Shown: positions 1 to 64,000 of the stretch, piece after piece | Position numbering within the stretch: position 1 is the stretch's first letter | How the letters are laid out: the number at the start of each line of letters is the position of its first letter | From: a virus | Lineage: Duplodnaviria; Caudoviricetes | Length of the DNA stretch: 64,000 nucleotides | Reading direction: 5' to 3' (one strand) | IMG/VR virus record: IMGVR_UViG_2636416120_000006 | Coordinates: 1 to 64,000 of that record | Position numbers and translations under genes: made by a program | Notes under the pieces: generated by a model | The model's input: the letters and a program-made list of their open reading frames with translations, nothing else | What the model was told of the DNA's origin: nothing | Databases searched by the model: none

Positions 1-672
1 ATGTCGAAACAGACCGTATCCTACTATGGCGTCCATTGGGACCCCGAGGGGATAGCCTTCCTCGAGCAGGGGAAGGTCGGCGGGAATGCGATCGGGTGGC
101 GAAAGCCGAGCCCGTTCCAGGTACAACTCCCGACGAAAGGTCATCACTGCAACCACCAGATCCCCCTGCAGGCGCCGATCCCGAACCTCACCCACACGGC
201 GTTCTTCGACTCCATCCTCGACGACCCGCTCGTCCGGGTCATGCTGCCGATCCCGAAGACCGATACAGGGGTCTACTTCGTCGCCGAGACCGATCCCAAC
301 ATGGTCGAACTGCTGGTAATGCTGTCGACGATGTCGAGCCCGATCTTCAACGTCGTGAGCCCGATGTGGTCGATCGACCCGAAGGTGTGGGTGAAGCGGC
401 TCTACAACAGCAACATCCAGCCCCAGGTGCTGCACGGCGTCCGTCCGGCCGACACGGACAAGATGGTCGACCTGGCTCAGGCCGCGGCTACCTCTCCGTC
501 GAAGTTGATCTTCTCCGGATCCGAGGACGTCGTGGTCCCGCGGGCGGCGAAGCGAATCACTACCCGCGTGATCCCGAGCAACAGGGACTTCAACGAGATC
601 CTGGCCCTTCCCTGGGAGAGCTTGGGCGCCTATGTGCTGAGGAAGTACATGCGCAGGGAACTCGAACTATGA
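1..672 (+). CDS. hypothetical protein
   Basis: 223-aa ORF with phage-like codon usage, co-oriented with the replication genes; no recognisable motif. Confidence 0.7.
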   Translation: MSKQTVSYYGVHWDPEGIAFLEQGKVGGNAIGWRKPSPFQVQLPTKGHHCNHQIPLQAPIPNLTHTAFFDSILDDPLVRVMLPIPKTDTGVYFVAETDPNMVELLVMLSTMSSPIFNVVSPMWSIDPKVWVKRLYNSNIQPQVLHGVRPADTDKMVDLAQAAATSPSKLIFSGSEDVVVPRAAKRITTRVIPSNRDFNEILALPWESLGAYVLRKYMRRELEL

Positions 673-673
673 A

Positions 674-719
674 GTTCATATGAAGTACGGTTGAAATGCC
701 GCCCTCTGGGCGGCATTTT
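674..719 (+). promoter_or_regulatory. palindromic operator (GTTCATATGAAG) plus sigma70-like promoter TTGAAA-N17-CATTTT
   Basis: member of the repeated GTWGATATCWAC family, 5 bp upstream of a -35 box with a 17-nt spacer. Confidence 0.55.
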
Positions 720-735
720 CATTTCGAGGCGACCA

Positions 736-754
736 TCCCTGAGAGGGACAAATG
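736..754 (+). promoter_or_regulatory. conserved RBS hairpin TCCC-TGAGA-GGGA-CAA-ATG (one of 20 copies)
   Basis: same geometry at 20 gene starts with covarying stems; see findings. Confidence 0.8.
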
Positions 755-2143
755 CAAATCGAGCGAGGGACGCTCCGCGACTATCAGGTCGCGGACCTCT
801 GTTTTTACATGCAGGAGGAGAAGAAGGGGAACCTGTCAGACCCAGGGACGGGTAAAACCCCCTCCGTCTGCGCCTACCTTTGGTATCTCTGGTCCGAATT
901 TGGCATCCGGTCCATGTGGCCGCAGCCGAAAAGCCTGCTCGAAAAGAACTACTGGGAGTTGTTGAAGTTCTCCGAGTTCGAGCCGGACGACATCGTCATC
1001 TTTGATGGAAACCCAAAGCAGCGCGCCGAGCTGATGGCCAAGCCGTACAAGGTCTGGCTTATGGGCTTCACCCGGTTCGCGGATGACTGGGCCAACCTCA
1101 TGGCGGCCCACCCCGGGTTCGATTGCGTCGCGGTCGACGAATTCCACATGGGCTTCGGGGGGTGGAAGAGCAAGCGGACCCAGCAGCTGGTGACCGCTTG
1201 CCGGCGGATGAAGCACTTCCTGCCCATGACCGGCACCCTGGTAGACGGTCGCCTCGACAGCGTCTACCCGGCGGTCCACATCATCGAGCCGCTCTACTAC
1301 GCGAGCTATGAGGCCTTCCTCTACCAGCACGAGGTGAAGGACTGGAACGGCAAGCGGATCGGCTGGACCGGGCACGAGAAGATCTCGGCCATCCTCGGCC
1401 GCCACTGCATCCGCCGGACCTTCGAGATGGTTTATGGCAAGCAGGAGGTGGTCACCCATGTCGAGCGCGTCGCGATGTCTCCGAAGCAGCGGGAGCTGTA
1501 CAAGGAGATGGAGAAGAACGCGCTGATCGAGCTCGAGGACGCGTTCCTCGAAGCGGGCTTCCCGGGCACTCACGTCATCCGTCTCCGTCAGCTGATGGAG
1601 CATCCGGAGGCGATGCCCCACCCTGTCACCGGCGATCCGGTGGACCTGATGAACGGCGAGGTGAACGGCAAGGACGAGCGCCTGTTGATCCACCTGACCG
1701 ACCACTGGAACAGCGGCAAGCCGCTGATCATCTTCGGCTCCCTGGTGAAGTCCCTCGAGCGCATGGCCAAGCTGGCCGAGTCCGTCGGGCTCCGGACTGG
1801 CCTGATCCATGGTGGTGTCTCCGCGGCGAAGCGCGCTGTCATCGACGAGCAGTTCCGAAACGGCGAGCTCGACGTGGTTGTATGTTCCCCTGCCACCGCT
1901 GCGGTCGGCTTCAACTGGGGCCACGTCGATCACATCATCTTCGCCTCGATCGACTACAAGGACACCAACTACGTGCAAGCTCGGGGCCGCGCTATCCGAG
2001 GCAAGCGCGAGAAGCCGCTCCGAGTGACGGTGCTCGAATACGAGAAGAGCATCGATCAACGCATCTTCCAGATTGTCGAGCAGAAGTCGAAGGACGCGAA
2101 GCTCGTCGACCCCACCCGCGAGCAACTCCAGCTCGCGAGTTAG
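752..2143 (+). CDS. SF2 (SNF2-like) DNA helicase
   Basis: PGTGKT Walker A, DEFH motif II, TGT motif III, GFNW and QARGRAIR C-terminal motifs. Confidence 0.9.
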   Translation: MQIERGTLRDYQVADLCFYMQEEKKGNLSDPGTGKTPSVCAYLWYLWSEFGIRSMWPQPKSLLEKNYWELLKFSEFEPDDIVIFDGNPKQRAELMAKPYKVWLMGFTRFADDWANLMAAHPGFDCVAVDEFHMGFGGWKSKRTQQLVTACRRMKHFLPMTGTLVDGRLDSVYPAVHIIEPLYYASYEAFLYQHEVKDWNGKRIGWTGHEKISAILGRHCIRRTFEMVYGKQEVVTHVERVAMSPKQRELYKEMEKNALIELEDAFLEAGFPGTHVIRLRQLMEHPEAMPHPVTGDPVDLMNGEVNGKDERLLIHLTDHWNSGKPLIIFGSLVKSLERMAKLAESVGLRTGLIHGGVSAAKRAVIDEQFRNGELDVVVCSPATAAVGFNWGHVDHIIFASIDYKDTNYVQARGRAIRGKREKPLRVTVLEYEKSIDQRIFQIVEQKSKDAKLVDPTREQLQLAS

Positions 2144-2258
2144 TCGGTTGATATCTACTTCTCAGATTACTTCTGGGAAACGGAGGGAGACCGACTATAT
2201 TGGCCATCGTACCTGAGTGGTACTGATGCAATGTGAACCCTGAACAAAGGATATATCT

Positions 2259-2924
2259 ATGGATATCAATGCTTCGATCGCCGCTGCCAAGGCCGCGGCT
2301 GGTGCTGCCGGTGCTGCTGCCGCCAACGTTCCGGCTGCAGTCGTCCACAACACCGGGGTCCCGGCGATGCCCGGCCGGCGCATGGGTCTCGACGACTTCC
2401 TGAACTCCGGCGGCCCGGCGGTCGACGGTTGGATCAAGATCGGCGAGTCCGGCATCTCGTTCGGCAACAACCTGACCCGCTTCAGCGGTCTGCGGTTCCG
2501 CCTGCAGGTCGCCGAGATCCGGTACTTCCAGGTGGTGTCGTTCGGCAACCCGGCGCAGTACCTGAAGACCGCCGACGGCGTGACCTGCGTCGAGGGCGGT
2601 TCGTGGGAGCAGGCCCTGGCCCGCGCCGGCGGCAAGCGCCCGTACGAGTCGGCCGAGCTCGTCTTCGAGCTGCTCGAGGATGCGGTCGACCCGAAGAGCA
2701 AGCAGGTGATCGCCGCGTCCGGCACCCGCTGGGGCTACTCGACGCCGTACAACGCGTCGCAGAAGTTCAAGAAGCTGCTGAGCGAGATCCACGCCCTCGG
2801 CATCGACCCGCGCACCGCGGACGTCGAGCTGAAGCTGGACGGCGAGCCGAAGGCCCGGAACGGCAACCAGTGGAAGGAGATCGTCTTCGAACTGGTCGGG
2901 CCGTACGCGGTCACGATCAACTAA
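2259..2924 (+). CDS. hypothetical protein, possibly ssDNA-binding or replication accessory
   Basis: strong codon bias, AGGA SD, followed by a terminator; function guessed only from position. Confidence 0.6.
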   Translation: MDINASIAAAKAAAGAAGAAAANVPAAVVHNTGVPAMPGRRMGLDDFLNSGGPAVDGWIKIGESGISFGNNLTRFSGLRFRLQVAEIRYFQVVSFGNPAQYLKTADGVTCVEGGSWEQALARAGGKRPYESAELVFELLEDAVDPKSKQVIAASGTRWGYSTPYNASQKFKKLLSEIHALGIDPRTADVELKLDGEPKARNGNQWKEIVFELVGPYAVTIN

Positions 2925-2930
2925 GACGAC

Positions 2931-2960
2931 GGGGCGGGCTTCGGCCCGCCCCTCTTCTTT
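2931..2960 (+). terminator. rho-independent terminator
   Basis: GGGGCGGGC-TTCG-GCCCGCCCC followed by TCTTCTTT. Confidence 0.8.
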
Positions 2961-2983
2961 CATCCCTGCGCGGGACCAATGCC

Positions 2984-3724
2984 GTGTTCACGATCTACGA
3001 CATGAACAACCATAGCCGGCGCAACTTCGAGCGCGGGCAGTCGGTCTCCACCATCTATCACATGATTAACCAGGATCCGAACCCGGTCATCCTGGTGTGG
3101 GATGGCCCCTTCGGCAATCAGCAGCGTCGCCGCTTGTTTCCCGGTTACAAGGGAAAGCGGAAGGGCATGATGGAGGACATGCGGGCGAGCCAGGAGCTCC
3201 TTCGGGAACTGCTGAAGCTGACCCGCCACACCACCATTCTGGTCCCCGAATTCGAAGCCGACGACGTGATCGCGGCGATCGTCCGACAGCTCGGATCCGA
3301 GCCTGTCCACATCCGCAGCAACGACATGGACTTCGCCCAGTTTCCCAACGTGAAACTGGACCGTGAGAAGATCCCCTGCGAACCCGAGTGGGTGCGCCTC
3401 TACAAGGTGACTGTCGGTGACGACAGTGACAGCATCCCAGGCATCAAGGGGTTCGGTGAGGGCAGCTGGCCCAAGCTCGACAAGCCAGGGTTCCAGGCTT
3501 TTCTCAATGGCCTCGGCAATGCTCCGGCTCTGGATGGTCTGGGGTTCTCCAAAGCTCAGCTGAGCTGGCTCGAGGAGCCTGAGAACCTCGAACTAATCCG
3601 GACCTTCTACCAGATCGTCGGCTTCCTCGACGTCCCCTCCGACCTGATCTCGAAGGGTACCACACCTGGTCGCCCCAACCCGGCGGCCGCCAACGAGATC
3701 CTCCGCCAATACCTACTCCCGTGA
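2984..3724 (+). CDS. 5'-3' exonuclease / flap endonuclease
   Basis: IYD, VWDG, RRRLFPGYK, EADDVI, SNDMD, GDDSDSIPGIKGFG motifs; probable GTG start at 2984. Confidence 0.9.
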   Translation: MFTIYDMNNHSRRNFERGQSVSTIYHMINQDPNPVILVWDGPFGNQQRRRLFPGYKGKRKGMMEDMRASQELLRELLKLTRHTTILVPEFEADDVIAAIVRQLGSEPVHIRSNDMDFAQFPNVKLDREKIPCEPEWVRLYKVTVGDDSDSIPGIKGFGEGSWPKLDKPGFQAFLNGLGNAPALDGLGFSKAQLSWLEEPENLELIRTFYQIVGFLDVPSDLISKGTTPGRPNPAAANEILRQYLLP

Positions 3725-3731
3725 GGAGCAA

Positions 3732-3974
3732 ATGCCGAAACCCGAGTTATCCGATGCCGTCTTCAAGTACGGCTACGACCTGGCCATCACCTATGGCTAC
3801 GACCTGAAGGAGATTGCCGAGGGCTTTGCCTATGGCCTCGGCAAGCTGACGACCGGCGCCTTCGCCGAGCAGGGTGTCGCCCTCGATCCCGCCCTCGTCG
3901 AGCCGATCGAGAAGGCCCTCCTCCAAGGCGTCAGGGACCACGCTCTGCGACTGGGGGTGCTCCTTGACCATTAA
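3732..3974 (+). CDS. hypothetical protein
   Basis: 80-aa ORF preceded by the RBS hairpin CTCC-CGTGA-GGAG. Confidence 0.75.
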   Translation: MPKPELSDAVFKYGYDLAITYGYDLKEIAEGFAYGLGKLTTGAFAEQGVALDPALVEPIEKALLQGVRDHALRLGVLLDH

Positions 3975-5550
3975 GCCCCTCCTCGTCGACGCCCGGAACT
4001 GGGAGGCGGTCAAGCCCGAGCTCCTGGACGCGGTGTCGACATCCAGCATTCTCGGGTTCGACATCGAAACTCAGGACGAGCACGCGCATCCGGGCATCAA
4101 GGCGTATCGGAAGAACGACGACGCCAAGATGTTCGACTACCGCCGGTCGGTGGTCACGGGGTTCTCGATCTACGTCGACGGCGATGACACCGCCTACTAT
4201 CTGAACCTGGCCCACGCGGACGTCGAGAACCGGATCCCGTGGCACGAGGCCAAGCAGGTACTCGACGCTCGGAAGACGAGCTGCACGACGATCTGCCACA
4301 ACGCCCCGTTCGAGTTGACCATGATGGCCAACTGCCTGGGCTACGAGCTCGGCGAGAACGTGCTCTGCACCCTGCAGATGGCAGTGTCGGCCTATGGCCC
4401 GGACGAATACTCGATCGACACGTTCGATGCGACGGGACTCGATTGGATCGAGCCGCTGCTGCCGTCGGCGTCGATGCTGTTCGCCAACTACCAGGCGGGT
4501 ATGGAGCTGACGTCGGAACAGGATGAGCTCCTATACAAGGTGATCGCCAAGGAAAGCCGATCGTCGTTCTCATACAACGGGTTCGTCGATTTGATCTGCT
4601 ACGGCTACGGCCTCAAGAAGCTGGTGAAGAGCTTCTTCGGCTACCGGATGACGACCTTCGAGGAGGTCCTCGGCGCCAAGGATCACATGGGGCAGCTCAC
4701 CGGCGAGGAGGTGGTCGCCTACGGTGCCGACGACGCCTACTGGGCAGTGCGCGTGTTCCACCAACTCCTGCTGTTCATGGCGCAGACCAACGAGGCCGTG
4801 ATCGAGACGTTCCTCCAGCAGGAGAACCCCATGATCCACGTCTTCTCCGGCGTCACGCGTGGGGGGATGAAGGTCAACTTCTCGAACATCGAGAGGCGCC
4901 GATCCCAGGAGCGGGACAACTTCGCCGCCGAGCTGCGGAAGCTGAAGGCCATCGTCAACGAGCTGCTGCCGTTCCCGGAGCAGCCAAACGAAGGCCTGAT
5001 GGAATACGAGGCGTGGTACCAGAAAAACTGGGCGTCCTACCGGAAGAAGCTCATCGACTGGGCGTCGAAGCCTGACGTCAGCGACAGCTACGAGCAATGC
5101 CAGCAGGTGCGCTCGGCGGTCTCGAACGCCTGGGCGAAGGAACGCGGCAAGCGGGAGAGCCAGGCGGTCAACCTCAATCACTACATGCCGATGCGGGTCA
5201 TGCTTTACGACCTGCTCCAGGAACGGCCGATGGTGATGGAGGGCAAGGTCCAGTCGGACGCGGACAACCGCGGTCGCCTCCTCGCCCGCCTGGATAAGAA
5301 CGGCGCATCGGACACGAAGAAGAACCTCATCCACTCGATCCGCAAGCTCGCCTCGATCGAGACGGCGATGAAGTTGTTCCTCACCCCCTATGTGCTGCTG
5401 ACCGACCCGGACACCGGCTACCTGTACCCGGTGCTGAGCTCAATGCTCGCCACCCGGCGCATGGCAGCCAGGTTCCCCAACCCCATGCAGCTCACGAAGC
5501 AGGGCGACAGCACCTACGTGCGCGGATTTTTCGAGGCCGACGATGTCTGA
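3964..5550 (+). CDS. polA: DNA polymerase family A, N-terminal part (3'-5' exonuclease and thumb)
   Basis: FDIET ExoI, HNAPFE ExoII, YGADD ExoIII, TRRMAARFPNPMQL; stops just before motif A; TTG start inferred. Confidence 0.9.
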   Translation: MTIKPLLVDARNWEAVKPELLDAVSTSSILGFDIETQDEHAHPGIKAYRKNDDAKMFDYRRSVVTGFSIYVDGDDTAYYLNLAHADVENRIPWHEAKQVLDARKTSCTTICHNAPFELTMMANCLGYELGENVLCTLQMAVSAYGPDEYSIDTFDATGLDWIEPLLPSASMLFANYQAGMELTSEQDELLYKVIAKESRSSFSYNGFVDLICYGYGLKKLVKSFFGYRMTTFEEVLGAKDHMGQLTGEEVVAYGADDAYWAVRVFHQLLLFMAQTNEAVIETFLQQENPMIHVFSGVTRGGMKVNFSNIERRRSQERDNFAAELRKLKAIVNELLPFPEQPNEGLMEYEAWYQKNWASYRKKLIDWASKPDVSDSYEQCQQVRSAVSNAWAKERGKRESQAVNLNHYMPMRVMLYDLLQERPMVMEGKVQSDADNRGRLLARLDKNGASDTKKNLIHSIRKLASIETAMKLFLTPYVLLTDPDTGYLYPVLSSMLATRRMAARFPNPMQLTKQGDSTYVRGFFEADDV

Positions 5551-6049
5551 CAGCCTCACGCTCGAACGGTTCCACGAACTACTCACGTTCGATCCGGAAA
5601 CCGGGATTTTTCGCTGGAAAGGTGTCAAGGCTCGAGGGCGCAGGCAGAAGCCTGGTGAAATCGCTGGTCACATTCACGACACGGGGCATCGAAGGATCAC
5701 GATCGATGGCCAGTTCTACTATGCGCACCGACTGGCTTGGTTCGTCACCTACGGCGTATGGCCGACTGGTGACTTGGACCATAAAAGCAACAATCCGGAC
5801 CACAATCCGACAGACAATCTGAGACCAGCCACCAGAACACTGAACAACGCCAATCAGAAAATCAGGTCCGACAACACCAGCGGTTGCAAGGGTGTTTACA
5901 AGCCGACCGGGCGCAAAAAGTGGACCGCTCGGGCTGGAAGAAAATACCTCGGAACTTTTGATTTGAAAGAAGAGGCTGCCGCCGCTTACGACGCTGAGGC
6001 TCGCCGGCTCTACGGTCCGTACGCCCGAACGAATGAGGATCTCAGATGA
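5543..6049 (+). mobile_element. HNH homing endonuclease with AP2-like C-terminus, inserted in polA
   Basis: YAHRLAW, DHKSNNPDHN..NLR, NTSGCKGV, YLGTFDLKEEAAAAYD; codon usage differs from flanks. Confidence 0.9.
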
Positions 6050-7074
6050 GCGACTATCTAATATGCTCGTTGGACTGGAGCCAGATCGAGCTCGTCATCA
6101 TCGGAGACCAGTCCGGCGACCCGGAGTTCGCAAAGGCGTACGGGCAGCTGCCGTACAACGACCTGCACCTCGGCGCTGCGGCCGACATCCTCTCGGCGAT
6201 CTACGACACCACGGTCACCGAGGAGATGTTCAAGAGCCTGAAGACCATGCCGGACGACGTGAAGGAGCCGTTCGGGTTCCCCCTCGTCGACGCGACCGGC
6301 AAGGAGCTGACCCCGAAGGAGGCCTTCAAATACAACCGCGGCACCGCCGGCGGCAAAGGAGCCAATTTCGGGTATTGGTACTCGGGCTCCCTGGCCTCGG
6401 TCGCCCTCGCCCGTGGCGTGGGCAGCGACCTGATGTGGAAGATGACCGATGCCTATCGGGCCCGGTTCTCCATCGCCGAGGAGTGGCGCCTCAACCTGAT
6501 CGACGAGGCAACCCGCACCGGGTTCGTCACCCTCCCCGACAAACATCGACGGGTGAAGTACGAGGCTACCATGGAGTGGCAGACGAAATTCATCGCCAAG
6601 TTCCAGGCTCTTGGTGATCCTGGGATTGTGGCGTTCGCCCGCCTGATCGCCAACAAGGTGTCGAAGCGGGCCGGTCGCCAGGTGGTCAACGCGGCGGTGC
6701 AAGGGACCTGCGCCACCATCGCCAAACGGTCGATCATCAAGATCATCCGGAACAACCCCGGCCTTCGGTTCCGCTTCCTGACCCCGATCCATGACGAGCT
6801 GGTCTTCTCGGTCCACAAGGACGACGTGGTCGCATTCATCGCCTACGCCAAGTCAATCATGAACGACCATCCGGACATCATCCGGGACCTGAAGATGAAC
6901 TGCACCGCGGCGGTCGGGAGGACATTTGAGCCCTTCCACAAGGAACGGGTGCCATTCGGTCAGATCGAGCTCGACGAGCTGCCGAAGCTCGACTTCATCC
7001 CGCCTGAGTTGGTGGACAAGGCCGCGAACGAGAACGTCATCCAGGAAGTGGTGAACTACTTGTGCGCCGCTTGA
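6046..7074 (+). CDS. polA: DNA polymerase family A, C-terminal catalytic part
   Basis: motif A DWSQIEL, motif B KGANFGYWY, NAAVQGT, motif C IHDELV; own GAGG SD. Confidence 0.9.
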   Translation: MSDYLICSLDWSQIELVIIGDQSGDPEFAKAYGQLPYNDLHLGAAADILSAIYDTTVTEEMFKSLKTMPDDVKEPFGFPLVDATGKELTPKEAFKYNRGTAGGKGANFGYWYSGSLASVALARGVGSDLMWKMTDAYRARFSIAEEWRLNLIDEATRTGFVTLPDKHRRVKYEATMEWQTKFIAKFQALGDPGIVAFARLIANKVSKRAGRQVVNAAVQGTCATIAKRSIIKIIRNNPGLRFRFLTPIHDELVFSVHKDDVVAFIAYAKSIMNDHPDIIRDLKMNCTAAVGRTFEPFHKERVPFGQIELDELPKLDFIPPELVDKAANENVIQEVVNYLCAA

Positions 7075-7130
7075 TATAAACTTCAGCCTTTCCGTTTCAG
7101 TCGTCGTCCCTGCACCATTAAATTGCAGGG

Positions 7131-7553
7131 ATGACGAAGAATACCGGGAAACCCAGCCAAGATTTGTTCGAGGATCACTTCACCCTCATGGGTAAAGCGG
7201 CCCACGTTCATCGCATCACCGACACCGCCGAGGTTCGCGGCCTGAACAAGACCGGCTTCACGAAGGAACAGCCGTCCGACTTCATCGTGACGGAGAACGG
7301 CGTGATGTACTACGCCGAGGTGAAGTCCAGCAGCAACCCGACGTCCTTCCCCCTGTCGCAAATCGAGCGCGGCCAGCGCTCGGCCATGATCAAGCAGACA
7401 GCGGCCGGAGGGTTGTACTTCCTGTTCATCCACTGCTTAACCAAGAACATTTGGTTCAAGGTGCCAGCAGGTGTCGTGCTCAATGCTCCGAAGGCCTCAC
7501 TGCCCTGGAGCTCTCTGAACGAATACCAATGGAGTATAGCTTGCAAGACATAA
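7131..7553 (+). CDS. PD-(D/E)xK nuclease, putative Holliday junction resolvase
   Basis: PSDFIV...YAEVKS motif, RecU-like size. Confidence 0.7.
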   Translation: MTKNTGKPSQDLFEDHFTLMGKAAHVHRITDTAEVRGLNKTGFTKEQPSDFIVTENGVMYYAEVKSSSNPTSFPLSQIERGQRSAMIKQTAAGGLYFLFIHCLTKNIWFKVPAGVVLNAPKASLPWSSLNEYQWSIACKT

Positions 7554-8110
7554 TGGTCGACATCGAGACCACGAGCACTGAGCCGGATCGAGGGGCGATC
7601 ATCCAGATCGCCGCGTGGAAGTTCGATCTCCAGACCTTCCAGGTCGATCCCCTGTTCTTCGATCAGTGCCTCTGGATGCCAGCCTGGCGCTACTGGAACA
7701 AGGACACCGAGGCCTTCTGGAAGAAACAAAAGCCGGAAACGCTGCAGGACATCTTCGCCCGGATGGAAGATCCTCGCATCGTGATGCAAAGGTTCGTCGA
7801 CTGGGTCGGACAGTCGAACAGCTTCCGGTTCTGGAGCAAGCCGACACACTTCGACTACACCTTCCTGTCGTCCTACTTCAAGGACTTCGACCTCCCGCAG
7901 ATGTTCCACTACCGGGAGGCGACCGACATGAATTCGTTCATTCGCGCTCGATACTACCCGGGTCCCGTTCCTCAGATCGATATCCCTTTCGACGGGCCGG
8001 TCCACAACGCCCTGTGGGACAGCCTCCATCAAATCCAGACCCTCTTCGCCCACTATTCCGGGACACTCAAGAATGATGACACCGCAGGAACTGGCCAAGA
8101 AGCTGCGTGA
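7529..8110 (+). CDS. DEDDh 3'-5' exonuclease
   Basis: MVDIET, HFDY, HNALWD motifs. Confidence 0.85.
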   Translation: MEYSLQDIMVDIETTSTEPDRGAIIQIAAWKFDLQTFQVDPLFFDQCLWMPAWRYWNKDTEAFWKKQKPETLQDIFARMEDPRIVMQRFVDWVGQSNSFRFWSKPTHFDYTFLSSYFKDFDLPQMFHYREATDMNSFIRARYYPGPVPQIDIPFDGPVHNALWDSLHQIQTLFAHYSGTLKNDDTAGTGQEAA

Positions 8111-8285
8111 GAACCTCGATCGGTTCTACATCGACAACACAGTCAGCAGCGTTTTCTGGCTCGTCGACTCCGCCCACGCCGACGAGAGCGTCGGCTATCC
8201 CGGCGATCTCGTCAGCGAGCACGACAGCTGGGAAGGCGCGCGAGATGCGCTCGACCTGGCGATCGCCGAGGAGATCCTGAAGTGA
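8073..8285 (+). CDS. hypothetical protein
   Basis: 70-aa ORF overlapping both neighbours in the operon. Confidence 0.6.
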   Translation: MMTPQELAKKLRENLDRFYIDNTVSSVFWLVDSAHADESVGYPGDLVSEHDSWEGARDALDLAIAEEILK

Positions 8286-9232
8286 CGAACTTCAAGTTGC
8301 TCGGCGATCCCCACCTCGGCAAGGACTTCCGCCTGGGCGTCCCCTCTCACCGCCGCGGTGAGAGGGAGGCGTCGCAGTGGGCGGCCTTCGAGGCCAGCCT
8401 GAACGACGTCGCCGGCGTCGCCTACCACATCAACATGGGCGACCTGTTCGACAGCTTTCAGGTGTCGAACGAAGTCGTGCTGCGAGCCGCCCAGGCTTAC
8501 CTGACGGCGACCAGGAACAATCCAGAGGTGATCTACTTCATCATCCTCGGGAATCACGACGCGCGACGGGAGGCCGGGTTCGTTTCCTCCTTCGACCTGT
8601 TCTCGGCCATCCTCGCCGGCGAGGAGAACATTGTGATCGTCAGGGACAGGCCGTGGATCCAGTACATCGACGGTGGCGATTTGCTGCTCTGTCCATGGGA
8701 CCCGTTCAAATCGGCGACCGAGATGCTCGCCAGCGTTGACGCCTCCCAGATCACCCATGCCTTTGGCCACTGGGATCTGGAGACCTTCGGCGGCGAGGCA
8801 CCGCACAACCTGCTGCCCTACGCCTGGTTCGCGGATCGGCCGCACATCGAAATCTACACCGGCCATATCCACAAGCGGGAGGTGCGCGAGATCAACGGCA
8901 TCACCGTGAACGTGGTCGGCTCGATGCAGCCCTACGCCCATGGTGAGGGCGATCTCTATGTCACCCTCACGCTGGCCGAGCTCGAGGCGAACCGGGACGC
9001 CGTCAAGGACAGGGTCGTGCGCCTGGTGCTGCAGCCCGGCGAGGTGCTGGAGGAGCCGGTGGACTGCCTGCAGTTCTCGGTCCAGCGCGTGCGGCCCGAC
9101 CAGGGCGAGGAGGTCGATCAGGTGGAGCTCGGGGAGTTCGATCTGAAGGGGATCTTCGACGAGTGCTTCAAGGGCAACCCCCTCGCCGAGACGGTTTGGG
9201 CTGAGTACGAGAAGAGGAAGAACGCAGCATGA
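8282..9232 (+). CDS. Mre11/SbcD-like nuclease
   Basis: GDPHLG, GDLFD, GNHD, GHIH metallophosphoesterase motifs; adjacent to SbcC-like gene. Confidence 0.9.
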   Translation: MTNFKLLGDPHLGKDFRLGVPSHRRGEREASQWAAFEASLNDVAGVAYHINMGDLFDSFQVSNEVVLRAAQAYLTATRNNPEVIYFIILGNHDARREAGFVSSFDLFSAILAGEENIVIVRDRPWIQYIDGGDLLLCPWDPFKSATEMLASVDASQITHAFGHWDLETFGGEAPHNLLPYAWFADRPHIEIYTGHIHKREVREINGITVNVVGSMQPYAHGEGDLYVTLTLAELEANRDAVKDRVVRLVLQPGEVLEEPVDCLQFSVQRVRPDQGEEVDQVELGEFDLKGIFDECFKGNPLAETVWAEYEKRKNAA

Positions 9233-11202
9233 TCAAGAGCCTAGCCTTCGAAGTCCAATTCGCGAGCACTGGCCGGGCCCTGAAAGGGGCCCATACTTTT
9301 GCCGAGGGCTTCACCTCCATCTCCGGCCAGAACGAGGCTGGGAAGTCTCTCCGGCTGGAGTTCATCCGCTTCGGCCTGTTCGGCGTCGATGCCCTGCGCG
9401 ACGGCCGGTCCAGCTACACGAAGCTCAGCATCGAGCTGGAGTTCGTGATCCAGGACGTCGACTACAAGGTTCTGCGAACGCTGGCCAATGCCACACTCCT
9501 GAAGGGGTCCGAGGTCGTCGCGAAATCGACCAGCGTGGTTAACGCCGCGATCCGGAAGCTGTTCGGCTACGACCTGGCCGTCTTCGACGCGGCGCACTGC
9601 GTCAAGCAGGGCGAGGTCGAGGCGCTGGGCAACATGGGGCCGACGGCGCGCCGGAAGATGGTCGACACCACGATCGGCCTCAACATCTTTGACGACCTGA
9701 TCAAATGGACCGCCGACACCGGCAACGCCCTGAACCGTGAGGCCGAGGCGATGGCCTCAAGCGTCCCCCAGCCAGTGGAGCCGGTGAAGCCGACGGGCTA
9801 CCGTCCGGCGGCCGAGCTCGAGGCCGAGATCGCCACCCTCGCCCAGCAGCAGGAGAAGCGCCGGAACGCCGAGGCGGTGATCGCGGCGAACGCCAACCTG
9901 GTCGAGCCGGTGATGCCGACCACGACCGTGGTGGAGACCGCAGCCCAGTTGAAGAAGCTCCAGGACCAGCGCCAGGCCAACATCGCCCTCAAGACCAAGA
10001 TCGAGACCCAGCTCTCGATGCTCAAGCCGCTGGTGAAGACGGCGGCCGAGCTGGAGGTGCTCGACATCGAGCTCGCGGCCTGGCTGGGTTGGCAACAGCA
10101 CAAGGCCTGGCTCGAGGCCAACCCGAAGCCGCGGCATGACCGGGCTCTGCTGGAAAAATGGCTGGCGGACCACAAAACCGCCGAGGAGCACCGGCATCTC
10201 CTACGCCAGATCGAGGATCTGGAGGGGCGCGGCCACCACGAGTGTCCATCCTGCCATCACACCTGGGCGATCGCCTCAGACGCCATCGTCGAGCTGCAGG
10301 ATAAGGTCGACGCCCTTCCGCCCTACTCGACCCCTCCCCTCTCCGTCTCGGAGATCCAGGTCGAACTGCAGCGCGTCGCTGTGTGGGACAAGGGCTGCGC
10401 CTTCGCCGAGTTCAGCGAGGTGCCGGAGCCGGAGTGGCTCGACCAGATCAACGACTGGAAGCTGGGTCTCAAGGACGAGGAGTTCCGAAAGACCCTGCCG
10501 ACGATCCCGGTCATTGGCCCGGATCTCTCGGCGGCCTACCAGGAGCGCCTGCGCTATGAGCAGGATCTGGTTCGGTTCGAGCGCGATACGGCCACCTATG
10601 GCGTCGCCAAGGCCCGTGTCGGGGAAGCTCAGGCTGTTGTCGCCTCCACCCCCGTCGTCGATCTCGAACCGCTCCGGCAGCTGCTGACCGAGATCCGCGT
10701 CTACGACGCCGCCCTCGCCCCCTACACCCAGCTGAAGACCCGGTTCGACGAGGTGATGGTGGCGATCGCCGCGAAGGAGACCGATGCGGCCAACTACCTT
10801 GCCGCCCGGGACGCCATCCGGGAGATGAAAATCAAGGTGAAGCAGCACTTGGTACCCAGCCTGAACGCGGTCGCCAGCAAGCTGCTGACCGAGATGACGA
10901 ACGGGGCGCGGACCACGGTCGAGGTTGATGAGGAGTTCGAGATCACGATCGACGGTCAGCCGCTGCACACCCTGAGCGGCTCCGGCAAGGCGGTCGCCAA
11001 CCTGGCGATCAGAATCGGTCTCGGCCAGGTCCTCACGGCCCGGATCTTCCCGGTGCTGATGGGCGACGAGATCGATGCCAGTATGGATGCTGATCGGGCG
11101 ACGTCGACGATGGCCTGCATCCGTCGGCTCGGCACGTACCTGAAGGAAATGCTGCTGGTCTCCCACAAGCAAATCGAGGCGGACAACTACATTACGGTTT
11201 AA
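9229..11202 (+). CDS. Rad50/SbcC-like ATPase
   Basis: GQNEAGKS Walker A, coiled coils with CPSC zinc hook, LSGSG signature, DEID Walker B, VSH. Confidence 0.9.
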   Translation: MIKSLAFEVQFASTGRALKGAHTFAEGFTSISGQNEAGKSLRLEFIRFGLFGVDALRDGRSSYTKLSIELEFVIQDVDYKVLRTLANATLLKGSEVVAKSTSVVNAAIRKLFGYDLAVFDAAHCVKQGEVEALGNMGPTARRKMVDTTIGLNIFDDLIKWTADTGNALNREAEAMASSVPQPVEPVKPTGYRPAAELEAEIATLAQQQEKRRNAEAVIAANANLVEPVMPTTTVVETAAQLKKLQDQRQANIALKTKIETQLSMLKPLVKTAAELEVLDIELAAWLGWQQHKAWLEANPKPRHDRALLEKWLADHKTAEEHRHLLRQIEDLEGRGHHECPSCHHTWAIASDAIVELQDKVDALPPYSTPPLSVSEIQVELQRVAVWDKGCAFAEFSEVPEPEWLDQINDWKLGLKDEEFRKTLPTIPVIGPDLSAAYQERLRYEQDLVRFERDTATYGVAKARVGEAQAVVASTPVVDLEPLRQLLTEIRVYDAALAPYTQLKTRFDEVMVAIAAKETDAANYLAARDAIREMKIKVKQHLVPSLNAVASKLLTEMTNGARTTVEVDEEFEITIDGQPLHTLSGSGKAVANLAIRIGLGQVLTARIFPVLMGDEIDASMDADRATSTMACIRRLGTYLKEMLLVSHKQIEADNYITV

Positions 11203-11285
11203 GTTCGAAGTTAATATCTACTCAACTTTGATCTGGGGCCAACAAGCCGTATCTCTTACCCAGCACCCAATCCCGCGAGGATCTA

Positions 11286-11648
11286 ATGCATTTATCGGAG
11301 CCTATGGAGGAGATGCTCCTCCAAGATCTTTCTCGTGGCAAGGACCCCCTCAGGGTCAGCAAGCTCTATGGCGTTCCTCTCCGCCTCGTTCGTGAGCTAG
11401 CCGCCAAGGTCGAGAACAAGCCAGTCGTCAACGACCGCCCGGACCTCGCCCAGTACGCGATCGCCTCCAAGCACGTCGACGCCCTGTGGCCGGTCAACGA
11501 CGTGATCCAGGCCGCGAAGGACGAGTACGACGCCGGCCTGGTCGAGATCGTGACTGGCCGCTCGGGCAGCACCCTCACCCTCTATCGGATCCCGCGGAAG
11601 CATCAGGACAAGAAGCGGATTCCCTACTTCTCGCGGTCGGAGGAGTGA
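11286..11648 (+). CDS. hypothetical protein with possible N-terminal HTH
   Basis: VSKLYGVPLRLVRELA resembles an HTH; preceded by operator and RBS hairpin. Confidence 0.65.
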   Translation: MHLSEPMEEMLLQDLSRGKDPLRVSKLYGVPLRLVRELAAKVENKPVVNDRPDLAQYAIASKHVDALWPVNDVIQAAKDEYDAGLVEIVTGRSGSTLTLYRIPRKHQDKKRIPYFSRSEE

Positions 11649-11651
11649 GCG

Positions 11652-11849
11652 ATGGACTTCGACACTCTCGATGAGGCTGAGGCCCAGGCGGCTCGCTTTC
11701 TCGAAAAGACGGATCAGCTCCGCGAAGAGCTGCGCCGCAACCACGGCAACACATGGCCGATCACCGGTACCAAGGAAACTGGCGCTGTCCGTCGGGCCAG
11801 CATGGACCTGACCCGTGCCCTCGCCGATCTCCGCAGGAGGCCGTCATGA
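11652..11849 (+). CDS. hypothetical protein
   Basis: 65 aa, GGAGG SD. Confidence 0.7.
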   Translation: MDFDTLDEAEAQAARFLEKTDQLREELRRNHGNTWPITGTKETGAVRRASMDLTRALADLRRRPS

Positions 11850-12220
11850 TGGAACGGCTTTTCCGACAGGAAGTTGTCGGTCGCTGGGCCAAGAAGTGCT
11901 TCGGCGAGAACACCCTCGCAGTGAAGGAGCGCTCGAAGCGTCTCCTCGAGGAGGCCCTGGAGCTGGCCCAGGCCGGTGGGGTTCCTCTGGAGGAGGTTCT
12001 CCACCTCTCCGCCTACACCTATGGACGCCCGGTCGGACAGCTGAGCCAGGAGATCGGCGGCGTAGCAGTGTGCCTGCTCGCGCTCGGCTATTCGGCCAAC
12101 ATCGACGTCGACCAGGTCGAGCAGGATGAGATCCTGCGCGTGGTCTCGAAACCGGACCAGCACTGGGTCGAGCGGCACAACGCGAAGGCGGCGAAGGGCG
12201 TCGCGGAGGTGGTTCAGTGA
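11846..12220 (+). CDS. MazG-like NTP pyrophosphohydrolase domain protein
   Basis: LLEEALELAQA...EIGGV pattern; ATG overlaps the upstream stop. Confidence 0.6.
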   Translation: MMERLFRQEVVGRWAKKCFGENTLAVKERSKRLLEEALELAQAGGVPLEEVLHLSAYTYGRPVGQLSQEIGGVAVCLLALGYSANIDVDQVEQDEILRVVSKPDQHWVERHNAKAAKGVAEVVQ

Positions 12221-13095
12221 CCACCATCTCCGCCAAGGTCCTCGCCCACAGCGTGGCCGAGGGCTGCCCGCCCATCATCACGATGCAGCTGCGCTACCCG
12301 CGGGTGATCCACGCCGAGTTCATGACGCATCGGGTGTTCTCTCGGAACGCGTCGTCGAGCCGGGCCGTCCCCGTCCAGCGCCTGATCGAGGACGTCGAGC
12401 GGGATCCATACGTCCCGCTGCATTGGGGCAAGAACCAGCCCGGGATGCAGGCTCGGGAGGAGCACAACGAACCGGTCATGCTCTGGGCCCATGATGCGGA
12501 AGAACATCCGGATCCCTTCACCCGAGAGCAGGCGTGGCGAGAGGCCTGCCATGACATGGTGGAAATAGCACGCGCCTTCGCGAAGGCCGGCTACCACAAG
12601 CAGATCGTGAACCGGCTGCTCGAGCCCTTCTCGCACATCAACGTGGTTTGCACCGCAACCGATTGGAACAACTTCTACGCGCTGCGGCGACACGAGGACG
12701 CCGAGCCCCACATCAAGATGCTCGCCGATGCCATGTGGGAGGCCCAGCAGGCGAGCAAGCCGGTCGAACTGACCGAGGGCCAGTGGCACCTTCCCTACGT
12801 TACCGAACACGACTGGATCGAGATCAACGGTGGCGGCGTGGTCACGCTGGACCAGAAGATCGCCCTCCGGTTCATCTCGGCAGCTCGCTGCGCCCGGGTC
12901 TCGTACCTGACCCATGACGGTCGGCAGACCACCCTCGAGGAGGACCTGGCGCTCGCGCAGCGGCTCCTCGACTCCGGGCACATGTCGCCTTTCGAGCACC
13001 AGGCGATCCCCGATATGTTCTCTTTTCGTTCTTGCCAAAATTCCCCGAAATGGGGAAACTTCCGGCAATGGGTTCAGCACCGGCATATCCTGTGA
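12217..13095 (+). CDS. thyX: FAD-dependent thymidylate synthase
   Basis: EFMTHRVFSRNASSSRA, SAARCARVSY, HMSPFEH. Confidence 0.9.
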   Translation: MTTISAKVLAHSVAEGCPPIITMQLRYPRVIHAEFMTHRVFSRNASSSRAVPVQRLIEDVERDPYVPLHWGKNQPGMQAREEHNEPVMLWAHDAEEHPDPFTREQAWREACHDMVEIARAFAKAGYHKQIVNRLLEPFSHINVVCTATDWNNFYALRRHEDAEPHIKMLADAMWEAQQASKPVELTEGQWHLPYVTEHDWIEINGGGVVTLDQKIALRFISAARCARVSYLTHDGRQTTLEEDLALAQRLLDSGHMSPFEHQAIPDMFSFRSCQNSPKWGNFRQWVQHRHIL

Positions 13096-13103
13096 GGATT
13101 TTC

Positions 13104-13283
13104 ATGGAAGTCCCCTCGACCACCTTGGGCAACGCGATTGACGACGTTTCCCGCCTGTTAGCGGCCCTCAACCAAGCTATCGAGACGGCCGAAAATCTCG
13201 GCGTAGACATCTCCTTCGAGGAAGGCCGCAACCCCGAAACGGGGAACACCCGGCTCCAACTGAGCACGTCCATCATCCTGTGA
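13104..13283 (+). CDS. hypothetical protein
   Basis: 59-aa ORF between two RBS hairpins. Confidence 0.6.
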   Translation: MEVPSTTLGNAIDDVSRLLAALNQAIETAENLGVDISFEEGRNPETGNTRLQLSTSIIL

Positions 13284-13290
13284 GGATCAA

Positions 13291-13815
13291 ATGAGCGCCA
13301 TCTTAGTCACCAACTCCGGGAGGAGGCTCGACTTGCTCGACCCCCATCCGGACCAGATCGACATCAACGACATCGCCCTCGGTCTGTCCCGCGAAGGTCG
13401 GTTCTCCAACCAAGGGCGGTACTTCATCTCCGTCGCCCAGCACAGCGCTGACGGGGCGGTCGAGTTGCTGGAGCGCGGCGAGACCGAGAAGGCCAAGGCC
13501 TTCATCCTGCACGACGCCACCGAGGGCTACATCAAGGACATCATCCGTCCCTTGAAGAAAGAACTCGGCGCCCCCTACGAGGAGATCGAGGACCGGCTTT
13601 CCCGGGTGATCTTCGCCAAGTTTGGTGTCGATCATTCCCTGCTGGCTCAGATCAAGGACGTCGACGATGAGTGCGGCGCCAATGAGGCCGCCGCCCTGTT
13701 CGACGATCACCCGGCAGCTGCCCGCTCCAACAAGGTGATGCTGTCGTGGGATTTCCTCACACCCGAGGAAGCCCACGAGTACTACCTCGACGTGTTCGCC
13801 GAGGTGTTCGCATGA
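13291..13815 (+). CDS. HD-domain 5'-deoxynucleotidase-like protein
   Basis: RFS, SVAQHS, LHDATEGY..D...PLK motifs. Confidence 0.85.
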   Translation: MSAILVTNSGRRLDLLDPHPDQIDINDIALGLSREGRFSNQGRYFISVAQHSADGAVELLERGETEKAKAFILHDATEGYIKDIIRPLKKELGAPYEEIEDRLSRVIFAKFGVDHSLLAQIKDVDDECGANEAAALFDDHPAAARSNKVMLSWDFLTPEEAHEYYLDVFAEVFA

Positions 13816-14348
13816 GCCGCATCATCGCCTTCACCGGGAAGATGGGCAGCGGCAAGAACACCGCTGCCAACCTCGTCGCCGAAATGAACCCGGAGCGGCA
13901 GCTCGCAGAATACAACTTCGCGGACCCGATCCGTCACATCTGCGCCCTCGTTTTCGGCCTGACCTGGGAAGAGATGACGGACCCGGTCCTCAAAGAGACG
14001 AAGCTCGACCGGTGGCCCTTCGAGGCCCCCAGAACCCTTCTCCGGGACGTCGGCATGTTCTTCCGGGACCGCTGGCCGGGCACCTGGGTCAACAAGTTCG
14101 AACGGTCCACCCAGGAGTTCTTCGCCACCTACCCCAACGGGTTGGTCCTGAACACCGATCTCCGGTTCATCGACGAGGGAATCAAGATCGAGGAGCTCGA
14201 TGGCGAGAAGGTCCGCGTCGTCCGCCCCGGCCGGGAGGGTGACAGCCACCCGTCCGAGACCGAGATGGACCAGATCCGCGTCCACGTCACGATCCACAAC
14301 GACGGCACGATCGACGATCTCCGCGCCAAGCTGCAGGTGGCCCTATGA
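13812..14348 (+). CDS. deoxynucleoside monophosphate kinase
   Basis: GKMGSGKNT P-loop, FADP, DLRFIDE, HPSE. Confidence 0.9.
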   Translation: MSRIIAFTGKMGSGKNTAANLVAEMNPERQLAEYNFADPIRHICALVFGLTWEEMTDPVLKETKLDRWPFEAPRTLLRDVGMFFRDRWPGTWVNKFERSTQEFFATYPNGLVLNTDLRFIDEGIKIEELDGEKVRVVRPGREGDSHPSETEMDQIRVHVTIHNDGTIDDLRAKLQVAL

Positions 14349-14887
14349 GAACCGACTTCATTGACCTCGCGCTCCGCACCAAGGCGGACACCTTCTTCCC
14401 TGCCCCTGCTGTCATCCAGGACATGGCGGTCCTGCTCGTGACTATCGCGATCGCAGCCGAGGAGCTGGATCGCTGCAAGAAGTCGCTCTTCTACGGCAAG
14501 CCCTACGAAACAGCCGACTTTGGGGACCTTGTGGTGTTTCTGAAAGATCACGTCCTCACCGATGGTGGTGTGATCCCCACCGAATATGAAGGCGACGTCG
14601 ACCTGCTGCATGGGGTCGTCGGTCTGGCCACCGAACTCGGCGAACTGATCACCCCGCTGGTGAACGAGTGGATGAAGGATGAGGAGATCGACAGGGTCAA
14701 CCTGGTCGAGGAGATCGGCGATCTTCTCTGGTACCAGGCCCTCGTTCTCAAGGTGCTCGGGAGCGATTTCGCGACCGCCTCGGACAAGGTGGTCAACAAG
14801 CTTCGGATCCGATACCCCGAGAAATTCACCGAAGATCAAGCACTCAACAGGAATCTCGAAGAGGAGAGAGCAGTCCTGGAAGCCTGA
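14345..14887 (+). CDS. MazG-like nucleotide pyrophosphohydrolase
   Basis: GLATELGEL, EEIGDLLWY, KLRIRYP. Confidence 0.85.
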   Translation: MRTDFIDLALRTKADTFFPAPAVIQDMAVLLVTIAIAAEELDRCKKSLFYGKPYETADFGDLVVFLKDHVLTDGGVIPTEYEGDVDLLHGVVGLATELGELITPLVNEWMKDEEIDRVNLVEEIGDLLWYQALVLKVLGSDFATASDKVVNKLRIRYPEKFTEDQALNRNLEEERAVLEA

Positions 14888-14892
14888 TCGAC

Positions 14893-14923
14893 AAGGGGAG
14901 TAGAAATACTCCCCTTTCTTTTT
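14893..14923 (+). terminator. rho-independent terminator
   Basis: AAGGGGAGTA-GAAA-TACTCCCCTT followed by a T run. Confidence 0.8.
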
Positions 14924-14942
14924 CAAATCCCGTGGGGATCGA

Positions 14943-16916
14943 ATGCCTTCTGTTCGCTCAAACGTCGTCATGCGACGGACGTACAACCGTCCCAAAAATG
15001 AAGAAGGTACTGCCTTCGAGAGCCTGATCGAAACTGTGATCCGTGTCGGCCGCCACCAGGAGTGGTTATGGGAACGCGCCCAGGGGCGGCCTCTCTCGAC
15101 GGACCAGTACAAGGAGCTCTCCGACCTGATGAACCTGATGATGGAGCTCAAGGCTCTCCCGTCGGGCCGCACCCTCTGGCTGGGCGGCACGGATGTCGCC
15201 AAGACCCGAGAGGCCTCCCAGTTCAACTGCGCCTTCGCGCGCGTCGAGACCGTCCAGGACGTCAAGGACGCCTTCTGGCTCCTGCTGCAGGGCTGCGGCT
15301 ACGGCTTCGAGCCGATCACCGGCAACATCAACGGCTTCGCCCGGCGCCATCGCGTGACGATCGTTCCGTCGGCCGTGACCCGAGAGATGTGGGACGCCGG
15401 CCATCGGGGCGGCGAGCACACTCTGGAGCAGATCCACGACGACACCTGGCACATCATCGTCGGGGACAGCGCCGAGGGTTGGGTGAACGCGGTAGGGCTG
15501 CTGCTGACGGGCAAACACAACGTCGGCCGCCTGGTGCTGGACTTCTCGCAGATCCGCCCGGCCGGCATCCGTCTGCGCGGCTACGGCTGGATCTCGAGCG
15601 GCTACGGTCCGTTCTCGGAGGCGCTCGAGAAGATCGCCGAGATCATGTCCCACAAGCGCATGCAGCTGCTGAGCCGCATCGACCTGCTGGATATTCTCAA
15701 CCTGCTCGGCACCACCCTCTCCTCGCGCCGGTCGGCTGAGATCGCCTTGATCCCACACGGCGATCCAGAGTGGGAGGAGTTCGCGGTCGCGAAGAAGGAC
15801 CACTACGAAAAAGGCCTGAAGCACCGCGGCCAATCGAACAACACGGTGCTGTTCTTCCACAAGCCGTCGCGCGCCGCGCTAGTGGACTTCTTCCGGATCA
15901 TGAAGGAAGGCGGCGGCTCCGAGCCCGGCATCGCCAATGCCGAGGCTGCGAAGCGCCGGGCGCCGTGGTTCAAGGGCTTCAACCCGTGCGCCGAGATCCT
16001 GTTGGGCAACCGGTCCTTCTGCAACCTGGTCGAGAACAACCTGGGCGCCTGGAACGGCGACTGGGAGGGGTTGAAGCGGGCCCATTGGCTGATCGCCCGG
16101 GCCAACTACCGGCAGACCTGCGTGAACCTGTTGGACGGCATGCTGCAGTCCGGCTGGCACGAGCTGAACGAGTACCTGCATCTGTGCGGCGTGGGTGTCA
16201 CCGGCATCGTCCGTTGGGAGCACCACAAGTCCAGCGCGCACCGGAAGGACCTGCGCACGATCGCGCAGGAGGGCGCCAACAGCATGGCCGACGAGCTCGG
16301 TCTGCCGCGGCCCAAGGCGGTCACCACCATCAAGCCGTCCGGCACGCTCTCCAAGGTGATGGACACCACGGAGGGAGTTCATCGTCCGCTCGGGAGGTAC
16401 ATCCTCAACAACATCAAGTTCAGCAAGCACGACCCGCTGGTGCAGATGCTGGCCGAGGCCGGCTACCGCGTCTTCGATGATCCGTACACGGTCGACGGCG
16501 TGCTGGTCACCTTTCCCGTCTCCTATGAGGACGTCGAGTTCGACGTCGTCGACGGCAAGGAAGTGAACCTGGAGAGCGCCGTCGACCAGCTGGATCGCTA
16601 TCGGGACTGGATGGCCGACTATGTCGACCACAACTGCTCGATCACGATCTCCTACTCGGATGACGAGGTGCCGGCGATCATCGACTGGCTGCTGGAGAAC
16701 TGGGACAGCTACGTCGGCGTGTCCTTCATGTACCGCAATGACCCCACGAAGACGGCGGCCGACCTTGGCTACCCCTACCTGCCTCAGGAGGTCGTCACCA
16801 AGGAAGTGTTCGAGGCCTACACCTCAACCCTGCTGCCGATCGACATCGACGCCGGCAACAGCCTGTTCGAGCTCGACGAGAACGGCTGCTCCACCGGTGG
16901 TTGCCCCGTCAAATAA
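14943..16916 (+). CDS. nrdJ: class II (adenosylcobalamin-dependent) ribonucleotide reductase
   Basis: FNCAF, NPCAEI, FCNL, TTIKPSGT, C-terminal CSTGGCPVK; no small-subunit gene nearby. Confidence 0.9.
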   Translation: MPSVRSNVVMRRTYNRPKNEEGTAFESLIETVIRVGRHQEWLWERAQGRPLSTDQYKELSDLMNLMMELKALPSGRTLWLGGTDVAKTREASQFNCAFARVETVQDVKDAFWLLLQGCGYGFEPITGNINGFARRHRVTIVPSAVTREMWDAGHRGGEHTLEQIHDDTWHIIVGDSAEGWVNAVGLLLTGKHNVGRLVLDFSQIRPAGIRLRGYGWISSGYGPFSEALEKIAEIMSHKRMQLLSRIDLLDILNLLGTTLSSRRSAEIALIPHGDPEWEEFAVAKKDHYEKGLKHRGQSNNTVLFFHKPSRAALVDFFRIMKEGGGSEPGIANAEAAKRRAPWFKGFNPCAEILLGNRSFCNLVENNLGAWNGDWEGLKRAHWLIARANYRQTCVNLLDGMLQSGWHELNEYLHLCGVGVTGIVRWEHHKSSAHRKDLRTIAQEGANSMADELGLPRPKAVTTIKPSGTLSKVMDTTEGVHRPLGRYILNNIKFSKHDPLVQMLAEAGYRVFDDPYTVDGVLVTFPVSYEDVEFDVVDGKEVNLESAVDQLDRYRDWMADYVDHNCSITISYSDDEVPAIIDWLLENWDSYVGVSFMYRNDPTKTAADLGYPYLPQEVVTKEVFEAYTSTLLPIDIDAGNSLFELDENGCSTGGCPVK

Positions 16917-16987
16917 TCAAGGAGATTCAGAGCTTTCCGGTTTGGGCACGGCTAGGTTTCGCTTGTGTCCAACACCGGGAGCCTGAG

Positions 16988-17665
16988 ATGGCAGCACGGC
17001 GCAAGAGAACAGCAAGCCCTCACTATGATCCGCCCACTCTTCGACCGCTGAACGCATCTCAGGCCACCTGCCTCAAAACACTCGACACTCACGACCAGAC
17101 CTTCATCATCGGCCCGGCCGGCACAGGAAAGACCTTCCTGATCGCTTGCCGGGCCGTTGACATGTTGAAGACCGGCCTAGTCGACAAGATCGTCCTGACC
17201 CGCCCCAACGTGCCGGCGGGACGCAGCCTGGGCTTCTTCCCCGGATCGCTCGAGGAGAAGATGGGCCCGTGGGTGATGGAGTTCGCCTCCATCTGGAACG
17301 GCCGAGCCAGCGCCGGCTTCACCGAAACCGCGCTGAAGAACGGCACGCTCGAGATCGTGCCCTTCGAGACGATGCGTGGCCGGTCGTTCGACGACGCTTT
17401 CATCATCGTCGACGAGGCGCAGAACGCCACCCTCCACGAGCTCATGATGATCGTCACCCGCTTTGGTGAACGATCACATCTGGTCGTGAATGGCGACCCC
17501 GCCCAGAGCGACCTCCGGGATGGGGGCGGGCTGATCGACATCATCGCGATCGCGATGCAAAACCGGATCGACGTCGGGTTCGTCCGCTTCACCTCCGACG
17601 ACATCGTCCGCTCCGATCGGACGAAGCAGTGGGTGAAGGCCTTCGAACGAGAAGGGGCGCCCTAG
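16988..17665 (+). CDS. phoH: PhoH-like ATPase
   Basis: GPAGTGKT, LGFFPG, MRGRSF, DEAQN, GDPAQSD. Confidence 0.95.
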   Translation: MAARRKRTASPHYDPPTLRPLNASQATCLKTLDTHDQTFIIGPAGTGKTFLIACRAVDMLKTGLVDKIVLTRPNVPAGRSLGFFPGSLEEKMGPWVMEFASIWNGRASAGFTETALKNGTLEIVPFETMRGRSFDDAFIIVDEAQNATLHELMMIVTRFGERSHLVVNGDPAQSDLRDGGGLIDIIAIAMQNRIDVGFVRFTSDDIVRSDRTKQWVKAFEREGAP

Positions 17666-17677
17666 GCGCCCCTCTTC
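17652..17677. terminator. hairpin at convergent junction
   Basis: AGGGGCGCC-CTA-GGCGCCCCT between converging operons. Confidence 0.6.
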
Positions 17678-18107
17678 ACCCCAACCGCACTCCGTCGATC
17701 TTGGTTTCATCCACCCATGGCAACCTGGCACCGGTGATGACATGCTGGTTTTCCGGAGGTGGTCTCCGCTCGACATAATCATCCAGGTGACACTCGGGAC
17801 ACGCCCCGTTGCACTGGAACCTCACGGCCGAGCTGCGGTCGTCGTACAGCACCCGCTCGACCTTCCGGCGCAGCACGGTTGCCCCATACCCTTCCAGGGC
17901 GTCAGCGGTGGCCAGCAGCTGGTTCAGGACCCACTCTTGATCCTTCCGGGCGTTGAAGAGCATGGTGGCGTAGCACTTCACCTCCTCCCCCAGAACAGGG
18001 TCGCCGTCAATCTGGGAGAATTTCCACCCCACCTCCTCGACCATCGGGCGGAGCTGGGCCGGGTCGCCGACCATCGTGACGTGGCACTCGAAGTAGGTGG
18101 TGCTCAT
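17676..18107 (-). CDS. hypothetical protein
   Basis: ATG overlaps the upstream stop; starts MSTTYFECHVT; CxxxCxxC near the C-terminus. Confidence 0.7.
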   Translation of the reverse strand: MSTTYFECHVTMVGDPAQLRPMVEEVGWKFSQIDGDPVLGEEVKCYATMLFNARKDQEWVLNQLLATADALEGYGATVLRRKVERVLYDDRSSAVRFQCNGACPECHLDDYVERRPPPENQHVITGARLPWVDETKIDGVRLG

Positions 18108-19255
18108 GCGAACACCGCCTCGGCGGCCGACCGCTCGTAGAAGCGACCACCCACGACAGCGAAGTCCCTCACGTCGATATACTCGGTCAGGACATGCTTC
18201 TTGACGGTGTCGACGTGCAGGAGGCCGAAGCCGTTGGTCCACTTTTCCCCGGTGGTGTACTCGGCCCAGCGGCGATGGCCGGCGCCGAACTGCGACCACT
18301 GGTAGGTGCCGAAGACCGGGCTGTAGTGGGTCTTGGCATGATAGCTGTGGTGGTGACCGTTCCAGCCAGGGAGACCCATGCGCTCGCCCTCGGGGAAGTG
18401 GCAGGCGGCCAGGCAGTCGTACCCGATCCAGAAGTTGCGCTTCAGCTCCTCCTTGATGTCGCCCTTGTGCTCAGCGGCAAGGTCCGTCCGGCTAATGTAG
18501 TTCACCCCAAACTCGTCCAAGCCCAGCAGCTTGGGGACGGTGAAGCCGTGAAGCTCGGCCAGGACCACCTGCATCTGCGGGCTCTGGTCGGCCAAGTGCC
18601 GTAGCAGACGGTACTCGTGGTTTCCTTCGATCCAGATGACCTCGGTATTGGGAGCGCGCTGGCGGATCGGGCCGAGGAAGTTGGTGTGCATCCAACGGAT
18701 GCGCTTGACGACGTCCCAGGTGCGAGGGTCGACGCTGTACTTCCCGAACTCCGGAAGGTCGAACCCGTCCCCGTTCAGAACCAGCTTATCAGGCTGAACC
18801 CTCTCCACGGTGTCGAGGAAGACCCTGAGCCAGAAGGGGTCGCACTCGATGTCGTGAATGTCGTTGCAGCCGAGGACCGTCTGCCAGCGGCCCGACGCCG
18901 GCATGAGATATTTATCCTCGTATCCAGCCTTCTCCTCGTTCATCGCCCGGTAGCGGTCCTTGGACGCGTGTCGGGCGATGTGAAGCTCCATGCGGTGCGC
19001 ACCGCGGTGCAGCTGGATCCCAGCCTGGCGCCGGAACTCCTCCATCGTGCCGAAGTACCGATCCCAGGTGGCATCGGAGATGATGGAGTTCTTCCGGAAG
19101 AACGTTCGCGTGACGAACTGGTCGGGGATCAACTCGGCCACCCGGCGGAGCTCGTCGACGCATTGCTGGGCCGTCCATTCCGGTCGGAAATTGTACCCGT
19201 GCTCGTCGCGGACATAGTTGTCCTGGACGACTCCGTTGATGATCTTTTTCGACAT
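18104..19255 (-). CDS. calcineurin-like metallophosphoesterase
   Basis: NDIHD, NGDGFD, GNHE, GHHH motifs. Confidence 0.85.
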   Translation of the reverse strand: MSKKIINGVVQDNYVRDEHGYNFRPEWTAQQCVDELRRVAELIPDQFVTRTFFRKNSIISDATWDRYFGTMEEFRRQAGIQLHRGAHRMELHIARHASKDRYRAMNEEKAGYEDKYLMPASGRWQTVLGCNDIHDIECDPFWLRVFLDTVERVQPDKLVLNGDGFDLPEFGKYSVDPRTWDVVKRIRWMHTNFLGPIRQRAPNTEVIWIEGNHEYRLLRHLADQSPQMQVVLAELHGFTVPKLLGLDEFGVNYISRTDLAAEHKGDIKEELKRNFWIGYDCLAACHFPEGERMGLPGWNGHHHSYHAKTHYSPVFGTYQWSQFGAGHRRWAEYTTGEKWTNGFGLLHVDTVKKHVLTEYIDVRDFAVVGGRFYERSAAEAVFA

Positions 19256-19280
19256 TAGTCCCTCGCAGGGATGTGGACGA

Positions 19281-19469
19281 TCAGCAGGATCGTTCGACGA
19301 CCGTGTTGTGGCTGAGCAGCTGGTTGGTGAGCTGGTCGCTGATCACGTCGACGTCGTGGTTGGTGGGGCGGATGATCGGCACTGCCGAACAGGGCAGTGA
19401 CTTAGTCGCGGGCGTAGGTGCGCAGGCGCTTACGCCGATCAGCGCGAGGCAGAGAACGAATCTCTTCAT
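19281..19469 (-). CDS. o-spanin (Rz1-like lipoprotein)
   Basis: MKR plus hydrophobic stretch and VSAC lipobox; overlaps the i-spanin. Confidence 0.8.
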   Translation of the reverse strand: MKRFVLCLALIGVSACAPTPATKSLPCSAVPIIRPTNHDVDVISDQLTNQLLSHNTVVERSC

Positions 19470-19653
19470 CGGTGGTGACCTTGGTTGTGAGGACCTCGAT
19501 CGTCCTCTGGGTGGCCTTCAGCCGCTCCTCGTCCTGCCCTTTGGCGTAGACGACACGGTAGGCCACGATGCCGGCGGCGATCGCCAGCAGGGCGACGAGG
19601 ATCCATCGCCCTGCAGCGGTGCCCACCAACCAGGTGAATGCGGTCTCAAGCAC
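19402..19653 (-). CDS. i-spanin (Rz-like)
   Basis: N-terminal TM plus helical periplasmic domain, downstream of the endolysin. Confidence 0.75.
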   Translation of the reverse strand: MLETAFTWLVGTAAGRWILVALLAIAAGIVAYRVVYAKGQDEERLKATQRTIEVLTTKVTTDEEIRSLPRADRRKRLRTYARD

Positions 19654-20362
19654 CGGTGGTCTGCCGGGTCTGGTAGCGACCGTAGATGGTCAGGGCGACG
19701 CCGGCGGCGATCAGGACGGCGAAGCCGACCTTGAGCCACGGGAATCCCTCCGCCATCGGCAGAGCCGGCTGGACCGTCTCGATGATGGTCTGGCCGAGGC
19801 CACCGGTGCCGGCCAGAGCAGCGCCGATCACCGTCTTGGTCTTCGCCAGGTGAGGCGTCGGGACCGGCTCGCCGATGATCGTGCCGCCGTAGCTCTTCGC
19901 CCACAGAGCTACCTCAGCGGCGCGCCGGGCCACGAGGCCCTTCATGACCACGCCGCCCGACAGCCGAAACTGCGGCAGCCCAGTGATCGGCGCGCTGAAG
20001 TCGCCCTTGTTCAGCTGCTTGACGAAGCTGGCCTTCTCGAGCCAGCCCTCGCCGACGTTGAACGCCCAACTCACCAGAGCGCCGAACTGGTTGTCGTTGA
20101 GGGTCACCTCGACGTGGTCCATGACCGCGTCGGCCACCTCGGCCACATCCTTGTCGAAGAACGCCTGAGCCTGCTCCTGGGTGATCTTCTGCCCGATGAA
20201 GACATCCGGCCCGGTATGACCCCATCCGATCGTCAGGGTGCCGACGATTTTGTCACCGGGGCTGAGCACCTTTTTCGGCTGCTTGTCGTCGTAGGCTACG
20301 AGACGGAGCTCCTCGTATCTCTTGATCAGAGCCTCGGTCTCAGCATTGATTTTCCGTGTCAT
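19646..20362 (-). CDS. endolysin, GH24 lysozyme with C-terminal hydrophobic extension
   Basis: E-x8-D (YEELRLVAYDD), TIGWGHT, ALVSWAFNVG, GLVARRAAE; start at the hairpin-linked ATG 20362. Confidence 0.9.
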   Translation of the reverse strand: MTRKINAETEALIKRYEELRLVAYDDKQPKKVLSPGDKIVGTLTIGWGHTGPDVFIGQKITQEQAQAFFDKDVAEVADAVMDHVEVTLNDNQFGALVSWAFNVGEGWLEKASFVKQLNKGDFSAPITGLPQFRLSGGVVMKGLVARRAAEVALWAKSYGGTIIGEPVPTPHLAKTKTVIGAALAGTGGLGQTIIETVQPALPMAEGFPWLKVGFAVLIAAGVALTIYGRYQTRQTTGA

Positions 20363-20369
20363 TTGACCC

Positions 20370-20669
20370 TCACAGGGTTGGGAGCTTGAGCGCCAACAGT
20401 GCGAATCCACCGAGCATGGTCGTCAGGAGGACACTGGCAGCGCCGTAGGCGAGTAACTTGACCGGATCGAAGGCGTCCTTGGTGACGTAGTCCTTCAGGG
20501 TCTCGCTGATCTCGTCCCGAAGCCGGGTGACGTCCGCCTTCGAATCTTCTTTGTACTGTCGGAAGTCGTGGCGTAGCTCTCGGATGTCACTCGATAGAGC
20601 TGACAGCTGCTCAGTGAGTCGTGTGATTTGCACGAGCAGACTGGTGCGGGGCGTCAGCTCATCTTCCAT
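20370..20669 (-). CDS. membrane protein, putative holin/antiholin
   Basis: coiled coil plus a single C-terminal TM, directly upstream of the endolysin. Confidence 0.55.
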   Translation of the reverse strand: MEDELTPRTSLLVQITRLTEQLSALSSDIRELRHDFRQYKEDSKADVTRLRDEISETLKDYVTKDAFDPVKLLAYGAASVLLTTMLGGFALLALKLPTL

Positions 20670-20714
20670 GGTTAGGCTCCGAGAAAATCTCTGGGAACCT
20701 AGCAGAGAAGCAGC

Positions 20715-20870
20715 TTACTTCGGCTGACTCTCACTGAGTCTCTTGTATTCTTCGCGGATGAACTCTCTCAGAACTTCGCTCTGGCTGCGGCTGGTCCACT
20801 CAGCGATCTTGGCAAGCCGGTCACGATCGTCAGGCGAACCGTAACAGCTGATCATCACCTTCCTGCTCAT
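20715..20870 (-). CDS. small ribbon-helix-helix (CopG-like) DNA-binding protein
   Basis: 51 aa MSRKVMISCYGSPDDRDRLAKIAEWTSRSQSEVLREFIREEY..., read manually; coupled to the upstream stop. Confidence 0.65.
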   Translation of the reverse strand: MSRKVMISCYGSPDDRDRLAKIAEWTSRSQSEVLREFIREEYKRLSESQPK

Positions 20871-21133
20871 AGACTGGGCTCCTTGATGTCGTGACCCTCG
20901 ATCCGAGCCCGCGTCAGCAGCCGGCGGATGATCTTGAGGATGTTGGTGTCGAGAACGGCCCTGGTGGCCGCGGTCTTCTTGACCGACAGCAGCACGCCCT
21001 CGAGGTTGAGTGCGGCCTGGGCTAGGTCCGACAAACCTGTCCCGAGGTCGGGGTAGGCTTCTCGGCGAGCGAGCTCGGCCTTGACCGCTTCTGGCGCAAC
21101 GACGACGAGTAGAGCCAGCTGGTCCTGGCTCAT
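20867..21133 (-). CDS. hypothetical protein
   Basis: GGAGGAG SD before MSQDQ; 88 aa. Confidence 0.7.
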   Translation of the reverse strand: MSQDQLALLVVVAPEAVKAELARREAYPDLGTGLSDLAQAALNLEGVLLSVKKTAATRAVLDTNILKIIRRLLTRARIEGHDIKEPSL

Positions 21134-21329
21134 CTCCTCCAAGTTGATATTAAGTACAGACAATGGCTTCTCTCCGAACGTTTTGCCTCGGCGAGATATA
21201 TGAGAGTGCGATTTGGGATTGAAGGGTATTTCTGCTAGCAAATTTAATAGTAGATATATACTGCTCTTTGAACTGAATATGCTGTCGACTATATGACGAC
21301 CCACTGCCATTCCTGCGAGGAACCGATTG

Positions 21330-21842
21330 ATGTCAGATGATATGGGTGTGGGTGGCAACGCCGCCCTGGTGATCAAGAGCTACGTCGACCGTCGGGTTGA
21401 GCTCGCTCAGCGGAAGATCCCGCTGAAGGCCGAGCGCAAGGACGAGGTCAAGAACATGAAGGACGCGGGCCTGCCAGCGGTGGAGCTGATCGCCCTGTCC
21501 AAGCGCGACGATGACAAGCTGGCCGAGAAGGCTGAGCGGCTCACCCTCGCTGGCTCCCTGCTCGGCATCCCGGTCTACGCCGGCGAGGTCAGTTCCGATC
21601 GGGACACCAGCCAGGACCATATCCTGGAGGCGAGCCTCAAGCGGGTCCTCGATATCGACGAGGAGCTGAAGGAGATCTCCGAGGACGAGAAGGCTCTGAA
21701 CAAGGCCGCCAAAGGAGAAGGATTCTCGGTCTACCTGATCGACCGCTGCGTCCAATTCCGCCTGGATCCGGACTCGATCCAGGGCTACCGGGACGACAGC
21801 GCCCTATTCGAAAAGTACTGGGAAGCCGCGACGGCGGAGTGA
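21330..21842 (+). CDS. tandem GapR/DUF2312-like DNA-binding protein
   Basis: two repeats resembling GapR (IKSYVDRRVEL...KDAG; LKRVLDIDEELKEISED...AKGEGF...LFEKY). Confidence 0.7.
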   Translation: MSDDMGVGGNAALVIKSYVDRRVELAQRKIPLKAERKDEVKNMKDAGLPAVELIALSKRDDDKLAEKAERLTLAGSLLGIPVYAGEVSSDRDTSQDHILEASLKRVLDIDEELKEISEDEKALNKAAKGEGFSVYLIDRCVQFRLDPDSIQGYRDDSALFEKYWEAATAE

Positions 21843-21845
21843 TTT

Positions 21846-21877
21846 TGAAGGGAGGGTGGGTCACCACCCTCCCTTCA
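21846..21877. terminator. bidirectional terminator hairpin
   Basis: TGAAGGGAGGGTGG-GTCA-CCACCCTCCCTTCA between converging genes. Confidence 0.75.
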
Positions 21878-21879
21878 CA

Positions 21880-22692
21880 CTATCGTCCTCGGCTCTGCCG
21901 GATCGTGACCGAAGCCAGATCCATCGTTTCACAGTCGGCGTCCGACAGTTCTCTGGTCCAGACGCCATAGCACTCAACCAACAGGTTGGCCTCATTGTAT
22001 GCGATATATGGAGTGCCGACGCAGGGCTTCTGCAGCGGGGTTCCATTCACCATGTTCGTCACGTTGATGGCCACGGTGGTGTCTGCGATTTTAGAGCCGC
22101 CGACGTAAAACCGCGCCCGCAGGTTCCCCGCTTTGAGACTTTGGAAGATGGTGAAGTAGGTTGTGTAGCAAAGCGATGTCGGCGCTGTTATAGCCGTCGC
22201 GGCCTGCTGTGCTCCGGACTCAAACCTGCGCAGCGCAGGAGCCAGGGGTGCTGCCGAACTCGGATAGCCCTGACCGGATGTCCGCGTCGCATAGACGATG
22301 GAGGCCTTTCCATCCGCCAGCCCGTCGCTCGACACGATTGGAGACGTCCAGCTCGTCACGCTGTCGTGCTGCGTCGGTAGACCCACCGCCATGTGAGAGA
22401 AGAGGGTCCATTCCGTGGAATAGTCGATCTGCGGCCCGGGGAGATACTTAGTGCCGCGAAGCTGAATCCCTCCCCCTGTCATCAACACGGCGCTCGAGTG
22501 TGCTCCCGCATTCCCCGGCGTGGCGACACCGGTCGACTGCGCCCCCACCGCGGTAGAATAGTTCCGGATCGACGTGAGCGTGTCCGAGCCGTCCATAAAA
22601 TAGAGGCCGGCGAGCTGCGCTGCGGAGAAGCCACGCGGGCCGTCGAAAGGCAGGGACGGATCGTCGACTGCCGTTGCGGTGATGATCCTCAT
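21880..22692 (-). CDS. tail-associated protein, possible ConA/LamG-like fold
   Basis: coupled to the tail fibre gene; beta-rich; ends VWTRELSD, LamG-like. Confidence 0.6.
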   Translation of the reverse strand: MRIITATAVDDPSLPFDGPRGFSAAQLAGLYFMDGSDTLTSIRNYSTAVGAQSTGVATPGNAGAHSSAVLMTGGGIQLRGTKYLPGPQIDYSTEWTLFSHMAVGLPTQHDSVTSWTSPIVSSDGLADGKASIVYATRTSGQGYPSSAAPLAPALRRFESGAQQAATAITAPTSLCYTTYFTIFQSLKAGNLRARFYVGGSKIADTTVAINVTNMVNGTPLQKPCVGTPYIAYNEANLLVECYGVWTRELSDADCETMDLASVTIRQSRGR

Positions 22693-25600
22693 CCCTGAAC
22701 CTCAATATCAACAAATGGAAGAAGGGGATTCCACAGGGGGTAAGCTTGGCCTTGACGCGCGCCGTAGGCTGTATCCCGGAAGACCAGCGGTGAGCGCAGC
22801 GTGTCGCTGTCGAAGACATTCCCGTAGGTGTCGACGCGGGCGACGTTCACGGTGTCTCCGATCGAAAATGCGCCAGCACCAGCCGATGCGTCACGGGCCT
22901 CGCCTATAAGGATCGTCTGGCCGCCGGAGAACGCGGCAGAACGAGCTATCCAGGTCTTCGCTGTCGCCTTGGTCTGGTTCTGGACGTAGAACGCCCCTTC
23001 AGTCAGGAGCTGCGAGATCGAGGCAGGAACCGCGCCGGCGACGACAAGTTCCTTCGATGCCTGGCCGTTCGGCAGCGTTGCGCCGTCTCGCCACTCCACC
23101 ACCGGTGTTGCAAGGGTTTCGACGACACGGTCGGTCCCGAATGTGACCGTCGCCAGCTTGGCAGGGCTGCGAGCCGCGGCAAGCTTCAGGCGAAGCTGAT
23201 CCGGCCCGATCACCGTGACGCTACTGATCGCCGGACCACTCGCGTAGGTCCCGCCGGCCCCGGGGAGATCTCCCTTGATCAGAGACCCATACATGACCTT
23301 GAAGCCCATGTCGGCGCCGCGCGCCGGCCAGAACGTGGTATCCAGCCGGATCGGTGGCCGAGGCACGTTGAAGATGAGATCGATCGTCGTGTCGTCCACC
23401 CAGCGGGCGCTGACGCAACGCAGCGCCAGATGCTGTTCTCGGCCGATCACGTGACGGTAGATGCCCTTACCGTGGTTGCTCCCGATCCAGCACTCGCCGT
23501 CGGCGGTGCGATGGACGTCCGAACCGTGAACCTCGACACCACTTCCGTTCAGGTAGCGGCTGTTGACGGCGCTTGGCACATGCCAGACCGGGCCAATCGG
23601 GAAGATCTTGGTCGGCTCCTTGTCAGCAGCCATGAGCTGTGCCTGCGCCGCCAGGCCACCGTTGGTCGAATACGTCCAGAACGGGATGCGTCCCTTCTGC
23701 CCCATGATCGCGGCGAAGGCGTTGTGGCAGTCGTCGGCGAGTTGGATAAGATCATCCCGATAAAAGTTTGCCGCATCGACATACGACAACACCGGTCCGG
23801 TGCGGGTGCGCTTTTGGGAGTTGTTGGCCTCTCCCTGCCACCACACGACGCCTAGCACCGCGCAAGTCTTCTGCTTGCTGTCGGCGTAAACCTTTACCCG
23901 ACGGACGTCGTCAACCATCGTCCCGAAATAGTCACCACCACCATCTCGGGTGTCGGGCTGAATGGGCGTCTTCGACAACTCATCAAGGTAACACCCCCCA
24001 CGCCCAGCAAAAGTGACGATAATCTCGGGGGCACCGTCGCGGCGGATCGGGCTATTGGGACCGCAGAGCAGCTCCTTCAACATCGCCACCATGCCTGTTG
24101 CGCTGGTTTCGCCTGTGGCGCCGTCCTGAACCTCAGTCAGGGGGATGACATTGAAGTCTGACGCTGGCCGGCCGGTTGGATTGTGCGCATAGGTGTCGAG
24201 CTTCCAGGTCCGCACACCCCGAACGAACCGCTTGCCGCTATGACCGGTCTCACTGGTGCTGACCACTGGGAGGGCTTCGGATCCCTCACCCAGGCTTTGC
24301 CCATAGACGATCAGGTGCAGGATGTCCGCTCCGAGCGGGTTCGAGGTCAGTGATGTGGACCCACCCCCGAGGCCGACGTCACCGCTGCCGTCCTTCGTCT
24401 TGCGGTAGAGGATGCGACCATTTTTCGAGAGGATGGCGAGCGCCTCGTTCGGATCGGTGCTCTTCTCGAAGCTGCCGCCCCCGTCGCCGGCGATGTCCAT
24501 ACCCTTGAACACGTGCCAAAGCATGTCTGCGCCGAAGCCGCCAAGGACGCGGCCACTCTTGGTAGCATCGCCGGGCGTGGCGAAGCGGGCCAGGAAGTCG
24601 ATGCCGGCGATCCGCGCTGCATCCTCGATCTGCACAGCATTGGCTACCGGCAGCATCTTGCCGTTGATGTCGTCTAGCTGGGCCTGGATCGCGGTGCTCG
24701 AGGCGCTCTCATCGGTAAGGTAGCCGAGCTTGCCGTAACCGTTGATGCCGGGGAGGTACTGGACGTAGTTGGCGTTCCCCTTCTGTGTCAGGTTGTAGGC
24801 CTTGATCTGGCAGGCGTTGTCGTCCGTCCCGCCGACATTGCTGTCGTTGCGGAGCTGGAAGAGGGCGATATGGGCATCAATGGCCATGCCGCCGACGATG
24901 TCGATCAGGGACCGGCAGTTGTCGGTGGTGGTGTTCAGGAAGTGGATGTTGTTCCGCTTCAGATTGCAGTTGCGGACATTGAGTACCTGGTTCCAGGACG
25001 TGCTCGGGTCGACGATGTTGACGTCCGGCAGCGCCTGGATGCCGATGTGATTGTCGAACAGGTCGGAGTCGATGATCATCGCTGGACCGACCGGGACGAA
25101 GCCGCACTTGCCGTTGCGGTGAAACCGGCTGCCGATCACCTCGACGTCCTGCCAAGCGTGTGGGCTCATGCCGTCGCCGATGATGGCATCAGTCATTTCG
25201 ACGTCGATCACCCGAAGGCGGGCTCGGGTCTCAGGCCAATCGCCGGTGCCATTGGAGGTGGGCGGCGCGAAGTCGGCTGAGAGGGTGTGGTTGATACCAT
25301 CGTTCCACGGACGCACACCCCGAACGCTTGCGATCGTGCCGGACATCATGTCGGGAGCGATGCAGTTCAGGGTCCCGGGCCCCCAGATCTCGCAGTCCTC
25401 GATATTACCATAGACACGGCCAGCCCGGATGCCATGAGCGTAGCCGTGCCAGATCCGCAGACCAGCGATTTCGATCTCGGTCGCACCGATGAGATTCCGC
25501 GGAGGCGGCGCCAGGTTGAGACCGGCATAGTATTCGGACCTGAAGAGCTGCAGCCCGTTCGGATCGGCGTTGTTTCGCGGCTTGATGTACATCAAGCCGG

Positions 25601-27365
25601 TCGCGCCTCCGTTCCAATAGGCGCCGGTCGTCGCCGGGAGCGCGTCGAGTGCGGCCGCGCTCCCCGTGGTCGGACTCAGGCGCGTATAGGTGCAGAAGCC
25701 CCAGAAGCCGTCGGGCTGGCTGTAGTCGTGGATCGAGCCGTTGGCCACGAGCGAATTCGTGATGCCCGCGAAGACGTTGGGCCGCTCCCAGACGTTGTTG
25801 AGACCGGCGGTCTTCGTCCAGCCGCCGGCGAGCATCGTCCCGGGCCTGATGATGCTCTTGAAGTTGCGGTCGCCGACGATGCGGATCTTGCGGAAAGCGT
25901 TGGAGGGGATGTCGATCGTGCCGCTGTAGATGCCACCCTTGAGCGCGATATCCAGCTCTTCACTGGTCTCGGTGACATGCGCGATGGCCGCGCGCAGCGT
26001 CTTGAATGGGCTGCTCTCGGTTCCGACGCCGTCCTGACCGACCGCCGGATTGATGTAGACCCGTTTGGCCCACGGGTTGACCTTCTCGAAAGACGACGGC
26101 GAGTGCGTCATCACGCGCGGGGTCGGGGTGAACCCGCCGGCCCGGCCGACGGCGCCCATGAACCCGATCGGCAAGCCTGACACGGTGAAGCTCGAGACCT
26201 GCACACCGTTCTGGGTCAGGGTGAACAGGCCGGTGGTCTGGTCGGCGTCGAGGGCGACCGACATCTCGTGCTCGACACTCGCCTGCAGTGCCGTCCGCGG
26301 CACGGTCGGCCCAATCACGACGCCGGTGCTAGACCCCGGTGCCGTGTATGTGTCGATCAAGGTAGTGGCATCGAGCTTGCGGGCAACAACAAGTCCGTTC
26401 TGCTGCCAGAGAATGGCGACGAAGGTCGTGGAGTCGGGGGTAGAGGCGCTGGTAGGATTCCAGCAAATGCCGAAGCTGTCGGTGCTGTTGAGTCCGTCAG
26501 TTTTAAACTTGACCTTGAATGTTCGGTTCGCCGGGCTCTTTTGCCCAGTCAGATATCCGGTAAGGAAAGCGCTGGCATTGTAGGTCTGGCTGATAACCAA
26601 CTTGCCATCGACGACGCTCCAGGAATATCGGGTCGTCGGGTTCGTGATCGGTGTATTGAACACCGTGAACTGCGTCGGATCGGCAAAATCGATCGTCAGC
26701 GAGTCCTGCTCCAGGGCTACCAGGCGGCTGTCGTGGGCGGCAATTTCGTCCGACAGCTCGCCTGTGGCGTCAGGCCCCCAGTAGACCCAAGTGCCGGTAC
26801 CATTCGGATTGCCTGTGGATGCACCGGCGCCGTTCTTGCGATAGAGGCCGCGCTTGTTAACGTCGGGCTCCAGAGGACCGACCCGCGCGATCACCTTGTC
26901 AGCCGGCTTCAGATCGGCAGACATAAGCGCAAAGGTGTCGTAGCCGATGCTCCAACTGCCGTTCGCGGCTGCTGCTTGAGCCCCCGCCAATACCTCTTGA
27001 GCGTCCTCCACCAAGTCCGACGTTTGCTCGATCTGCTGCTGGAGCGTTAGCGGATCGGAGATGCGGTTCTGCACCTCTACAAGCAGATCTGAAGTCGCTC
27101 GAACCACCTCGGCCGACGCTGCTGCACCGGCAAACATGATGATGGAATAGGCGAGGTTCGATCCTGACGCTCCACCCCAAGCAGGATCGATTTTCAAGCT
27201 TGTATCAGAACCGACTTCGACAATCTGGTAAAGCTCTGGACTTCCAGTAGCGGTAAAAATGTCTCCAACGCGAATGTTTTTCTGCCAGACCGTACCAGTT
27301 CCCGCGATGACTTGGGATCCAGCCGCGACTGAAACGGTTCCCTCACTATACCATCCGGACGCCAT
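22689..27365 (-). CDS. tail fibre/spike with beta-helix and SGNH (SASA-like) esterase domains
   Basis: N-terminal WYSEGTVSV...GTGTVW fibre anchor; PFKTLRAAI..GGIY beta-helix cap; GQSL, WWQGEAN, DVH. Confidence 0.8.
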   Translation of the reverse strand: MASGWYSEGTVSVAAGSQVIAGTGTVWQKNIRVGDIFTATGSPELYQIVEVGSDTSLKIDPAWGGASGSNLAYSIIMFAGAAASAEVVRATSDLLVEVQNRISDPLTLQQQIEQTSDLVEDAQEVLAGAQAAAANGSWSIGYDTFALMSADLKPADKVIARVGPLEPDVNKRGLYRKNGAGASTGNPNGTGTWVYWGPDATGELSDEIAAHDSRLVALEQDSLTIDFADPTQFTVFNTPITNPTTRYSWSVVDGKLVISQTYNASAFLTGYLTGQKSPANRTFKVKFKTDGLNSTDSFGICWNPTSASTPDSTTFVAILWQQNGLVVARKLDATTLIDTYTAPGSSTGVVIGPTVPRTALQASVEHEMSVALDADQTTGLFTLTQNGVQVSSFTVSGLPIGFMGAVGRAGGFTPTPRVMTHSPSSFEKVNPWAKRVYINPAVGQDGVGTESSPFKTLRAAIAHVTETSEELDIALKGGIYSGTIDIPSNAFRKIRIVGDRNFKSIIRPGTMLAGGWTKTAGLNNVWERPNVFAGITNSLVANGSIHDYSQPDGFWGFCTYTRLSPTTGSAAALDALPATTGAYWNGGATGLMYIKPRNNADPNGLQLFRSEYYAGLNLAPPPRNLIGATEIEIAGLRIWHGYAHGIRAGRVYGNIEDCEIWGPGTLNCIAPDMMSGTIASVRGVRPWNDGINHTLSADFAPPTSNGTGDWPETRARLRVIDVEMTDAIIGDGMSPHAWQDVEVIGSRFHRNGKCGFVPVGPAMIIDSDLFDNHIGIQALPDVNIVDPSTSWNQVLNVRNCNLKRNNIHFLNTTTDNCRSLIDIVGGMAIDAHIALFQLRNDSNVGGTDDNACQIKAYNLTQKGNANYVQYLPGINGYGKLGYLTDESASSTAIQAQLDDINGKMLPVANAVQIEDAARIAGIDFLARFATPGDATKSGRVLGGFGADMLWHVFKGMDIAGDGGGSFEKSTDPNEALAILSKNGRILYRKTKDGSGDVGLGGGSTSLTSNPLGADILHLIVYGQSLGEGSEALPVVSTSETGHSGKRFVRGVRTWKLDTYAHNPTGRPASDFNVIPLTEVQDGATGETSATGMVAMLKELLCGPNSPIRRDGAPEIIVTFAGRGGCYLDELSKTPIQPDTRDGGGDYFGTMVDDVRRVKVYADSKQKTCAVLGVVWWQGEANNSQKRTRTGPVLSYVDAANFYRDDLIQLADDCHNAFAAIMGQKGRIPFWTYSTNGGLAAQAQLMAADKEPTKIFPIGPVWHVPSAVNSRYLNGSGVEVHGSDVHRTADGECWIGSNHGKGIYRHVIGREQHLALRCVSARWVDDTTIDLIFNVPRPPIRLDTTFWPARGADMGFKVMYGSLIKGDLPGAGGTYASGPAISSVTVIGPDQLRLKLAAARSPAKLATVTFGTDRVVETLATPVVEWRDGATLPNGQASKELVVAGAVPASISQLLTEGAFYVQNQTKATAKTWIARSAAFSGGQTILIGEARDASAGAGAFSIGDTVNVARVDTYGNVFDSDTLRSPLVFRDTAYGARQGQAYPLWNPLLPFVDIEVQG

Positions 27366-27433
27366 GCATTAGTCTCCAGCAGAGATAACTGGATTTATAC
27401 AAATCGTCGCTCATACATTCCAGGGTTAATTGA

Positions 27434-27841
27434 TCACCATGCGATGTTGCAGGCCACTTCGATTTCCCGTGGAGTGGATGCTTCGGTGATATTTCTTTTT
27501 GCACTCAGGCGGAGCCCCTCAATTCCGGCGACAGCGGTCTGCCATTGGGCTCGAACATTCAGCACGACTTGAGCGACAGCGTAGATGTCATCCGCCTCCA
27601 CCCCTGTCTCCGGCACGGTGATACCGACCTCAGCGAAGAGCACAGGGAAAGCTCCCCTGGAAATATCCGCTTGGTCAGCTCGCACGACGGCAGTCGCCTC
27701 CTCGATTTTCAACTGATAGACAAGCGTCTGACCCACACCATCGGTGAGATACCTCGAGCGCGCGATTTCGGCCTCCGCGTCGATCTTCGCGATCGCCGCC
27801 TCCTTCAACGGCACCAAGTCCTTAGTGAGCGACAATCTCAT
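27434..27841 (-). CDS. tail fibre assembly-type protein
   Basis: AIAKIDAEAEIARSRY...Y..K.EEA...IEGLRLSAK, typical of such tail proteins. Confidence 0.6.
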   Translation of the reverse strand: MRLSLTKDLVPLKEAAIAKIDAEAEIARSRYLTDGVGQTLVYQLKIEEATAVVRADQADISRGAFPVLFAEVGITVPETGVEADDIYAVAQVVLNVRAQWQTAVAGIEGLRLSAKRNITEASTPREIEVACNIAW

Positions 27842-28220
27842 ATCGGGCATCCTTATAGGGCCACTGCTTGATCTCGACCACATAGGTCGCCGGCATGGGG
27901 CTGGCGATCGACAGAGACCCGCCCTCGACGACGTGCTCGACGTCGTCAACGATGACCCTGCAAGGGTCCGGAAGACCAACCAGCGTTGCCTCGTCGACAC
28001 CGTCCGCAGCGATCTCCATCTTGTCAAAGATCGGCAGAACCGGGCGGTTGGCGATCTGTCCCTCCACCATGTAGTGGTCTCGGTATGACAGCCTGGAGGA
28101 CACAGCGACGGAGATCCCGCCCGGGTAGCCACCAGCTTGCAGAGGCACGTCCTCCTCCCGACACTGGCCGACGATAAGGATCCGTCCAGTCGCGCTATCG
28201 TAAACGGCGTAGTCGATCAT
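27822..28220 (-). CDS. minor tail protein
   Basis: YDSATGRI start; coupled to the J-like gene. Confidence 0.65.
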   Translation of the reverse strand: MIDYAVYDSATGRILIVGQCREEDVPLQAGGYPGGISVAVSSRLSYRDHYMVEGQIANRPVLPIFDKMEIAADGVDEATLVGLPDPCRVIVDDVEHVVEGGSLSIASPMPATYVVEIKQWPYKDARYEIVAH

Positions 28221-31200
28221 CGCTTCAGCTCGATCAATGAGAGGATGATATTGCTCATATCGACTTTATCTCCCGCCGCATCCGAGCAGGCCTGCAGGGT
28301 ATAGGTGTGAGCGCCGGCGGGAGCACCCGTGTCGATAATACTCATGGACTGAGTCAACCACTTATCCAGGTACTGGATGTATGTGAACACCTTTAGCAAA
28401 CTGCCGTCTCTCAACAACCGGTAGTGACCCTGGTTGTCGCCAGCCGTTTTTCCCAAGAACGAGACGTTGAACATCGTCCTTCCAGCAGCGAACGCCGTTA
28501 CAGAAATCGAACCGATGTTAGTCCATCTCCAAGTGCTCGGATCATTCTCATTGTATCCGGAAATACCCTCGTCTTTGGCTGGAATATCTACAACGTCGGC
28601 CGGCTGGGCCGCAGTTATGCTCGAGATCGCTCCGTCCTTGATTTTCAGAGTGTCCACCGACAGGTTCTTGATCCAGACGTCGGCGTCCATCTTGATGTCG
28701 CCACTCTCGATCGTGAACGGAGCTCGTCCGAGGGACCCGTCCCAAATCAGGAAGTTGTTGGCGCTGACAATGAACGAGGACTCCACCGTCCCGCCTGTAT
28801 AGTCGCTGACGAGTTGGAATCCCGACATCACCCCATTGTTGTCGATCTTGACGACATACTGGCCGCTTACACCGTCGATGATCGTCTGCTGGGTCTGGAT
28901 CTTGGTCTCCGCATCGCCGACCCGAACGTCCATGGTACTGATCTGGGTGGCCATGGCGCTGTCAGCAGTTGCTCGAGCGGTCGCCTCGTTCTGAATGGCA
29001 GCTGCGTTGTCGCCGACCTGAACCGCGATCGTGTCGATGGATTGAGCTAGAGCCTCATCCTCGGTGACCCGGATGTTCCGCTCTTCGATGATCGCCGCAC
29101 GGGCGTTGCCGGTCTCCTTGTAGAGAGCGAACTGGGCATTCGCCAGCGCATTGGCCAGCCACTCGTTGCGCTCCTCACCGAAACCGATCTTGTCCAGCAA
29201 GCTCGGGATTGGTTCGAAGCCCTCGAGATAAGACCGAACGGTCATCTGGGGCGAGACCAAGAAGTCGTTCGGGTTGTAGGTGTCGAACGAGGCTACGCGG
29301 ATGTACCAGAACTCCGGCCGATGATGTTCGTAGGCCGTGTTCGGTCCTTGGTAGACCAGTGTCTCGTCGCTGATCGTGAAGTTCTCTTCGGTGGACGCCC
29401 ACACCTTCGTTCCGCCGAAGTCCCGGATCGACGGCCTGTCGTAGTTGATCCGAAACCCTTCGAACGTCTGCTCGACTTTCAGTTGGAAGGGGATGTGTGG
29501 CGGGGGATTCGACGCGGTGGTCTGAACTTCGATCGAGCGGTTCCCCCACGGATCACAGACGGTGACGCCGACGATGAACGAGCGCTTCTTCCCGTCCTCG
29601 TCCGACATCGAGCTTGTGTATTGCCACTCCCGAGAGGTCGTCGTGTGCGTGCTGATGACGATCTCGTTGTCGATGTCGCGGATCACCACCTCGAAGTGGT
29701 GGAACGCCGGATCGGGCTTCGGGACGTCCCAGGTGAAGAACGGCTCGGCGACGTCGAACTCGGTGTTGGTGACGCCGTTCAGAACCCGGACGTTGGTCAC
29801 CGGGTCGACCTGGCGCGTGGTGTTGCCGAGCTTGAAGGTCGCGACCGCTGGCTCCGACGTGATGTTGGAGACGGTCCGGGCCCTGATGTAGAAGACATAA
29901 TCGCCGAGAGGAGCGTCGACCAGCTCGGCGATCGTGGTGGTCGTCTCGGTCAGCAACTGCCGCTCCGAGCCGTTGCGGGTATAGTCGACCAGGTACTTGG
30001 TGACGAACTTGCTCGGGCTTCTATCCCAGTCGACGGTCAAGACCATGTGACCACCGAGGTGGTCGTAGCGCTTCGAATAGGTTACGCGGGGGTTAATCGG
30101 CGGGGAGACGACGCTCACCGGCAGATCGATGATGTCGACGTCTCCTCCAACGACTGGCGGGTTATCGGCAAGCGCCCACTTCGACCGGTTGACCTCCGTG
30201 GCGAAGATCTGGATCTGGTCCGGATTGCCGTCGAGCTCCTCACGCTTGATGACGCGATAGGCCTTGGGCAGGCCATCGTGGTCGCTCTCCAGCGTGAATA
30301 CGGCGTCCTCGACGTAGTCTGCCGTCGGCAGACCACCGGCGACACTGAGGGTCGTGGTTGACCCCGGTGGCGTTGTGATGGTCCGGGTCTCGACCCGGTC
30401 ATGATACTGGACCCGGATAGCATAGGTGACCCCCGCTTCAAGGAAGACGGGGTCGCGCAGCCCGATGACGGTGCCGCTCGGGGAGAGCGTCTTAATACGC
30501 CCACTGATGCCGTAGCCCATGTTGGGGTCGGCAATGAGGATGATCTCCCACGGGTTAACGAACAGGCCGCGGCGGTTGGTCGTGAACGTCACCATCTCCG
30601 TCTCAGTAAGAGACGTGAGCATCTTGTAATAGGCTCGTCCGATCGCCTCTTCCGTGTTGGTGCAGCCCACTGCGACGAAGTCGAGCGGCACCCTCCCGTT
30701 GAGATCAATGTCGGCTTGATCGAAGATTCGGCGCCGGTCTTGAGCCCAGTTGAGTTCCGGGTTCAGGTAGACGACGGTGAGATCATTGATGCGGGAAGTG
30801 ACATCCGTGTAGCTGTATTGGAAATCCCCGTCGATCGACTCTTGCGTGAAGATGGCGACAGCCGCCTCTTCCTTATCAACGAGCAGGTGGACGACGTTGT
30901 TGTCATCCTCGACCACGGCGCCGTTGAACGATCCGGCGATATAGCGGGCGAATTCGCGCCCGTTCATCGGATCCTGGATGTAGGCGTTGAAGGTGTATCG
31001 AGGCCTCTGGTTCGGCCCGATTCGACCGTCACACCACTGGGCCGCCTCGTAAAACACGTACTTGTCGACCGTGACTGGTTGGTAGGAGCTCCAACCCCAG
31101 CGGTCGTTGGTCAGGACGGCGTACAGAATCCAAGGACCGTTGTTGGTCCACGCCATCTTGAACGTGCCGTCCCAGATCCCCGAGTAGGTGCGGGCGATCG

Positions 31201-31999
31201 GGTCATAATTGCTCGGCACCTGCACGATCAGGCCGTCGTACACACCAGAGAAGGTGGGCAGGCTGGAGAACTGGTCCGATGCTTCGGCAACGAAATGAAC
31301 CAGGGCGGTGTCCGGATAGGTCCGGGGGATTGCGTCCACCTCCTGGAAGCTCTCCCAGACCATTTCTCTGACGCGCTCGGAGGTGCTCTCCGGATCGACC
31401 TTGGTAACCCTGATCAGGTAGGGCTCGTTGATGCGCGGGACGGTGCGCCGGAACTCCTTCACATAGGCTTGGGTCGTCTTGCCGGTGATGTTGATTTCGG
31501 CGTCATCGTAGAAGTTTGCCCAGGTGGCAGCCGAGAGTGGCTTGAACTCAATCTTGAACTCGATATCCTGCTCGAAGACACCATCATCGTTCTGATGATA
31601 TAGCTGGTCGATACGCAGTCGAACTTCGATCGCATCAATTTGACCGGTCGAGGTCTCTCGCGTGACCGGTACATCCTTCATCAGGTTGACGTTGACCGTC
31701 GTAGGTTGCGACGAGCCACCGAGAACCAGCTTTACGGGCGGTGGAGCATGCTCGCCCGGCAGAATGTCTAGTGTGTACTTCTGAAAATTATAGTCGCCCG
31801 CCTCGGACTGGAGAGAGGTCTCGCCGATGCGGAAGTCCTTGTCACCTCTCGTCAGCCCTTTGATCGGCCCTTCGCACAGGCCGAGCAGGATCTCCATCGT
31901 GTCCTTGGAACGGAGGTTGTCCGGTGTCCGCTTGGGAGAACTCCCCCCTCCTCCACCACCGAGGCCACCGCCGGCCCCCTTGAAATCCATGTGTCCCAT
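28217..31999 (-). CDS. tail tip attachment protein (lambda J-like)
   Basis: LCEGPIKGL, VPSNYDP..RTYSG.WDGTFK.AWTNN, FnIII-like regions; start approximate. Confidence 0.9.
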   Translation of the reverse strand: MGHMDFKGAGGGLGGGGGGSSPKRTPDNLRSKDTMEILLGLCEGPIKGLTRGDKDFRIGETSLQSEAGDYNFQKYTLDILPGEHAPPPVKLVLGGSSQPTTVNVNLMKDVPVTRETSTGQIDAIEVRLRIDQLYHQNDDGVFEQDIEFKIEFKPLSAATWANFYDDAEINITGKTTQAYVKEFRRTVPRINEPYLIRVTKVDPESTSERVREMVWESFQEVDAIPRTYPDTALVHFVAEASDQFSSLPTFSGVYDGLIVQVPSNYDPIARTYSGIWDGTFKMAWTNNGPWILYAVLTNDRWGWSSYQPVTVDKYVFYEAAQWCDGRIGPNQRPRYTFNAYIQDPMNGREFARYIAGSFNGAVVEDDNNVVHLLVDKEEAAVAIFTQESIDGDFQYSYTDVTSRINDLTVVYLNPELNWAQDRRRIFDQADIDLNGRVPLDFVAVGCTNTEEAIGRAYYKMLTSLTETEMVTFTTNRRGLFVNPWEIILIADPNMGYGISGRIKTLSPSGTVIGLRDPVFLEAGVTYAIRVQYHDRVETRTITTPPGSTTTLSVAGGLPTADYVEDAVFTLESDHDGLPKAYRVIKREELDGNPDQIQIFATEVNRSKWALADNPPVVGGDVDIIDLPVSVVSPPINPRVTYSKRYDHLGGHMVLTVDWDRSPSKFVTKYLVDYTRNGSERQLLTETTTTIAELVDAPLGDYVFYIRARTVSNITSEPAVATFKLGNTTRQVDPVTNVRVLNGVTNTEFDVAEPFFTWDVPKPDPAFHHFEVVIRDIDNEIVISTHTTTSREWQYTSSMSDEDGKKRSFIVGVTVCDPWGNRSIEVQTTASNPPPHIPFQLKVEQTFEGFRINYDRPSIRDFGGTKVWASTEENFTISDETLVYQGPNTAYEHHRPEFWYIRVASFDTYNPNDFLVSPQMTVRSYLEGFEPIPSLLDKIGFGEERNEWLANALANAQFALYKETGNARAAIIEERNIRVTEDEALAQSIDTIAVQVGDNAAAIQNEATARATADSAMATQISTMDVRVGDAETKIQTQQTIIDGVSGQYVVKIDNNGVMSGFQLVSDYTGGTVESSFIVSANNFLIWDGSLGRAPFTIESGDIKMDADVWIKNLSVDTLKIKDGAISSITAAQPADVVDIPAKDEGISGYNENDPSTWRWTNIGSISVTAFAAGRTMFNVSFLGKTAGDNQGHYRLLRDGSLLKVFTYIQYLDKWLTQSMSIIDTGAPAGAHTYTLQACSDAAGDKVDMSNIILSLIELKR

Positions 32000-32625
32000 T
32001 AGAACGGCCAATCCGGTGGAAGGTCATCACCATCCTTGTCGCCGACGGCCACGTCGACGGCGTCGATGTCCATGCTCAAGATGTGACCGAAGGCCAGGTG
32101 GCGACCGAGGAGAAGCGGAATTCGCGTGCCGATCTTCGTCGTGTTCTGGGGCGAGCCAAGATACTTGGACGCCTCAGGATCTTTGGCGGAATTGACATCG
32201 ATGGTCGGTGCCGGACTGATGACTTCGAGCAGGCCGCCCAGGGCGAACGTCACGCCGGCCCAGAACAGCCCTGCCGACAGAGATCCAGCAGCCAGTACGC
32301 CAGCGGGGCCAGCGACGACAAAGGCCGCGGCGATCAGCACGGCACCGATGATGATCTTGAAGAAGCCACCATTGCCGCCGCCTCCCACGAACGCGGGAAC
32401 GATGTGGATCTCCTCCTGGTCCGTTTTCTCATAAAGGCTCCCGACCGTGTCGAACCCGACAACCGAGATGGTGTGCCTGTCCTGACCCGGCACCGGGCGG
32501 AACGCCTTGATCTGAGTGGTGAAGGCGTGGACGATCTCAGCGACCGTGTCCCCGACGATCTTAATCGGGCCGGGATGAAGATCCCTCAGGTACCCGTGGA
32601 GTATAACGGTCTTCGCATTCGACAA
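31999..32625 (-). CDS. tail assembly protein (lambda I-like)
   Basis: VILHGYL, IHIVPAFVGGG, hydrophobic segment, NTTKIGTRIPL; start uncertain. Confidence 0.85.
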   Translation of the reverse strand: MSNAKTVILHGYLRDLHPGPIKIVGDTVAEIVHAFTTQIKAFRPVPGQDRHTISVVGFDTVGSLYEKTDQEEIHIVPAFVGGGGNGGFFKIIIGAVLIAAAFVVAGPAGVLAAGSLSAGLFWAGVTFALGGLLEVISPAPTIDVNSAKDPEASKYLGSPQNTTKIGTRIPLLLGRHLAFGHILSMDIDAVDVAVGDKDGDDLPPDWPF

Positions 32626-32923
32626 TTGCGCGGCCCTGTACCTTGTAACAACGTGCGCCGTCGCGGCCAATCACCCAGTGTTCTATCATTGGGTAGTTCA
32701 GAAAAGCAATGTAATCTTCCGTAGACAACTGGGACGTCCCGAATGGATGCGTGTGCCACGTCCCGACTATATCATCCTCGTACCTGACGAGATCTTCACC
32801 CCTCACCTGAAACGCATCATTCGGCTTGTCGGCGATATTCTCCACCTCGACGACCTTGTCGCCGTTGAGGATGAAACCGACCCTCTCCGGGCCGTCAGGA
32901 CGATGCAGTTGCAGCAGCATCAC
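32561..32923 (-). CDS. JAB/Mov34 domain tail protein
   Basis: ERVGFI, WHTHP, S.ED motif. Confidence 0.85.
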   Translation of the reverse strand: MMLLQLHRPDGPERVGFILNGDKVVEVENIADKPNDAFQVRGEDLVRYEDDIVGTWHTHPFGTSQLSTEDYIAFLNYPMIEHWVIGRDGARCYKVQGRAIVECEDRYTPRVPEGSSSRPD

Positions 32924-33374
32924 GAAACCTCTTCGGCATGAGCGACATCAGGTCGAGAGGCTTACCCTCCTCTCGAAGTTCGGGAACATCCTTATGGCGG
33001 ATGATGCAGGACCGAGCGGTTCGCCAGATCCCCCGAGGAGGAACCACCTCACTCAGGCGGTGACGGTAGTGGTGCAGGATCTTGCCTTGATCGACGTAGA
33101 CACCGGCGTGGCACGGAACTTCCGATCCGACACACACTAGGATCAAGTCGCCGATCCACATCTCATGAAGCTCGATATCGACGACAGAGAAGCCCTCAGC
33201 CCGAAAATTGTCTCGATAGAGGTCGAGGCCTTTGTTCCACCAGTAATCCGGACGAGCATAGTTGGTGAGCTTGATGCCGAAGCTATCATCGTAGTAGTGC
33301 TGGATGATGCCATAGCAGTCATCCGATCCCCCGATCCACTGCTTTCCGGTGAGGTGTAGATAATCAGGGATCAT
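32895..33374 (-). CDS. NlpC/P60 tail assembly protein (lambda K-like C domain)
   Basis: DCYG, HAGVY, ILHH. Confidence 0.85.
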   Translation of the reverse strand: MIPDYLHLTGKQWIGGSDDCYGIIQHYYDDSFGIKLTNYARPDYWWNKGLDLYRDNFRAEGFSVVDIELHEMWIGDLILVCVGSEVPCHAGVYVDQGKILHHYRHRLSEVVPPRGIWRTARSCIIRHKDVPELREEGKPLDLMSLMPKRFRDAAATASS

Positions 33375-33844
33375 CGGATGCTCACGCTCGGGAAGTCCGG
33401 GGGAGCGAATATACGAGCGGGGACCACGAAGAATGGACCGTCCATTGTCAATCGCAGCTCCAACGAGGCGTATTGACGGTTCAAGGCGATGGTCCGACTG
33501 ACGTACCAGCTCTGAGAACTGGAGACGTTCCGGTTGTTGACCAAGTCGTCGTAGAGCACCCGCGTGCGGGTGACCTTCGCTCGATCGAGCGACCCCTGGC
33601 TGATGAAGGGGGAGAAGGCGCCATCGGGGTTGGCGAACTGCAGCTTGGGTCGAGAGTTGCCATCGTCGACGCTGTTGGACACGCCGTCCATCTTGATGGC
33701 GGTCCCCTCATACACGTTCCCCTGCCAGGTCACCGTGTTGTCCGCCTTCAGATAGATCGTGCCACCTGAGGCCAGCTCGATCTTGAAGAGGTAGACGATG
33801 CCGTCCGCGGTAAGTTTCTGAGCATCAACGCGATGGTCGGTCAT
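33371..33844 (-). CDS. minor tail protein (lambda L-like)
   Basis: TWQGNVY, RPKL..AN, position in the tail module. Confidence 0.8.
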   Translation of the reverse strand: MTDHRVDAQKLTADGIVYLFKIELASGGTIYLKADNTVTWQGNVYEGTAIKMDGVSNSVDDGNSRPKLQFANPDGAFSPFISQGSLDRAKVTRTRVLYDDLVNNRNVSSSQSWYVSRTIALNRQYASLELRLTMDGPFFVVPARIFAPPDFPSVSIR

Positions 33845-34227
33845 GGATGCTCCAACAGTTGGACCTCGAGGTTCTCGATCGCGCCGTCTCCCCCTTCGAT
33901 CCCATCGGGGATCTCCAACGGCTTTTGGAACCGAACAACGACGTTGCCGTAAACTGGGTGAGGGTAGATGAACTTCTCGTAGAGCCTATGCCGTGCGTAG
34001 AAGCCGTCGAGGGCCGCGGCATTCGTGGCTTCCCCTACTATCGAGGCATCCGCCTGCCCAGCACCGTTAACGTAGTATTTCACAAGCTGGAATGTGAGTA
34101 TGAAGAGCCTCTGATCTGGAGCGGAGGGTTTTGAAACGAACGTGTAGGAGTTCCCGAACTGAACACGGAAACTAGACTCAGGATACTGAGTTCTAAATTT
34201 GTGGCGGGGAAAGTTGAAAGTCTCCAT
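33841..34227 (-). CDS. distal tail protein (lambda M-like)
   Basis: position after the tape measure gene; VQFGNSY, FYARH. Confidence 0.65.
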   Translation of the reverse strand: METFNFPRHKFRTQYPESSFRVQFGNSYTFVSKPSAPDQRLFILTFQLVKYYVNGAGQADASIVGEATNAAALDGFYARHRLYEKFIYPHPVYGNVVVRFQKPLEIPDGIEGGDGAIENLEVQLLEHP

Positions 34228-34269
34228 CCAGTCTTTTTACCTCACGAGCGGATCGGATCGTAGGCTTTT

Positions 34270-37200
34270 TTAAATAGTCCCCATATTGATTTGCTTGATC
34301 AGTTTCTTGGTCGACCCACCTTTGAGAATGTCATCATTGATCGTGGCGATGATGTCATTGGGACCGAGGGACGGCTTCTGGTCCGGCGCTACCACATAGA
34401 CGTTGACCTTGCCCCCGTTCTGGTTCGCGGGCTGGAACACCGGCGGGGCGGATTGAGAAATCCGGCTGTTGCCCATGGCGTTGATGGCCTTCAGATTGTC
34501 GGCGCCGATGGCCGAGACCGCCGAATTGCGAAGGATGAACTCACCATCTCGGGCCCACACGGGCACAGCGTCACGGGTCTTGATGTGCTTGCCCATGGCG
34601 GCCCGGATCATGCCGCCACCATTGAAGCCGAGCCAACTGCCAATGCTGGATAGGAAGCCTCCGAAACCGCCTCCACCACCGCCGGCGGGGTCAGTGTAGA
34701 AATCCATGGCCGATACCCCTTTACCCAAGTTGGTGATCCCATCGGCTCCACCACCCAACAAGCCCAGCAGCGATCCCAGAATCCCCGTGGCGGCCTTCTC
34801 GGAGGCGATTTTCAACAGGCTCTGGATGATCGAGGAGGCCATGTCGCGGAAGGCCGCGCCAACCGACTTGGTGTTCGCCGAGATGTCACTCAGAAAGGTC
34901 GAGAAGGACCCTCGCACGTTGTCCAAGGTGCCTGGAATTTCGTTCCCGATCTGGTCCGTGAGGCTGGTCAACATCCCGGCCTCTTCAGCCATCTGCTGAA
35001 CTGCCGCTGACAGCTGCTGGCCGAGAGTCATGTTCGAACCAGTGCCCTGACCCACCGAGACGTTGTACTTCTCCTGAGCGTCGGCCAGCGTGTTGGTGCT
35101 TTCGGTCAGCTTGTCCTGGATATCCCGACGTTCTGACAGGATCTTGTTGTATTCGCTGAGAGCACTGTTCCTTTTGGCGTTGTCGAACTTCGGGTCATCA
35201 TAGACCTTCTTCAACTCAACGAGCCGATCGTCGTTGACCTTGTTGAAGTCCGTGAGAAGCTCCTGCAGTCGGTCGCGTCGAGCCTGCTCGGCCTGGAGAA
35301 CCTTCGGCAGCTCGGCCGCCTCCTGCTGGCTCTTCAGCATCTCGAGCGCCTTCCGCTCAACAGAGCTGTAGCTCTTCATGAAGTCGTTGGCGCCGAGGGC
35401 AATGTCGAGGATCCGACTAGGGTTCTGGATGTCACGCGTCGACCGATCGTATTCCCGGTCGATCTCGGCCTGGCGGTCGTTCCACTGCTCCCAAGGCTTG
35501 AGCAATTTCTCGTTCGTGCGGTCTCGCCCCCCACCTCCGCCGTATTTTTTGGTTTTTGGATTGAGGAAGCTCTTCAGGTCGTCGTTGTTCTGAGCTGTGA
35601 GCATGGAGTTCATGAAGTCGAACGCCTTCTCCCCCTCGGGAGTCAGCATCTTGATGAAGCCTTTCTGCTCCACCATACCCGGCAGGGTCATCAGCGCGGC
35701 CAGGTACTCCCGGAGCAGCGCGTTCTTCTTCGCATCAAGAATCCCCTGGAAGGTCGAGGCCCACTTCTCGCGCTCGGCCTTGGACATGACCTGCGTTGGC
35801 AGACCAGAGGCGGCTTGGGTCATATCCTGGAAGACCTTCTGGCCGGCCTCGTTGACCCTGTCGTTGAAGGTCTGCAGTGCCTCGGTCGTCGTGGTCGTGT
35901 AGCCCTGAACCATGGAGTCCCGAGCTGCCATCAAACCCACCAGCTGGCTGTCGATCTGCTGCTTGATCGATGGGTCGGTCGCGCCATCGCGCAGCGTCTT
36001 CAGCGCCTCGACGAGCGGAAGCAGGAGATCGTTGACCGCCTTCGATGCCTGCTTGTTGAGCTCCAGGATCTCCTCCGGGCTGGTGGCGTCGCCGGCCTTG
36101 TCCTTCAGCTGCTCGGCGATCGCCGCGGCCGACTGCACCATGAAGTCGGTGGCCTGGCCGGACAGGAACACCGCGAGCTGCTTGGCCTGCTGATCGGACA
36201 GAGGCCCAACATCCGTCGGAGCAAACTTGCCAAGGTCGAACCCAACGTTGGTCGGATCGTTGCCCAGCTCCTTGGCGACGAACTCCTTGGTCATGGTGCC
36301 TAGGGTGATCTGCAGGCTGTCGCGGTAGGCGCTGAGGGCCTCCTGGAACCCGCCAGTTCCGAGCGCCTTCTGCACTCCACCTTGGGACATCTTGACCATG
36401 CCCTCGGCGGCCTTGAGAGCCTCGGGCAGGAAGGTCTTCCACTCCTCCAAGGAGGCGACGGCACTCTCCTCCATCGCCTTCGAAATGTTGGTCTCCATCT
36501 CGACGAGAGCGCCGTTGGCAGCCCGGTTCACAGCCTCCTTGAACTCAGGCCCGAGCATGCCGGCCAGGCCGGAGACACCCTGCATGCCCAGGCTGAGAAG
36601 GTTGCCGTTCTGTTGCAGGTACCGGTTCTTATCGATCGAATCCATCGGTGCTGCCGACTGAACACCGCGGAACGCCGAGTTCAAACCAACAGCCGTCCGA
36701 CCGAGCCAGAATGCTGGGTTGTAGGGGTTTTGCGACATCCGCTCGATGCGCTCATTGGCCTTCTGATCCTCCTGGGCCTTCTGCGTCTTGAGGTTCTCGG
36801 CAATCTTGTCGCTCTGTGCCTTCATGGACGCGAGAAGGTTTTCGAACGCACCCGTGAGATCCTCTACAGACATGCCGAGATCGTCGGCCATCTTCTGCAA
36901 CCCTTCCGGGTTGTTGAGCATGTCGACCAGTGAGGAACGCGCCTGCAGCGTCGTGTTCCGCATGGCCTGCAGATCACCGCTGCCCAGGCCTTCCCGGAAC
37001 CGTTGGGAGTCACGCAATGCCTGGACAACAGAGGCAGGCAACCCGATCCCGGCCAATCCCTCGATCTGACGAGTGATCACAGCGTCTCGCCCGCCGGTGC
37101 TGTAGAGGTACTGCTGCTCCTTATCGAGGCCCGTGAACGGATTGCTACCAAAGCCGAGAAATCCTCGAGGCGAGAAGCCTTGGCGCAGCCCCTGCAACAG

Positions 37201-40032
37201 GGGATTGTCGACCTGGAGCTGCCTTTGCTGGGCGCGATTGAGTTTGTCGAGTTCGACCTGGAGCTCGCGAATTGCGAGAATGGTCTGCCCCTGGATCTCC
37301 TTGCGGAAATTCTCAAGACGCTCCTGCACCTTGTCGAAGGTGTCCGCCGTTCCGTCGATGGAAAGCCCCAGGTCTCCGAACCGGTCGTTCAGCCGGGAGA
37401 CCATGTTGCCGAGAGCGTCCTTGTCACCGCGGAGGGTTTTCTCCTGGCGGGACATCCGCTCGAGCTCTTCGTTGACGTTCTGGAGCGCTTTCTGATTGTC
37501 GTCGTACTTGGCCTTCGCCGACGCCAGGGAGGCTTGAATATGGTCGACCGCTTCCGCGGCCTCTTCACCCGCCGACTTCATGCTGCCTAGCCACGTCACC
37601 AGGCCCATCACACCGATGACGGCAAGCGCGATCCATCCGGTCGGGCCGATGACAGCCGCCATCGTGGTGCCCAAGGTGGTGATGCCCGCGCGGAACGCTC
37701 CGAGCGCGGCGAGGGCGTTCGTGAAGTATGCGCCCACGCCGGCGACGGCGGCTCCGACACCCAGCAGACGGGCAAGGAGCGTGACGCCAAGCGCGGTCGT
37801 CAAACCAGCAGCGGCCACCCCAATGTAACCGAGCACAGGCCCGAGCCCGGTGAGAGATCCCGCCAACTCGTTGAAACCGGCCAGTGCCTTCTGAAGGATC
37901 GACACGACGGGCGCGAAAGCCTCGGACGCCAACGCCGTGAAAACGGATGCCGTGTTCCGGGCGGTATTGGATAGGGCCTCCATCTGCTTCTGGTTCGCGT
38001 CGACAGCGGCGTTGGTTCCCACGATGCTGGCGAGAAGATCGTTGTAGATGTCCTTCTGGCCCTGGAGGGCCACGAAGGCAGCCGCGGCCCGGGTTTCCAT
38101 GGACCGGAATGCCTCCGACACGCCGAAGCCCTTCTCGGTCAGCGTCTGAATGACAGGGTTGAGGCCACGGGTCTGGATGTCAATGTCGGCGAAGGTCAGG
38201 CCGAGCTTCTTCATCTCCGCCTGGAGCTTCTGGGTCGGGTTCATCAGATCGATGAACAGGGCTCGAAGACCGGTACCAATGGTCGAGCCCGACCGAATGC
38301 CGGCATTCGCCAGCGAACCGACGTCGGCGACGAGCTCCTCGATCGGGATGTTGGCCTGAGCCGCCGTGTTGGCGACATATTGGATTGCCAGGCTGAGCTG
38401 CTCCGAGTTGAGCTTCGTCTGGTTGAGGGCCGCGGTGAACAGGTTGGCGAGGTTGAGGCTCTCACTTGCCCGCATGTTGAAGACGGACAGGGTCGACGTC
38501 ATCAGATCGGCGGAATCCTTGAACGCCGTCCCGGTTGCAGAGGCGAACAGCGCCACACCGCCGAGGGACTCCTTGATCTCCTCAACGGACTGACCCGCCT
38601 GGGCGAGGATCTTCGCCCCCTCAGCCGTCTCAGTGGAGAGGAACTTGGTCTTCGTCGAGACGTCGAGAATAACGGCACCCAGCAGCCCCATCTGCTCGTC
38701 GTTCGAGCCGGTGATCGCAGCCAGGTCGTGCATTGCCTCATCAAGGCTCACGACCGAACCAGAGAGCGCCGACACACCCTGCTGAGCCTTGCTCAGGATG
38801 GCGTAGTTGAGCATCAGACCGCCCTGGAACCGGAAGAAGTCCGAAGCACCGCTTCCGAACACCATGTCGTTTCGGTAGGCGCTGGCCGTCTGGTTCCGCT
38901 CGGTGATCTTGGCTGGATCCCGCACGTCCCTGAGATTGAGCTTCTGGCGCTGATCGGTGAGCTGGTTAAGGACCCGGAGCTGTTCCCGCATTTCTGCGGT
39001 GGTCATCTGCTCGTTCTTCAGGCGATCGCGGACCTGACGGATCTGCAGATCGAGCTTCTGGCTGTCGTCAGGCGCGGCCGAGATCGCCTGACCGAACCAG
39101 TCCTGACGCTTGTCGAAGGAGCTCGGCCCCGTGCCGCGCATCTGCCGGCGAGACTGGTTGTTGAGGTAGTTCTCGACGTTCCGGATCGTCGCTTCGGTGC
39201 GGCCATAGTAGAGGCCGGCGGCCTCGGCGACCTGCTTGAACTGGGAGATCTGGTCCTGCGCTGACTTCCGAGTGGCCTCGTCCAGGAGGTTCATCTGGGA
39301 GATCTGCGAGCGGAACGCCGAGATGTCACCGGTCAGTGCTGAACGTTGCAGGCCCACCTGGCTATTCGCCGCGGAGACGTTGCCGCGGGAAGACAGCAGG
39401 TTTCGACGTGCGGTGTCGTCCTGCTTCCGGAACTGGGTCTGGAGGTTGACCAGTTGGCGGAGTTCGTCCTGATACCGGTCCAGGGTGGCCTGGCGCGACT
39501 TCGTCGCTCCCTTGGTCTCGATGTCACCCTTCTGCCTGATGATCTTCAGGATCTGGGCCTGGATAGCGAGCTCGGCCTGGCTGGCGTCGGTGACCGCCTT
39601 CAAGTCGGTTTTGCGACGGGCAGCGGTCACCGCTTCGGCAGAGGCACTCGCCTTCTGGAAGTCCCGGATCTGCTTCTGGACTTGTTCGATCTCGCGGGCA
39701 GCGAGGCCGGTACCGGTGAAGGCCTGGTCGATGCCCTGCCCCTGCAGCCGGGCCCGGTTCACCGTGGCGTTCGGGCTTCCGCTGCTCAAAGTCCGCGTGA
39801 CGACGGACAGTTCGCGGAGAAGCTCCACCCGCTCCTTCAGGATTTGGTTGAACCGAGGGTTCTGGCTGGTGATCCCGTCCGCGTTGGTGGACCGACGCAT
39901 CTGGCCGGTGAAGGCCTGAGTGACGTCCTCGATCTTCGCCGCCAGAAGCTCGAACGATTTCGCGAGCTTATCGACCTGAGCTGTCGAGTTCCCGGTGGTG
40001 ACGTCAATGTTGTAGACGGTATCGTCGGCCAT
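34270..40032 (-). CDS. tape measure protein
   Basis: 1920 aa, helical, TP901-like core (LANAGIRSGSTIGTGLR), hydrophobic segments, DGEFIL motif. Confidence 0.95.
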   Translation of the reverse strand: MADDTVYNIDVTTGNSTAQVDKLAKSFELLAAKIEDVTQAFTGQMRRSTNADGITSQNPRFNQILKERVELLRELSVVTRTLSSGSPNATVNRARLQGQGIDQAFTGTGLAAREIEQVQKQIRDFQKASASAEAVTAARRKTDLKAVTDASQAELAIQAQILKIIRQKGDIETKGATKSRQATLDRYQDELRQLVNLQTQFRKQDDTARRNLLSSRGNVSAANSQVGLQRSALTGDISAFRSQISQMNLLDEATRKSAQDQISQFKQVAEAAGLYYGRTEATIRNVENYLNNQSRRQMRGTGPSSFDKRQDWFGQAISAAPDDSQKLDLQIRQVRDRLKNEQMTTAEMREQLRVLNQLTDQRQKLNLRDVRDPAKITERNQTASAYRNDMVFGSGASDFFRFQGGLMLNYAILSKAQQGVSALSGSVVSLDEAMHDLAAITGSNDEQMGLLGAVILDVSTKTKFLSTETAEGAKILAQAGQSVEEIKESLGGVALFASATGTAFKDSADLMTSTLSVFNMRASESLNLANLFTAALNQTKLNSEQLSLAIQYVANTAAQANIPIEELVADVGSLANAGIRSGSTIGTGLRALFIDLMNPTQKLQAEMKKLGLTFADIDIQTRGLNPVIQTLTEKGFGVSEAFRSMETRAAAAFVALQGQKDIYNDLLASIVGTNAAVDANQKQMEALSNTARNTASVFTALASEAFAPVVSILQKALAGFNELAGSLTGLGPVLGYIGVAAAGLTTALGVTLLARLLGVGAAVAGVGAYFTNALAALGAFRAGITTLGTTMAAVIGPTGWIALAVIGVMGLVTWLGSMKSAGEEAAEAVDHIQASLASAKAKYDDNQKALQNVNEELERMSRQEKTLRGDKDALGNMVSRLNDRFGDLGLSIDGTADTFDKVQERLENFRKEIQGQTILAIRELQVELDKLNRAQQRQLQVDNPLLQGLRQGFSPRGFLGFGSNPFTGLDKEQQYLYSTGGRDAVITRQIEGLAGIGLPASVVQALRDSQRFREGLGSGDLQAMRNTTLQARSSLVDMLNNPEGLQKMADDLGMSVEDLTGAFENLLASMKAQSDKIAENLKTQKAQEDQKANERIERMSQNPYNPAFWLGRTAVGLNSAFRGVQSAAPMDSIDKNRYLQQNGNLLSLGMQGVSGLAGMLGPEFKEAVNRAANGALVEMETNISKAMEESAVASLEEWKTFLPEALKAAEGMVKMSQGGVQKALGTGGFQEALSAYRDSLQITLGTMTKEFVAKELGNDPTNVGFDLGKFAPTDVGPLSDQQAKQLAVFLSGQATDFMVQSAAAIAEQLKDKAGDATSPEEILELNKQASKAVNDLLLPLVEALKTLRDGATDPSIKQQIDSQLVGLMAARDSMVQGYTTTTTEALQTFNDRVNEAGQKVFQDMTQAASGLPTQVMSKAEREKWASTFQGILDAKKNALLREYLAALMTLPGMVEQKGFIKMLTPEGEKAFDFMNSMLTAQNNDDLKSFLNPKTKKYGGGGGRDRTNEKLLKPWEQWNDRQAEIDREYDRSTRDIQNPSRILDIALGANDFMKSYSSVERKALEMLKSQQEAAELPKVLQAEQARRDRLQELLTDFNKVNDDRLVELKKVYDDPKFDNAKRNSALSEYNKILSERRDIQDKLTESTNTLADAQEKYNVSVGQGTGSNMTLGQQLSAAVQQMAEEAGMLTSLTDQIGNEIPGTLDNVRGSFSTFLSDISANTKSVGAAFRDMASSIIQSLLKIASEKAATGILGSLLGLLGGGADGITNLGKGVSAMDFYTDPAGGGGGGFGGFLSSIGSWLGFNGGGMIRAAMGKHIKTRDAVPVWARDGEFILRNSAVSAIGADNLKAINAMGNSRISQSAPPVFQPANQNGGKVNVYVVAPDQKPSLGPNDIIATINDDILKGGSTKKLIKQINMGTI

Positions 40033-40039
40033 TCAAACT

Positions 40040-40402
40040 CTACCCTCCCAGCACTCGAGCAAGCGCCAATTGGGCTTCCTGAACGCTGTTGTACTGCGGC
40101 GCCTCGGTCTTCTTTTTCTTCCCTCCCAGTGCAGCAGACACCACGCTGGCGAAGGTCTCGTATTGCTGGACCACCTGTGCGGCATGGAAGCCGTAGGTGA
40201 TCTTGGTGAGCGTCCGCAGGTCTCGAAGAGAATGGCTCCAGTAGACTTCGGAGATGGAGCTCGGCTTACACTTCAAGACCCAGCAGACCGACTCCTCAAA
40301 ACTCAGGCCTGTGAACCAGTTTCGGAAGGCGACAAGCTCTTGAGTCTCGGCGCGATCGCCTCGGCTGTCGCCTTTGCCTTCTCGATCTGCCTGATAAAAA
40401 AA
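40040..40402 (-). CDS. tail assembly chaperone, frameshifted extension (gpT-like)
   Basis: -1 frame open from the TTTTTTT heptamer (40396-40402) to 40040. Confidence 0.65.
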   Translation of the reverse strand, partial: FFYQADREGKGDSRGDRAETQELVAFRNWFTGLSFEESVCWVLKCKPSSISEVYWSHSLRDLRTLTKITYGFHAAQVVQQYETFASVVSAALGGKKKKTEAPQYNSVQEAQLALARVLGG

Positions 40403-40683
40403 TCGAGGCAGTGATCCGACACCCAGTCGAGAATGGCGATGCCGTCGTCGATCGACATGTCGTAGTTGTCCAGGTCGAAGTTTTCGTCCTCGACCAGACC
40501 GCTCTTACCCCGCTTGACGAGGACCTCCTTGAGGATCACGTCACGAACCACCGGATCCATCTCGGCCGAGGAGACCCCGTTGATCTCACCGACGATCGCC
40601 ACAAGTCGATTGAGAAGAGCGAAGGACATGAACAGCTCGTGTGGCTGTCCATTGATCGTAACGAGGAGCTTATCGCTTGGCAT
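40303..40683 (-). CDS. tail assembly chaperone (gpG-like)
   Basis: between the major tail and tape measure genes; contains a slippery site. Confidence 0.75.
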   Translation of the reverse strand: MPSDKLLVTINGQPHELFMSFALLNRLVAIVGEINGVSSAEMDPVVRDVILKEVLVKRGKSGLVEDENFDLDNYDMSIDDGIAILDWVSDHCLDFFIRQIEKAKATAEAIAPRLKSLSPSETGSQA

Positions 40684-40701
40684 TGATTGGGAACCCCAAT
40701 G

Positions 40702-40731
40702 AAAAACTCCCGGAGTATTACCCCGGGAGTT
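40702..40731 (-). terminator. terminator after the major tail gene
   Basis: AACTCCCGG...CCGGGAGTT stem with a T run on the minus strand. Confidence 0.7.
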
Positions 40732-40748
40732 ATCTAATACAAGGGTTA

Positions 40749-41525
40749 TTACGCCCTCGAGAACAGCTTCGCCTGGGCGTTCTGGAATTCGGAGTAGTTC
40801 GGATCCGTCGACACCAGATTGTACAGCGTGAACTCGATCGGCATGTTGCCGAAATCGGAGCTCGTGAAGGCCAGGCTGAAGCCCGCGGTCACGCGGATCT
40901 TCGGCAGCAGGAGGGTGATCTCCTTGCCGTTCGCGATCGTGCCGACGACCTTGGCCGATAGGTACGGCTGATCGGCCAGCGAACCGATATCGACCACGTT
41001 CACCTTCGACACGCGGGCGCCGACGGCGATGTTCTGCTTGATCCCCGGCGAAACGGTCAGCACGTTCGAAGCGACGGACGACACCTTGCGGATCGTGACC
41101 TGGTCGTCGTTGCCGACCTGGATCATGATGTAGCTGCCGGCGGTGATGCCGGTAGCCGACGTCACGGTGACCTCGTCTTCCGGAGCCACGTCGGTGCCGG
41201 CGATGACGGCCGAGGTCGTGGTCTCGGTCGTGATCGGAGCCAGCGTGGACCCCTCCAGCCCCAGCGCGTAGGAGATGTTCTTCGAGGTGTATTCATAGGC
41301 CTCCATCGTTGCGCTGACGGTATTGCCGGTCATCACACTCGCGACGTTCTGGTTCTTCACGCCCTGGGTCAGGTTGGTGTAGGTCGGCTGGCTGGTGATC
41401 GTGAAGTTCTTCACCAGTCCAATCGAGTGGTCGGTCGCGTTCAGATCGAAGAGCGCATCCTGCGCGCCAATCATGACCGTCGCGGTTCCGAGCATAAAGT
41501 TGTCAGTACGGGCTTCACCGGCCAT
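40749..41525 (-). CDS. major tail tube protein
   Basis: position, strong codon bias, GGAG SD, own terminator. Confidence 0.8.
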   Translation of the reverse strand: MAGEARTDNFMLGTATVMIGAQDALFDLNATDHSIGLVKNFTITSQPTYTNLTQGVKNQNVASVMTGNTVSATMEAYEYTSKNISYALGLEGSTLAPITTETTTSAVIAGTDVAPEDEVTVTSATGITAGSYIMIQVGNDDQVTIRKVSSVASNVLTVSPGIKQNIAVGARVSKVNVVDIGSLADQPYLSAKVVGTIANGKEITLLLPKIRVTAGFSLAFTSSDFGNMPIEFTLYNLVSTDPNYSEFQNAQAKLFSRA

Positions 41526-41614
41526 TAATCGGCACTCCTAAAAGAGAAAGCACTTGCTGTTCTCTTTTAGTCGTGACATAACTTGGATTCTAAGAATCTA
41601 TGGGACTCTTACCA

Positions 41615-41812
41615 ATGGAACCGGTTCGTCAATTCACTCTTAGACTTCCTCAGTCTCTATTTGATCAGGTGAAGGATAGAGCAACCGTGAATCGAAGGGA
41701 CGTGAATAAGGAAATTACCTACATCGTTGAGAGCTACATTGACGAGCAAGCTCGGAAGGACATCGAGCTCATGCGCCAAATGCACGATCGGTTCCAAGCG
41801 AAAGTCCAATAA
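41615..41812 (+). CDS. Arc-family ribbon-helix-helix regulator
   Basis: QFTLRLPQSLFDQVKDRATVNRRDVNKEI matches the Arc/Mnt pattern; alternative start 41600. Confidence 0.8.
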   Translation: MEPVRQFTLRLPQSLFDQVKDRATVNRRDVNKEITYIVESYIDEQARKDIELMRQMHDRFQAKVQ

Positions 41813-42206
41813 ACTTCACCGGACGGGTCTCCGTCCGGGCGACCGGAAGAACAACCACGGGGCTCTTCACCTTCATCATTCCCATTGGGGCTCCGTTGCC
41901 GGCGTCCAGGAACGGAAACATTTTGTCCGGCTGCAGCTTGGTGAAGAGGCGACTGATCAGCTTGTCGAGACGAACGATGTTCGTGTCGTTGAGTGTGCTG
42001 ATCCCAATCAGGGTCTCGATCTCCAGGATGCCGACGTTGACTTCGACCTGAAACTCGGCAGGCCCGATTACGTCGTTATTGGGCCAGCTGTTGGTCTCGG
42101 CGTGGGCATCGAATTTGAATACGGCCATGCCGCCGCCGGTTTCGGTAGCGAAATTCTTACAAATATTGAGCACGGACGCCTGTGCGCTTTCATACAGGTC
42201 GGTCAT
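41769..42206 (-). CDS. putative tail terminator/completion protein
   Basis: synteny, 145 aa. Confidence 0.55.
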   Translation of the reverse strand: MTDLYESAQASVLNICKNFATETGGGMAVFKFDAHAETNSWPNNDVIGPAEFQVEVNVGILEIETLIGISTLNDTNIVRLDKLISRLFTKLQPDKMFPFLDAGNGAPMGMMKVKSPVVVLPVARTETRPVKFIGLSLGTDRAFGA

Positions 42207-42808
42207 TGCAGCACCTCATCGATGATTTTCTTCAGCCGCACCCTCGTCCACCAGCGCATGTAGGGCCCGAGAATGCTGCGGTTCCGCTGACCTCTCCAAT
42301 TGGTCAGGCGGTAGGCAGCGAGCCTCGAGGGCAGCGTCCCCTCCGGATCGTTGTCGGCAATCCGCTGGAGCCCGGTAAGGCGGAGCGTGACGCGATAACC
42401 CTGTCGGAGTTCCTTGGTCCCGTTGTCGAGCGTGAATGGAGCCCGTGTGCCTTGGAAGTTGGTCTGGACGGCGACGGTGCCGAGGAAGGTCGTCGCGTTC
42501 ATATGATCGAGGGCCTGCTTCAGCTTGCCCTCATACCGATAGAAGCCCGGATTGCGTCGCTTCTGCTTTCGGCGGAGGTATCGTTCCGTCAGGGGACGCC
42601 AACGAGGCACCGGCACGCCATCCAGCGACGGCTGCCCGCTCGAACCGATGATCTTCGACGACAAAACCCGGAAGAAGTCCTTGTTGGCCTTCTCCACGGC
42701 GATCGCCGCCTGCAGCCCGATTAGGGTCGCCATGTCACGGGTGTGCTCGAGCACCCGGCTGAACACGTTGCCGAAATTGCCTCGCTGAGTGAGCTTGGCG
42801 CGGATCAC
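42203..42808 (-). CDS. putative neck/tail completion protein
   Basis: WRPLTERYLRRK motif; GTG start overlapping the upstream stop. Confidence 0.6.
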   Translation of the reverse strand: MIRAKLTQRGNFGNVFSRVLEHTRDMATLIGLQAAIAVEKANKDFFRVLSSKIIGSSGQPSLDGVPVPRWRPLTERYLRRKQKRRNPGFYRYEGKLKQALDHMNATTFLGTVAVQTNFQGTRAPFTLDNGTKELRQGYRVTLRLTGLQRIADNDPEGTLPSRLAAYRLTNWRGQRNRSILGPYMRWWTRVRLKKIIDEVLQ

Positions 42809-43308
42809 TTCACGAGCGCCTGGCAGACACCGTAGGCGAAGAAGACCTCGACCACGGTGTAGTCCCCCAACTTGTCGTTGACCTGGAGAGTCACCGGTGT
42901 GGTCACCGTATACCGACGCTCGTCGATATGAGTGATGTCGGTGATCAGATCCTGCTTCTCGATGTGAACCCAAACATCACCGAGAGCGACCGGAACGGTG
43001 TCGGTCTCGAGCCCGGTCACCGGATCCACGATCTTCTGCATGCGGCTCCAGGCCAGCTTGCGGTCGACCTCGACCAGCTCGAACAGCCGGTAGATTGTGG
43101 TGGCGAGATCACTCTCCCCTCTCGACAGGACCAGGTAATGGCGGCCGACCTCGGTGCCGAACACGTTCCCCGCGGCGACCATTGAGGCCGGATCGACCTT
43201 GAGGAAGACCTTGTCCGGCGCCGGGCTGGTGAGCTCGCCGAGGAACCGCAGCCCGTCGTCTCGAACGAAGGTGCTGCGGTAGCGCTTCATCACGTTCTTC
43301 AGGCGCAT
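42805..43308 (-). CDS. putative head closure protein
   Basis: synteny. Confidence 0.55.
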   Translation of the reverse strand: MRLKNVMKRYRSTFVRDDGLRFLGELTSPAPDKVFLKVDPASMVAAGNVFGTEVGRHYLVLSRGESDLATTIYRLFELVEVDRKLAWSRMQKIVDPVTGLETDTVPVALGDVWVHIEKQDLITDITHIDERRYTVTTPVTLQVNDKLGDYTVVEVFFAYGVCQALVK

Positions 43309-43310
43309 GG

Positions 43311-43997
43311 TTACACCCCTGTGAACACGTCGGCCGGGGTCGAGAGCAGGAAGTAGGAGCGGTCGCCGGTGCTGTCACCGGGCACCAGGTCGTCGATGAT
43401 ATCGTTGTAGGCGGAGGTGGCGGTGTCGATCAGCGCCCGGAAGTCGATGTCGGCGAAGCGCTGGAAGCTGGATTGGTCCGACTTCTCGATCTGGTTCACC
43501 CGCAGCTTCAGGGCCTCGGCGCTGAAGCTCATGATCGACCGGTACAGGACAGCGTTATTGGCCTGCAGCAGGATGTGAGCGTCGGCGCTGGCCAGCGCCG
43601 TGCGGATCTCTTCCGGAACAGCGTAGTACGCGCCGAGGAGATCGATGTCCCCATCGGCCAGCTCGTCGGCGGAGAAGCCGAGGAAAGCACGAACCTCGTC
43701 GGGCCCGACCAACAGCGGAGGCTCGTCGACGAGGAGGTAGGTCTGCCTCTGGCTGTAGCCGAAGCCGGCATAGGTGAAGGAGACAGTTATCGTCCGCTTC
43801 TCGACCGCATCGGTCTTGGCGTTCTCGGACGCCGGCACGGTGACGGTGACGAAGGTGGTCGTGGCATCCGTGCCGATCGGCGTGGAGGTTCCGTTTAGGC
43901 TCCAGACCACCGACCCGATCTCGGGCACGACGAATTCCCCGCCGACCATCAGGTCGAACCGCAGCGTGACGTTCTGGTCAGCGGGGAAGCGCTTCAT
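43311..43997 (-). CDS. putative head-tail adaptor
   Basis: EVRAFLG...EL.D motif, synteny. Confidence 0.6.
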   Translation of the reverse strand: MKRFPADQNVTLRFDLMVGGEFVVPEIGSVVWSLNGTSTPIGTDATTTFVTVTVPASENAKTDAVEKRTITVSFTYAGFGYSQRQTYLLVDEPPLLVGPDEVRAFLGFSADELADGDIDLLGAYYAVPEEIRTALASADAHILLQANNAVLYRSIMSFSAEALKLRVNQIEKSDQSSFQRFADIDFRALIDTATSAYNDIIDDLVPGDSTGDRSYFLLSTPADVFTGV

Positions 43998-44296
43998 TTG
44001 GAACGGCCTCGAGCCTTGGGTGCAGGAGCGGGCGTCGGCGCCGGTGCTTCGGCCTCAGGCGCAAACGATGCCACGTAGGCCTCGATCGCAATCTCCGGAG
44101 CCTCCTCCCAGTACTTGGCGAAGTCGGCGTCGTTGGCCGCTTCGGGGAGGTCGGTTCTGAGGATCTCGACCTGTTGGGTTGCACAACGGTCGTTGATGAA
44201 ACGGGTGTTGCGAACGACCGAAGGGCGCCGGCGCTGAATGATCTGACCAGCCGGGTCGTAGAGCGTGAACGGGCCGGTGGTTTTCACAATGAGCAT
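43994..44296 (-). CDS. hypothetical virion-module protein
   Basis: 100 aa after the capsid gene, coupled to the next gene. Confidence 0.6.
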   Translation of the reverse strand: MLIVKTTGPFTLYDPAGQIIQRRRPSVVRNTRFINDRCATQQVEILRTDLPEAANDADFAKYWEEAPEIAIEAYVASFAPEAEAPAPTPAPAPKARGRSK

Positions 44297-44332
44297 GAGC
44301 AGTTCGGGGGGCCGGAGCCCCCCGTCCCTTCG

Positions 44333-45526
44333 TTAGGCGCTGTAGTCGAAGACCTCGCGGGTTCCCGGGAAGACGATCCGGTAGCCCGAGTTCTGGGTCC
44401 GGTAGACGTCGACCGTCTGGTTCTGCACCGAGCGCTCCGACTCCTGGATCAGCGAGCCGCTCTCGATCAGCTCCTCCAGGGTATCGCCGCGGCTGAAGCC
44501 GACCAGCTTGTTGGCGGGCGCCGTGGTGGAGAGCACGAAGTCCACCGTGCCGGTCAGCATCGGCACGCCCTGCATCCGGAAGCCGGTGGCGGCCAGGTTC
44601 TCGGCATCCGTGCGGGTGTTGTTGCTGGTCGGTACCGCGAACAGCATCAGCCACTGCAGGTAGGAGTCGTAGTTGCCGACCACGGTGTCGATCGGGTAAC
44701 CTGTCTTGGCCCGTGCCACCAGCCACGCCAGCAGGTGCTTGTAGCTCAGCAGGCCGTTGGTGGCATTGCCGATCAGGGTGCTGTTGAACGAGGACTGGTC
44801 CACCTCGGTCGCAGCCGCGTTCAGGCCGTCGCCGTTCAGCAGGACGCTGGTGGCCCATTTGACCTTGCTGATATCCGCCTGGCGCAGGGCCCGGTTGATA
44901 TAGGGGGTCATGATGTCCAGCGACACCCGGCGATTGAACTCGTAGGTGGTCCGGAAGCCGACGCCGTGCTTGTAGAACTTCACGGTCTTCTCGGAGGCAC
45001 GGATCGACCACACCGGGATGCGGGCGCCTTCGGCGATCTCGCGGGTGATGTCATAGTCACCGGCGGCGTCATCGACCACGGTCGACAGCAGCTCGATACC
45101 CGAAATGGTCCGGGAGCCGGCCAGCATCGGAGCGACCTGCTCGAAGTTGGTCTGCTTGTACTTCCACTGGACCACATCGTCGATGACCTCCGGGAAGAGC
45201 GCACGCACTCCCGGGAAGGTCTGGAAGGTCTCCGCCGCGGCCTGCAGGAACACCCCCTGCTTCAGGTCGTCCTTGACCGGCAGGCCGAGGTGGGCCAGGG
45301 CGGCCTCATAGCCGCTCAGGCCGGAAGCCTTGATGCCTTCGTCGGCCGACAGCCGAGGGTCGATCTTGACCGTCAGGTAGTCGCGCAGGTTGAGGCCGAA
45401 ACTGGAGGCCTCCGCGACGAGCTTCAGCCCAGCTTCCTTGGAAGCGTGGGGGCTGTCCGAGCGCAGCGAGCCGAGGAACTCGACGCCTTCCCGCTTGATC
45501 TCGGTGAGGGAACGGATATGCGACAT
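44333..45526 (-). CDS. major capsid protein
   Basis: 397 aa, EIAEGARIP, KHG...TYE, LLNGDG; strong SD and codon bias. Confidence 0.85.
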   Translation of the reverse strand: MSHIRSLTEIKREGVEFLGSLRSDSPHASKEAGLKLVAEASSFGLNLRDYLTVKIDPRLSADEGIKASGLSGYEAALAHLGLPVKDDLKQGVFLQAAAETFQTFPGVRALFPEVIDDVVQWKYKQTNFEQVAPMLAGSRTISGIELLSTVVDDAAGDYDITREIAEGARIPVWSIRASEKTVKFYKHGVGFRTTYEFNRRVSLDIMTPYINRALRQADISKVKWATSVLLNGDGLNAAATEVDQSSFNSTLIGNATNGLLSYKHLLAWLVARAKTGYPIDTVVGNYDSYLQWLMLFAVPTSNNTRTDAENLAATGFRMQGVPMLTGTVDFVLSTTAPANKLVGFSRGDTLEELIESGSLIQESERSVQNQTVDVYRTQNSGYRIVFPGTREVFDYSA

Positions 45527-45540
45527 AGTTCAGGGGCTCC

Positions 45541-45936
45541 TTACTGCTTGAGCACGACGGCAAAGCCGGTGCCGACTTCGACGACGATGGGCATGGTGTC
45601 CGCCTCCGTGGTGGCCTTCTTGACCACGCCGGCGGTGGCGCTGCCGGTGATGCGATCGCCGATGGCGATGGCTCCGGTCGTCGGCAGCTTGTCGATGAAC
45701 TTCAGCGCGACGGTGCCGACCAGGCCACCGGAAGCGCTGCGGTTCTCGACCACCTCGAGGCGGCCCAGGACGAACTCATCCGCGACAGCCAGCTTGACCT
45801 GGTTGGGGGCCGACTCATCGAGCGAGACGGCCTTACCGATGTCGGCGGCGGTGATGCCCGCTGCCAGATTGAAGGTCAGGTTCCAGTCATTGAACTTGAA
45901 GCCGCGAAGGCTGACCCCAAAAGAAACCGACGCCAT
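45541..45936 (-). CDS. capsid decoration/cement protein
   Basis: small G/A/V-rich protein between scaffold and capsid genes. Confidence 0.7.
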   Translation of the reverse strand: MASVSFGVSLRGFKFNDWNLTFNLAAGITAADIGKAVSLDESAPNQVKLAVADEFVLGRLEVVENRSASGGLVGTVALKFIDKLPTTGAIAIGDRITGSATAGVVKKATTEADTMPIVVEVGTGFAVVLKQ

Positions 45937-45948
45937 GATTGATCCTCC

Positions 45949-47100
45949 TTAGCGGCGCGACTTGAAGCCGTCGTAGCTGGCGGTCAGCTTGACCTCCGGC
46001 TTTTCGACGGTGGTGGCGGGCTTGGACGCTCCGCCCTCGGGAAGCAGGTTCACCAGGTTCAGCTGGCTGGCCTTGATCGCCTCGATGCTCGCGGCGATGT
46101 CCTTGGGCTCCTCCGGGTCCTTGGTCCCGGCGGCGATGAGAGCCTTCTTGGCGTGGTCCGCCAGGAAGGGGCGGGCGAGCTCCAGCTCGGCCTCGGCCGC
46201 ATCGAGTTTCGCCTGCACCTCGGTGGTGGAGGTACCCGCAGCGGCCTTCAGGCCATCACGCTCGGTGGTGACCTCGGCAAGCTCCGCCTTCAGGCGCTCG
46301 ATTTCGGCAGTGGCCGTCTTGAGCTCGACGGTGAGCGTGGCCTTGGCCGTGGTGGCCTCGGTCAGCCCGGCGACGAGTTCAGACAGGTCCATGGAAGGGT
46401 CCTCTTTGTACGATGCGATGAGCATCTGGGCCTCGAACGGGATGCCCGAGGCGGCTAGTCGCTCCCGCGAGCCCTCGGCCAGCTTGGCCTTGGCACGGGA
46501 AACGATCTTGGGATCCTTGGAAGCACCGCGGCTCACCAAGGACATCTCTGACCAGTTCTCGAGGCCGGCGATGGTGACGTAGACGCCATCCTTGCCGACC
46601 TCGTGGCCCTCGGCGCAGGTGCGCTCCCAGATGTGGAAGTAATCGCCCGCGCGGTAGTCGTATCCGCACTCCGAGCAGAGAAGATGCTTGCCCAGGACAC
46701 CGACGCTGACCTCGTCCAGCACCGCGTTGTTGATGCTGGCGATTAGGTCCTTGCCCTCCTCGTTCGGGATGTAGAATTGGGCCCGGAGCTCGGAATCGTT
46801 GCTGTTCGGGAGGTCGAACACCTCGGCGTAGAACACCCGGCCGACTGGCAGCTCCATACCCTGCTGGTGCAGGGTATGGAGCGGAACCGACATCGTGCCG
46901 GCGTTCAGCTGCGAGGCCATTTCAACCAGAGTGGACCGAGTGAACCGGGCGCCTTCGAAGATCGAGCCTCGCTTGTTCAGCGGCTTGGTCGCCACGGCGG
47001 CGGCTTCGAAGACAGTCAGCTTCGAGACGTCGATATCATCCCCGGCAACGGCCTTGATCCGCTGCTCAACCTTGGGAGTGATCTCGATCGACTTCGCCAT
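45949..47100 (-). CDS. prohead protease/scaffold
   Basis: H...LPVGR, EVSVG, EMSLVSRGA protease motifs plus coiled-coil C-terminus. Confidence 0.8.
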   Translation of the reverse strand: MAKSIEITPKVEQRIKAVAGDDIDVSKLTVFEAAAVATKPLNKRGSIFEGARFTRSTLVEMASQLNAGTMSVPLHTLHQQGMELPVGRVFYAEVFDLPNSNDSELRAQFYIPNEEGKDLIASINNAVLDEVSVGVLGKHLLCSECGYDYRAGDYFHIWERTCAEGHEVGKDGVYVTIAGLENWSEMSLVSRGASKDPKIVSRAKAKLAEGSRERLAASGIPFEAQMLIASYKEDPSMDLSELVAGLTEATTAKATLTVELKTATAEIERLKAELAEVTTERDGLKAAAGTSTTEVQAKLDAAEAELELARPFLADHAKKALIAAGTKDPEEPKDIAASIEAIKASQLNLVNLLPEGGASKPATTVEKPEVKLTASYDGFKSRR

Positions 47101-47171
47101 CTGGCCCTGCCTCAAATATCCGATGCTGTGTTTAACATTGACACATCCACTATTCTCAGACTCTTGAAGAA

Positions 47172-48635
47172 TCACTTCTTCACAGCATTTGATTTGGAGG
47201 CGTTCTTGTCTTTCGGAGCGAGCGCCCGATCCATCGACGATATTCTGGACGGTCCGTCAGTGGCGCCGTCGGCCGGAGCTGGGCTCATGAAACCAGTGCC
47301 AGACAGCTCAGGGACGGCGTCCGGGCGGATCCGGTTGAACATCTCGATGTGGAAGTCGTCGTCCGAGATCAGGCCGTAGGACAGGAGCGTCAGGTAGCGG
47401 GCCTGCTTCTGGGTGAGGTGGGTCTCGAGCTCGAGGTCAGGACGCAGCTCGACGTTATCAAACCCCACGGTGACGATGCTCTCGGATCCAGTCAGGCGCA
47501 GGGCGAAGGTAAAGGCCTGGCTCAGCAGGTCGGCGACCGGACCGTTCAGCTGCTCGGCATTCCGGCTGAAGATCAGGGCTTCGACGGAGGCGGTGTTAAC
47601 ACCACTCTCGCCGCGGCCGATGACCGAGGACATGGTCTTCAGGGCCGCCTGGTTCTGAGCGTTGAGGGTCTCGATCACCTCCTTGATCTGGAGGCTCGCG
47701 CCAGGGTTCTTGTCGTTGAGGATCTTCGCTTCGACGGAGTCGTAGTGGATGAAGGCCTGATCCGGACGGCTCAGGCCGGAGATGACGCCCTGGAGCTCGG
47801 ACAGCCGGGCGTCCAGGAACTCCTTCATCTTGGTTTCGTTGGTCTTGCACTCCGGAGGGGCATTCTTCCGAAGCACCTCCTCCAGCACCGAGATTTCCAG
47901 GCGAGGGAAGCCCGTCACCTGCATGATCCGGTAGAGGGTGTTGATGACAGCCTGACGCGCGGCGATGGTGTTGATCGCGGCGGTGAAGGGACTGGTCGAG
48001 TAGATCGTGGTCGGGTCCTGCCGGTAGAAGGTCAGGAAGAAGCTCGGGAGGTCGAGCGAGATGCGCTCCGAGGACCCGGTCGGCACCTGCTCCGGGAAAT
48101 ACACGCCGGGCGACTTTTCGGTGAACTCGAGGGTGCCGGGATCCACCAGGCGGAGCTCGGTCGGCAGCAGGGTCTTGTCGACCACCAGCTCGGCCGCGCA
48201 CGCGCCGCGGATCAGGGCGAACCACCGCAGCTGCTCGCACAAGGCGACCAGAGACTTCTTGATGAGGAAGTTGGCCGGCTTGGTGTAGTCGGTGCGGGTC
48301 GTCAGCGAGAGGAGGATCTGCTGGAGGGTCTTGTGACCCTCGCGATCGATGTTCCCTTCGAGGTCGCGAACGTAGAAGTAGGGCTCGGTGTCGGCGGACG
48401 TCAGGTAGGCGTTTAGTGCCGCGCTGAGATCCGGGTCGACCTTGGCGAGCTGCTGAATGAGGGACTGGCTGTTGCCGGCCAGGCGGGTCGTGTAGATGTC
48501 GTCGAGGTGGTCGCGGTAGGCTGGCTTCGACAGAACGGCGGTGTTCGACGACGCATTATAGGTCGAAGTGAACGAACTGCCCTTATCACTCGTCCTCTTC
48601 TTTGGGAAGATGACGCTAAGAATGCCGCCGGCCAT
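47172..48635 (-). CDS. portal protein
   Basis: 487 aa between terminase and protease. Confidence 0.8.
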   Translation of the reverse strand: MAGGILSVIFPKKRTSDKGSSFTSTYNASSNTAVLSKPAYRDHLDDIYTTRLAGNSQSLIQQLAKVDPDLSAALNAYLTSADTEPYFYVRDLEGNIDREGHKTLQQILLSLTTRTDYTKPANFLIKKSLVALCEQLRWFALIRGACAAELVVDKTLLPTELRLVDPGTLEFTEKSPGVYFPEQVPTGSSERISLDLPSFFLTFYRQDPTTIYSTSPFTAAINTIAARQAVINTLYRIMQVTGFPRLEISVLEEVLRKNAPPECKTNETKMKEFLDARLSELQGVISGLSRPDQAFIHYDSVEAKILNDKNPGASLQIKEVIETLNAQNQAALKTMSSVIGRGESGVNTASVEALIFSRNAEQLNGPVADLLSQAFTFALRLTGSESIVTVGFDNVELRPDLELETHLTQKQARYLTLLSYGLISDDDFHIEMFNRIRPDAVPELSGTGFMSPAPADGATDGPSRISSMDRALAPKDKNASKSNAVKK

Positions 48636-48663
48636 ACATTAGATCCTCGCAGGATTAAGGCTA

Positions 48664-50403
48664 CTAATATGGAAAGTACAACCCGTTTTCAACCCTTCTT
48701 TTGCTTGACCCTATCAGCGGCGAATTGTGCATAGGCACAGTAGCGGTCAGAATGCCGAAGTTCGTCCTGACCTCGGTGTTGCTGAGAGCAATGATCAGGT
48801 TCCGAAGTTGAAGCCCGGCTTTGAGGAACGCGAGGCTGTGATGGAAGTGGTCTTGACCCGTCAGCTTCTTCCACTCAGCGGGCTTCTCCGGTTGCTCGTC
48901 ACGAACCTGATCCCGCAGGTGCTCGATGATGGTCTGCCTGTAATGGCCATACCCGGACATCCGAATGCTGCGTCGACGGATGTCCTTGGCGACCGCGTCC
49001 AGCGCCATGGTCCGGTTGATCTGACCGTGGGTGATGTTGTCGTACTGATCCTTGACCGGGTTGAACTCCTTGGTGCCGCGGTATTCCAGCGGCAGGATCT
49101 TCCCTTCGGAGATGTCACGGATCTCCTCGGCCGTGGGGGTATAGGGATGACGGTCGATGCCGCCGGCGACGATGTTGTACTGCTTGCAGAGAGCACGAAC
49201 GAAGTCGGGCAGCTCCTGAACTGGAACGGCCTCGAACCGAAAGACCTCGAGCTGCTCGACCGGACCTGTCGCCAATGTCACGTGGGCGACAAGGCCCATA
49301 TCGATGCCGATCGACACGGGCACATCCGGGCCGACGTCCGGTACACCGGGCTGCTCATCGCGGAAGCAGGCACGGATCACCTCCTCCTCGAGCCGGATGT
49401 TGCCGTCCGAGTAGGTCTCGCCGAGCACCGTGTTGAAGAAGCCTCGGAGGTAGTCGCGCTGGCGGTACTTCAGCAGCTGGCCGAGGATGTAGGGCAGATC
49501 GAGCTTGCCGGTGGAAAACGGCGTGACGTAGTAACCCCGAGCGTGCTTCCGGCTCGGGTGCTTGGCGACCCACTGGCGAAACGAGGGATCGGTGAGATCC
49601 AGCGCCCGATGACATTTCGGACACCAGATGTAGGACTCCATGATGTCGATCTCGTCGGCGATCGACTGCGTGATGTCGGAGAGCTTCTCGATGTTGTCGG
49701 AGAGCCCCGGGATGAGGCAGAAATCCCTGTTGAACTGCGGCCAGGACCAGTGGTTACAGCGGGAGCAGCGGACCATGTAGTGCAACTGGTCCGAGGCCTG
49801 GTAACTCAGATCGATCCCGAACCCAGGAAAGGTTGGGGTCGAGAAGCGCTGCGAGATGCGGTGGATGGAGTTCTGCAGGCGGCTGTTGAACAGCACGAGC
49901 ATGTCCTGCGGGGATAGGTCCACCTCGTCGTTGAAGATCGCGTCGGCCGATGTCGAGGTCGCGTCCGCCTCGGTGCAGCCGGTCAGGTAGAGGAACGACC
50001 GGCCGAACTGCATGATGTTCATCGACCGGACGGCGCCCTGGTCGTGCTCCCGGTTGAAGATGGCATCGGCGTCGACGATCGGCTTCACGCGGGTTTGGCT
50101 GACGCGCTTGTAGAGCTTCTCCTCAGGCAGGGTGAACAACGCGGACAGGCCCTGGTTGCGCACCAGGAAGCCGAGCATCTTCCGGATCTGCACCTCGGTC
50201 AGCCCCACCTGGGAGCACTTGATGACGTCCAGGTTGGGGTGCATGTCGTCAAGGATGGCCCGCTGGAACTCGTACCCCTTGATCGAGAATGGGCGACCCT
50301 TGATCGTGGTGTTCTTCTCGACCCAGTCGGTCATTGATACGGCAGCACTGTCCAGGGTGAACCTGGACCGGAAATCCGACTGGAAGTCCGTGCCGAAGCT
50401 CAC
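48664..50403 (-). CDS. terL: terminase large subunit (lambda GpA family)
   Basis: KCSQVGLTE, DEVD, STPT, CxxC zinc motifs, GIDMG, DHFHH; GTG start inferred. Confidence 0.92.
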   Translation of the reverse strand: MSFGTDFQSDFRSRFTLDSAAVSMTDWVEKNTTIKGRPFSIKGYEFQRAILDDMHPNLDVIKCSQVGLTEVQIRKMLGFLVRNQGLSALFTLPEEKLYKRVSQTRVKPIVDADAIFNREHDQGAVRSMNIMQFGRSFLYLTGCTEADATSTSADAIFNDEVDLSPQDMLVLFNSRLQNSIHRISQRFSTPTFPGFGIDLSYQASDQLHYMVRCSRCNHWSWPQFNRDFCLIPGLSDNIEKLSDITQSIADEIDIMESYIWCPKCHRALDLTDPSFRQWVAKHPSRKHARGYYVTPFSTGKLDLPYILGQLLKYRQRDYLRGFFNTVLGETYSDGNIRLEEEVIRACFRDEQPGVPDVGPDVPVSIGIDMGLVAHVTLATGPVEQLEVFRFEAVPVQELPDFVRALCKQYNIVAGGIDRHPYTPTAEEIRDISEGKILPLEYRGTKEFNPVKDQYDNITHGQINRTMALDAVAKDIRRRSIRMSGYGHYRQTIIEHLRDQVRDEQPEKPAEWKKLTGQDHFHHSLAFLKAGLQLRNLIIALSNTEVRTNFGILTATVPMHNSPLIGSSKRRVENGLYFPY

Positions 50404-50648
50404 TCTTCGTCCGACGCCGCGGAGATGGCGATCTGGGTCTTGTGGACCTCGAGGACGCCGACGAGGTTGGTTTCTGGGATGGTGGGGGTGATCTCGAAGA
50501 CGTCGTAGTCGCCTTCCTTGTTGAAGACGAAGGCCAGAACCCCTTCGATCTTCCCCTCTTTGGCCTCGGCTAGGAGGGTCTCCAGACCCTTGACGATCGA
50601 ATCCTGAGCGATGGCCAGGGGGGTTCGCAGCGACGCGACATTGGACAT
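50400..50648 (-). CDS. hypothetical protein
   Basis: 82 aa with good codon usage, coupled to terL. Confidence 0.7.
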   Translation of the reverse strand: MSNVASLRTPLAIAQDSIVKGLETLLAEAKEGKIEGVLAFVFNKEGDYDVFEITPTIPETNLVGVLEVHKTQIAISAASDEE

Positions 50649-50837
50649 GCATTTGCTCCACGCAGGAGTGAGACGTCCTATATACGGTGGTCAGCCACTG
50701 TTTTGAAGGTATTTCTACAGTACATGCGAACTAGATCTGCGGCCTGATGAGTACATATCAACCTACCAAATTCGGTCTTTCTGAATTTCGATCCACCCCC
50801 TACATATGCCCCAACAAATTCATCCCATGAGGATCTA

Positions 50838-51308
50838 ATGCAGCCATACGACTACTATCCGAAGCTGGACGGGCTGAACATTGTGCTCGGGTTCGTCGGT
50901 GACGACCCGGTTGGGTATCTGGAGGGACCGAACTGCCCCTATGACGAGGTGACGAAGGCTGCACTGCGGGGTCTTGTCACGAATGTGAACCACCATCCGA
51001 TCGGGGTAACGGACGCAGAGGTCGAGAAGCTCGACATCGAGAGCGAGGCGATCGCGCTCTACCAGGAGACCAAGGAGTTCCGGGCCCGCGCCCAGAGCAG
51101 CGGCGAGGTCGGTGACCAGGCCGCGGCCCTGCGTGTGGCCAACTCTCTGCTGGAAAAGCTGCTCAACATCCGCGAGCGGGCTCACAACCTCAAGGAGAAC
51201 GTCGCCTGGAAGAAGAAGATCCTCCAGTTCATTGAGGACGTCCTCGACGACGAACAGAGGATCGAGTTCGACAATCGTCTGGCGGCTGAAATCGAGGTGG
51301 CACGATGA
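50838..51308 (+). CDS. hypothetical helical protein (candidate terminase small subunit)
   Basis: 156 aa, divergent from terL; function is a guess. Confidence 0.6.
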   Translation: MQPYDYYPKLDGLNIVLGFVGDDPVGYLEGPNCPYDEVTKAALRGLVTNVNHHPIGVTDAEVEKLDIESEAIALYQETKEFRARAQSSGEVGDQAAALRVANSLLEKLLNIRERAHNLKENVAWKKKILQFIEDVLDDEQRIEFDNRLAAEIEVAR

Positions 51309-53719
51309 CCCAGCGCATTTTTGGTGACTACGCGCCGATTTACTGGGCCAACGGCCTTCCCGCGATCCCGCTGATGTACCAGGACAAGCGGCCGATCATT
51401 CAGGATTGGTCTCGCTTTTCCGAGGTTTTCCCGACCGATCAGGAACAGGAGGAGTGGACGAGGCGGTATTTTGACAACAACATCGGCATCGTCCTGGGCC
51501 CCCAATCCGGTCTGACGATGATCGACATCGACACCGAGGATGAGGGTCTGATCAAGGACATCCTCGAGATCCTGCCCCCCTCGCCCTGGCACCGAAAGGG
51601 GCGCAAGGGCGTCATGCTCGCCTACAAATTCTCCGGCATCCAGACGTTCCGTATCAAGGAAGCGTCGGGCAAGATGCTGGTCGAGTGCCTGAGCAGCAAG
51701 ACCCAGATCGTCCTGCCCCCGTCGATCCACCCGGACACAAAGCGGCCATACGAGGCCAACTGCAACCTCTTCGACGTGGTCGGCGACTTGGTCGAGCTGC
51801 CGAGCCAGGTGGAGAGCCTCCTCCGCGGCTTGTTCAAGGACCGCGGAATCGAGCTCAGTCACTCGGGCTGGACCCGGGTGACCGACTATGTCTCGGTCGG
51901 CAGCCGGGACGTGAAGATGACATCGGTCGCCGGCTTCTTCGCCCAGGGTGTGACCCGAGGTGAGATGACCGTGCTCGAGGCCATGGAGCGGATGCGCGCC
52001 TGGCACAGCACCTGCACCGAGAAGATCGCCGGCGATGACGTCGACATCGAGAAGGGCGTCAACAACCTCATCAAGTTCCTGATCGGCGACGTGCTCGACA
52101 AGGGCAAGATGCTGCCGATCGGGTGGGACGCCGGCCTGTCGGACGTCGACAAGAAGGCGATGGGGCTCGAGTTCACCGTCGACAACGAGGAGTGGGACTA
52201 CGAGCGGATCCGGGACTACCTCAAGGAGGAGTTCGAGAAGTTCGAGCCGGACACGCAGGGCCGCATGAACGCGGTCGAGTACGTGCTGCGCAAGATCTCT
52301 TCCAGCGATCGCATCACCTCGCTCGATGCTGACCGGATCTTCCGGTACATCGTCGACGTCGGCGGCATGCGGCTCAACCTATCGAACCTGCGTCGGCGTG
52401 TGGTCGAGCTGCAGAAGGGCGACTTCCAGGGCATCAACCACACCGAGATCGCAGCCCAGATCAAGAAGGAGCTCGAGGAGATCACCCCCCACGCCCATGT
52501 TGGGGGAAATTTCTGGCGCTATGGTGGCTCCCACTGGGAGATCGTCGACCGCAGCGAGCTGCTGCGCATCGTCGCCGAGCGCTATGGCAACTACATCGCG
52601 GCCAAGCGTGCCGGCGACCATAAGGGTGTGCTCGACATTCTCGGATCGCTGCTGCCCCAGCAGCTGACCACCGATGACGTCCGCGGCATCAACTTCGCCA
52701 ATGGCGTGCTTCTCGAAAACGGCGCGGTGGTGGAGCACAACCCGGCCTTCGGCATGCAGTACACCCTGCCCTACCGCTTCGTGCCGAACATCGGCCGCGA
52801 GGCGACGCGCTGGCACGCCTTCCTGGAGCGCGTCTGGGGCGCCGACGAGGACTACGAGGACAAGGTCCGAGCCCTCCAGGAGGCCATGTGTGCGACGATG
52901 TTCGGCATGGGGCCCCGATTCCAGCGCGCGGTGCTCTGCTACGGGGTCGCGAAGACCGGCAAGTCCCAGCTGCTGACGATCGTCAAGAACCTGATGCCGT
53001 CGGAGGCCCGATCGGCCTGCCCTCCGGACATGTGGGGTGACAAGTTCGCGCCGGCGACCATGTACGGCAAGCTGATCAACGTCTGCGGCGAGCTATCGGA
53101 AACGAAGAACGTCGACGGACAGCGGTTCAAGCAGACGATCGACGGCGAGGAGATGGCGGGCCAGTACAAGGGCCAGCAAATCTTCCACTTCCGACCGCGC
53201 TGCATGCACTGGTTCGCCTCGAACCACATGCCGAAGACCGACGACACCTCAGGGGGCTTCAACCGGCGCTGGCTGGTGCTGACGTTCAACAGCCCGATCG
53301 ACAATTCCGAGCGGATCCTGGATTTCGGCGACATCGTCGCCGCCGAGGAGCGTGAGGCGATCGTCTCATGGGTGATTGAGGCCTTGCCTCGGGTCCGTCA
53401 GATCCCTGATTTCACTCTCCCGGAGTCCCACAAGAAGATGATCGACGAGATGGCGGCAGGGAATAATAGCGTGCGCCATTTTTTTATGACGGGGGGTCGC
53501 GTGACGGTCGATCCTACGATCACGGACGTGACCTCCGAAAAGAAACTCTACGCCGCCTACTGGTCCTTCTGCATCTCGGGGGTGGGTGCGCGGCCTGTCA
53601 CTACGACGAAATTCACTCGTCGAGTTCGGGACTTGGCGGGCGACCTGGGGTTCAAGGAGGTCCCGGGTGGGTGGAGTGGCCTCACAGTCAAGGATGTGGC
53701 CGGCCAGGCTCGACTCTGA
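51305..53719 (+). CDS. bifunctional primase-polymerase / SF3 (D5/P4-type) helicase
   Basis: NIGIVLG...IDID, LPPSIHP; GVAKTGKS, ASNHMP...SGGFNRR. Confidence 0.92.
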   Translation: MTQRIFGDYAPIYWANGLPAIPLMYQDKRPIIQDWSRFSEVFPTDQEQEEWTRRYFDNNIGIVLGPQSGLTMIDIDTEDEGLIKDILEILPPSPWHRKGRKGVMLAYKFSGIQTFRIKEASGKMLVECLSSKTQIVLPPSIHPDTKRPYEANCNLFDVVGDLVELPSQVESLLRGLFKDRGIELSHSGWTRVTDYVSVGSRDVKMTSVAGFFAQGVTRGEMTVLEAMERMRAWHSTCTEKIAGDDVDIEKGVNNLIKFLIGDVLDKGKMLPIGWDAGLSDVDKKAMGLEFTVDNEEWDYERIRDYLKEEFEKFEPDTQGRMNAVEYVLRKISSSDRITSLDADRIFRYIVDVGGMRLNLSNLRRRVVELQKGDFQGINHTEIAAQIKKELEEITPHAHVGGNFWRYGGSHWEIVDRSELLRIVAERYGNYIAAKRAGDHKGVLDILGSLLPQQLTTDDVRGINFANGVLLENGAVVEHNPAFGMQYTLPYRFVPNIGREATRWHAFLERVWGADEDYEDKVRALQEAMCATMFGMGPRFQRAVLCYGVAKTGKSQLLTIVKNLMPSEARSACPPDMWGDKFAPATMYGKLINVCGELSETKNVDGQRFKQTIDGEEMAGQYKGQQIFHFRPRCMHWFASNHMPKTDDTSGGFNRRWLVLTFNSPIDNSERILDFGDIVAAEEREAIVSWVIEALPRVRQIPDFTLPESHKKMIDEMAAGNNSVRHFFMTGGRVTVDPTITDVTSEKKLYAAYWSFCISGVGARPVTTTKFTRRVRDLAGDLGFKEVPGGWSGLTVKDVAGQARL

Positions 53720-53863
53720 TCCCCGAAGAGCTCGTGCGCGAGCTCGATCGAAGGGTCGAGAAGGGTGTTTCGGACTGGAACTGGGCTGATACGAGGGTGG
53801 ACCGCTAGGTCCACCCTTCCTATTATGGAGCCTCCCGAGCGTCAGTTTTCCTAGGCAATTTTC

Positions 53864-54610
53864 ATGATCCGTTTCAGCTATGTGTTTTGTGGCGTCCTCG
53901 CACTGGCACTGTGCGGAGTCGCCCTTGAAAGCCAGTTGCCACAGCGGATCGCGGCCCGGTTTGGGTGGTGGCCAGAGGTGATGGGGCCGGCGCGGTATGT
54001 GGACGAAGCTGCCGCCGAGCTCCAAGAGGTCTACCCAACTCGCAAAGCCGACATCGTGATGTTGGGGGACAGCCTGACGGCTGCCGCCGATTGGAGAGAG
54101 CTTCTGCCGAATTGGGACGTCGTGAACCGAGGAGTTGCGGGTGAGACCATCAGGGAAATTTCAGCCCGGGTGGATGCCGTGGGCCGACTCCACCCCCGCG
54201 TCGTGTTTCTGATGGCCGGAACGAACGATCTGATGGTCGGCCAGACGCCTAATGAGGTCGCCGAGTCCTACAGACTTATCCTCGATCGCCTGCAAAGTAC
54301 AGGTGCGAAGGTGGTGGTTCAGCCGGTTCTGCACGTTGCCAAGGATCGCAATACGGTTGGTATACAGCGTTTCTGGTACAATCGGCGGAACGATGCAATC
54401 AGCGACGTCAACGCGCGGATCCGCGCCATCGCGGAGAAGCGCGGCCTGGTGTTCCTCGATCTCAACGAGACCATCGCGCCGGATGGGGTATTGGCGGATG
54501 ACCTCACTAGCGACGGGACGCACCTGCGCGCTCCCGCGTATCTCCTCTGGGCGAAGGCCATCAACGATGTTCTCTCTGCACCGGGCCTCCTAGCAGAAAG
54601 GCGATCATGA
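53864..54610 (+). CDS. SGNH/GDSL esterase with N-terminal signal or TM
   Basis: GDSLT, NRGVAG, GTND, DGTH. Confidence 0.9.
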   Translation: MIRFSYVFCGVLALALCGVALESQLPQRIAARFGWWPEVMGPARYVDEAAAELQEVYPTRKADIVMLGDSLTAAADWRELLPNWDVVNRGVAGETIREISARVDAVGRLHPRVVFLMAGTNDLMVGQTPNEVAESYRLILDRLQSTGAKVVVQPVLHVAKDRNTVGIQRFWYNRRNDAISDVNARIRAIAEKRGLVFLDLNETIAPDGVLADDLTSDGTHLRAPAYLLWAKAINDVLSAPGLLAERRS

Positions 54611-55407
54611 TCAACGAGTTCGCTGATGCCTCGAAGACCAAACACCGACGCTCTCTGAGGAGAGCGCTTCAGAACTGGCTATTTCCGATGTTTTCGGAGA
54701 TGCCGCGTGAGCTACTGCGGGTTCGGTTCGCTCGCTTCGCTCTCTGTTCTGCTCGATACGCTTGGTTCGTGCTCGCACTGCGACGGCTGCGCGTTACGAG
54801 CGGAGGAGAGGGGGTCGCGAAGACGACCCTGAAGCACAACCTTAGAGGCATGTTCGATCTCCATGCGGAGCGTTCCACCCGCTTGATCTACCCGATCGCC
54901 ATGTGGGCCGCGGCCCGCAGAGTGTCTCTTGCCAACCTCAAGGTTCTGACGGTGGGTCCTCGAACCGAGGGCGAGATATACACCCTGGTAGCGCACGGTT
55001 TCCGCCGGCGGAACATCACCGGGCTCGATCTGATCTCCTACTCGCCCATCGTTGACCTCGGTGACATGCACGCCATGGCCTACCCCGACGCCAGCTTCGA
55101 CGTTGTGCTCGCCGGCTGGGTGCTTTCGTACTCAGACCGGAAGAAGACCGCCGCGGCCGAGATTGCTCGGGTGACCAAGCCGGGTGGGATCGTCGCCGTC
55201 GGTGTGGAGTGGGGTCGCAAGAGTCCTGAGGAGGTGGCCGCGGAGAGGACCGGATACATCGTCGGCTCCGCCACCAGACTAAGATCGGCGGAGGAGATCC
55301 TCGCGCTCTTTGGTGACCAGGTCGATAGGGTTTATGCTAAGGTGGACGACCAGGACATCGCCGGCGAGGATGTTGGAGACCTACTGGTGATTTTTCGCCT
55401 GAGATAG
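54607..55407 (+). CDS. class I SAM-dependent methyltransferase
   Basis: VLTVG, GLDL, GDMHAMAYPDASFDVV, EIARVTKPGG. Confidence 0.85.
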   Translation: MINEFADASKTKHRRSLRRALQNWLFPMFSEMPRELLRVRFARFALCSARYAWFVLALRRLRVTSGGEGVAKTTLKHNLRGMFDLHAERSTRLIYPIAMWAAARRVSLANLKVLTVGPRTEGEIYTLVAHGFRRRNITGLDLISYSPIVDLGDMHAMAYPDASFDVVLAGWVLSYSDRKKTAAAEIARVTKPGGIVAVGVEWGRKSPEEVAAERTGYIVGSATRLRSAEEILALFGDQVDRVYAKVDDQDIAGEDVGDLLVIFRLR

Positions 55408-55416
55408 AGGGGTGAA

Positions 55417-55551
55417 ATGTACAATCCCCAGTACGATATCGGAGGGGATCCAGGGGCCGGCTCTCCGCAAGACTTCCTGTGGGTGATCGGCTTTCTCATC
55501 TTCTTCGTGATATTCATGTGGATAGCTAAGTTTTGGTGGGATCGTGATTGA
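55417..55551 (+). CDS. small membrane protein (44 aa)
   Basis: GAGGGG SD; MYNPQY...FLWVIGFLIFFVIFMWIAKFWW, read manually. Confidence 0.6.
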   Translation: MYNPQYDIGGDPGAGSPQDFLWVIGFLIFFVIFMWIAKFWWDRD

Positions 55552-55909
55552 GATTCCTGTTGCCGGCACTGACCGGGTGATGCTGGTCGACGATGAGGTC
55601 GCCGACCAGGCTGATCGCATGCGTTGGCGCTGGGTCGCCGGCCAGGTCATCAATGAGGGTGGGATGGTGAATTTCGGTCTATACGGCCGGAAACGGGCGA
55701 AATTTGTTGATGGTGACCCCTTCAACTGCACAAGCAGCAACCTGCAAGGGGTCGGTGGTGACCGATCTGGACGGAAACGCAACCGGATCGGGTCGTCCGG
55801 CGTGAAGGACGTTCGTTGGGACAAGTCCCGGAACCAGTGGAAGACGTCGAAGGGCAGAACCTTCAAGAACCTGGATGATGCTGCGGATTTTGTTCGCGAT
55901 GAGGGTTAG
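55544..55909 (+). CDS. degenerate HNH/AP2-like protein
   Basis: LVDDE...W, DGDPFNCTSSNL, SSGVKDVRWDKSRNQW; HNH histidine absent. Confidence 0.6.
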   Translation: MIEIPVAGTDRVMLVDDEVADQADRMRWRWVAGQVINEGGMVNFGLYGRKRAKFVDGDPFNCTSSNLQGVGGDRSGRKRNRIGSSGVKDVRWDKSRNQWKTSKGRTFKNLDDAADFVRDEG

Positions 55910-55933
55910 AGCGAAGGTCTGGATGGGTTTGGG

Positions 55934-55959
55934 GGCGGCTTCGGCCGCCTTTTTTATTT
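55934..55959 (+). terminator. rho-independent terminator
   Basis: GGCGGC-TTCG-GCCGCC followed by TTTTTTATTT. Confidence 0.85.
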
Positions 55960-56314
55960 GCTAGCATGAATACTAGTACCTGAAATTCTGAAAATTTTCC
56001 CGAGGCATTTCCGACATCATCGCCCCAGGCCGTCCCTTTCCCGGCCAGAAAAGGGCACCACCCTACGCGCGCGTTCCTTCCCTCTCGCGGGAAAAGAGAA
56101 CAAATAAGGAACATCTGCTAACTATCTGTATTCACTCACTTCTTGTTAGGAATATGTACTTATTGAGTTTATCGTCCGAAACGCGCTTGATGAAACTCCC
56201 TTCGGGGACCGGGCAGACCACCGCCGCAAGAGACCTTCGGGGCTCAACGCCACAGGTGCGACCGGAAACCGGAAACCCGGCCGAAACGGCCGCTAGACAC
56301 GGAAAGGCAAGACA

Positions 56315-57100
56315 ATGGCGCAGACGATTGCAGAACGGGCCGCGAAGGCGAAGGAAGCGGCCGACAAGGCGAAGGCGAAGGCCGACGCGCTGGACCGGCA
56401 GGCGGCGGAAGCCGCAGCCGACAAGAGGATCGACACTTTCGCGGCCGTCATGGACGTGGCCACGGCTTCGTTCACCGGTTCCCGCCGGTCACAGGTGCTG
56501 GCATGCACCGCGATCGGTTTCGCGATCGTGGCAACCGCCGCCGGATGGGTCGACGGAAAGTCGGTCGGTCTGGTCGAGGCGGTGGAACGGGCCCGGGCGT
56601 ACATCACCGGTCAGGACAAGGCCGAGATGTCCGGCACCGACAAGGCGACGTTCAAGCGTGCGAAGGCCGTCGCCAGCCGCGTTGTGAAGGCGGACGCGAC
56701 ATTCCGTGCCACCCTGGCACAGTCGGCCAGCGTGCAGGACGGCATGGCGTTGCTCATGACGTCGCTGGACGCCGAGCACCCCGCCCGCCATATCGCCACG
56801 GTCGCGGACCTGGATGGTGTGCTGTTCCCGGCGAAGGCGGCGAAGGCGCCGGAGTCGCCGTGGGTCCGCCTCGCGAAAGCGATGGTCACCCGCGTCGAGA
56901 AGCTGGCCGAAGACGGCGGGCCGTCGGGGGAGGAATTGGCCGACCTGGAAACGGCCCTGTCCACCCTGATCGACAATGTCGATCCCGGCATCATCGATCG
57001 TATCGTGGCGCGGCGCGCGGCGACCGTGGCGCAAGGCGACGCGGAGCGTCTGGCCGCGGAACTTGACGCCGAAGACGAGGAACAGCGTCAGGCCGCCTGA
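56315..57100 (+). CDS. Ala-rich hypothetical protein (probable first early gene)
   Basis: 261 aa, strong codon bias, AAGG SD. Confidence 0.8.
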   Translation: MAQTIAERAAKAKEAADKAKAKADALDRQAAEAAADKRIDTFAAVMDVATASFTGSRRSQVLACTAIGFAIVATAAGWVDGKSVGLVEAVERARAYITGQDKAEMSGTDKATFKRAKAVASRVVKADATFRATLAQSASVQDGMALLMTSLDAEHPARHIATVADLDGVLFPAKAAKAPESPWVRLAKAMVTRVEKLAEDGGPSGEELADLETALSTLIDNVDPGIIDRIVARRAATVAQGDAERLAAELDAEDEEQRQAA

Positions 57101-57189
57101 CCCGCGCCCGTCCACACCCACACTCACGACCCCGCCCGGCTTCCGGGCGGGGCCGGAGGCGTTCACCCGTTCGCGCAGGGAGGCGTGCG

Positions 57190-57396
57190 ATGTTCTCTGA
57201 CTGGTGCAGCAACCCGAAGGCCGGGCATGGCCAATTGATGCGCGCCGGCATGCAAATTCGGGAACAGCGGCGGGCCGATGCGGTGGTCCGGTCGCACAAC
57301 CGAAGAATTTTCTTCAACGCGGACAAGCCCGGCACGCGCTGGGAACCGCCGGTGACCGCCGACACGCGGCGCCGCAAGGTGTGGTCCGCGACCTGA
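57190..57396 (+). CDS. hypothetical protein
   Basis: GGAGG SD, 68 aa. Confidence 0.6.
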   Translation: MFSDWCSNPKAGHGQLMRAGMQIREQRRADAVVRSHNRRIFFNADKPGTRWEPPVTADTRRRKVWSAT

Positions 57397-57599
57397 AAGG
57401 AGGTGAGCTAGGTTCTCTAGGCGACTCTTATTACCCACCGCCCCGTCGCGAGCTAGACCGACGGGGCCTGCCCAAGGCTTGACATGAACACGCGTGGTTT
57501 ACCCCGGCTGGTCGCTCCAGCCGGGGTTTTCGCGTTGCCATCCAGGCCCAGAGTGCCGCTCTGGGCCTGGATGGCAATACGATTCCCGAGGAGGAACCA

Positions 57600-57677
57600 A
57601 TGTATGTGATCGCTTATGGAATGGTGATGCTGACCCTCGCGCTCGGAGTGATCATGTCGCTTCTGGTGGTGGGTTAG
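57600..57677 (+). CDS. 25-aa hydrophobic peptide
   Basis: GAGGAGG SD within the hairpin motif; MYVIAYGMVMLTLALGVIMSLLVVG. Confidence 0.55.
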   Translation: MYVIAYGMVMLTLALGVIMSLLVVG

Positions 57678-57987
57678 TGGGAGAGGGTGAGGACCCCGAA
57701 CCCGAGATACCAGCGAGAATGAGCGGCAGACGGAGAGGACCCCGAATTTGGGTCGAACCGCACGGGGTTGTGAGAAGTGGACGTGATTCCGGGTGGGGGT
57801 GGCCAAGCGGTTGAAATCGCTTGGCTTTTTTGGGCCTTGAATTTACTTCCTTCCCCTCTAGTGACTATTTTCTATACGTTTAAACGTCTAGGTAGGTATA
57901 TATAAAGTATAGAAAAAGAGGTTAGAAATATGGAAACAACGTGTTAGGAGGACGGGAAGTAAACATTGATGATCCTGAGGCGTGAGA

Positions 57988-58686
57988 ATGCCTGAATTAA
58001 TGCCCCATGACGCCCCCCTGGTCAAGACCAAACGTGGTCGACCAAAACTCCCTATTATCAACAGGTTGCTGAAGTGCCTCGAAATCCCTAACTACGACGT
58101 CGAGCACCTGCTCCGTCCCCGCCCAGATTGGCCTTTGGGCCTCGAGGACACCGACTGGCTATGGGTCGGCCCTGTCGAGAAGTCCGGGCTCAAGAAGCGC
58201 CGGACCTTCAACCAGTATGAGGAGTTGGTCACCTACGTGGGTGGTCGGTTCAAGCGCGAGCAATTCTACATCGACGGCACCTACCGCGCCGCGTCACGCG
58301 TGCTCTACGAGCAGTTCGTCGGCCCCATCCCCGCCCACCTCGCCATCCGGCGCATCAAGTATCACGGGCACGATGCCGACTGCATCAACCCCTTCTGCAT
58401 GAAGCTGCGCCCTCGGTCTCTGCTCGCCGAGCTGCAGCGGGAGATCGTTCAGGCCCACGACCTGGATGAGGACGGAGTCCCCGTCTTCTCCGACGAGGAA
58501 CTCGCCGAGGAAACCGCCGAGGAGCTGGTCTCCTACTGGAACTCGTTCACCCCGGACCAGTTCTCCGCGTGGTTGACGAACCGCCTCCGACCCAGCGACA
58601 TCCCCGAGCATCACGCCGCCCTCGCCCACATCCAGGACCGGGACCTCATCCAGGCCGTGGAACGCATCCTGAGGAACATCCGATGA
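57988..58686 (+). CDS. protein with degenerate HNH-like domain
   Basis: WLWVG, AASRVLYEQFVGPIP, CINP; N-terminal KRGRPK. Confidence 0.7.
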   Translation: MPELMPHDAPLVKTKRGRPKLPIINRLLKCLEIPNYDVEHLLRPRPDWPLGLEDTDWLWVGPVEKSGLKKRRTFNQYEELVTYVGGRFKREQFYIDGTYRAASRVLYEQFVGPIPAHLAIRRIKYHGHDADCINPFCMKLRPRSLLAELQREIVQAHDLDEDGVPVFSDEELAEETAEELVSYWNSFTPDQFSAWLTNRLRPSDIPEHHAALAHIQDRDLIQAVERILRNIR

Positions 58687-58895
58687 TCACCTACACCATG
58701 GGCGACGTCGACGCCGCCCTCCGCGCGATCTTCGGCCCGCACTACGACCCCCACGATCGCACCATCCACATGGACAGAGCCGCGGCCAGGTGTTTCGTCG
58801 AGCAGCGCCCCGAGGATCGCCACACCCAGGTTCTGCGCGCCGCCCTCACTCACCTCCGGAAGACCGGCGTCATCCTGCCTGAGGACGTGAGATGA
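58683..58895 (+). CDS. hypothetical protein
   Basis: ATGA-coupled ORF starting MITYTM. Confidence 0.65.
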   Translation: MITYTMGDVDAALRAIFGPHYDPHDRTIHMDRAAARCFVEQRPEDRHTQVLRAALTHLRKTGVILPEDVR

Positions 58896-59119
58896 CCATC
58901 AGAATCTCGTTCGATCAGCCCACCAAGGAAGAGGGCTTCGCCGAAGGTGGCTACTTCCACCCTGCGGGGGTGGCAATCGAATATGTCGGCAACGGCGAGT
59001 ACACCCTCAGGCCCACTTACAGCGACGGTAGGATAGCCTCCCACGGCACCATCATCCCCCGGAACGCCATCCCCGCCCTCATCCGGGCCCTGGAGGACGT
59101 CTGCGGCGACGCTGCGTGA
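58892..59119 (+). CDS. hypothetical protein
   Basis: ATGA-coupled 75-aa ORF. Confidence 0.65.
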   Translation: MTIRISFDQPTKEEGFAEGGYFHPAGVAIEYVGNGEYTLRPTYSDGRIASHGTIIPRNAIPALIRALEDVCGDAA

Positions 59120-59304
59120 CTCGCCGACCCTCCCCGCTACCTGCGTAGCCCAGCCGCCTCCCCCGCCCTCAGCGGGCTTCTAAACGCGATAGAGGCGCGC
59201 AAGCAGAAACACTATTGCCGAGGTTGATACCAACCACATTTGCACTCAACCCCGCCCCCGCCCACACTCCCCCCGAGACCACAACCCATCCCTGAGAGGG
59301 ACAA

Positions 59305-59646
59305 ATGCAAATCGCCAGCATCAGCGGCCTCGACAACGATGTGCTTCGTTTCTCCTTCACCAACGGTTCCACATTGGAACTGCGGGACACCGGTCAGTCG
59401 TGCTGCGAATCCCGCTACATGACCTGTGACGACGACCTCAAGCCCATCATCGGCGCCACCCTGCTCGGGTGGGAGATCCGCGACGTCACCTACGATGGTG
59501 ACGACTACGACGTTCACGAGATCCAGTTCCTGGTCGTGAACACCTCCCAGGGCTCCTTCACCGTCGCCAACCACAACGAGCACAACGGCTACTACGGCGG
59601 CTTCTCGATCGAGGAGCAGTGGACCCACCCTGCAACCCATCCCTGA
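59305..59646 (+). CDS. hypothetical protein
   Basis: 113 aa with QSCCE and NGYYGG; preceded by operator, promoter and RBS hairpin. Confidence 0.8.
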   Translation: MQIASISGLDNDVLRFSFTNGSTLELRDTGQSCCESRYMTCDDDLKPIIGATLLGWEIRDVTYDGDDYDVHEIQFLVVNTSQGSFTVANHNEHNGYYGGFSIEEQWTHPATHP

Positions 59647-59655
59647 GAGGGACAA

Positions 59656-60048
59656 ATGACCCAGCTGATCACCACCGCCCAGATCAAGGCGGCGAACCTG
59701 GCCGCCATCGAGAACCAGACTCTCGCGGCCATCAAGCCCAACTTCGACAACACCGGCCGGTGCAGCTACCTCGCCGGCTGCGCCATCAGTGTCGCCATGT
59801 CACCCGAGACCCTCTCGGTCATCCGCGAGGAGCGCTCCGACGGCGAGAACATTCGTGAGCTCGTTGATATGGGCGTCGTGTCCGTCGAGGACACCACGCT
59901 CGCCTACCGGCTGCAGGGCCTCCACGACAAGCTCGCCCTCAGCGGGTTCATCGACGACTGGACCATCGCGTGGTTCCGCGCCCTTGCCCCCTACGAGGGC
60001 CAGCGCATCACGATCGAGCACTACCGGTCCGTGATCGAGGCGCTCTGA
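59656..60048 (+). CDS. hypothetical protein
   Basis: RBS hairpin; CSY..GCAI...LQGLHD. Confidence 0.8.
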   Translation: MTQLITTAQIKAANLAAIENQTLAAIKPNFDNTGRCSYLAGCAISVAMSPETLSVIREERSDGENIRELVDMGVVSVEDTTLAYRLQGLHDKLALSGFIDDWTIAWFRALAPYEGQRITIEHYRSVIEAL

Positions 60049-60201
60049 ATGCGTGACACCCTCGACGACGCCATCAACCACGCCAAGGCCCATCCAGCGC
60101 CTTACACCTGGTACGTCTACGAGACGCCGTCGGGCAAATTCATCATCAGCGACTACCCGCCCACGTCCTGGCCCAGTTTCATACACAGGGCCACGATCTA
60201 A
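60049..60201 (+). CDS. hypothetical protein (50 aa)
   Basis: MRDTLDDAINHAKAH..., fills the gap between neighbours, GAGG upstream; read manually. Confidence 0.55.
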   Translation: MRDTLDDAINHAKAHPAPYTWYVYETPSGKFIISDYPPTSWPSFIHRATI

Positions 60202-60217
60202 TTCCCGCGAGGAACCA

Positions 60218-60583
60218 ATGACCCAGTTCAAGCACACTCCCGAAGAGGCCCGCACCAAGTGGGTCGAGGCCCTCCGCTCCGGCGAATACCAGCAGGGCAA
60301 GCACCAGCTGCGCGACGGCGACGGTTTCTGCTGCCTCGGCGTGGCCTGCGATCTGTTCGCCAAACTCGAGGGGATCGGCGAGTGGGACAACGGCCACTTC
60401 AAGATCCAGCACGAGCGCGAATTCGGCGTCCTGCTCACGCCCGTGCGCACCTGGCTCGGCCTCCAGAGCAACACCGGGGACATCAACCCGACCAAGTGCC
60501 TCACCTCCCTCAACGACCGCGGCTACTCCTTCGCGGAGCTCGCCGACGTGATCGAGGAGAAGCCGGGAGACCTGATCGCATGA
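60218..60583 (+). CDS. hypothetical phage protein
   Basis: KWVEALRSGEYQQG...FCCLGVACD...LND..SFAELADVIE; RBS hairpin. Confidence 0.85.
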   Translation: MTQFKHTPEEARTKWVEALRSGEYQQGKHQLRDGDGFCCLGVACDLFAKLEGIGEWDNGHFKIQHEREFGVLLTPVRTWLGLQSNTGDINPTKCLTSLNDRGYSFAELADVIEEKPGDLIA

Positions 60584-60792
60584 ACGCCCCCGAACACATC
60601 CCGATCTTCCAACACGACGCCGACATCAAGGCCGGCATCGTCAACATCTACGAGCCCGACAACCCCGACTTCACCCGGTGCCCGGGCACGGTGTTCGACA
60701 TGCGCTTCGACACCCCCGACGCCCTCTACCGGATCCGGATCATCCCCGGCGGCCGGAAGCGGACAAAGGCGGCCTATCATGCTCACTCGTGA
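60580..60792 (+). CDS. hypothetical protein
   Basis: ATGA-coupled, starts MNAPEH. Confidence 0.6.
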   Translation: MNAPEHIPIFQHDADIKAGIVNIYEPDNPDFTRCPGTVFDMRFDTPDALYRIRIIPGGRKRTKAAYHAHS

Positions 60793-61120
60793 TGATCTCA
60801 ACGCCGCACTCACCGCGGCTCGAGAGCTGCATCGAACCGAACCTCATGCAGCCAACCTTCCGCTCCATCAAGCGATGGTCGATGCGATCATCAAGCTCGG
60901 GGGAATACCCCCGGGCCGAGCAAACCCCGACGACATCCCCTCCAACTGCGTTATCGATATCGGCACCGAGTTCAACGGCAACGGCGGCGGTGACACCTTC
61001 GACACCATCGAGCAAGCGGCCCAGTTCGCGGCGCAGTGGATCCGCGGTCTCGACTGGTCCGACGTCGGTTCCGACGGGGATGTCCGACTCATCGTTGGAC
61101 TGAGGGATCGCGACGCATGA
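60779..61120 (+). CDS. hypothetical protein
   Basis: 113-aa ORF in the operon. Confidence 0.65.
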   Translation: MLTRDDLNAALTAARELHRTEPHAANLPLHQAMVDAIIKLGGIPPGRANPDDIPSNCVIDIGTEFNGNGGGDTFDTIEQAAQFAAQWIRGLDWSDVGSDGDVRLIVGLRDRDA

Positions 61121-61443
61121 CCGCCCCCACTCCCGACCAGATCAAGATCCTCGTCGGCGCCGTGCGCGAGATCCTCGATGATTTTCCCTACATCGGGGAG
61201 AAATTCGACCCTCTGAGAGAGGCCCTCAAGCCGTTCGAGGAGCCTGCCCCCACCCAGACACCCGTGCTCAAGACCTATCGGGTCGACGTCCGCCGGATGT
61301 ACTACTCGACCGCGACCATCGACGTCGAGGCACGGGACGAGCACGACGCCCGATATCAGGCGCTGCATATCATCGAACCCAACTGGCCCGAGCCGGACGT
61401 GTTCGGCGACGAGATCGACAGCATCACGGAGGTCACGCCGTGA
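61117..61443 (+). CDS. hypothetical protein
   Basis: ATGA-coupled, starts MTAPTP. Confidence 0.65.
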   Translation: MTAPTPDQIKILVGAVREILDDFPYIGEKFDPLREALKPFEEPAPTQTPVLKTYRVDVRRMYYSTATIDVEARDEHDARYQALHIIEPNWPEPDVFGDEIDSITEVTP

Positions 61444-61622
61444 ACATCCTCTACGCCCTCGTCCTCGTCACCCACCTCGGCGCCGGCCCCTCCACCGTCG
61501 AGGTCGTCGACACGGGCCTCACCTTCGAGGACTGCGTCCCGCACCTGACCTACCTCGCGCTCCCGGGGGACCAGTACGTGGTCACCGAGTGTGTGGTGGA
61601 TCGCCAGCCTTTCGCCGAGTAG
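61440..61622 (+). CDS. hypothetical protein
   Basis: GTGA-coupled 60 aa with hydrophobic N-terminus. Confidence 0.6.
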   Translation: MNILYALVLVTHLGAGPSTVEVVDTGLTFEDCVPHLTYLALPGDQYVVTECVVDRQPFAE

Positions 61623-61828
61623 GTCCTAGCCCTACTCCGGACCGGACCCCGGCGCAGGGGGTCGGTCGCCCCAACGACCTCGTCCGGCTCTGCCGCAAGC
61701 AGACATGGCGATGTACCACCTCCCCCGTCCGTTGCCCTGCGCCGGCGCGGATGGGACAACTGGGTATGAGCGAACACAGTGCCCCACCCAGGCTCACAAC
61801 CAGTGCCTGGGTGGGGCGGGAGAACAAC

Positions 61829-62056
61829 ATGTCGGACATCTTCGAGAAGCATCCCCGCCCTTGGCGTGTCACGGACGAGTATCGTCGGTGGTTCACCGAG
61901 AACATCCACAATGAGAACCCTCCAGCCATTGTGGATGCCGCCTACGTCGAAGACGCGCCCTACTGCATCGATCATGTCGTGGTCGATGCCACTGAGGGCT
62001 TGAGGCTGGATCTCGATGTTGCCGATCAGATCGTGAACTGGGCCAACACAAAATGA
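61829..62056 (+). CDS. hypothetical protein
   Basis: GGAG SD; HPRPWRV motif. Confidence 0.65.
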   Translation: MSDIFEKHPRPWRVTDEYRRWFTENIHNENPPAIVDAAYVEDAPYCIDHVVVDATEGLRLDLDVADQIVNWANTK

Positions 62057-62277
62057 AGCTCAAATATGAGGGCCGCGACATCAGCGTCCAGGAAGCAGTC
62101 GAGGAAGCTATCTCGCCTGGCCCGAGATACGAGGGTGATCCCCTCGAGTTCGAGGTCGAGCAGCTCACCAAGATGATGGGCCGGCTGCTCAACACCTTGC
62201 CGATCGCCGTCGCCCATCGGATCATCGACGATTACCGCATCCACCTGGTCGGGGACGACAATGCCACTTCGGGTTGA
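62053..62277 (+). CDS. hypothetical protein
   Basis: ATGA-coupled 74 aa. Confidence 0.6.
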   Translation: MKLKYEGRDISVQEAVEEAISPGPRYEGDPLEFEVEQLTKMMGRLLNTLPIAVAHRIIDDYRIHLVGDDNATSG

Positions 62278-62668
62278 ACTCCCGCGCGTGCTGCAACTCG
62301 CCGACCCCGTCCAGACACCACCCTGGTCAGGGTGTCACAGCCTCGACCCCGGCCTGCCCCGGATGCTGGCAGCGGATGGAGATTTGCTCGACCAGTTGGT
62401 CGAGCCCGGAGCCGCGACGTTGCAGGTTCACGCCCGTCGAATCGCCTGGTTCATCGTCAACGGATGGCACCAGCCGATCCACGTTGATGTCGGTGTCCCT
62501 TCCCTCGGCTTCACACCACGATGGCCGATCGAGGACGGCAACCACCGTCTCTATGCCGCGAAGCTCCGCGGCGACACCCACATTCTGGTGACGATCTCCG
62601 GTTCCGTTGACCTGGCAGCGGAGCTGTTCGGCGTCACTGCCGACGTGATCATCGAACAGGACCCCTAA
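62261..62668 (+). CDS. ParB/Srx N-terminal-like domain protein
   Basis: GW.QPI.V...IEDGNHRLYAA..G. Confidence 0.7.
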   Translation: MPLRVELPRVLQLADPVQTPPWSGCHSLDPGLPRMLAADGDLLDQLVEPGAATLQVHARRIAWFIVNGWHQPIHVDVGVPSLGFTPRWPIEDGNHRLYAAKLRGDTHILVTISGSVDLAAELFGVTADVIIEQDP

Positions 62669-62842
62669 GACCAGTCAAGTCCCCGCCCTGATCCACAACC
62701 TCACCCTGGGCGGGGTGTTGACTCGTCTCCCATCGCGACGACGCGGAACCACTCTCGAACAAACACGGGAGCCGCGGCGGGGACCGTCTGGGCAGTTTGA
62801 TGCCGGCGAACGCCGGTCAGCCCCACCAGCACGAGCCAACCA

Positions 62843-63280
62843 CTAGCGACCATCATACCAGCGCCAACCTTGCCACTGCTTCCAATACGGTGCATCAAAC
62901 CGTGGTCGGAGCTTGCCCAAGTAAACGTTCGCGTTGCACGACCCGCGCCCTCTAACTATTACGTCAGCCGGATCAAAGAGATCGGCGTGCTTGCGGATGA
63001 ACAGAGACAGATTCTTGAACCTATAGACGGTTCCATCTGGACTGAGCAGGGACCACTCACGAGCAGCGAAGTGTGTCTCGAAAGGACCTGCGATCGGCGA
63101 GCAGTGGACGGCCTCGAGACGCTTCTGATCGTTCGGAGTCGACACTCGTGAACGCCGTTTGAGCTCGTTTATGCAGGCACGACGCCCGCAGGTTTTCTTT
63201 GGGCGCGTCCAATGTTGGATAAACTGCACCTGCTTCCCACAAATCAAGCATGTCACGTCGAAGGTGTACTTCGTAGCCAT
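62843..63280 (-). CDS. zinc-finger / NUMOD-like hypothetical protein
   Basis: CLICG...CGRRAC, LLSPDGTVYRFKNLSLF, WQGW; opposite strand to neighbours. Confidence 0.6.
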   Translation of the reverse strand: MATKYTFDVTCLICGKQVQFIQHWTRPKKTCGRRACINELKRRSRVSTPNDQKRLEAVHCSPIAGPFETHFAAREWSLLSPDGTVYRFKNLSLFIRKHADLFDPADVIVRGRGSCNANVYLGKLRPRFDAPYWKQWQGWRWYDGR

Positions 63281-63338
63281 GCCCTAAATCTAGCACGAAC
63301 AACTTCGTGTTCGACAACCCCATTCCCGAGAGGAACCA

Positions 63339-63488
63339 ATGTCTCGCACCGAGCGCCGCACCCTGGCGCGGCGGCTGATCCGCCGTGCCCAGGTCCTGAA
63401 GGACCTCGCCCTCACCACCCGGAACCACACCCTCTTCAACGACGTCCGGGCCTTGCGCAACCAGGCCGCGAAAATTCTGGCCGGTTGA
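63339..63488 (+). CDS. 49-aa arginine-rich protein
   Basis: RBS hairpin then MSRTERRTLARRLIRRAQVLKDLAL..., read manually. Confidence 0.7.
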   Translation: MSRTERRTLARRLIRRAQVLKDLALTTRNHTLFNDVRALRNQAAKILAG

Positions 63489-63558
63489 TATCTACCCCGT
63501 TTGCCCCGTGGCCGGACTCCGGTCATCTTCCACTTCGACACATCCCTGAGAGGGACCA

Positions 63559-64000
63559 ATGCAGATCCACCTGACCATCCTCGTCAACCCGGATCCTATG
63601 GCCCAGAGGATTCCCGACATCAAGACGCTGCGGGAGATCACGGGCTTCGGCCTCAAGCACTCCAAGGACATGATCGAGGGCGTCGCCTACGACGTCATCC
63701 TCTCGGTCACCCAGCTCAATGAGCTCCTGGTCGCCTTCCCCAACCGGATCCGCATCGGCGAGCCGGTCCACGACCAGTTCGAGCACTACGAAGTCGATAG
63801 GAGCGATGAGCATCCCACCGACGTCGTTCTCCATATGGATCACGACAAGCACTGGGACGCTCTCCACACCTTGAGCATCCGTCCCGAGCGCATGATCACC
63901 GGTGTTCGGCTCTCCCGCGACCGCGCCATCGAGATCCTCGGCCAGATCGCCATCGACGGCATCGTGCTTCCGTCGATCGCCAGAGCCATCAATCCCAACG
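63559..64000 (+). CDS. protein with ribosomal L7/L12 C-terminal-like motif (runs off window)
   Basis: RBS hairpin; IKTLREITGFGLKHSKDMIE resembles bL12 IKxVRExTGLGLKEAKDLVE. Confidence 0.7.
   Translation, partial: MQIHLTILVNPDPMAQRIPDIKTLREITGFGLKHSKDMIEGVAYDVILSVTQLNELLVAFPNRIRIGEPVHDQFEHYEVDRSDEHPTDVVLHMDHDKHWDALHTLSIRPERMITGVRLSRDRAIEILGQIAIDGIVLPSIARAINPN

Follow-up and report, generated by a model that had tools for sequence, protein, structure and literature searches.

A covarying hairpin over the ribosome-binding site of about 35 prophage genes, possibly a gate on translation initiation in cis

A small hairpin with the consensus A-[NNCC]-[YGNGA]-[GGNN]-C-N-A-ATG stands at a fixed spacing of 3 nt before ATG at about 35 genes of a single prophage, and all 35 copies lie within that one element, which measures 83 kb (C1:31716-115131), has 53-bp att repeats at its ends and carries an integrase and a tRNA-Arg. 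A sequence-only reading had listed 20 copies in the window, the whole stretch of DNA analysed here (64,000 nt, positions 1 to 64,000 of IMGVR_UViG_2636416120_000006; positions below are those of the window unless marked C1), so the observation is confirmed and larger than first listed. Position, orientation, phage specificity, covariation, usable Shine-Dalgarno (SD) spacing and a bias in gene junctions are established. As to function, we give roughly even chances to the hairpin gating the ribosome-binding site in cis at the level of mRNA, as the prophage's standard cassette of ~20-23 nt.

The strict pattern CCYGNGAGGNNCNAATG matches 12 times in the window against 0.01 expected from shuffles (at most one match in any of 100) and 22 times in the 6.93-Mb assembly, with all 22 inside C1:31861-112557, none in the remaining 6.8 Mb of the genome and none anywhere in the assembly for the reversed pattern used as control. 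A covariance-model search (E<=10) placed 35 of its 38 matches in the prophage; 20 are in the window, every one of them already listed, and 15 further copies lie in the same prophage outside it. For a test of pairing, the core pattern CC-YGNGR-GG was searched in the prophage region and in the rest of the genome. Both outer pairs are complementary in 30 of 41 prophage matches and NNN-ATG then follows in 25 of these 30, as compared to 0/11 for the non-complementary prophage cores, while elsewhere 92 of 1045 are complementary and ATG comes next in 0/92. Together with an orientation that agrees with the downstream ORF in 35/35 copies, this bears out the claim of a gene-oriented element tied to start codons, and the scan against background shows it to be phage-specific. 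Only 0 or 1 match each was seen in 43 genomes of the same family, and the element is absent from five relatives examined whole.

The edges of the motif are sharp (about -20 to +2/+3 relative to ATG) and its flanks bear no similarity. A G-poor, C/A-rich run ending in a conserved A precedes the stem. The 5' arm resembles an anti-Shine-Dalgarno sequence (UCCC, UUCC, AUCC, CUCC); the 3' arm is GGNN and the SD (GAGG) is therefore divided equally between loop and stem, and the loop is purine-rich on the sense strand at 35/35 sites. Six stem types occur (TCCC 17, TTCC 7, ATCC 7, CTCC 2, ACCC 1, TCTC 1), grouped by region of the prophage. In the covariation test 98.4% of cells were paired and both sides had changed in 26 cells; since the two rows that looked unpaired refold as TCCC/GGGA stems with 4-nt loops, all 35 sites have four perfect pairs (0/140 stem cells unpaired). 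The observed pairing score was reached in 0/500 shuffles and pairing falls to 21-67% when the partner is slid by +/-1-3 columns. Base pairing of the stem is thus under selection, and the earlier contention that it covaries beyond what SD conservation demands stands. Fourteen copies are identical apart from position -2, which suggests recent copying and therefore reduces the 26 changes to ~5 independent compensatory events. The fold itself is weak, with predicted free energies of -2.0 to -5.3 kcal/mol at 37 C (median -5.0) and -3.2 to -7.2 kcal/mol at 25 C, and its stability does not exceed that of shuffles (z -1.1 to +0.6), so the hairpins may do little to hold up a ribosome. Unpaired bases are also strongly conserved at several positions (A-17 29/34, Y-12 34/34, G-11 31/34, C-3 32/34, A-1 31/34), for which neither SD pairing nor the bare fold accounts. 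At five sites (the portal and tail fibre genes; C1 97708, 103398 and 35429) AAT(G/C) is kept at its fixed position although the true start codon is found 2-5 nt downstream.

All 20 sites in the window have the stems, loops and spacing first described, apart from a 4-nt spacer at 13087, a TTG/ATG start 4-7 nt on at 21310 and a 6-nt loop at 57583, the last of these already noted in that reading, and the targets then named hold, as SNF2 helicase, class II RNR, lysozyme, portal and tail fibre. TCCC-TGAGA-GGGA, caa, ATG (735..754, +) opens the SNF2 helicase gene (752-2143) and is followed by TCCC-TGCGC-GGGA, cca, ATG (2962..2986, +) at the 5'-3' exonuclease gene (2984-3724), whose in-frame start is a GTG 5 nt past the hairpin's ATG, and by CTCC-CGTGA-GGAG, caa, ATG (3715..3734, +) at an 80-aa gene, the loop here holding the exonuclease TGA stop. 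ATCC stems then prevail: ATCC-CGCGA-GGAT, cta, ATG before a 120-aa gene (11269..11288, +), with a palindromic box (11210-11221) ~50 nt upstream; ATCC-TGTGA-GGAT, a 4-nt spacer and ATG before a 59-aa ORF (13086..13106, +; a weak covariance-model match, E 6.9), the loop containing the TGA that ends the thymidylate synthase (Thy1) gene; ATCC-TGTGA-GGAT, caa, ATG before a 174-aa dNMP phosphatase-like gene (13274..13293, +), again with the upstream stop within the loop; and ATCC-CGTGG-GGAT, cga, ATG before the class II ribonucleotide reductase gene (14926..14945, +). A 383-aa metallophosphatase-like gene has TCCC-TGCGA-GGGA, cta, ATG (19253..19272, -), the phage lysozyme gene ACCC-TGTGA-GGGT, caa, ATG with the upstream stop within the loop (20360..20379, -), and a GapR-like 171-aa gene TTCC-TGCGA-GGAA, ccga, TTG/ATG (21309..21332, +). 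At the 1558-aa tail fibre gene (degenerate TCTC-TGCTG-GAGA, cta; 27363..27386, -) and the portal gene (ATCC-TGCGA-GGAT, cta; 48633..48656, -) the hairpin's ATG is out of frame and the real one lies 4 nt past it. CTCC-TGCGT-GGAG, caa, ATG (50650..50669, -) belongs to the large terminase gene, so labelled from tblastn relatives carrying that annotation, and ATCC-CATGA-GGAT, cta, ATG (50821..50840, +) to a divergent 156-aa gene, the first in the primase operon. The variant with the 6-nt loop, TTCC-CGAGGA-GGAA, cca, ATG (57582..57602, +; covariance-model E 0.72), precedes an ORF of only 25 codons. TCCC-TGAGA-GGGA, caa, ATG recurs at a 113-aa DUF7448 gene (59288..59307, +) and at a 130-aa gene (59639..59658, +), where the last codons of the upstream gene are His-Pro-TGA, its TGA falling within the loop. 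TTCC-CGCGA-GGAA, cca, ATG (60201..60220, +) serves a 121-aa gene, a phrog_18067 paralogue, and TTCC-CGAGA-GGAA, cca, ATG (63322..63341, +) a 49-aa arginine-rich microprotein. The last, TCCC-TGAGA-GGGA, cca, ATG (63542..63561, +), leads into a 155-aa early gene, one segment of which resembles the C-terminal domain of L7/L12; a palindromic box (63484-63495) stands ~50 nt upstream of this hairpin.

Within the hairpin GAGG falls at -9..-6, the host 16S rRNA 3' end reads ...CACCUCCUUUCU and most host SD 4-mers begin between -13 and -10; the SD in the hairpin is at usable spacing. Using rough gene calls made for the purpose (118 genes), we find the motif at 1/49 genes that either overlap their upstream neighbour or follow it by no more than 2 nt and at 30/69 of the remaining genes, including 14/22 with 3-35-nt gaps (Fisher p = 8e-8), i.e. 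it is nearly absent from overlapping genes and common where ribosomes start afresh. The upstream gene's TGA lies within the loop at at least eight sites, and at C1 98510 the entire motif sits inside upstream coding sequence with an ATGA overlap. A phage-only palindromic box and, as judged by eye, -35/-10-like hexamers are found 40-60 nt upstream at four sites (C1 43736, 96009, 101153 and 105630); should these be promoters, transcription would place the hairpin in the mRNA leader. That capsid, decoration and major tail genes have ordinary open SDs holds for the major head gene (AAGGAG, no hairpin), whereas the 'decoration' and 'major tail' labels found no confirmation by family.

In a gate acting in cis, the weak 4-5-bp hairpin would control access to the SD and impose a single defined local fold on each of these start sites regardless of the neighbouring gene. 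Initiation might thereby be damped to a moderate level suited to enzymes and low-copy virion proteins, with strong open SDs left to high-copy genes, the major head gene for example. A ribosome terminating at an upstream stop codon placed within the loop or immediately ahead of it could melt the hairpin and so couple translation of the two genes. Folding in vivo and an effect on initiation, be it lowering or coupling, are inferred, and given the weak predicted free energies we propose a gate rather than a lock. The weak stems, the conserved unpaired bases, the kept AAT(G/C) and the near-identical copies are points against such a gate, and the unpaired bases may leave room for an additional, sequence-specific reader.

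A trans-acting reader is in fact the serious rival to a cis gate: a phage- or host-encoded RNA-binding factor that recognises the hairpin and its conserved unpaired bases and switches the ~35 genes together, off or on. The unpaired bases exceed what an SD needs, AATG is retained even where it is not the start, stems this weak are seen in operators stabilised by protein, the GNGA of the loop fits GNRA with Y as a possible partner for the leading G of the 3' arm, and the element is absent from the host. Precedents exist in T4, where the sites bound by RegA coincide with the AUG or immediately precede it and a hairpin adjoining the ribosome-binding site is the operator for gp43 (PMC3014915). However, a Pfam scan of 70 proteins gave no RNA-binding family, CsrA was searched for without success, and early, replication, lysis and late genes all figure among the targets, which is not the make-up of a simple temporal regulon; a search for RegA (PF01818) gave no match, but its control likewise matched in no genome. 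A speculative candidate reader is the arginine-rich microprotein (63339..63488, +), an orphan ORF of 49 aa with an arginine-rich N-terminus that lies beside an early box behind its own copy of the motif, yet it has neither a homologue nor a Pfam match and composition is its only link to such a role. To our minds the translational operator put forward in the sequence-only reading, whose interpretation is partly supported overall, is a tentative possibility.

It seems improbable that the motif is a DNA-level cassette linker, a 20-nt homology patch of stop, ribosome-binding site and start for in-frame gene swap, duplication or insertion, whose abundance would reflect copying rather than expression control. 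Its sharp bounds between dissimilar flanks, the 14 nearly identical copies and the regional clustering of stem types would suit a linker, as would tandem paralogues separated by the motif (two phrog_18067 genes have it), the C-terminal His-Pro-stop that it dictates to upstream genes and the PeSL cassettes that drive modular shuffling in T4-type phages (PMC2839356). Recombination needs identity, though, not within-strand complementarity, and here five stem variants are all compensated; moreover ~20 nt is short for homologous exchange, and the embedded SD and fixed 3-nt distance to ATG already imply a role in expression. Linker and cis gate could both hold. We regard it as very unlikely that the hairpin marks polycistronic mRNA for cleavage by an endoribonuclease or shields the SD from an SD-targeting nuclease. 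The conserved C-A that directly precedes the stem might offer a context for cleavage, and T4 RegB cuts GGAG in SDs and is hindered by secondary structure (PMC3014915), but endoribonuclease families were not detected (the sole RNase-type match being a Rv2179c-like DEDD exonuclease domain) and processing alone leaves the fixed ATG spacing unexplained. Hardly any credence goes to a site read in DNA, be it a palindrome bound as operator by a dimeric protein or a promoter of the phage from which leaderless mRNAs start at ATG. While the motif is an inverted repeat and its span from about -20 to +3 has the size of a single-subunit RNA-polymerase promoter, arms that vary yet stay complementary are expected of a folded strand rather than a protein-read half-site. 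The strand-specific purines of the loop and the well-placed SD also speak against it, RNA-polymerase families are lacking among the scanned proteins, and a separate phage-only palindromic box is already present upstream at four sites. Chance or plain SD conservation, for which nothing speaks but the GAGG in the motif, is refuted by the match counts in window, prophage and family genomes, and neither shuffle nor slide controls attain the observed pairing.

Lambda boxB has a ~5-bp stem with a purine-rich, GNRA-like loop and an arginine-rich small protein (N) encoded nearby; a genome has one or two copies of boxB, within the nut sites that follow early promoters, and their role is in transcription antitermination. 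The present element shares the small stem, the GNRA-like loop and the nearby arginine-rich small protein but has 35 copies fixed at start codons instead of one or two, and homology to N was not found here. The T4 operators are also phage RNA sites at or adjoining the ribosome-binding site; RegA controls initiation of many mRNAs from operators among which a 'lack of clear sequence...' is remarked on in the review, and that of gp43 includes a small hairpin, albeit as a single autoregulatory site rather than 35 (PMC3014915). PeSL cassettes, described as repeated intergenic stem-loops with SD and start that flank accessory genes and can serve as recombination linkers, are ~100 bp long with a promoter and a stem-loop of terminator strength, unlike the promoterless ~20 nt and weak SD-containing stem seen here (PMC2839356).

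Of the described elements that we are aware of, the nearest are the start-associated sequences (SAS) found in mycobacteriophages of cluster K (Pope et al. 2011, PMC3203893), whose function was still unverified according to a 2025 survey (PMC12699233). The statement that ours is not recognised as a described element is to be qualified by this described analogue, whose sequence is unrelated (the SAS consensus with <=2 mismatches gives 1 window match against ~2 expected). Both are short, asymmetric, oriented repeats in many copies per phage genome, placed few bases before a mostly ATG start codon, with the SD core inside, complementary outer parts (GGG...CCC in SAS), sometimes an upstream stop codon within and a host genome essentially devoid of copies (PMC3203893). 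A SAS-like 26-bp repeat of different sequence occurs in 8 copies in Citrobacter myophage Mordin, with neither hairpin nor covariation reported for it (PMC4611695). SAS, as described, is a fixed sequence of Mycobacterium phages confined to the non-structural arm; in contrast, the present element, from a high-GC bacterium with phage relatives in Alphaproteobacteria, has a stem that varies and covaries (six types), a spacing fixed at 3 nt and copies that also precede the late terminase, portal and tail fibre genes.

Our findings that the motif (a 4-bp stem, usually a 5-nt YGNGA loop and a 3-nt C-N-A spacer ahead of ATG) occurs in 35 copies of fixed geometry, and that its stem changes yet stays paired, suggest it is RNA folding, and not a mere sequence word, that is under selection. 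All 20 sites listed in the sequence-only reading proved to be as described there, and the same 20 make up the window's share of the 35 copies that a weight matrix and a covariance model, trained on 34 aligned copies, retrieve from C1, the contig of the host draft genome that carries the prophage (window, C1:32467-96466). The other 15 lie beyond the window, one at C1 31859 and the rest between 96503 and 113747, and all 35 are co-oriented with their genes. The consensus from clear copies reads C/A-rich run, A, NNCC, YGNGA, GGNN, C, N, A, ATG, with an information profile sharply limited to -20 to +2 (nt relative to ATG) between dissimilar flanks; loops measure 5 nt in 32 copies, 4 nt in two (C1 103398, 113747) and 6 nt in one (C1 90049), and the spacer to the start is 3 nt in most. 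A relaxed motif search also gave false positives (e.g. C1 44312, 50142 and 65219), which are not in the 35-copy list.

The covariation claimed for the two arms withstood closer scrutiny. In the 34-site alignment, 98.4% of the cells at the four stem pairs are paired, and in 26 of them both partners have changed. No column shuffle out of 500 attains the observed covariation, and when the 3' partner is shifted by 1-3 columns, only 21-67% stay paired. Two rows that looked like mismatched ATCC/GGGA stems (C1 103398 and 113747) refold as TCCC/GGGA with 4-nt loops, so that four Watson-Crick pairs form in 35/35 copies. Stem types are unevenly represented (TCCC 17, TTCC 7, ATCC 7, CTCC 2, ACCC 1, TCTC 1) and grouped by region, and fourteen copies are identical save position -2. 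Hence, independent compensatory events number about five, rather than 26. Together with the complete lack of single-sided breaks among 140 stem cells, these five compensated changes argue for selection on pairing.

Chance is excluded as an explanation. The strict pattern has 12 occurrences in the window, where 0.01 are expected, and 22 in the whole genome, always within the prophage and never outside, with no match for a reversed control; among 43 other genomes of the same family it is found once in six and is absent from 37. With the loose core CC-YGNGR-GG, both outer pairs are complementary in 30 of 41 prophage occurrences, and the tie to start codons holds, since NNN-ATG follows 25 of these 30 as opposed to none of the 11 non-complementary cores. 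Over the other 6.8 Mb, 92 of 1045 cores are complementary, with ATG after none of them. Five complementary cores in the prophage lack ATG at +3: three are start-associated with a shifted start (C1 45553, 53776, 97708) and two are orphans (C1 91425 and, on the minus strand, C1 43822). A covariance-model search of the whole genome, which scored 150 of 802 first-look candidates, gave 38 matches at E<=10: 35 fall in the prophage and three, all weak, outside it (E 0.15-7.9). Since the model is bound to match the copies it was trained on, what carries weight is how little it finds outside the prophage. Rfam models at gathering scores over 90 kb identified one tRNA and nothing else, and at E<=10 gave no relevant match in a 1.1-kb stretch with three copies.

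The host genome is a 6.93-Mb draft in 1186 contigs (97% complete), and the G+C content of C1 falls to about 61% between roughly 29 and 116 kb from about 70% on both sides, as in the remaining genome. This low-G+C stretch is flanked by 53-bp direct repeats (attL/attR, C1 31716-31768 and 115079-115131), the right one inside a tRNA-Arg(ACG) gene and adjoined by genes for a tyrosine integrase and an HTH_17 excisionase-like protein, and a Cro/CI-type HTH gene sits at the left end of the prophage. It follows that the window covers the greater part of a temperate prophage about 83.4 kb long. Relatives of its terminase and portal (44-54% identity) are found in Caulobacter phage Seuss, Achromobacter phage JWF and Alphaproteobacteria prophages or MAG contigs. 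Best portal identities reach at most 54% in viral contigs and 51% in genome contigs, the best helicase identity among relatives is 38%, and the nearest portals in a large protein database (P0002, P0003) are 69% identical. Seuss, the nearest named relative, differs from the prophage: its genome is linear, has terminal repeats of 1748 bp and carries no integrase annotation. When hairpins before ATG were tabulated by loop and spacer length, the prophage had 26 in the 5-nt loop, 3-nt spacer cell, and no such spike was found in five whole relatives with portal identities of 44-52% (Seuss and the IMG/VR contigs G045, G046, G047 and G049), which hold at most 3-5 per cell. The exact 19-mer of the motif gave two single matches in viral contigs (one in an unrelated 47%-GC phage with that copy alone), none in genome contigs and seven single matches in metagenome contigs, counts that fit chance.

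Seuss (NC_047757.1) has a repeat of its own, the perfect palindrome TTTACC-N2-3-GGTAAA in about eight copies (e.g. record positions 68951, 76135, 84120, 84918), two of them in the terminal repeat. It encloses the SD (Shine-Dalgarno sequence) at four early gene starts, including that of rIIA, and elsewhere is reversed or distant from starts. It is thus more like, and probably is, a DNA operator.

Genes that carry the motif span much of the phage programme. By family they include an SNF2 helicase, a 5'-3' exonuclease, a class II ribonucleotide reductase, a metallophosphatase, a phage lysozyme and a GapR-like protein, next to genes for a dNMP phosphatase-like, an rIIA-like, an rIIB-like and a cREC receiver-domain protein, the Cro/CI-type and excisionase-like HTH genes, many small early ORFs without assigned function and, among late genes confirmed by family or relatives, the portal, a 1558-aa tail fibre and the large terminase. 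As the sequence-only reading had it, the major head gene has an open AAGGAG and no motif; the 131-aa and 258-aa genes that it named decoration and major tail do have open SDs, albeit the names themselves found no confirmation. The cREC, rIIA-like (GHKL ATPase) and rIIB-like genes follow each other at C1 108332-111824, and the motif copies that link them hold the upstream stop in their loops. Two phrog_18067 paralogues (function unassigned), each after a TTCC-type hairpin, lie at window 60218-60583 and at 53-451 of L115 (the C1 stretch right of the window) and belong to a tandem array of small early genes. Elsewhere, window 6046-7074 encodes a 342-aa protein with the C-terminal part alone of a family A DNA polymerase domain (profile positions 210-379 of 381).

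Where the motif sits relative to gene junctions is far from random. Using our own rough gene calls (118 genes, with 4 of the 35 sites outside called genes), it precedes only one of 49 genes in overlap with, or at most 2 nt from, their upstream neighbour, compared with 30 of the remaining 69 (Fisher p = 8e-8): 14/22 with 3-35-nt gaps, 12/36 with longer gaps and 4/10 that are divergent or first. Thus, the motif is the usual start signal of this phage where ribosomes cannot carry over from an overlapping gene. Of 31 assigned motif genes, 30 start with ATG; among the other 87 genes, 62 do. At no fewer than eight of the 35 sites the TGA of the upstream gene falls inside the loop, at offset +4 (TGA-GA) or +6 (NG-TGA), so that the motif sets the C-termini of these upstream proteins (e.g. 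His-Pro-stop), and several further upstream stops lie 11-16 nt before the stem. An upstream stop in or beside the structure, as coupling through an SD-masking hairpin would have it, is hence seen at a subset of sites, the remaining ones being first in an operon or after long gaps. At C1 98510 the entire motif lies within the upstream coding sequence, with an ATGA overlap.

Some sites keep the canonical ATG or ATC out of frame, with the true ATG 4 nt further on. These are the portal, the tail fibre and C1 97708, and the ATG-N-ATG or start-stop arrangements are located at window 27363-27369 and 48633-48639 and at C1 97724-97730 and 103414-103421. In the copy at C1 103398, the canonical ATG is followed immediately by a TGA that overlaps the true ATG, a minimal start-stop. 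Since it is kept even out of frame, AAT(G) at its fixed distance behaves as part of the element.

The anatomy of the hairpin places the SD (GAGG) at -9 to -6, split evenly between the loop and the 3' arm. Judged from the end of the host 16S rRNA (...GGAUCACCUCCUUUCU) and from 390 long host ORFs, in which SD-like 4-mers mostly begin at -13 to -10, the motif SD is therefore usable, albeit on the short-spacing side. In sequence, the 5' arms UCCC, UUCC, AUCC and CUCC are close to the anti-SD. A U in the first loop position can pair with the final loop A to give 5 bp and a GNG triloop. The alternative fold proposed earlier, a bulged C with a GNGA tetraloop closed by Y-G, stands as a possible second register and could account for loop position 1 always being a pyrimidine (34/34). 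Computed free energies range from -2.0 to -5.3 kcal/mol at 37 C and from -3.2 to -7.2 at 25 C, and predicted stability at 37 C is not above that of shuffled sequence. For comparison, RNA thermometers of the fourU or ROSE type are defined by SD pairing that comes apart across physiological temperatures. Between 29 and 32 of the 34 copies keep each of the unpaired bases A-17, G-11, C-3 and A-1, which neither SD pairing nor the bare fold accounts for.

A second element, the 12-bp palindromic box GT-W-R-ATATC-W-AC, occurs five times in the prophage (window 2147-2158, 11210-11221 and 63484-63495; C1 101095 and 105569) and nowhere else in the genome. Downstream of four boxes, within about 60 nt, come -35/-10-like hexamers and after them a hairpin gene. 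When window 56000-64000 was scanned with an E. coli-type consensus, no promoter-like sites appeared, so the putative promoters beside the boxes are read from hexamers picked out by eye. The box is probably an operator of an early promoter class, and we infer that the hairpin is located in the 5' leader of the mRNA.

Taken together, the observation behind the earlier interpretation is confirmed and the interpretation itself partly so: very probably, the element acts at the RNA level in translation initiation. How it might do so divides our opinion about evenly between one favoured reading, a cis-acting gate on the ribosome-binding site, and everything else. The anti-SD-like arm would hold the SD in a single weak, standard fold, which would insulate and damp initiation, and a ribosome terminating in the loop would open the site for the next gene. 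The main rival, which we consider possible at clearly lower odds, is a trans-acting reader that recognises the hairpin, and it owes this place mostly to the conserved unpaired bases. No RNA-binding family was found among 70 proteins searched against Pfam and twenty against PHROGs (about 49 called genes lay outside the scan), and CsrA was not found in the 97%-complete genome, whose motif GGA lies in the 3' arm rather than in the loop, unlike in CsrA/Rsm targets. RegA (PF01818) had no match in the genome, in a search that likewise matched none of 14 control genomes. On its composition, a candidate reader is a 49-aa orphan microprotein (window 63339-63488), the second most basic phage protein by net charge, with an arginine-rich N-terminus, its own motif copy in front and an early box just after; a search of 5.8 billion proteins found no homologue of it, nor does it match a Pfam family. 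A switch in which this or another small phage protein binds GNRA-like hairpins at ribosome-binding sites, by analogy to lambda boxB/N, is a speculative version that we consider unlikely; if true, it would turn some 35 genes on or off together, its own included, at the lysogeny/lytic switch. Lambda itself has one or two nut sites after early promoters as opposed to 35 sites fixed at start codons here, and an N-family protein, whereas the arginine-rich microprotein of this phage shows no homology to N and matches no Pfam family.

Two more small ORFs rich in arginine are located at C1 112224-112388 and window 57238-57396. Two stretches of about 600-670 nt are without a convincing gene call: window 57397-57981, which contains the 6-nt-loop variant before a 25-codon ORF and a strong terminator-like hairpin (57801-57826), and window 62669-63338, directly upstream of the microprotein gene. 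Downstream of that gene, an early 155-aa protein (window 63559-64000, on to C1 96492) has a 27-residue segment resembling the C-terminal domain of L7/L12, the part that contacts translation factors. The match is weak (Pfam 25.3 bits against a cut-off of 25.9), all 13 of its weak PDB matches are L7/L12, and its single-sequence fold has a mean pLDDT of 36.6.

The motif may also serve as a recombination linker, a role that could coexist with the cis gate or a trans reader and that we regard as improbable. An RNA processing or protection signal seems quite unlikely; the sole RNase-type match among the scanned proteins is an Rv2179c-like DEDD exonuclease domain. Least of all do we expect a DNA-level site, given compensated stem changes that argue for pairing.

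At about 20 nt, the motif is a compact system, testable by mutation, for asking how translation is standardised, damped or coupled in phages with mosaic genomes, and it would supply high-GC hosts with a ready-made part for ribosome binding. Should the motif have a dedicated reader, this would represent a new kind of phage-wide translational switch.

Searches of literature outside subscription journals and supplementary files brought up neither this motif nor a covarying family of ribosome-site hairpins in phages of this group. The statement that this is not a described element nonetheless needs amending, as the start-associated sequences (SAS) of cluster K mycobacteriophages are the closest described kind, albeit unrelated in sequence. 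SAS, known since 2011, are a 13-bp oriented repeat found 11-19 times per genome at a distance of 3-7 bp from start codons, most of them ATG; in it AGGAG is flanked by GGG...CCC, and it is absent from the host and of no known function (PMC3203893). A later paper has their function still unverified in 2025 (PMC12699233), and a 26-bp SAS-like repeat receives mention in Citrobacter phage Mordin (PMC4611695). Our motif shares with SAS the many oriented copies per genome (35 versus 11-19), the distance of a few nt from a mostly ATG start and the near-absence from the host (no strict and three weak model matches outside the prophage). It differs in sequence (the SAS consensus GGGATAGGAGCCC has one window match at up to two mismatches, 1.99 being expected), in host group, in preceding terminase, portal and tail fibre genes while SAS keep to the non-structural arm, and in adding a covarying stem and fixed 3-nt spacing. 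For SAS-type repeats, which lack an established mechanism, the prophage motif provides a clean example in another lineage of bacteria. It belongs to a known but unexplained kind of element, within which its sequence, covarying stem and fixed spacing set it apart.

Follow-up and report, generated by a model that had tools for sequence, protein, structure and literature searches.

The nearest precedents for the double start codons described here are the start-associated sequences (SAS) of Cluster K mycobacteriophages and the ambiguous AUGUG start sites of Escherichia coli. The SAS (Pope et al., 2011, PMC3203893) is a short conserved oriented repeat with 11–19 copies in a phage genome. It lies a few bases upstream of start codons, with the Shine-Dalgarno core inside and with symmetric outer parts (GGG...CCC); positions beyond the rRNA pairing are conserved and ATG is strongly preferred. 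The repeats are mostly outside the virion-gene arm, are essentially absent from the host genome, and are suspected of a role in translation initiation. We analyzed a window of 64,000 nt (the whole stretch of DNA under study) and the phage that contains it, and found a hairpin cassette that resembles the SAS in each of these respects: it has 35 copies, a YYCC...GGRR stem as its symmetric part, and a likewise putative role in initiation.

The two repeats also differ. The Cluster K repeat has the consensus 5'-GGGATAGGAGCCC (Pope et al., 2011, PMC3203893), which is unrelated to the TCCC-TGAGA-GGGA-CCA-ATG found here. The present host is an alphaproteobacterium-like genome and its phage falls in the JWF/Seuss/Lumi group; the spacing to the ATG is a constant 3 nt, the ATG is within the conserved block, and the stem has compensatory changes. 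Judged by its sequence, the cassette is an analogue of the SAS repeat rather than an example of it. The passages on SAS in that report (Pope et al., 2011, PMC3203893) do not mention a block ATG kept out of frame, the subject of this study.

In E. coli, AUGUG and GUGUG sites give ambiguous initiation that is corrected by termination–reinitiation (Kohl et al., 2022, PMC9841429). In that study, closely spaced out-of-frame starts are both used, according to spacer length, and an early stop in the wrong frame permits termination–reinitiation. As in those sites, two start codons lie here a few bases apart, in different frames and behind one Shine-Dalgarno site, and one copy (at the window-equivalent position 70933) is a literal AUGUGA site. 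However, the codons are mostly 4 nt apart (ATG-N-ATG) rather than 2 as in E. coli (Kohl et al., 2022, PMC9841429), the upstream codon is part of a repeated hairpin cassette, and the wrong-frame stops are mostly 4–9 codons away.

A dual start of the lambda S type was rejected: the two ATGs, 4 nt apart, are in different frames, and the first reading stops after 7 codons at the portal and tail-fibre genes. In the lambda S holin gene, a small upstream RNA hairpin affects how initiation is split between two close AUGs and so sets the level of the active product. Both systems have a hairpin followed by two closely spaced AUGs, but in lambda both starts share a frame and yield two proteins that act against each other. 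A downstream cistron can also be attenuated by an overlapping upstream ORF or minigene, whose start competes with the main start and whose translation occludes it. Here, in contrast, the upstream start is only 4 nt before the main start and uses the same Shine-Dalgarno site, and there is no sign of a regulatory sensing peptide.

Anatomy and distribution of the start cassette

The phage, of roughly 82 kb, is inside a bacterial contig of 119,858 bp. A ribosome-binding start cassette, formed by a hairpin and an ATG, precedes 35 phage genes; the first-pass annotation had counted about seven copies. The consensus, cCA-TCCC-TGAGA-GGGA-CCA-ATG, spans about 25 nt and consists of an A, a 4-bp stem arm, a 5-nt loop, the second arm, C-N-A, and the ATG. 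The Shine-Dalgarno core GAGG straddles the junction of loop and stem, 5 nt before the ATG. The count comprises 33 copies with a 5-nt loop, one with a 6-nt loop, and one with a 4-nt loop. All have the same orientation as the downstream ORF. In 33 of the 35, 3 nt separate the stem from the ATG, and in one (13087) there are 4 nt.

The hairpin is real, and its base pairs have been kept through compensatory changes. Pairing was found in 99.2% of 128 stem cells. In 24 cells both sides had changed, a figure matched by 0 of 500 shuffles, and such changes affect three of the four stem pairs. When the partner was slid by one to three columns as a control, paired cells fell to 45–70%. One copy (window-equivalent 81281) has an unpaired base in its stem. 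The copies were initially found by a search that required pairing, but a stem-blind search anchored only on loop and spacer returned the same set: 29 of its 55 hits had 4/4 Watson–Crick pairs and the remaining 26 had at most three. The window gave no Rfam match at gathering score.

Comparison by hand with the anti-Shine-Dalgarno sequence left three near-invariant unpaired positions unexplained by Shine-Dalgarno pairing: A8 before the stem, and C22 and A24 in the spacer. An additional helix could form between the 5' CA and the UG of the ATG in 86% of cells, but a both-sided change was seen in none.

A weight-matrix scan of the 6.9-Mb genome gave 32 hits in the phage region and two weak hits in the other 6.8 Mb. 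With a degenerate pattern, 22 hits were obtained in this genome, every one in the phage, against a single hit across 43 other genomes of the order and none for the reversed control. None of the related phages searched had the cassette.

Judged by the codon-position G+C pattern, 27 of the 35 copies have their ATG as the gene's own start, which makes the cassette ATG a working start codon at the spacing that the host prefers. In the host itself, Shine-Dalgarno spacing peaks at GAGG+5; such preferences, derived from heuristically chosen host starts and from experiments in E. coli, may not be this phage's own. Table 1 lists the copies within the window.

Table 1. Start cassettes, short out-of-frame ORFs, and associated genes in the window
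Feature	Position	Strand	Remarks
Canonical cassette (in-frame ATG), helicase gene	736..754	+	
Exonuclease cassette hairpin TCCC-tgcgc-GGGA	2963..2975	+	
Out-of-frame 8-codon ORF MPCSRSTT + TGA	2979..3005	+	from cassette ATG 2979
5'-3' exonuclease gene, start GTG 2984	2984..3724	+	+5; first coding-frame start codon after hairpin
Canonical cassette, 80-aa ORF	3716..3734	+	upstream gene's TGA inside loop
Canonical cassette, 120-aa ORF	11270..11288	+	
Variant ATCC-tgtga-GGAT, 59-aa ORF	13087..13106	+	4-nt spacer tttc; start +1
Canonical cassette, 174-aa ORF	13275..13293	+	upstream gene's TGA inside loop
Canonical cassette, ribonucleotide reductase	14927..14945	+	
Canonical cassette, metallophosphoesterase	19253..19271	-	
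Canonical cassette, endolysin	20360..20378	-	upstream gene's TGA inside loop
Cassette TTCC-tgcga-GGAA, GapR-like gene	21310..21328	+	spacer ccg; ATT at fixed place 21326
GapR-like gene, 170 aa	21330..21842	+	ATG at +4; Pfam PF10073
Tail-fibre gene, 1558 aa, start second ATG 27365	22689..27365	-	PHROG tail-fibre profiles; GGAG 8 nt upstream
Out-of-frame 7-codon ORF MHGVRMV + TAG	27346..27369	-	from cassette ATG 27369
Tail-fibre cassette hairpin TCTC-tgctg-GAGA	27373..27385	-	most divergent copy
Portal gene, 487 aa, start second ATG 48635	47172..48635	-	9 nt from GAGG
Out-of-frame 7-codon ORF MYGRRHS + TAG	48616..48639	-	from cassette ATG 48639; GAGG 5 nt upstream, canonical geometry
Portal cassette hairpin ATCC-tgcga-GGAT	48643..48655	-	
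Large terminase, likely start GTG 50403	48664..50403	-	
82-aa gene, unknown function, start second ATG 50648	50400..50648	-	
Cassette ATG, out of frame with 82-aa gene	50650..50652	-	3 nt after GGAG
82-aa gene cassette hairpin CTCC-tgcgt-GGAG	50656..50668	-	
Canonical cassette, 156-aa ORF	50822..50840	+	divergent from 82-aa gene
6-nt-loop variant TTCC-cgagga-GGAA-cca	57583..57677	+	ATG in frame with 25-aa hydrophobic peptide
Canonical cassette, 113-aa ORF	59289..59307	+	
Canonical cassette, 130-aa ORF	59640..59658	+	upstream gene's TGA inside loop
Canonical cassette, 121-aa ORF	60202..60220	+	
Canonical cassette, 49-aa ORF	63323..63341	+	
Canonical cassette, 155-aa ORF	63543..63561	+	

Copies with a displaced gene start

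In the other eight copies the gene start is displaced by 1–5 nt, mostly to +4. The triplet at the fixed place is then ATG (five copies), ATT (one), ATC (one) or CAT, shifted by one (one). In stem, loop, and flank these copies belong with the most divergent ones, yet they keep C-N-A-A-T; the A-T of the triplet is invariant in all 32 aligned copies, including those in which the triplet is not the gene's start.

The double starts reported in the first-pass annotation were confirmed. The cassette ATG stands 3 nt after a 4-bp hairpin and is followed by a second ATG at the tail fibre (GAGA-CTA-ATG-C-ATG, 27369/27365, minus strand), the portal (GGAT-CTA-ATG-T-ATG, 48639/48635), and the 82-aa gene (GGAG-CAA-ATG-C-ATG, 50652/50648), and the 7-codon minigenes of the first two are as had been read. 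The same holds for the exonuclease, where ATG 2979 leads to an 8-codon frame and the coding frame has its first start codon at GTG 2984 (the gene may start at ATG 3002 instead), and for the ATT-G-ATG of the GapR-like gene, where reading from the ATT gives 4 codons and TGA. Dual out-of-frame start codons behind one Shine-Dalgarno site thus occur as ATG-N-ATG in three genes, as ATG-CC-GTG in the exonuclease, and as ATG-TG-ATG in the copy at 70933, which lies outside the window and has a literal ATG-TGA start–stop overlapping GTG/ATG. The 6-nt-loop copy at 57583 has a second, out-of-frame ATG at +4 that is stopped at once (ATG-T-ATG-TGA).

The second ATG is the true start at the fibre, portal, and 82-aa genes. 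Its frame is coding by the codon-position G+C pattern, the portal N-terminus (MAGG...) aligned with the N-termini of relatives, and the tail-fibre N-terminus matched PHROG profiles from residue 1–5 at profile position 1–3. The TGA of the 82-aa gene overlaps the GTG of the large terminase (GTGA). This GTG is the likely terminase start because homology to relatives begins at residues 80–100 of the long frame. The cassette ATG of the 82-aa gene opens a 662-codon frame that is the terminase frame, non-coding upstream of GTG 50403.

Frames opened at the fixed triplet run for 7, 7, 662, 4, and 9 codons in the +4 copies and for 8 and 1 codons in the +5 copies. That is, they are closed within 1–9 codons in six of seven cases, compared with 2 of 27 when the canonical copies are read in the corresponding frame (Fisher one-sided p = 0.002, for a threshold of nine codons or fewer picked after the data were seen and with eight displaced copies in all; Mann–Whitney p = 0.03). 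An ATG at −4 precedes 3 of the 35 cassette-led genes and 4 of 992 Shine-Dalgarno-led ATG starts of the host. Displaced starts were also associated with absence of the final GA of the loop (3 of 4 aligned copies without it, 3 of 28 with it; hypergeometric p about 0.015, counted by hand). In the virion module (22.7–50.7 kb, minus strand; a grouping likewise chosen after the data were seen), all three cassettes read ATG-Y-ATG with the second ATG as the start, an arrangement found in none of the 32 copies outside it. Displaced starts as such are also present at non-virion genes: the exonuclease, the GapR-like gene, and two genes of unknown function.

Possible roles of the out-of-frame ATG

We give an even chance to the reading in which ribosomes can start at the cassette ATG, which acts as a decoy wherever it is out of frame. 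The double ATGs would then be by-products of a phage-specific ribosome-binding cassette, with +4 as the nearest out-of-frame place that spares the cassette and can still be reached from the Shine-Dalgarno site. Ribosomes taking the decoy would make a peptide of 1–9 residues and stop, and the output of the real gene would be lowered or tuned. We infer such use of the first ATG, and lowered expression from it; the out-of-frame cassette ATG probably lowers or tunes translation of the real gene.

The size of the effect would depend on the gene. At the portal, the first ATG has the peak geometry (GAGG+5, GAGGA+4) and the second lies in the tail of the distribution (+9 and +8, respectively); with a canonical decoy and a true ATG 9 nt from GAGG, a large effect is expected. 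The loops of the fibre and 82-aa copies have lost the GA, so that the Shine-Dalgarno sequence is a GGAG located 2–3 nt further downstream and the second ATG gains the good spacing. At the fibre the first ATG is at GGAG+4, a background level, versus +8 (peak) for the second; at the 82-aa gene the values are +3 versus +7 (peak). A small effect is expected in both, and since spacing would leave their first ATG nearly inactive, attenuation would be clear for the portal only. The 662-codon frame argues in the same direction, as it fits the decoy model only if the first ATG of the 82-aa gene is hardly used.

The proposal in the first-pass annotation that low-copy virion proteins are made in smaller amounts because of competing starts is supported indirectly. 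The ATG-Y-ATG of all three virion-module cassettes, the early-closed decoys, and the spacing of the first portal ATG favor it; the 3–4 nt between GGAG and the first ATG at the fibre and 82-aa genes, and the displaced starts at non-virion genes, speak against it.

A smaller but real possibility is that the ATG is a neutral leftover. The cassette would be selected as a unit, or spread and homogenised by recombination, and its ATG would be carried along, of no use to the gene and at worst slightly costly, a cost that a point change sometimes removes. The ATT and ATC of two displaced copies are as expected with decay of, or selection against, the G; some copies have thus lost the decoy, and in the others it may be kept neutrally. 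The first ATGs of the fibre and 82-aa genes, too close to GGAG to matter, could persist neutrally, and the contig shows no enrichment of the word ATGNATG (23 cases in 119,858 bp, both strands counted). On the other hand, the decoy frames are closed early more often than the equivalent frame of canonical copies, which suggests that ribosomes start there, and C-N-A-A-T is kept even in divergent displaced copies. None of the five +4 junctions, compared by eye in alignments, resembles a simple 4-nt tandem duplication, and the portal retains an intact ATG at the best spacing although one base change would abolish it.

We consider it unlikely that C-N-A-A-U(-G) is read by a putative RNA-binding protein or RNA of phage or host, as a translational operator whose ATG is kept for binding and not for starting. 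Operators that include the start codon are known, as in the T4 RegA sites and the MS2 coat-protein hairpin. The near-invariant unpaired positions beyond the anti-Shine-Dalgarno match (the pre-stem A, the loop Y-G-N-G-A, the C and A of the spacer, and the A-T of the triplet) agree with such a role, as do the confinement of the motif to the phage and the loss of the G alone, with A-A-U kept, in the ATT and ATC copies. But 27 copies require the ATG as a start codon in any case, which makes its conservation there uninformative, and the extra CA/UG helix lacks any both-sided change. The related suggestion that the AUG is part of the recognised motif is partly supported, by the invariant A-T and the near-invariant spacer and pre-stem positions. 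Against it is the G, whose replacement in two displaced copies indicates that the whole AUG is not indispensable.

It is improbable that the first ATG helps the gene, with ribosomes loaded at the cassette ATG terminating after a few codons and reinitiating at the true ATG. The decoy ORFs are short, and the AUGUGA arrangement at 70933 is one that, in the E. coli study, works by termination–reinitiation; there, however, the effect weakens when the stop is shifted to codon position 4 or 8 (Kohl et al., 2022, PMC9841429). At the portal and the fibre the stop comes after 7 codons, beyond the second ATG, so that a ribosome would have to move back at least 17 nt. Finally, false frameshifts from assembly or sequencing indels at single or tandem ATGs, conceivable in a fragmented assembly of 1186 contigs, are highly improbable given seven independent sites, each followed 4 or 5 nt later by an in-frame start codon that opens a long coding ORF, an inserted base that varies (C, T, C, G, C) and is never in a homopolymer, and N-termini from the second ATG that match homologues.

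The boldest reading, which we hold to be doubtful, would make the cassette and its A-A-U-G tail a phage-specific translational operator, served by a dedicated factor or a cassette-specific mode of initiation, with the out-of-frame AUG and its early stop as a programmed valve. If so, a start–stop or minigene placed 4 nt before the true start would hold the portal, the tail fibre, and the small protein encoded before the terminase at a low and fixed output, and these three genes would stay under the control common to the 27 canonical cassette genes.

Structure and distribution of the start cassette

The first-pass annotation had described only cassette copies with a TGCGN loop. We first collected every 4-bp YYCC/GGRR stem closing a 5-nt loop and then scanned with a weight matrix, which gave 33 copies; two more had other loop lengths (6 and 4 nt). 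Hundreds of chance matches came from a permissive scan for the cassette's 3' half and were excluded from the counts. The consensus was cCA-TCCC-TGAGA-GGGA-CCA-ATG. The 32 aligned copies showed no variation at C12, at G18, or at the first two bases (A and T) of the fixed triplet (the place of the cassette ATG), and A8, C11, G14, G16, G19, C22, A24, and the triplet G were at least 90% conserved.

Six stem forms were present (TCCC/GGGA, TTCC/GGAA, ATCC/GGAT, CTCC/GGAG, ACCC/GGGT, and TCTC/GAGA). Pairing was found in 99.2% of 128 stem cells, with both sides changed in 24, values reached by none of 500 shuffles; when the partner was slid by one to three columns, pairing fell to 22–70%. Because this search had required pairing, it was repeated blind to the stem and anchored on loop and spacer only, and all four Watson–Crick pairs were present in 29 of the 55 matches, with three or fewer in the other 26. 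Single-sequence folding gave weak hairpins with non-significant z-scores; it is covariation only that argues for the hairpin. The 5' CA could form a further helix with the UG of the ATG in 86% of cells, with both-side changes in none.

The cassette is confined to the phage. The weight-matrix scan gave 32 matches in the phage region and two weak ones in the other 6.8 Mb of the genome, and all 22 genomic matches to a degenerate pattern were within the phage (reversed control, 0). The cassette was not found among Rfam families. The contig that contains the window is 119,858 bp long and belongs to a 6.9-Mb genome assembled as 1186 contigs; the copies are spread over contig positions 31,859 to 113,747, which gives a phage of about 82 kb. 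Contig regions 1–31,000 and 114,000–119,858 carry host-like high-GC3 genes, so that the phage is an integrated prophage or else was joined to host DNA in the assembly. The genes identified in it encode a helicase, a 5'-3' exonuclease, a ribonucleotide reductase, a metallophosphoesterase, an endolysin, a GapR-like protein, the tail fibre, the portal, and the large terminase.

In seven copies, counted with a coding-pattern filter, the loop (TGAGA, TGTGA, CGTGA) contains the TGA that ends the upstream gene, and the number is ten if any upstream ORF of at least 60 codons is accepted; the TGCGN-loop copies had no stop codon in the loop. A stop, a Shine-Dalgarno site, and the next start in one 19-nt module look like a device for translational coupling.

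Several features were noted near the cassettes. G+C-rich hairpins with T-runs directly precede several copies and, in an informal view of the flanks, look like intrinsic terminators. Among all copies, the upstream flank is richest in A+T (0.51–0.66 over 35 nt) at the three of ATG-Y-ATG form and at the GapR-like one. A sigma-70 consensus scan found no promoter upstream of these four; by eye, we provisionally noted TATA-like hexamers 8–14 nt before the hairpin, so that these transcripts could begin at the hairpin itself. The 6-nt-loop copy precedes a 25-codon ORF for a hydrophobic peptide, MYVIAYGMVMLTLALGVIMSLLVVG, without a PHROG match, which could be a small membrane protein. Between this gene and a rightward block of small genes, about 120 nt are markedly A+T-rich in a phage that is otherwise 60% G+C, and could be a promoter or origin region.

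Displaced starts and the true start codons

The cassette ATG was in the coding frame in 27 of the 35 copies and out of it in the other eight (Table). The fixed triplet in these displaced copies was ATG in five, and ATT, ATC, and CAT in one each. Two of the genes lie outside the window, and their PHROG family matches indicate that they are real.

Table. Coordinates of displaced starts and of features near the cassettes. Positions are those of the window or, where marked eq., the same numbering carried beyond it; L161 is a locus beyond the window. Paired positions are the cassette ATG and the true start. Spacings are distances from the Shine-Dalgarno core to each ATG, with the host enrichment level in brackets.
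Feature	Position (strand)	Sequence	Start offset	Spacing, cassette ATG	Spacing, downstream ATG
Tail fibre (ATG-Y-ATG)	27369 / 27365 (-)	TCTC-tgctg-GAGA-cta-ATG-c-ATG-gcg	+4	GGAG+4 (background level)	GGAG+8 (peak)
Portal (ATG-Y-ATG)	48639 / 48635	ATCC-tgcga-GGAT-cta-ATG-t-ATG-gcc	+4	GAGG+5 (peak)	GAGG+9 (tail)
82-aa gene (ATG-Y-ATG)	50652 / 50648	CTCC-tgcgt-GGAG-caa-ATG-c-ATG-tcc	+4	GGAG+3 (background level)	GGAG+7 (peak)
GapR-like gene		ATT-G-ATG	+4		
124-aa gene	eq. 65242	ATC-C-ATG	+4		
Exonuclease	2979 / 2984	ATG-CC-GTG	+5		
187-aa gene (phrog_11912), 4-nt loop	eq. 70933 (L161 6933-6960)	ATG-TG-ATG	GTG +2 or ATG +5		
59-aa ORF	13087	4-nt spacer ahead of ATG	+1		
Large terminase start	50400-50403 (-)	GTGA, GTG at 50403			
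6-nt-loop copy	57583				
25-codon ORF	57600-57677 (+)	MYVIAYGMVMLTLALGVIMSLLVVG			
A+T-rich stretch	57840-57960				
A+T-rich flank	27386-27420 (-)				
A+T-rich flank	48656-48700 (-)				
A+T-rich flank	50669-50710 (-)				
A+T-rich flank	21265-21309 (+)				
Terminator-like hairpin	680-735				
Terminator-like hairpin	2930-2962				
Terminator-like hairpin	14885-14926				
Terminator-like hairpin	L161 ~9120-9163				
Copy with TGA in loop	3716				
Copy with TGA in loop	13087				
Copy with TGA in loop	13275				
Copy with TGA in loop	20378 (-)				
Copy with TGA in loop	59640				
Copy with TGA in loop	eq. 76189 (L161)				
Copy with TGA in loop	eq. 78131 (L161)				

The double starts reported in the first-pass annotation were present exactly as described at the tail fibre, the portal, and the 82-aa gene, as were the 7-codon frames opened by the cassette ATG at the fibre (MHGVRMV) and the portal (MYGRRHS), the exonuclease copy, whose ATG gives MPCSRSTT and is followed by the GTG start, and the ATT-G-ATG of the GapR-like copy. 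At the 82-aa gene, the frame of the cassette ATG is open for 662 codons.

At the double-ATG genes the true start is the downstream ATG. Its frame is the coding one by codon-position G+C, the portal N-terminus (MAGG...) aligns with those of relatives (for example, MAGNLSS... in locus L092), and the match of the fibre N-terminus to PHROG tail-fibre profiles begins at the first profile positions. A programmed frameshift from the cassette ATG was rejected, as the frames end after seven codons and the N-termini from the downstream ATG match homologues. Translation of the terminase from the cassette ATG of the 82-aa gene was likewise rejected: read in that frame, the stretch shows the G+C pattern of non-coding DNA, and homology to relatives begins at residues 80–100. 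The large terminase most likely starts at a GTG overlapping the TGA of the 82-aa gene; the lack of a Shine-Dalgarno site of its own at this GTG suggests that its translation is coupled to that of the 82-aa gene. For the 82-aa protein, neither Pfam nor PHROG gave a match, nor did tblastn among related loci.

Among 992 ATG starts of long host ORFs that are preceded by a Shine-Dalgarno site, four had an ATG at -4. The regular +4 offset follows from keeping the cassette ATG unchanged: a start at +1 or +2 is then impossible and +3 is in frame, so that +4 and +5 are the nearest out-of-frame places within reach of the Shine-Dalgarno site. In the copy at the 187-aa gene, the cassette ATG is itself part of a start-stop (ATG-TGA) that overlaps a GTG and is followed by an ATG; it is a natural AUGUGA-type ambiguous start site.

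Decoy frames and Shine-Dalgarno spacing

From the cassette ATG, the +4 copies had frames of 7, 7, 662, 4, and 9 codons, and the +5 copies had frames of 8 and 1. The same relative frame was closed within nine codons in only 2 of the 27 canonical copies, where the median was about 55 (small samples; Fisher one-sided p = 0.002, with the threshold chosen afterwards; Mann–Whitney p = 0.03). Such early closure is the product expected of selection if ribosomes start at the cassette ATG.

Spacing preferences of the host were measured on in-frame ATGs of long host ORFs, a heuristic start set. Enrichment upstream of the ATG was found for GAGG at 5–8 nt, GGAG at 6–9 nt, and GAGGA at 4–7 nt, and in the canonical cassette GAGG stands 5 nt from the ATG. 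At the portal, the cassette ATG has this peak spacing and should therefore receive a large share of initiations. The loops of the fibre and 82-aa copies lack the final GA, and their sole Shine-Dalgarno core is the GGAG of the 3' arm. By hand count, displaced starts occurred in three of four aligned copies without the loop-final GA versus 3 of 28 with it.

We propose that the cassette is a standard ribosome-binding module of the phage, with its ATG as a working start, and that where a gene begins a few bases later this ATG turns into a competing out-of-frame start, or decoy. The decoy probably takes a good part of the initiations at the portal and probably costs little at the fibre and the 82-aa gene. 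The wrong frame is closed fast everywhere but at the 82-aa gene, where the cassette ATG is the nearest of all to its Shine-Dalgarno site and its frame continues in that of the terminase.

Two readings of the double starts had been offered in the first-pass annotation, and each finds partial support. That competing starts lower the output of low-copy virion proteins agrees with the ATG-Y-ATG form of all three virion-module copies and of none of the other 32, a grouping made post hoc; against it, displaced starts are present at non-virion genes too. The other reading, in which the AUG belongs to the recognised motif, is half correct. Every copy retains C-N-A-A-U, wherever the gene starts, and conservation at several unpaired positions exceeds what pairing with rRNA can account for; the G, however, is dispensable, as seen in the ATT and ATC copies.

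Relatives and comparison with known systems

Megablast of positions 47000–51000 against the phage collection gave no match. The portal protein retrieved 80 viral, 9 genome, and 46 metagenome loci at identities of at most 54%; among them were Achromobacter phage JWF, Xylophilus phage Lumi, and Caulobacter phage Seuss, siphoviruses of 78–88 kb whose portals are 44–50% identical. None of the portal-relative loci carried the cassette in a regex scan, and a pattern search of three whole records found none. A covariance model of the cassette was run on 96 sources (838 kb), namely 94 related-phage loci, two whole records included, and the fetched loci L138 and L150; it returned only two single copies, in unrelated contigs fetched by exact word, and one weak match. 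An ATG at -4 was found in none of 78 distinct portal start contexts from the 126 relative loci with an N-terminal match.

Among viral contigs, the exact cassette word had one and the degenerate word two single-copy matches, roughly what we estimate by chance for a 19-mer; one such record was checked and had no portal relative. Within the same family and order (44 genomes including its own), a portal relative was present in none of the other 43, which gave one stray match to the degenerate pattern.

Two other sequence features of relatives were set aside. A conserved GAGGCTCATCTGATG before the portal of Seuss-like relatives (once per locus) was provisionally read as terminase C-terminal coding sequence, and the repeats of a related 81-kb phage were dropped as operator-like and unrelated. 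In that viral record (loci L140–L144), a perfect 13-bp palindrome, GTTAGAGTCTAAC, occurs nine times and GGAGGGTGCCC eight to nine times, in a cluster at about 22–39 kb.

Judged by the sections of Pope et al. (PMC3203893) that describe them, the start-associated sequences (SAS) of Cluster K mycobacteriophages are the closest described elements to the cassette. In that account, SAS are oriented 13-bp repeats in 11–19 copies, 3–7 bp before start codons, with an AGGAG core, GGG...CCC ends, and a strong preference for ATG; they occur in the non-structural arm alone, and the host lacks them. By analogy, the two appear alike in their manner of working. The cassette differs from SAS as there described in its sequence, its fixed distance to the start, the inclusion of the ATG, and a covarying stem.

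The double starts resemble the AUGUG/GUGUG ambiguous sites treated in the relevant sections of Kohl et al. (2022; PMC9841429), with a 4-nt spacing. As reported there for a strong Shine-Dalgarno site, spacers of 2–3 nt favour the downstream of two overlapping out-of-frame starts, longer ones favour the upstream start, and at an intermediate length both are used; where the wrong frame stops at once, termination-reinitiation can occur, and it fades as the stop moves away.

If the out-of-frame cassette ATG does act as a decoy, it would be a simple and evolvable way to scale down single genes within a standardised ribosome-binding cassette: the gene is slid four bases off the cassette ATG and the wrong frame is closed within a few codons. 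For annotation there is a practical caution: the gene start in such phages is not always the best-placed ATG behind the best Shine-Dalgarno site. The cassette would also be a second and structurally clearer example of SAS, which have been unexplained since 2011, in a Gram-negative system; and with the start codon visibly within the element, a role of SAS in initiation would become directly testable by reporters.
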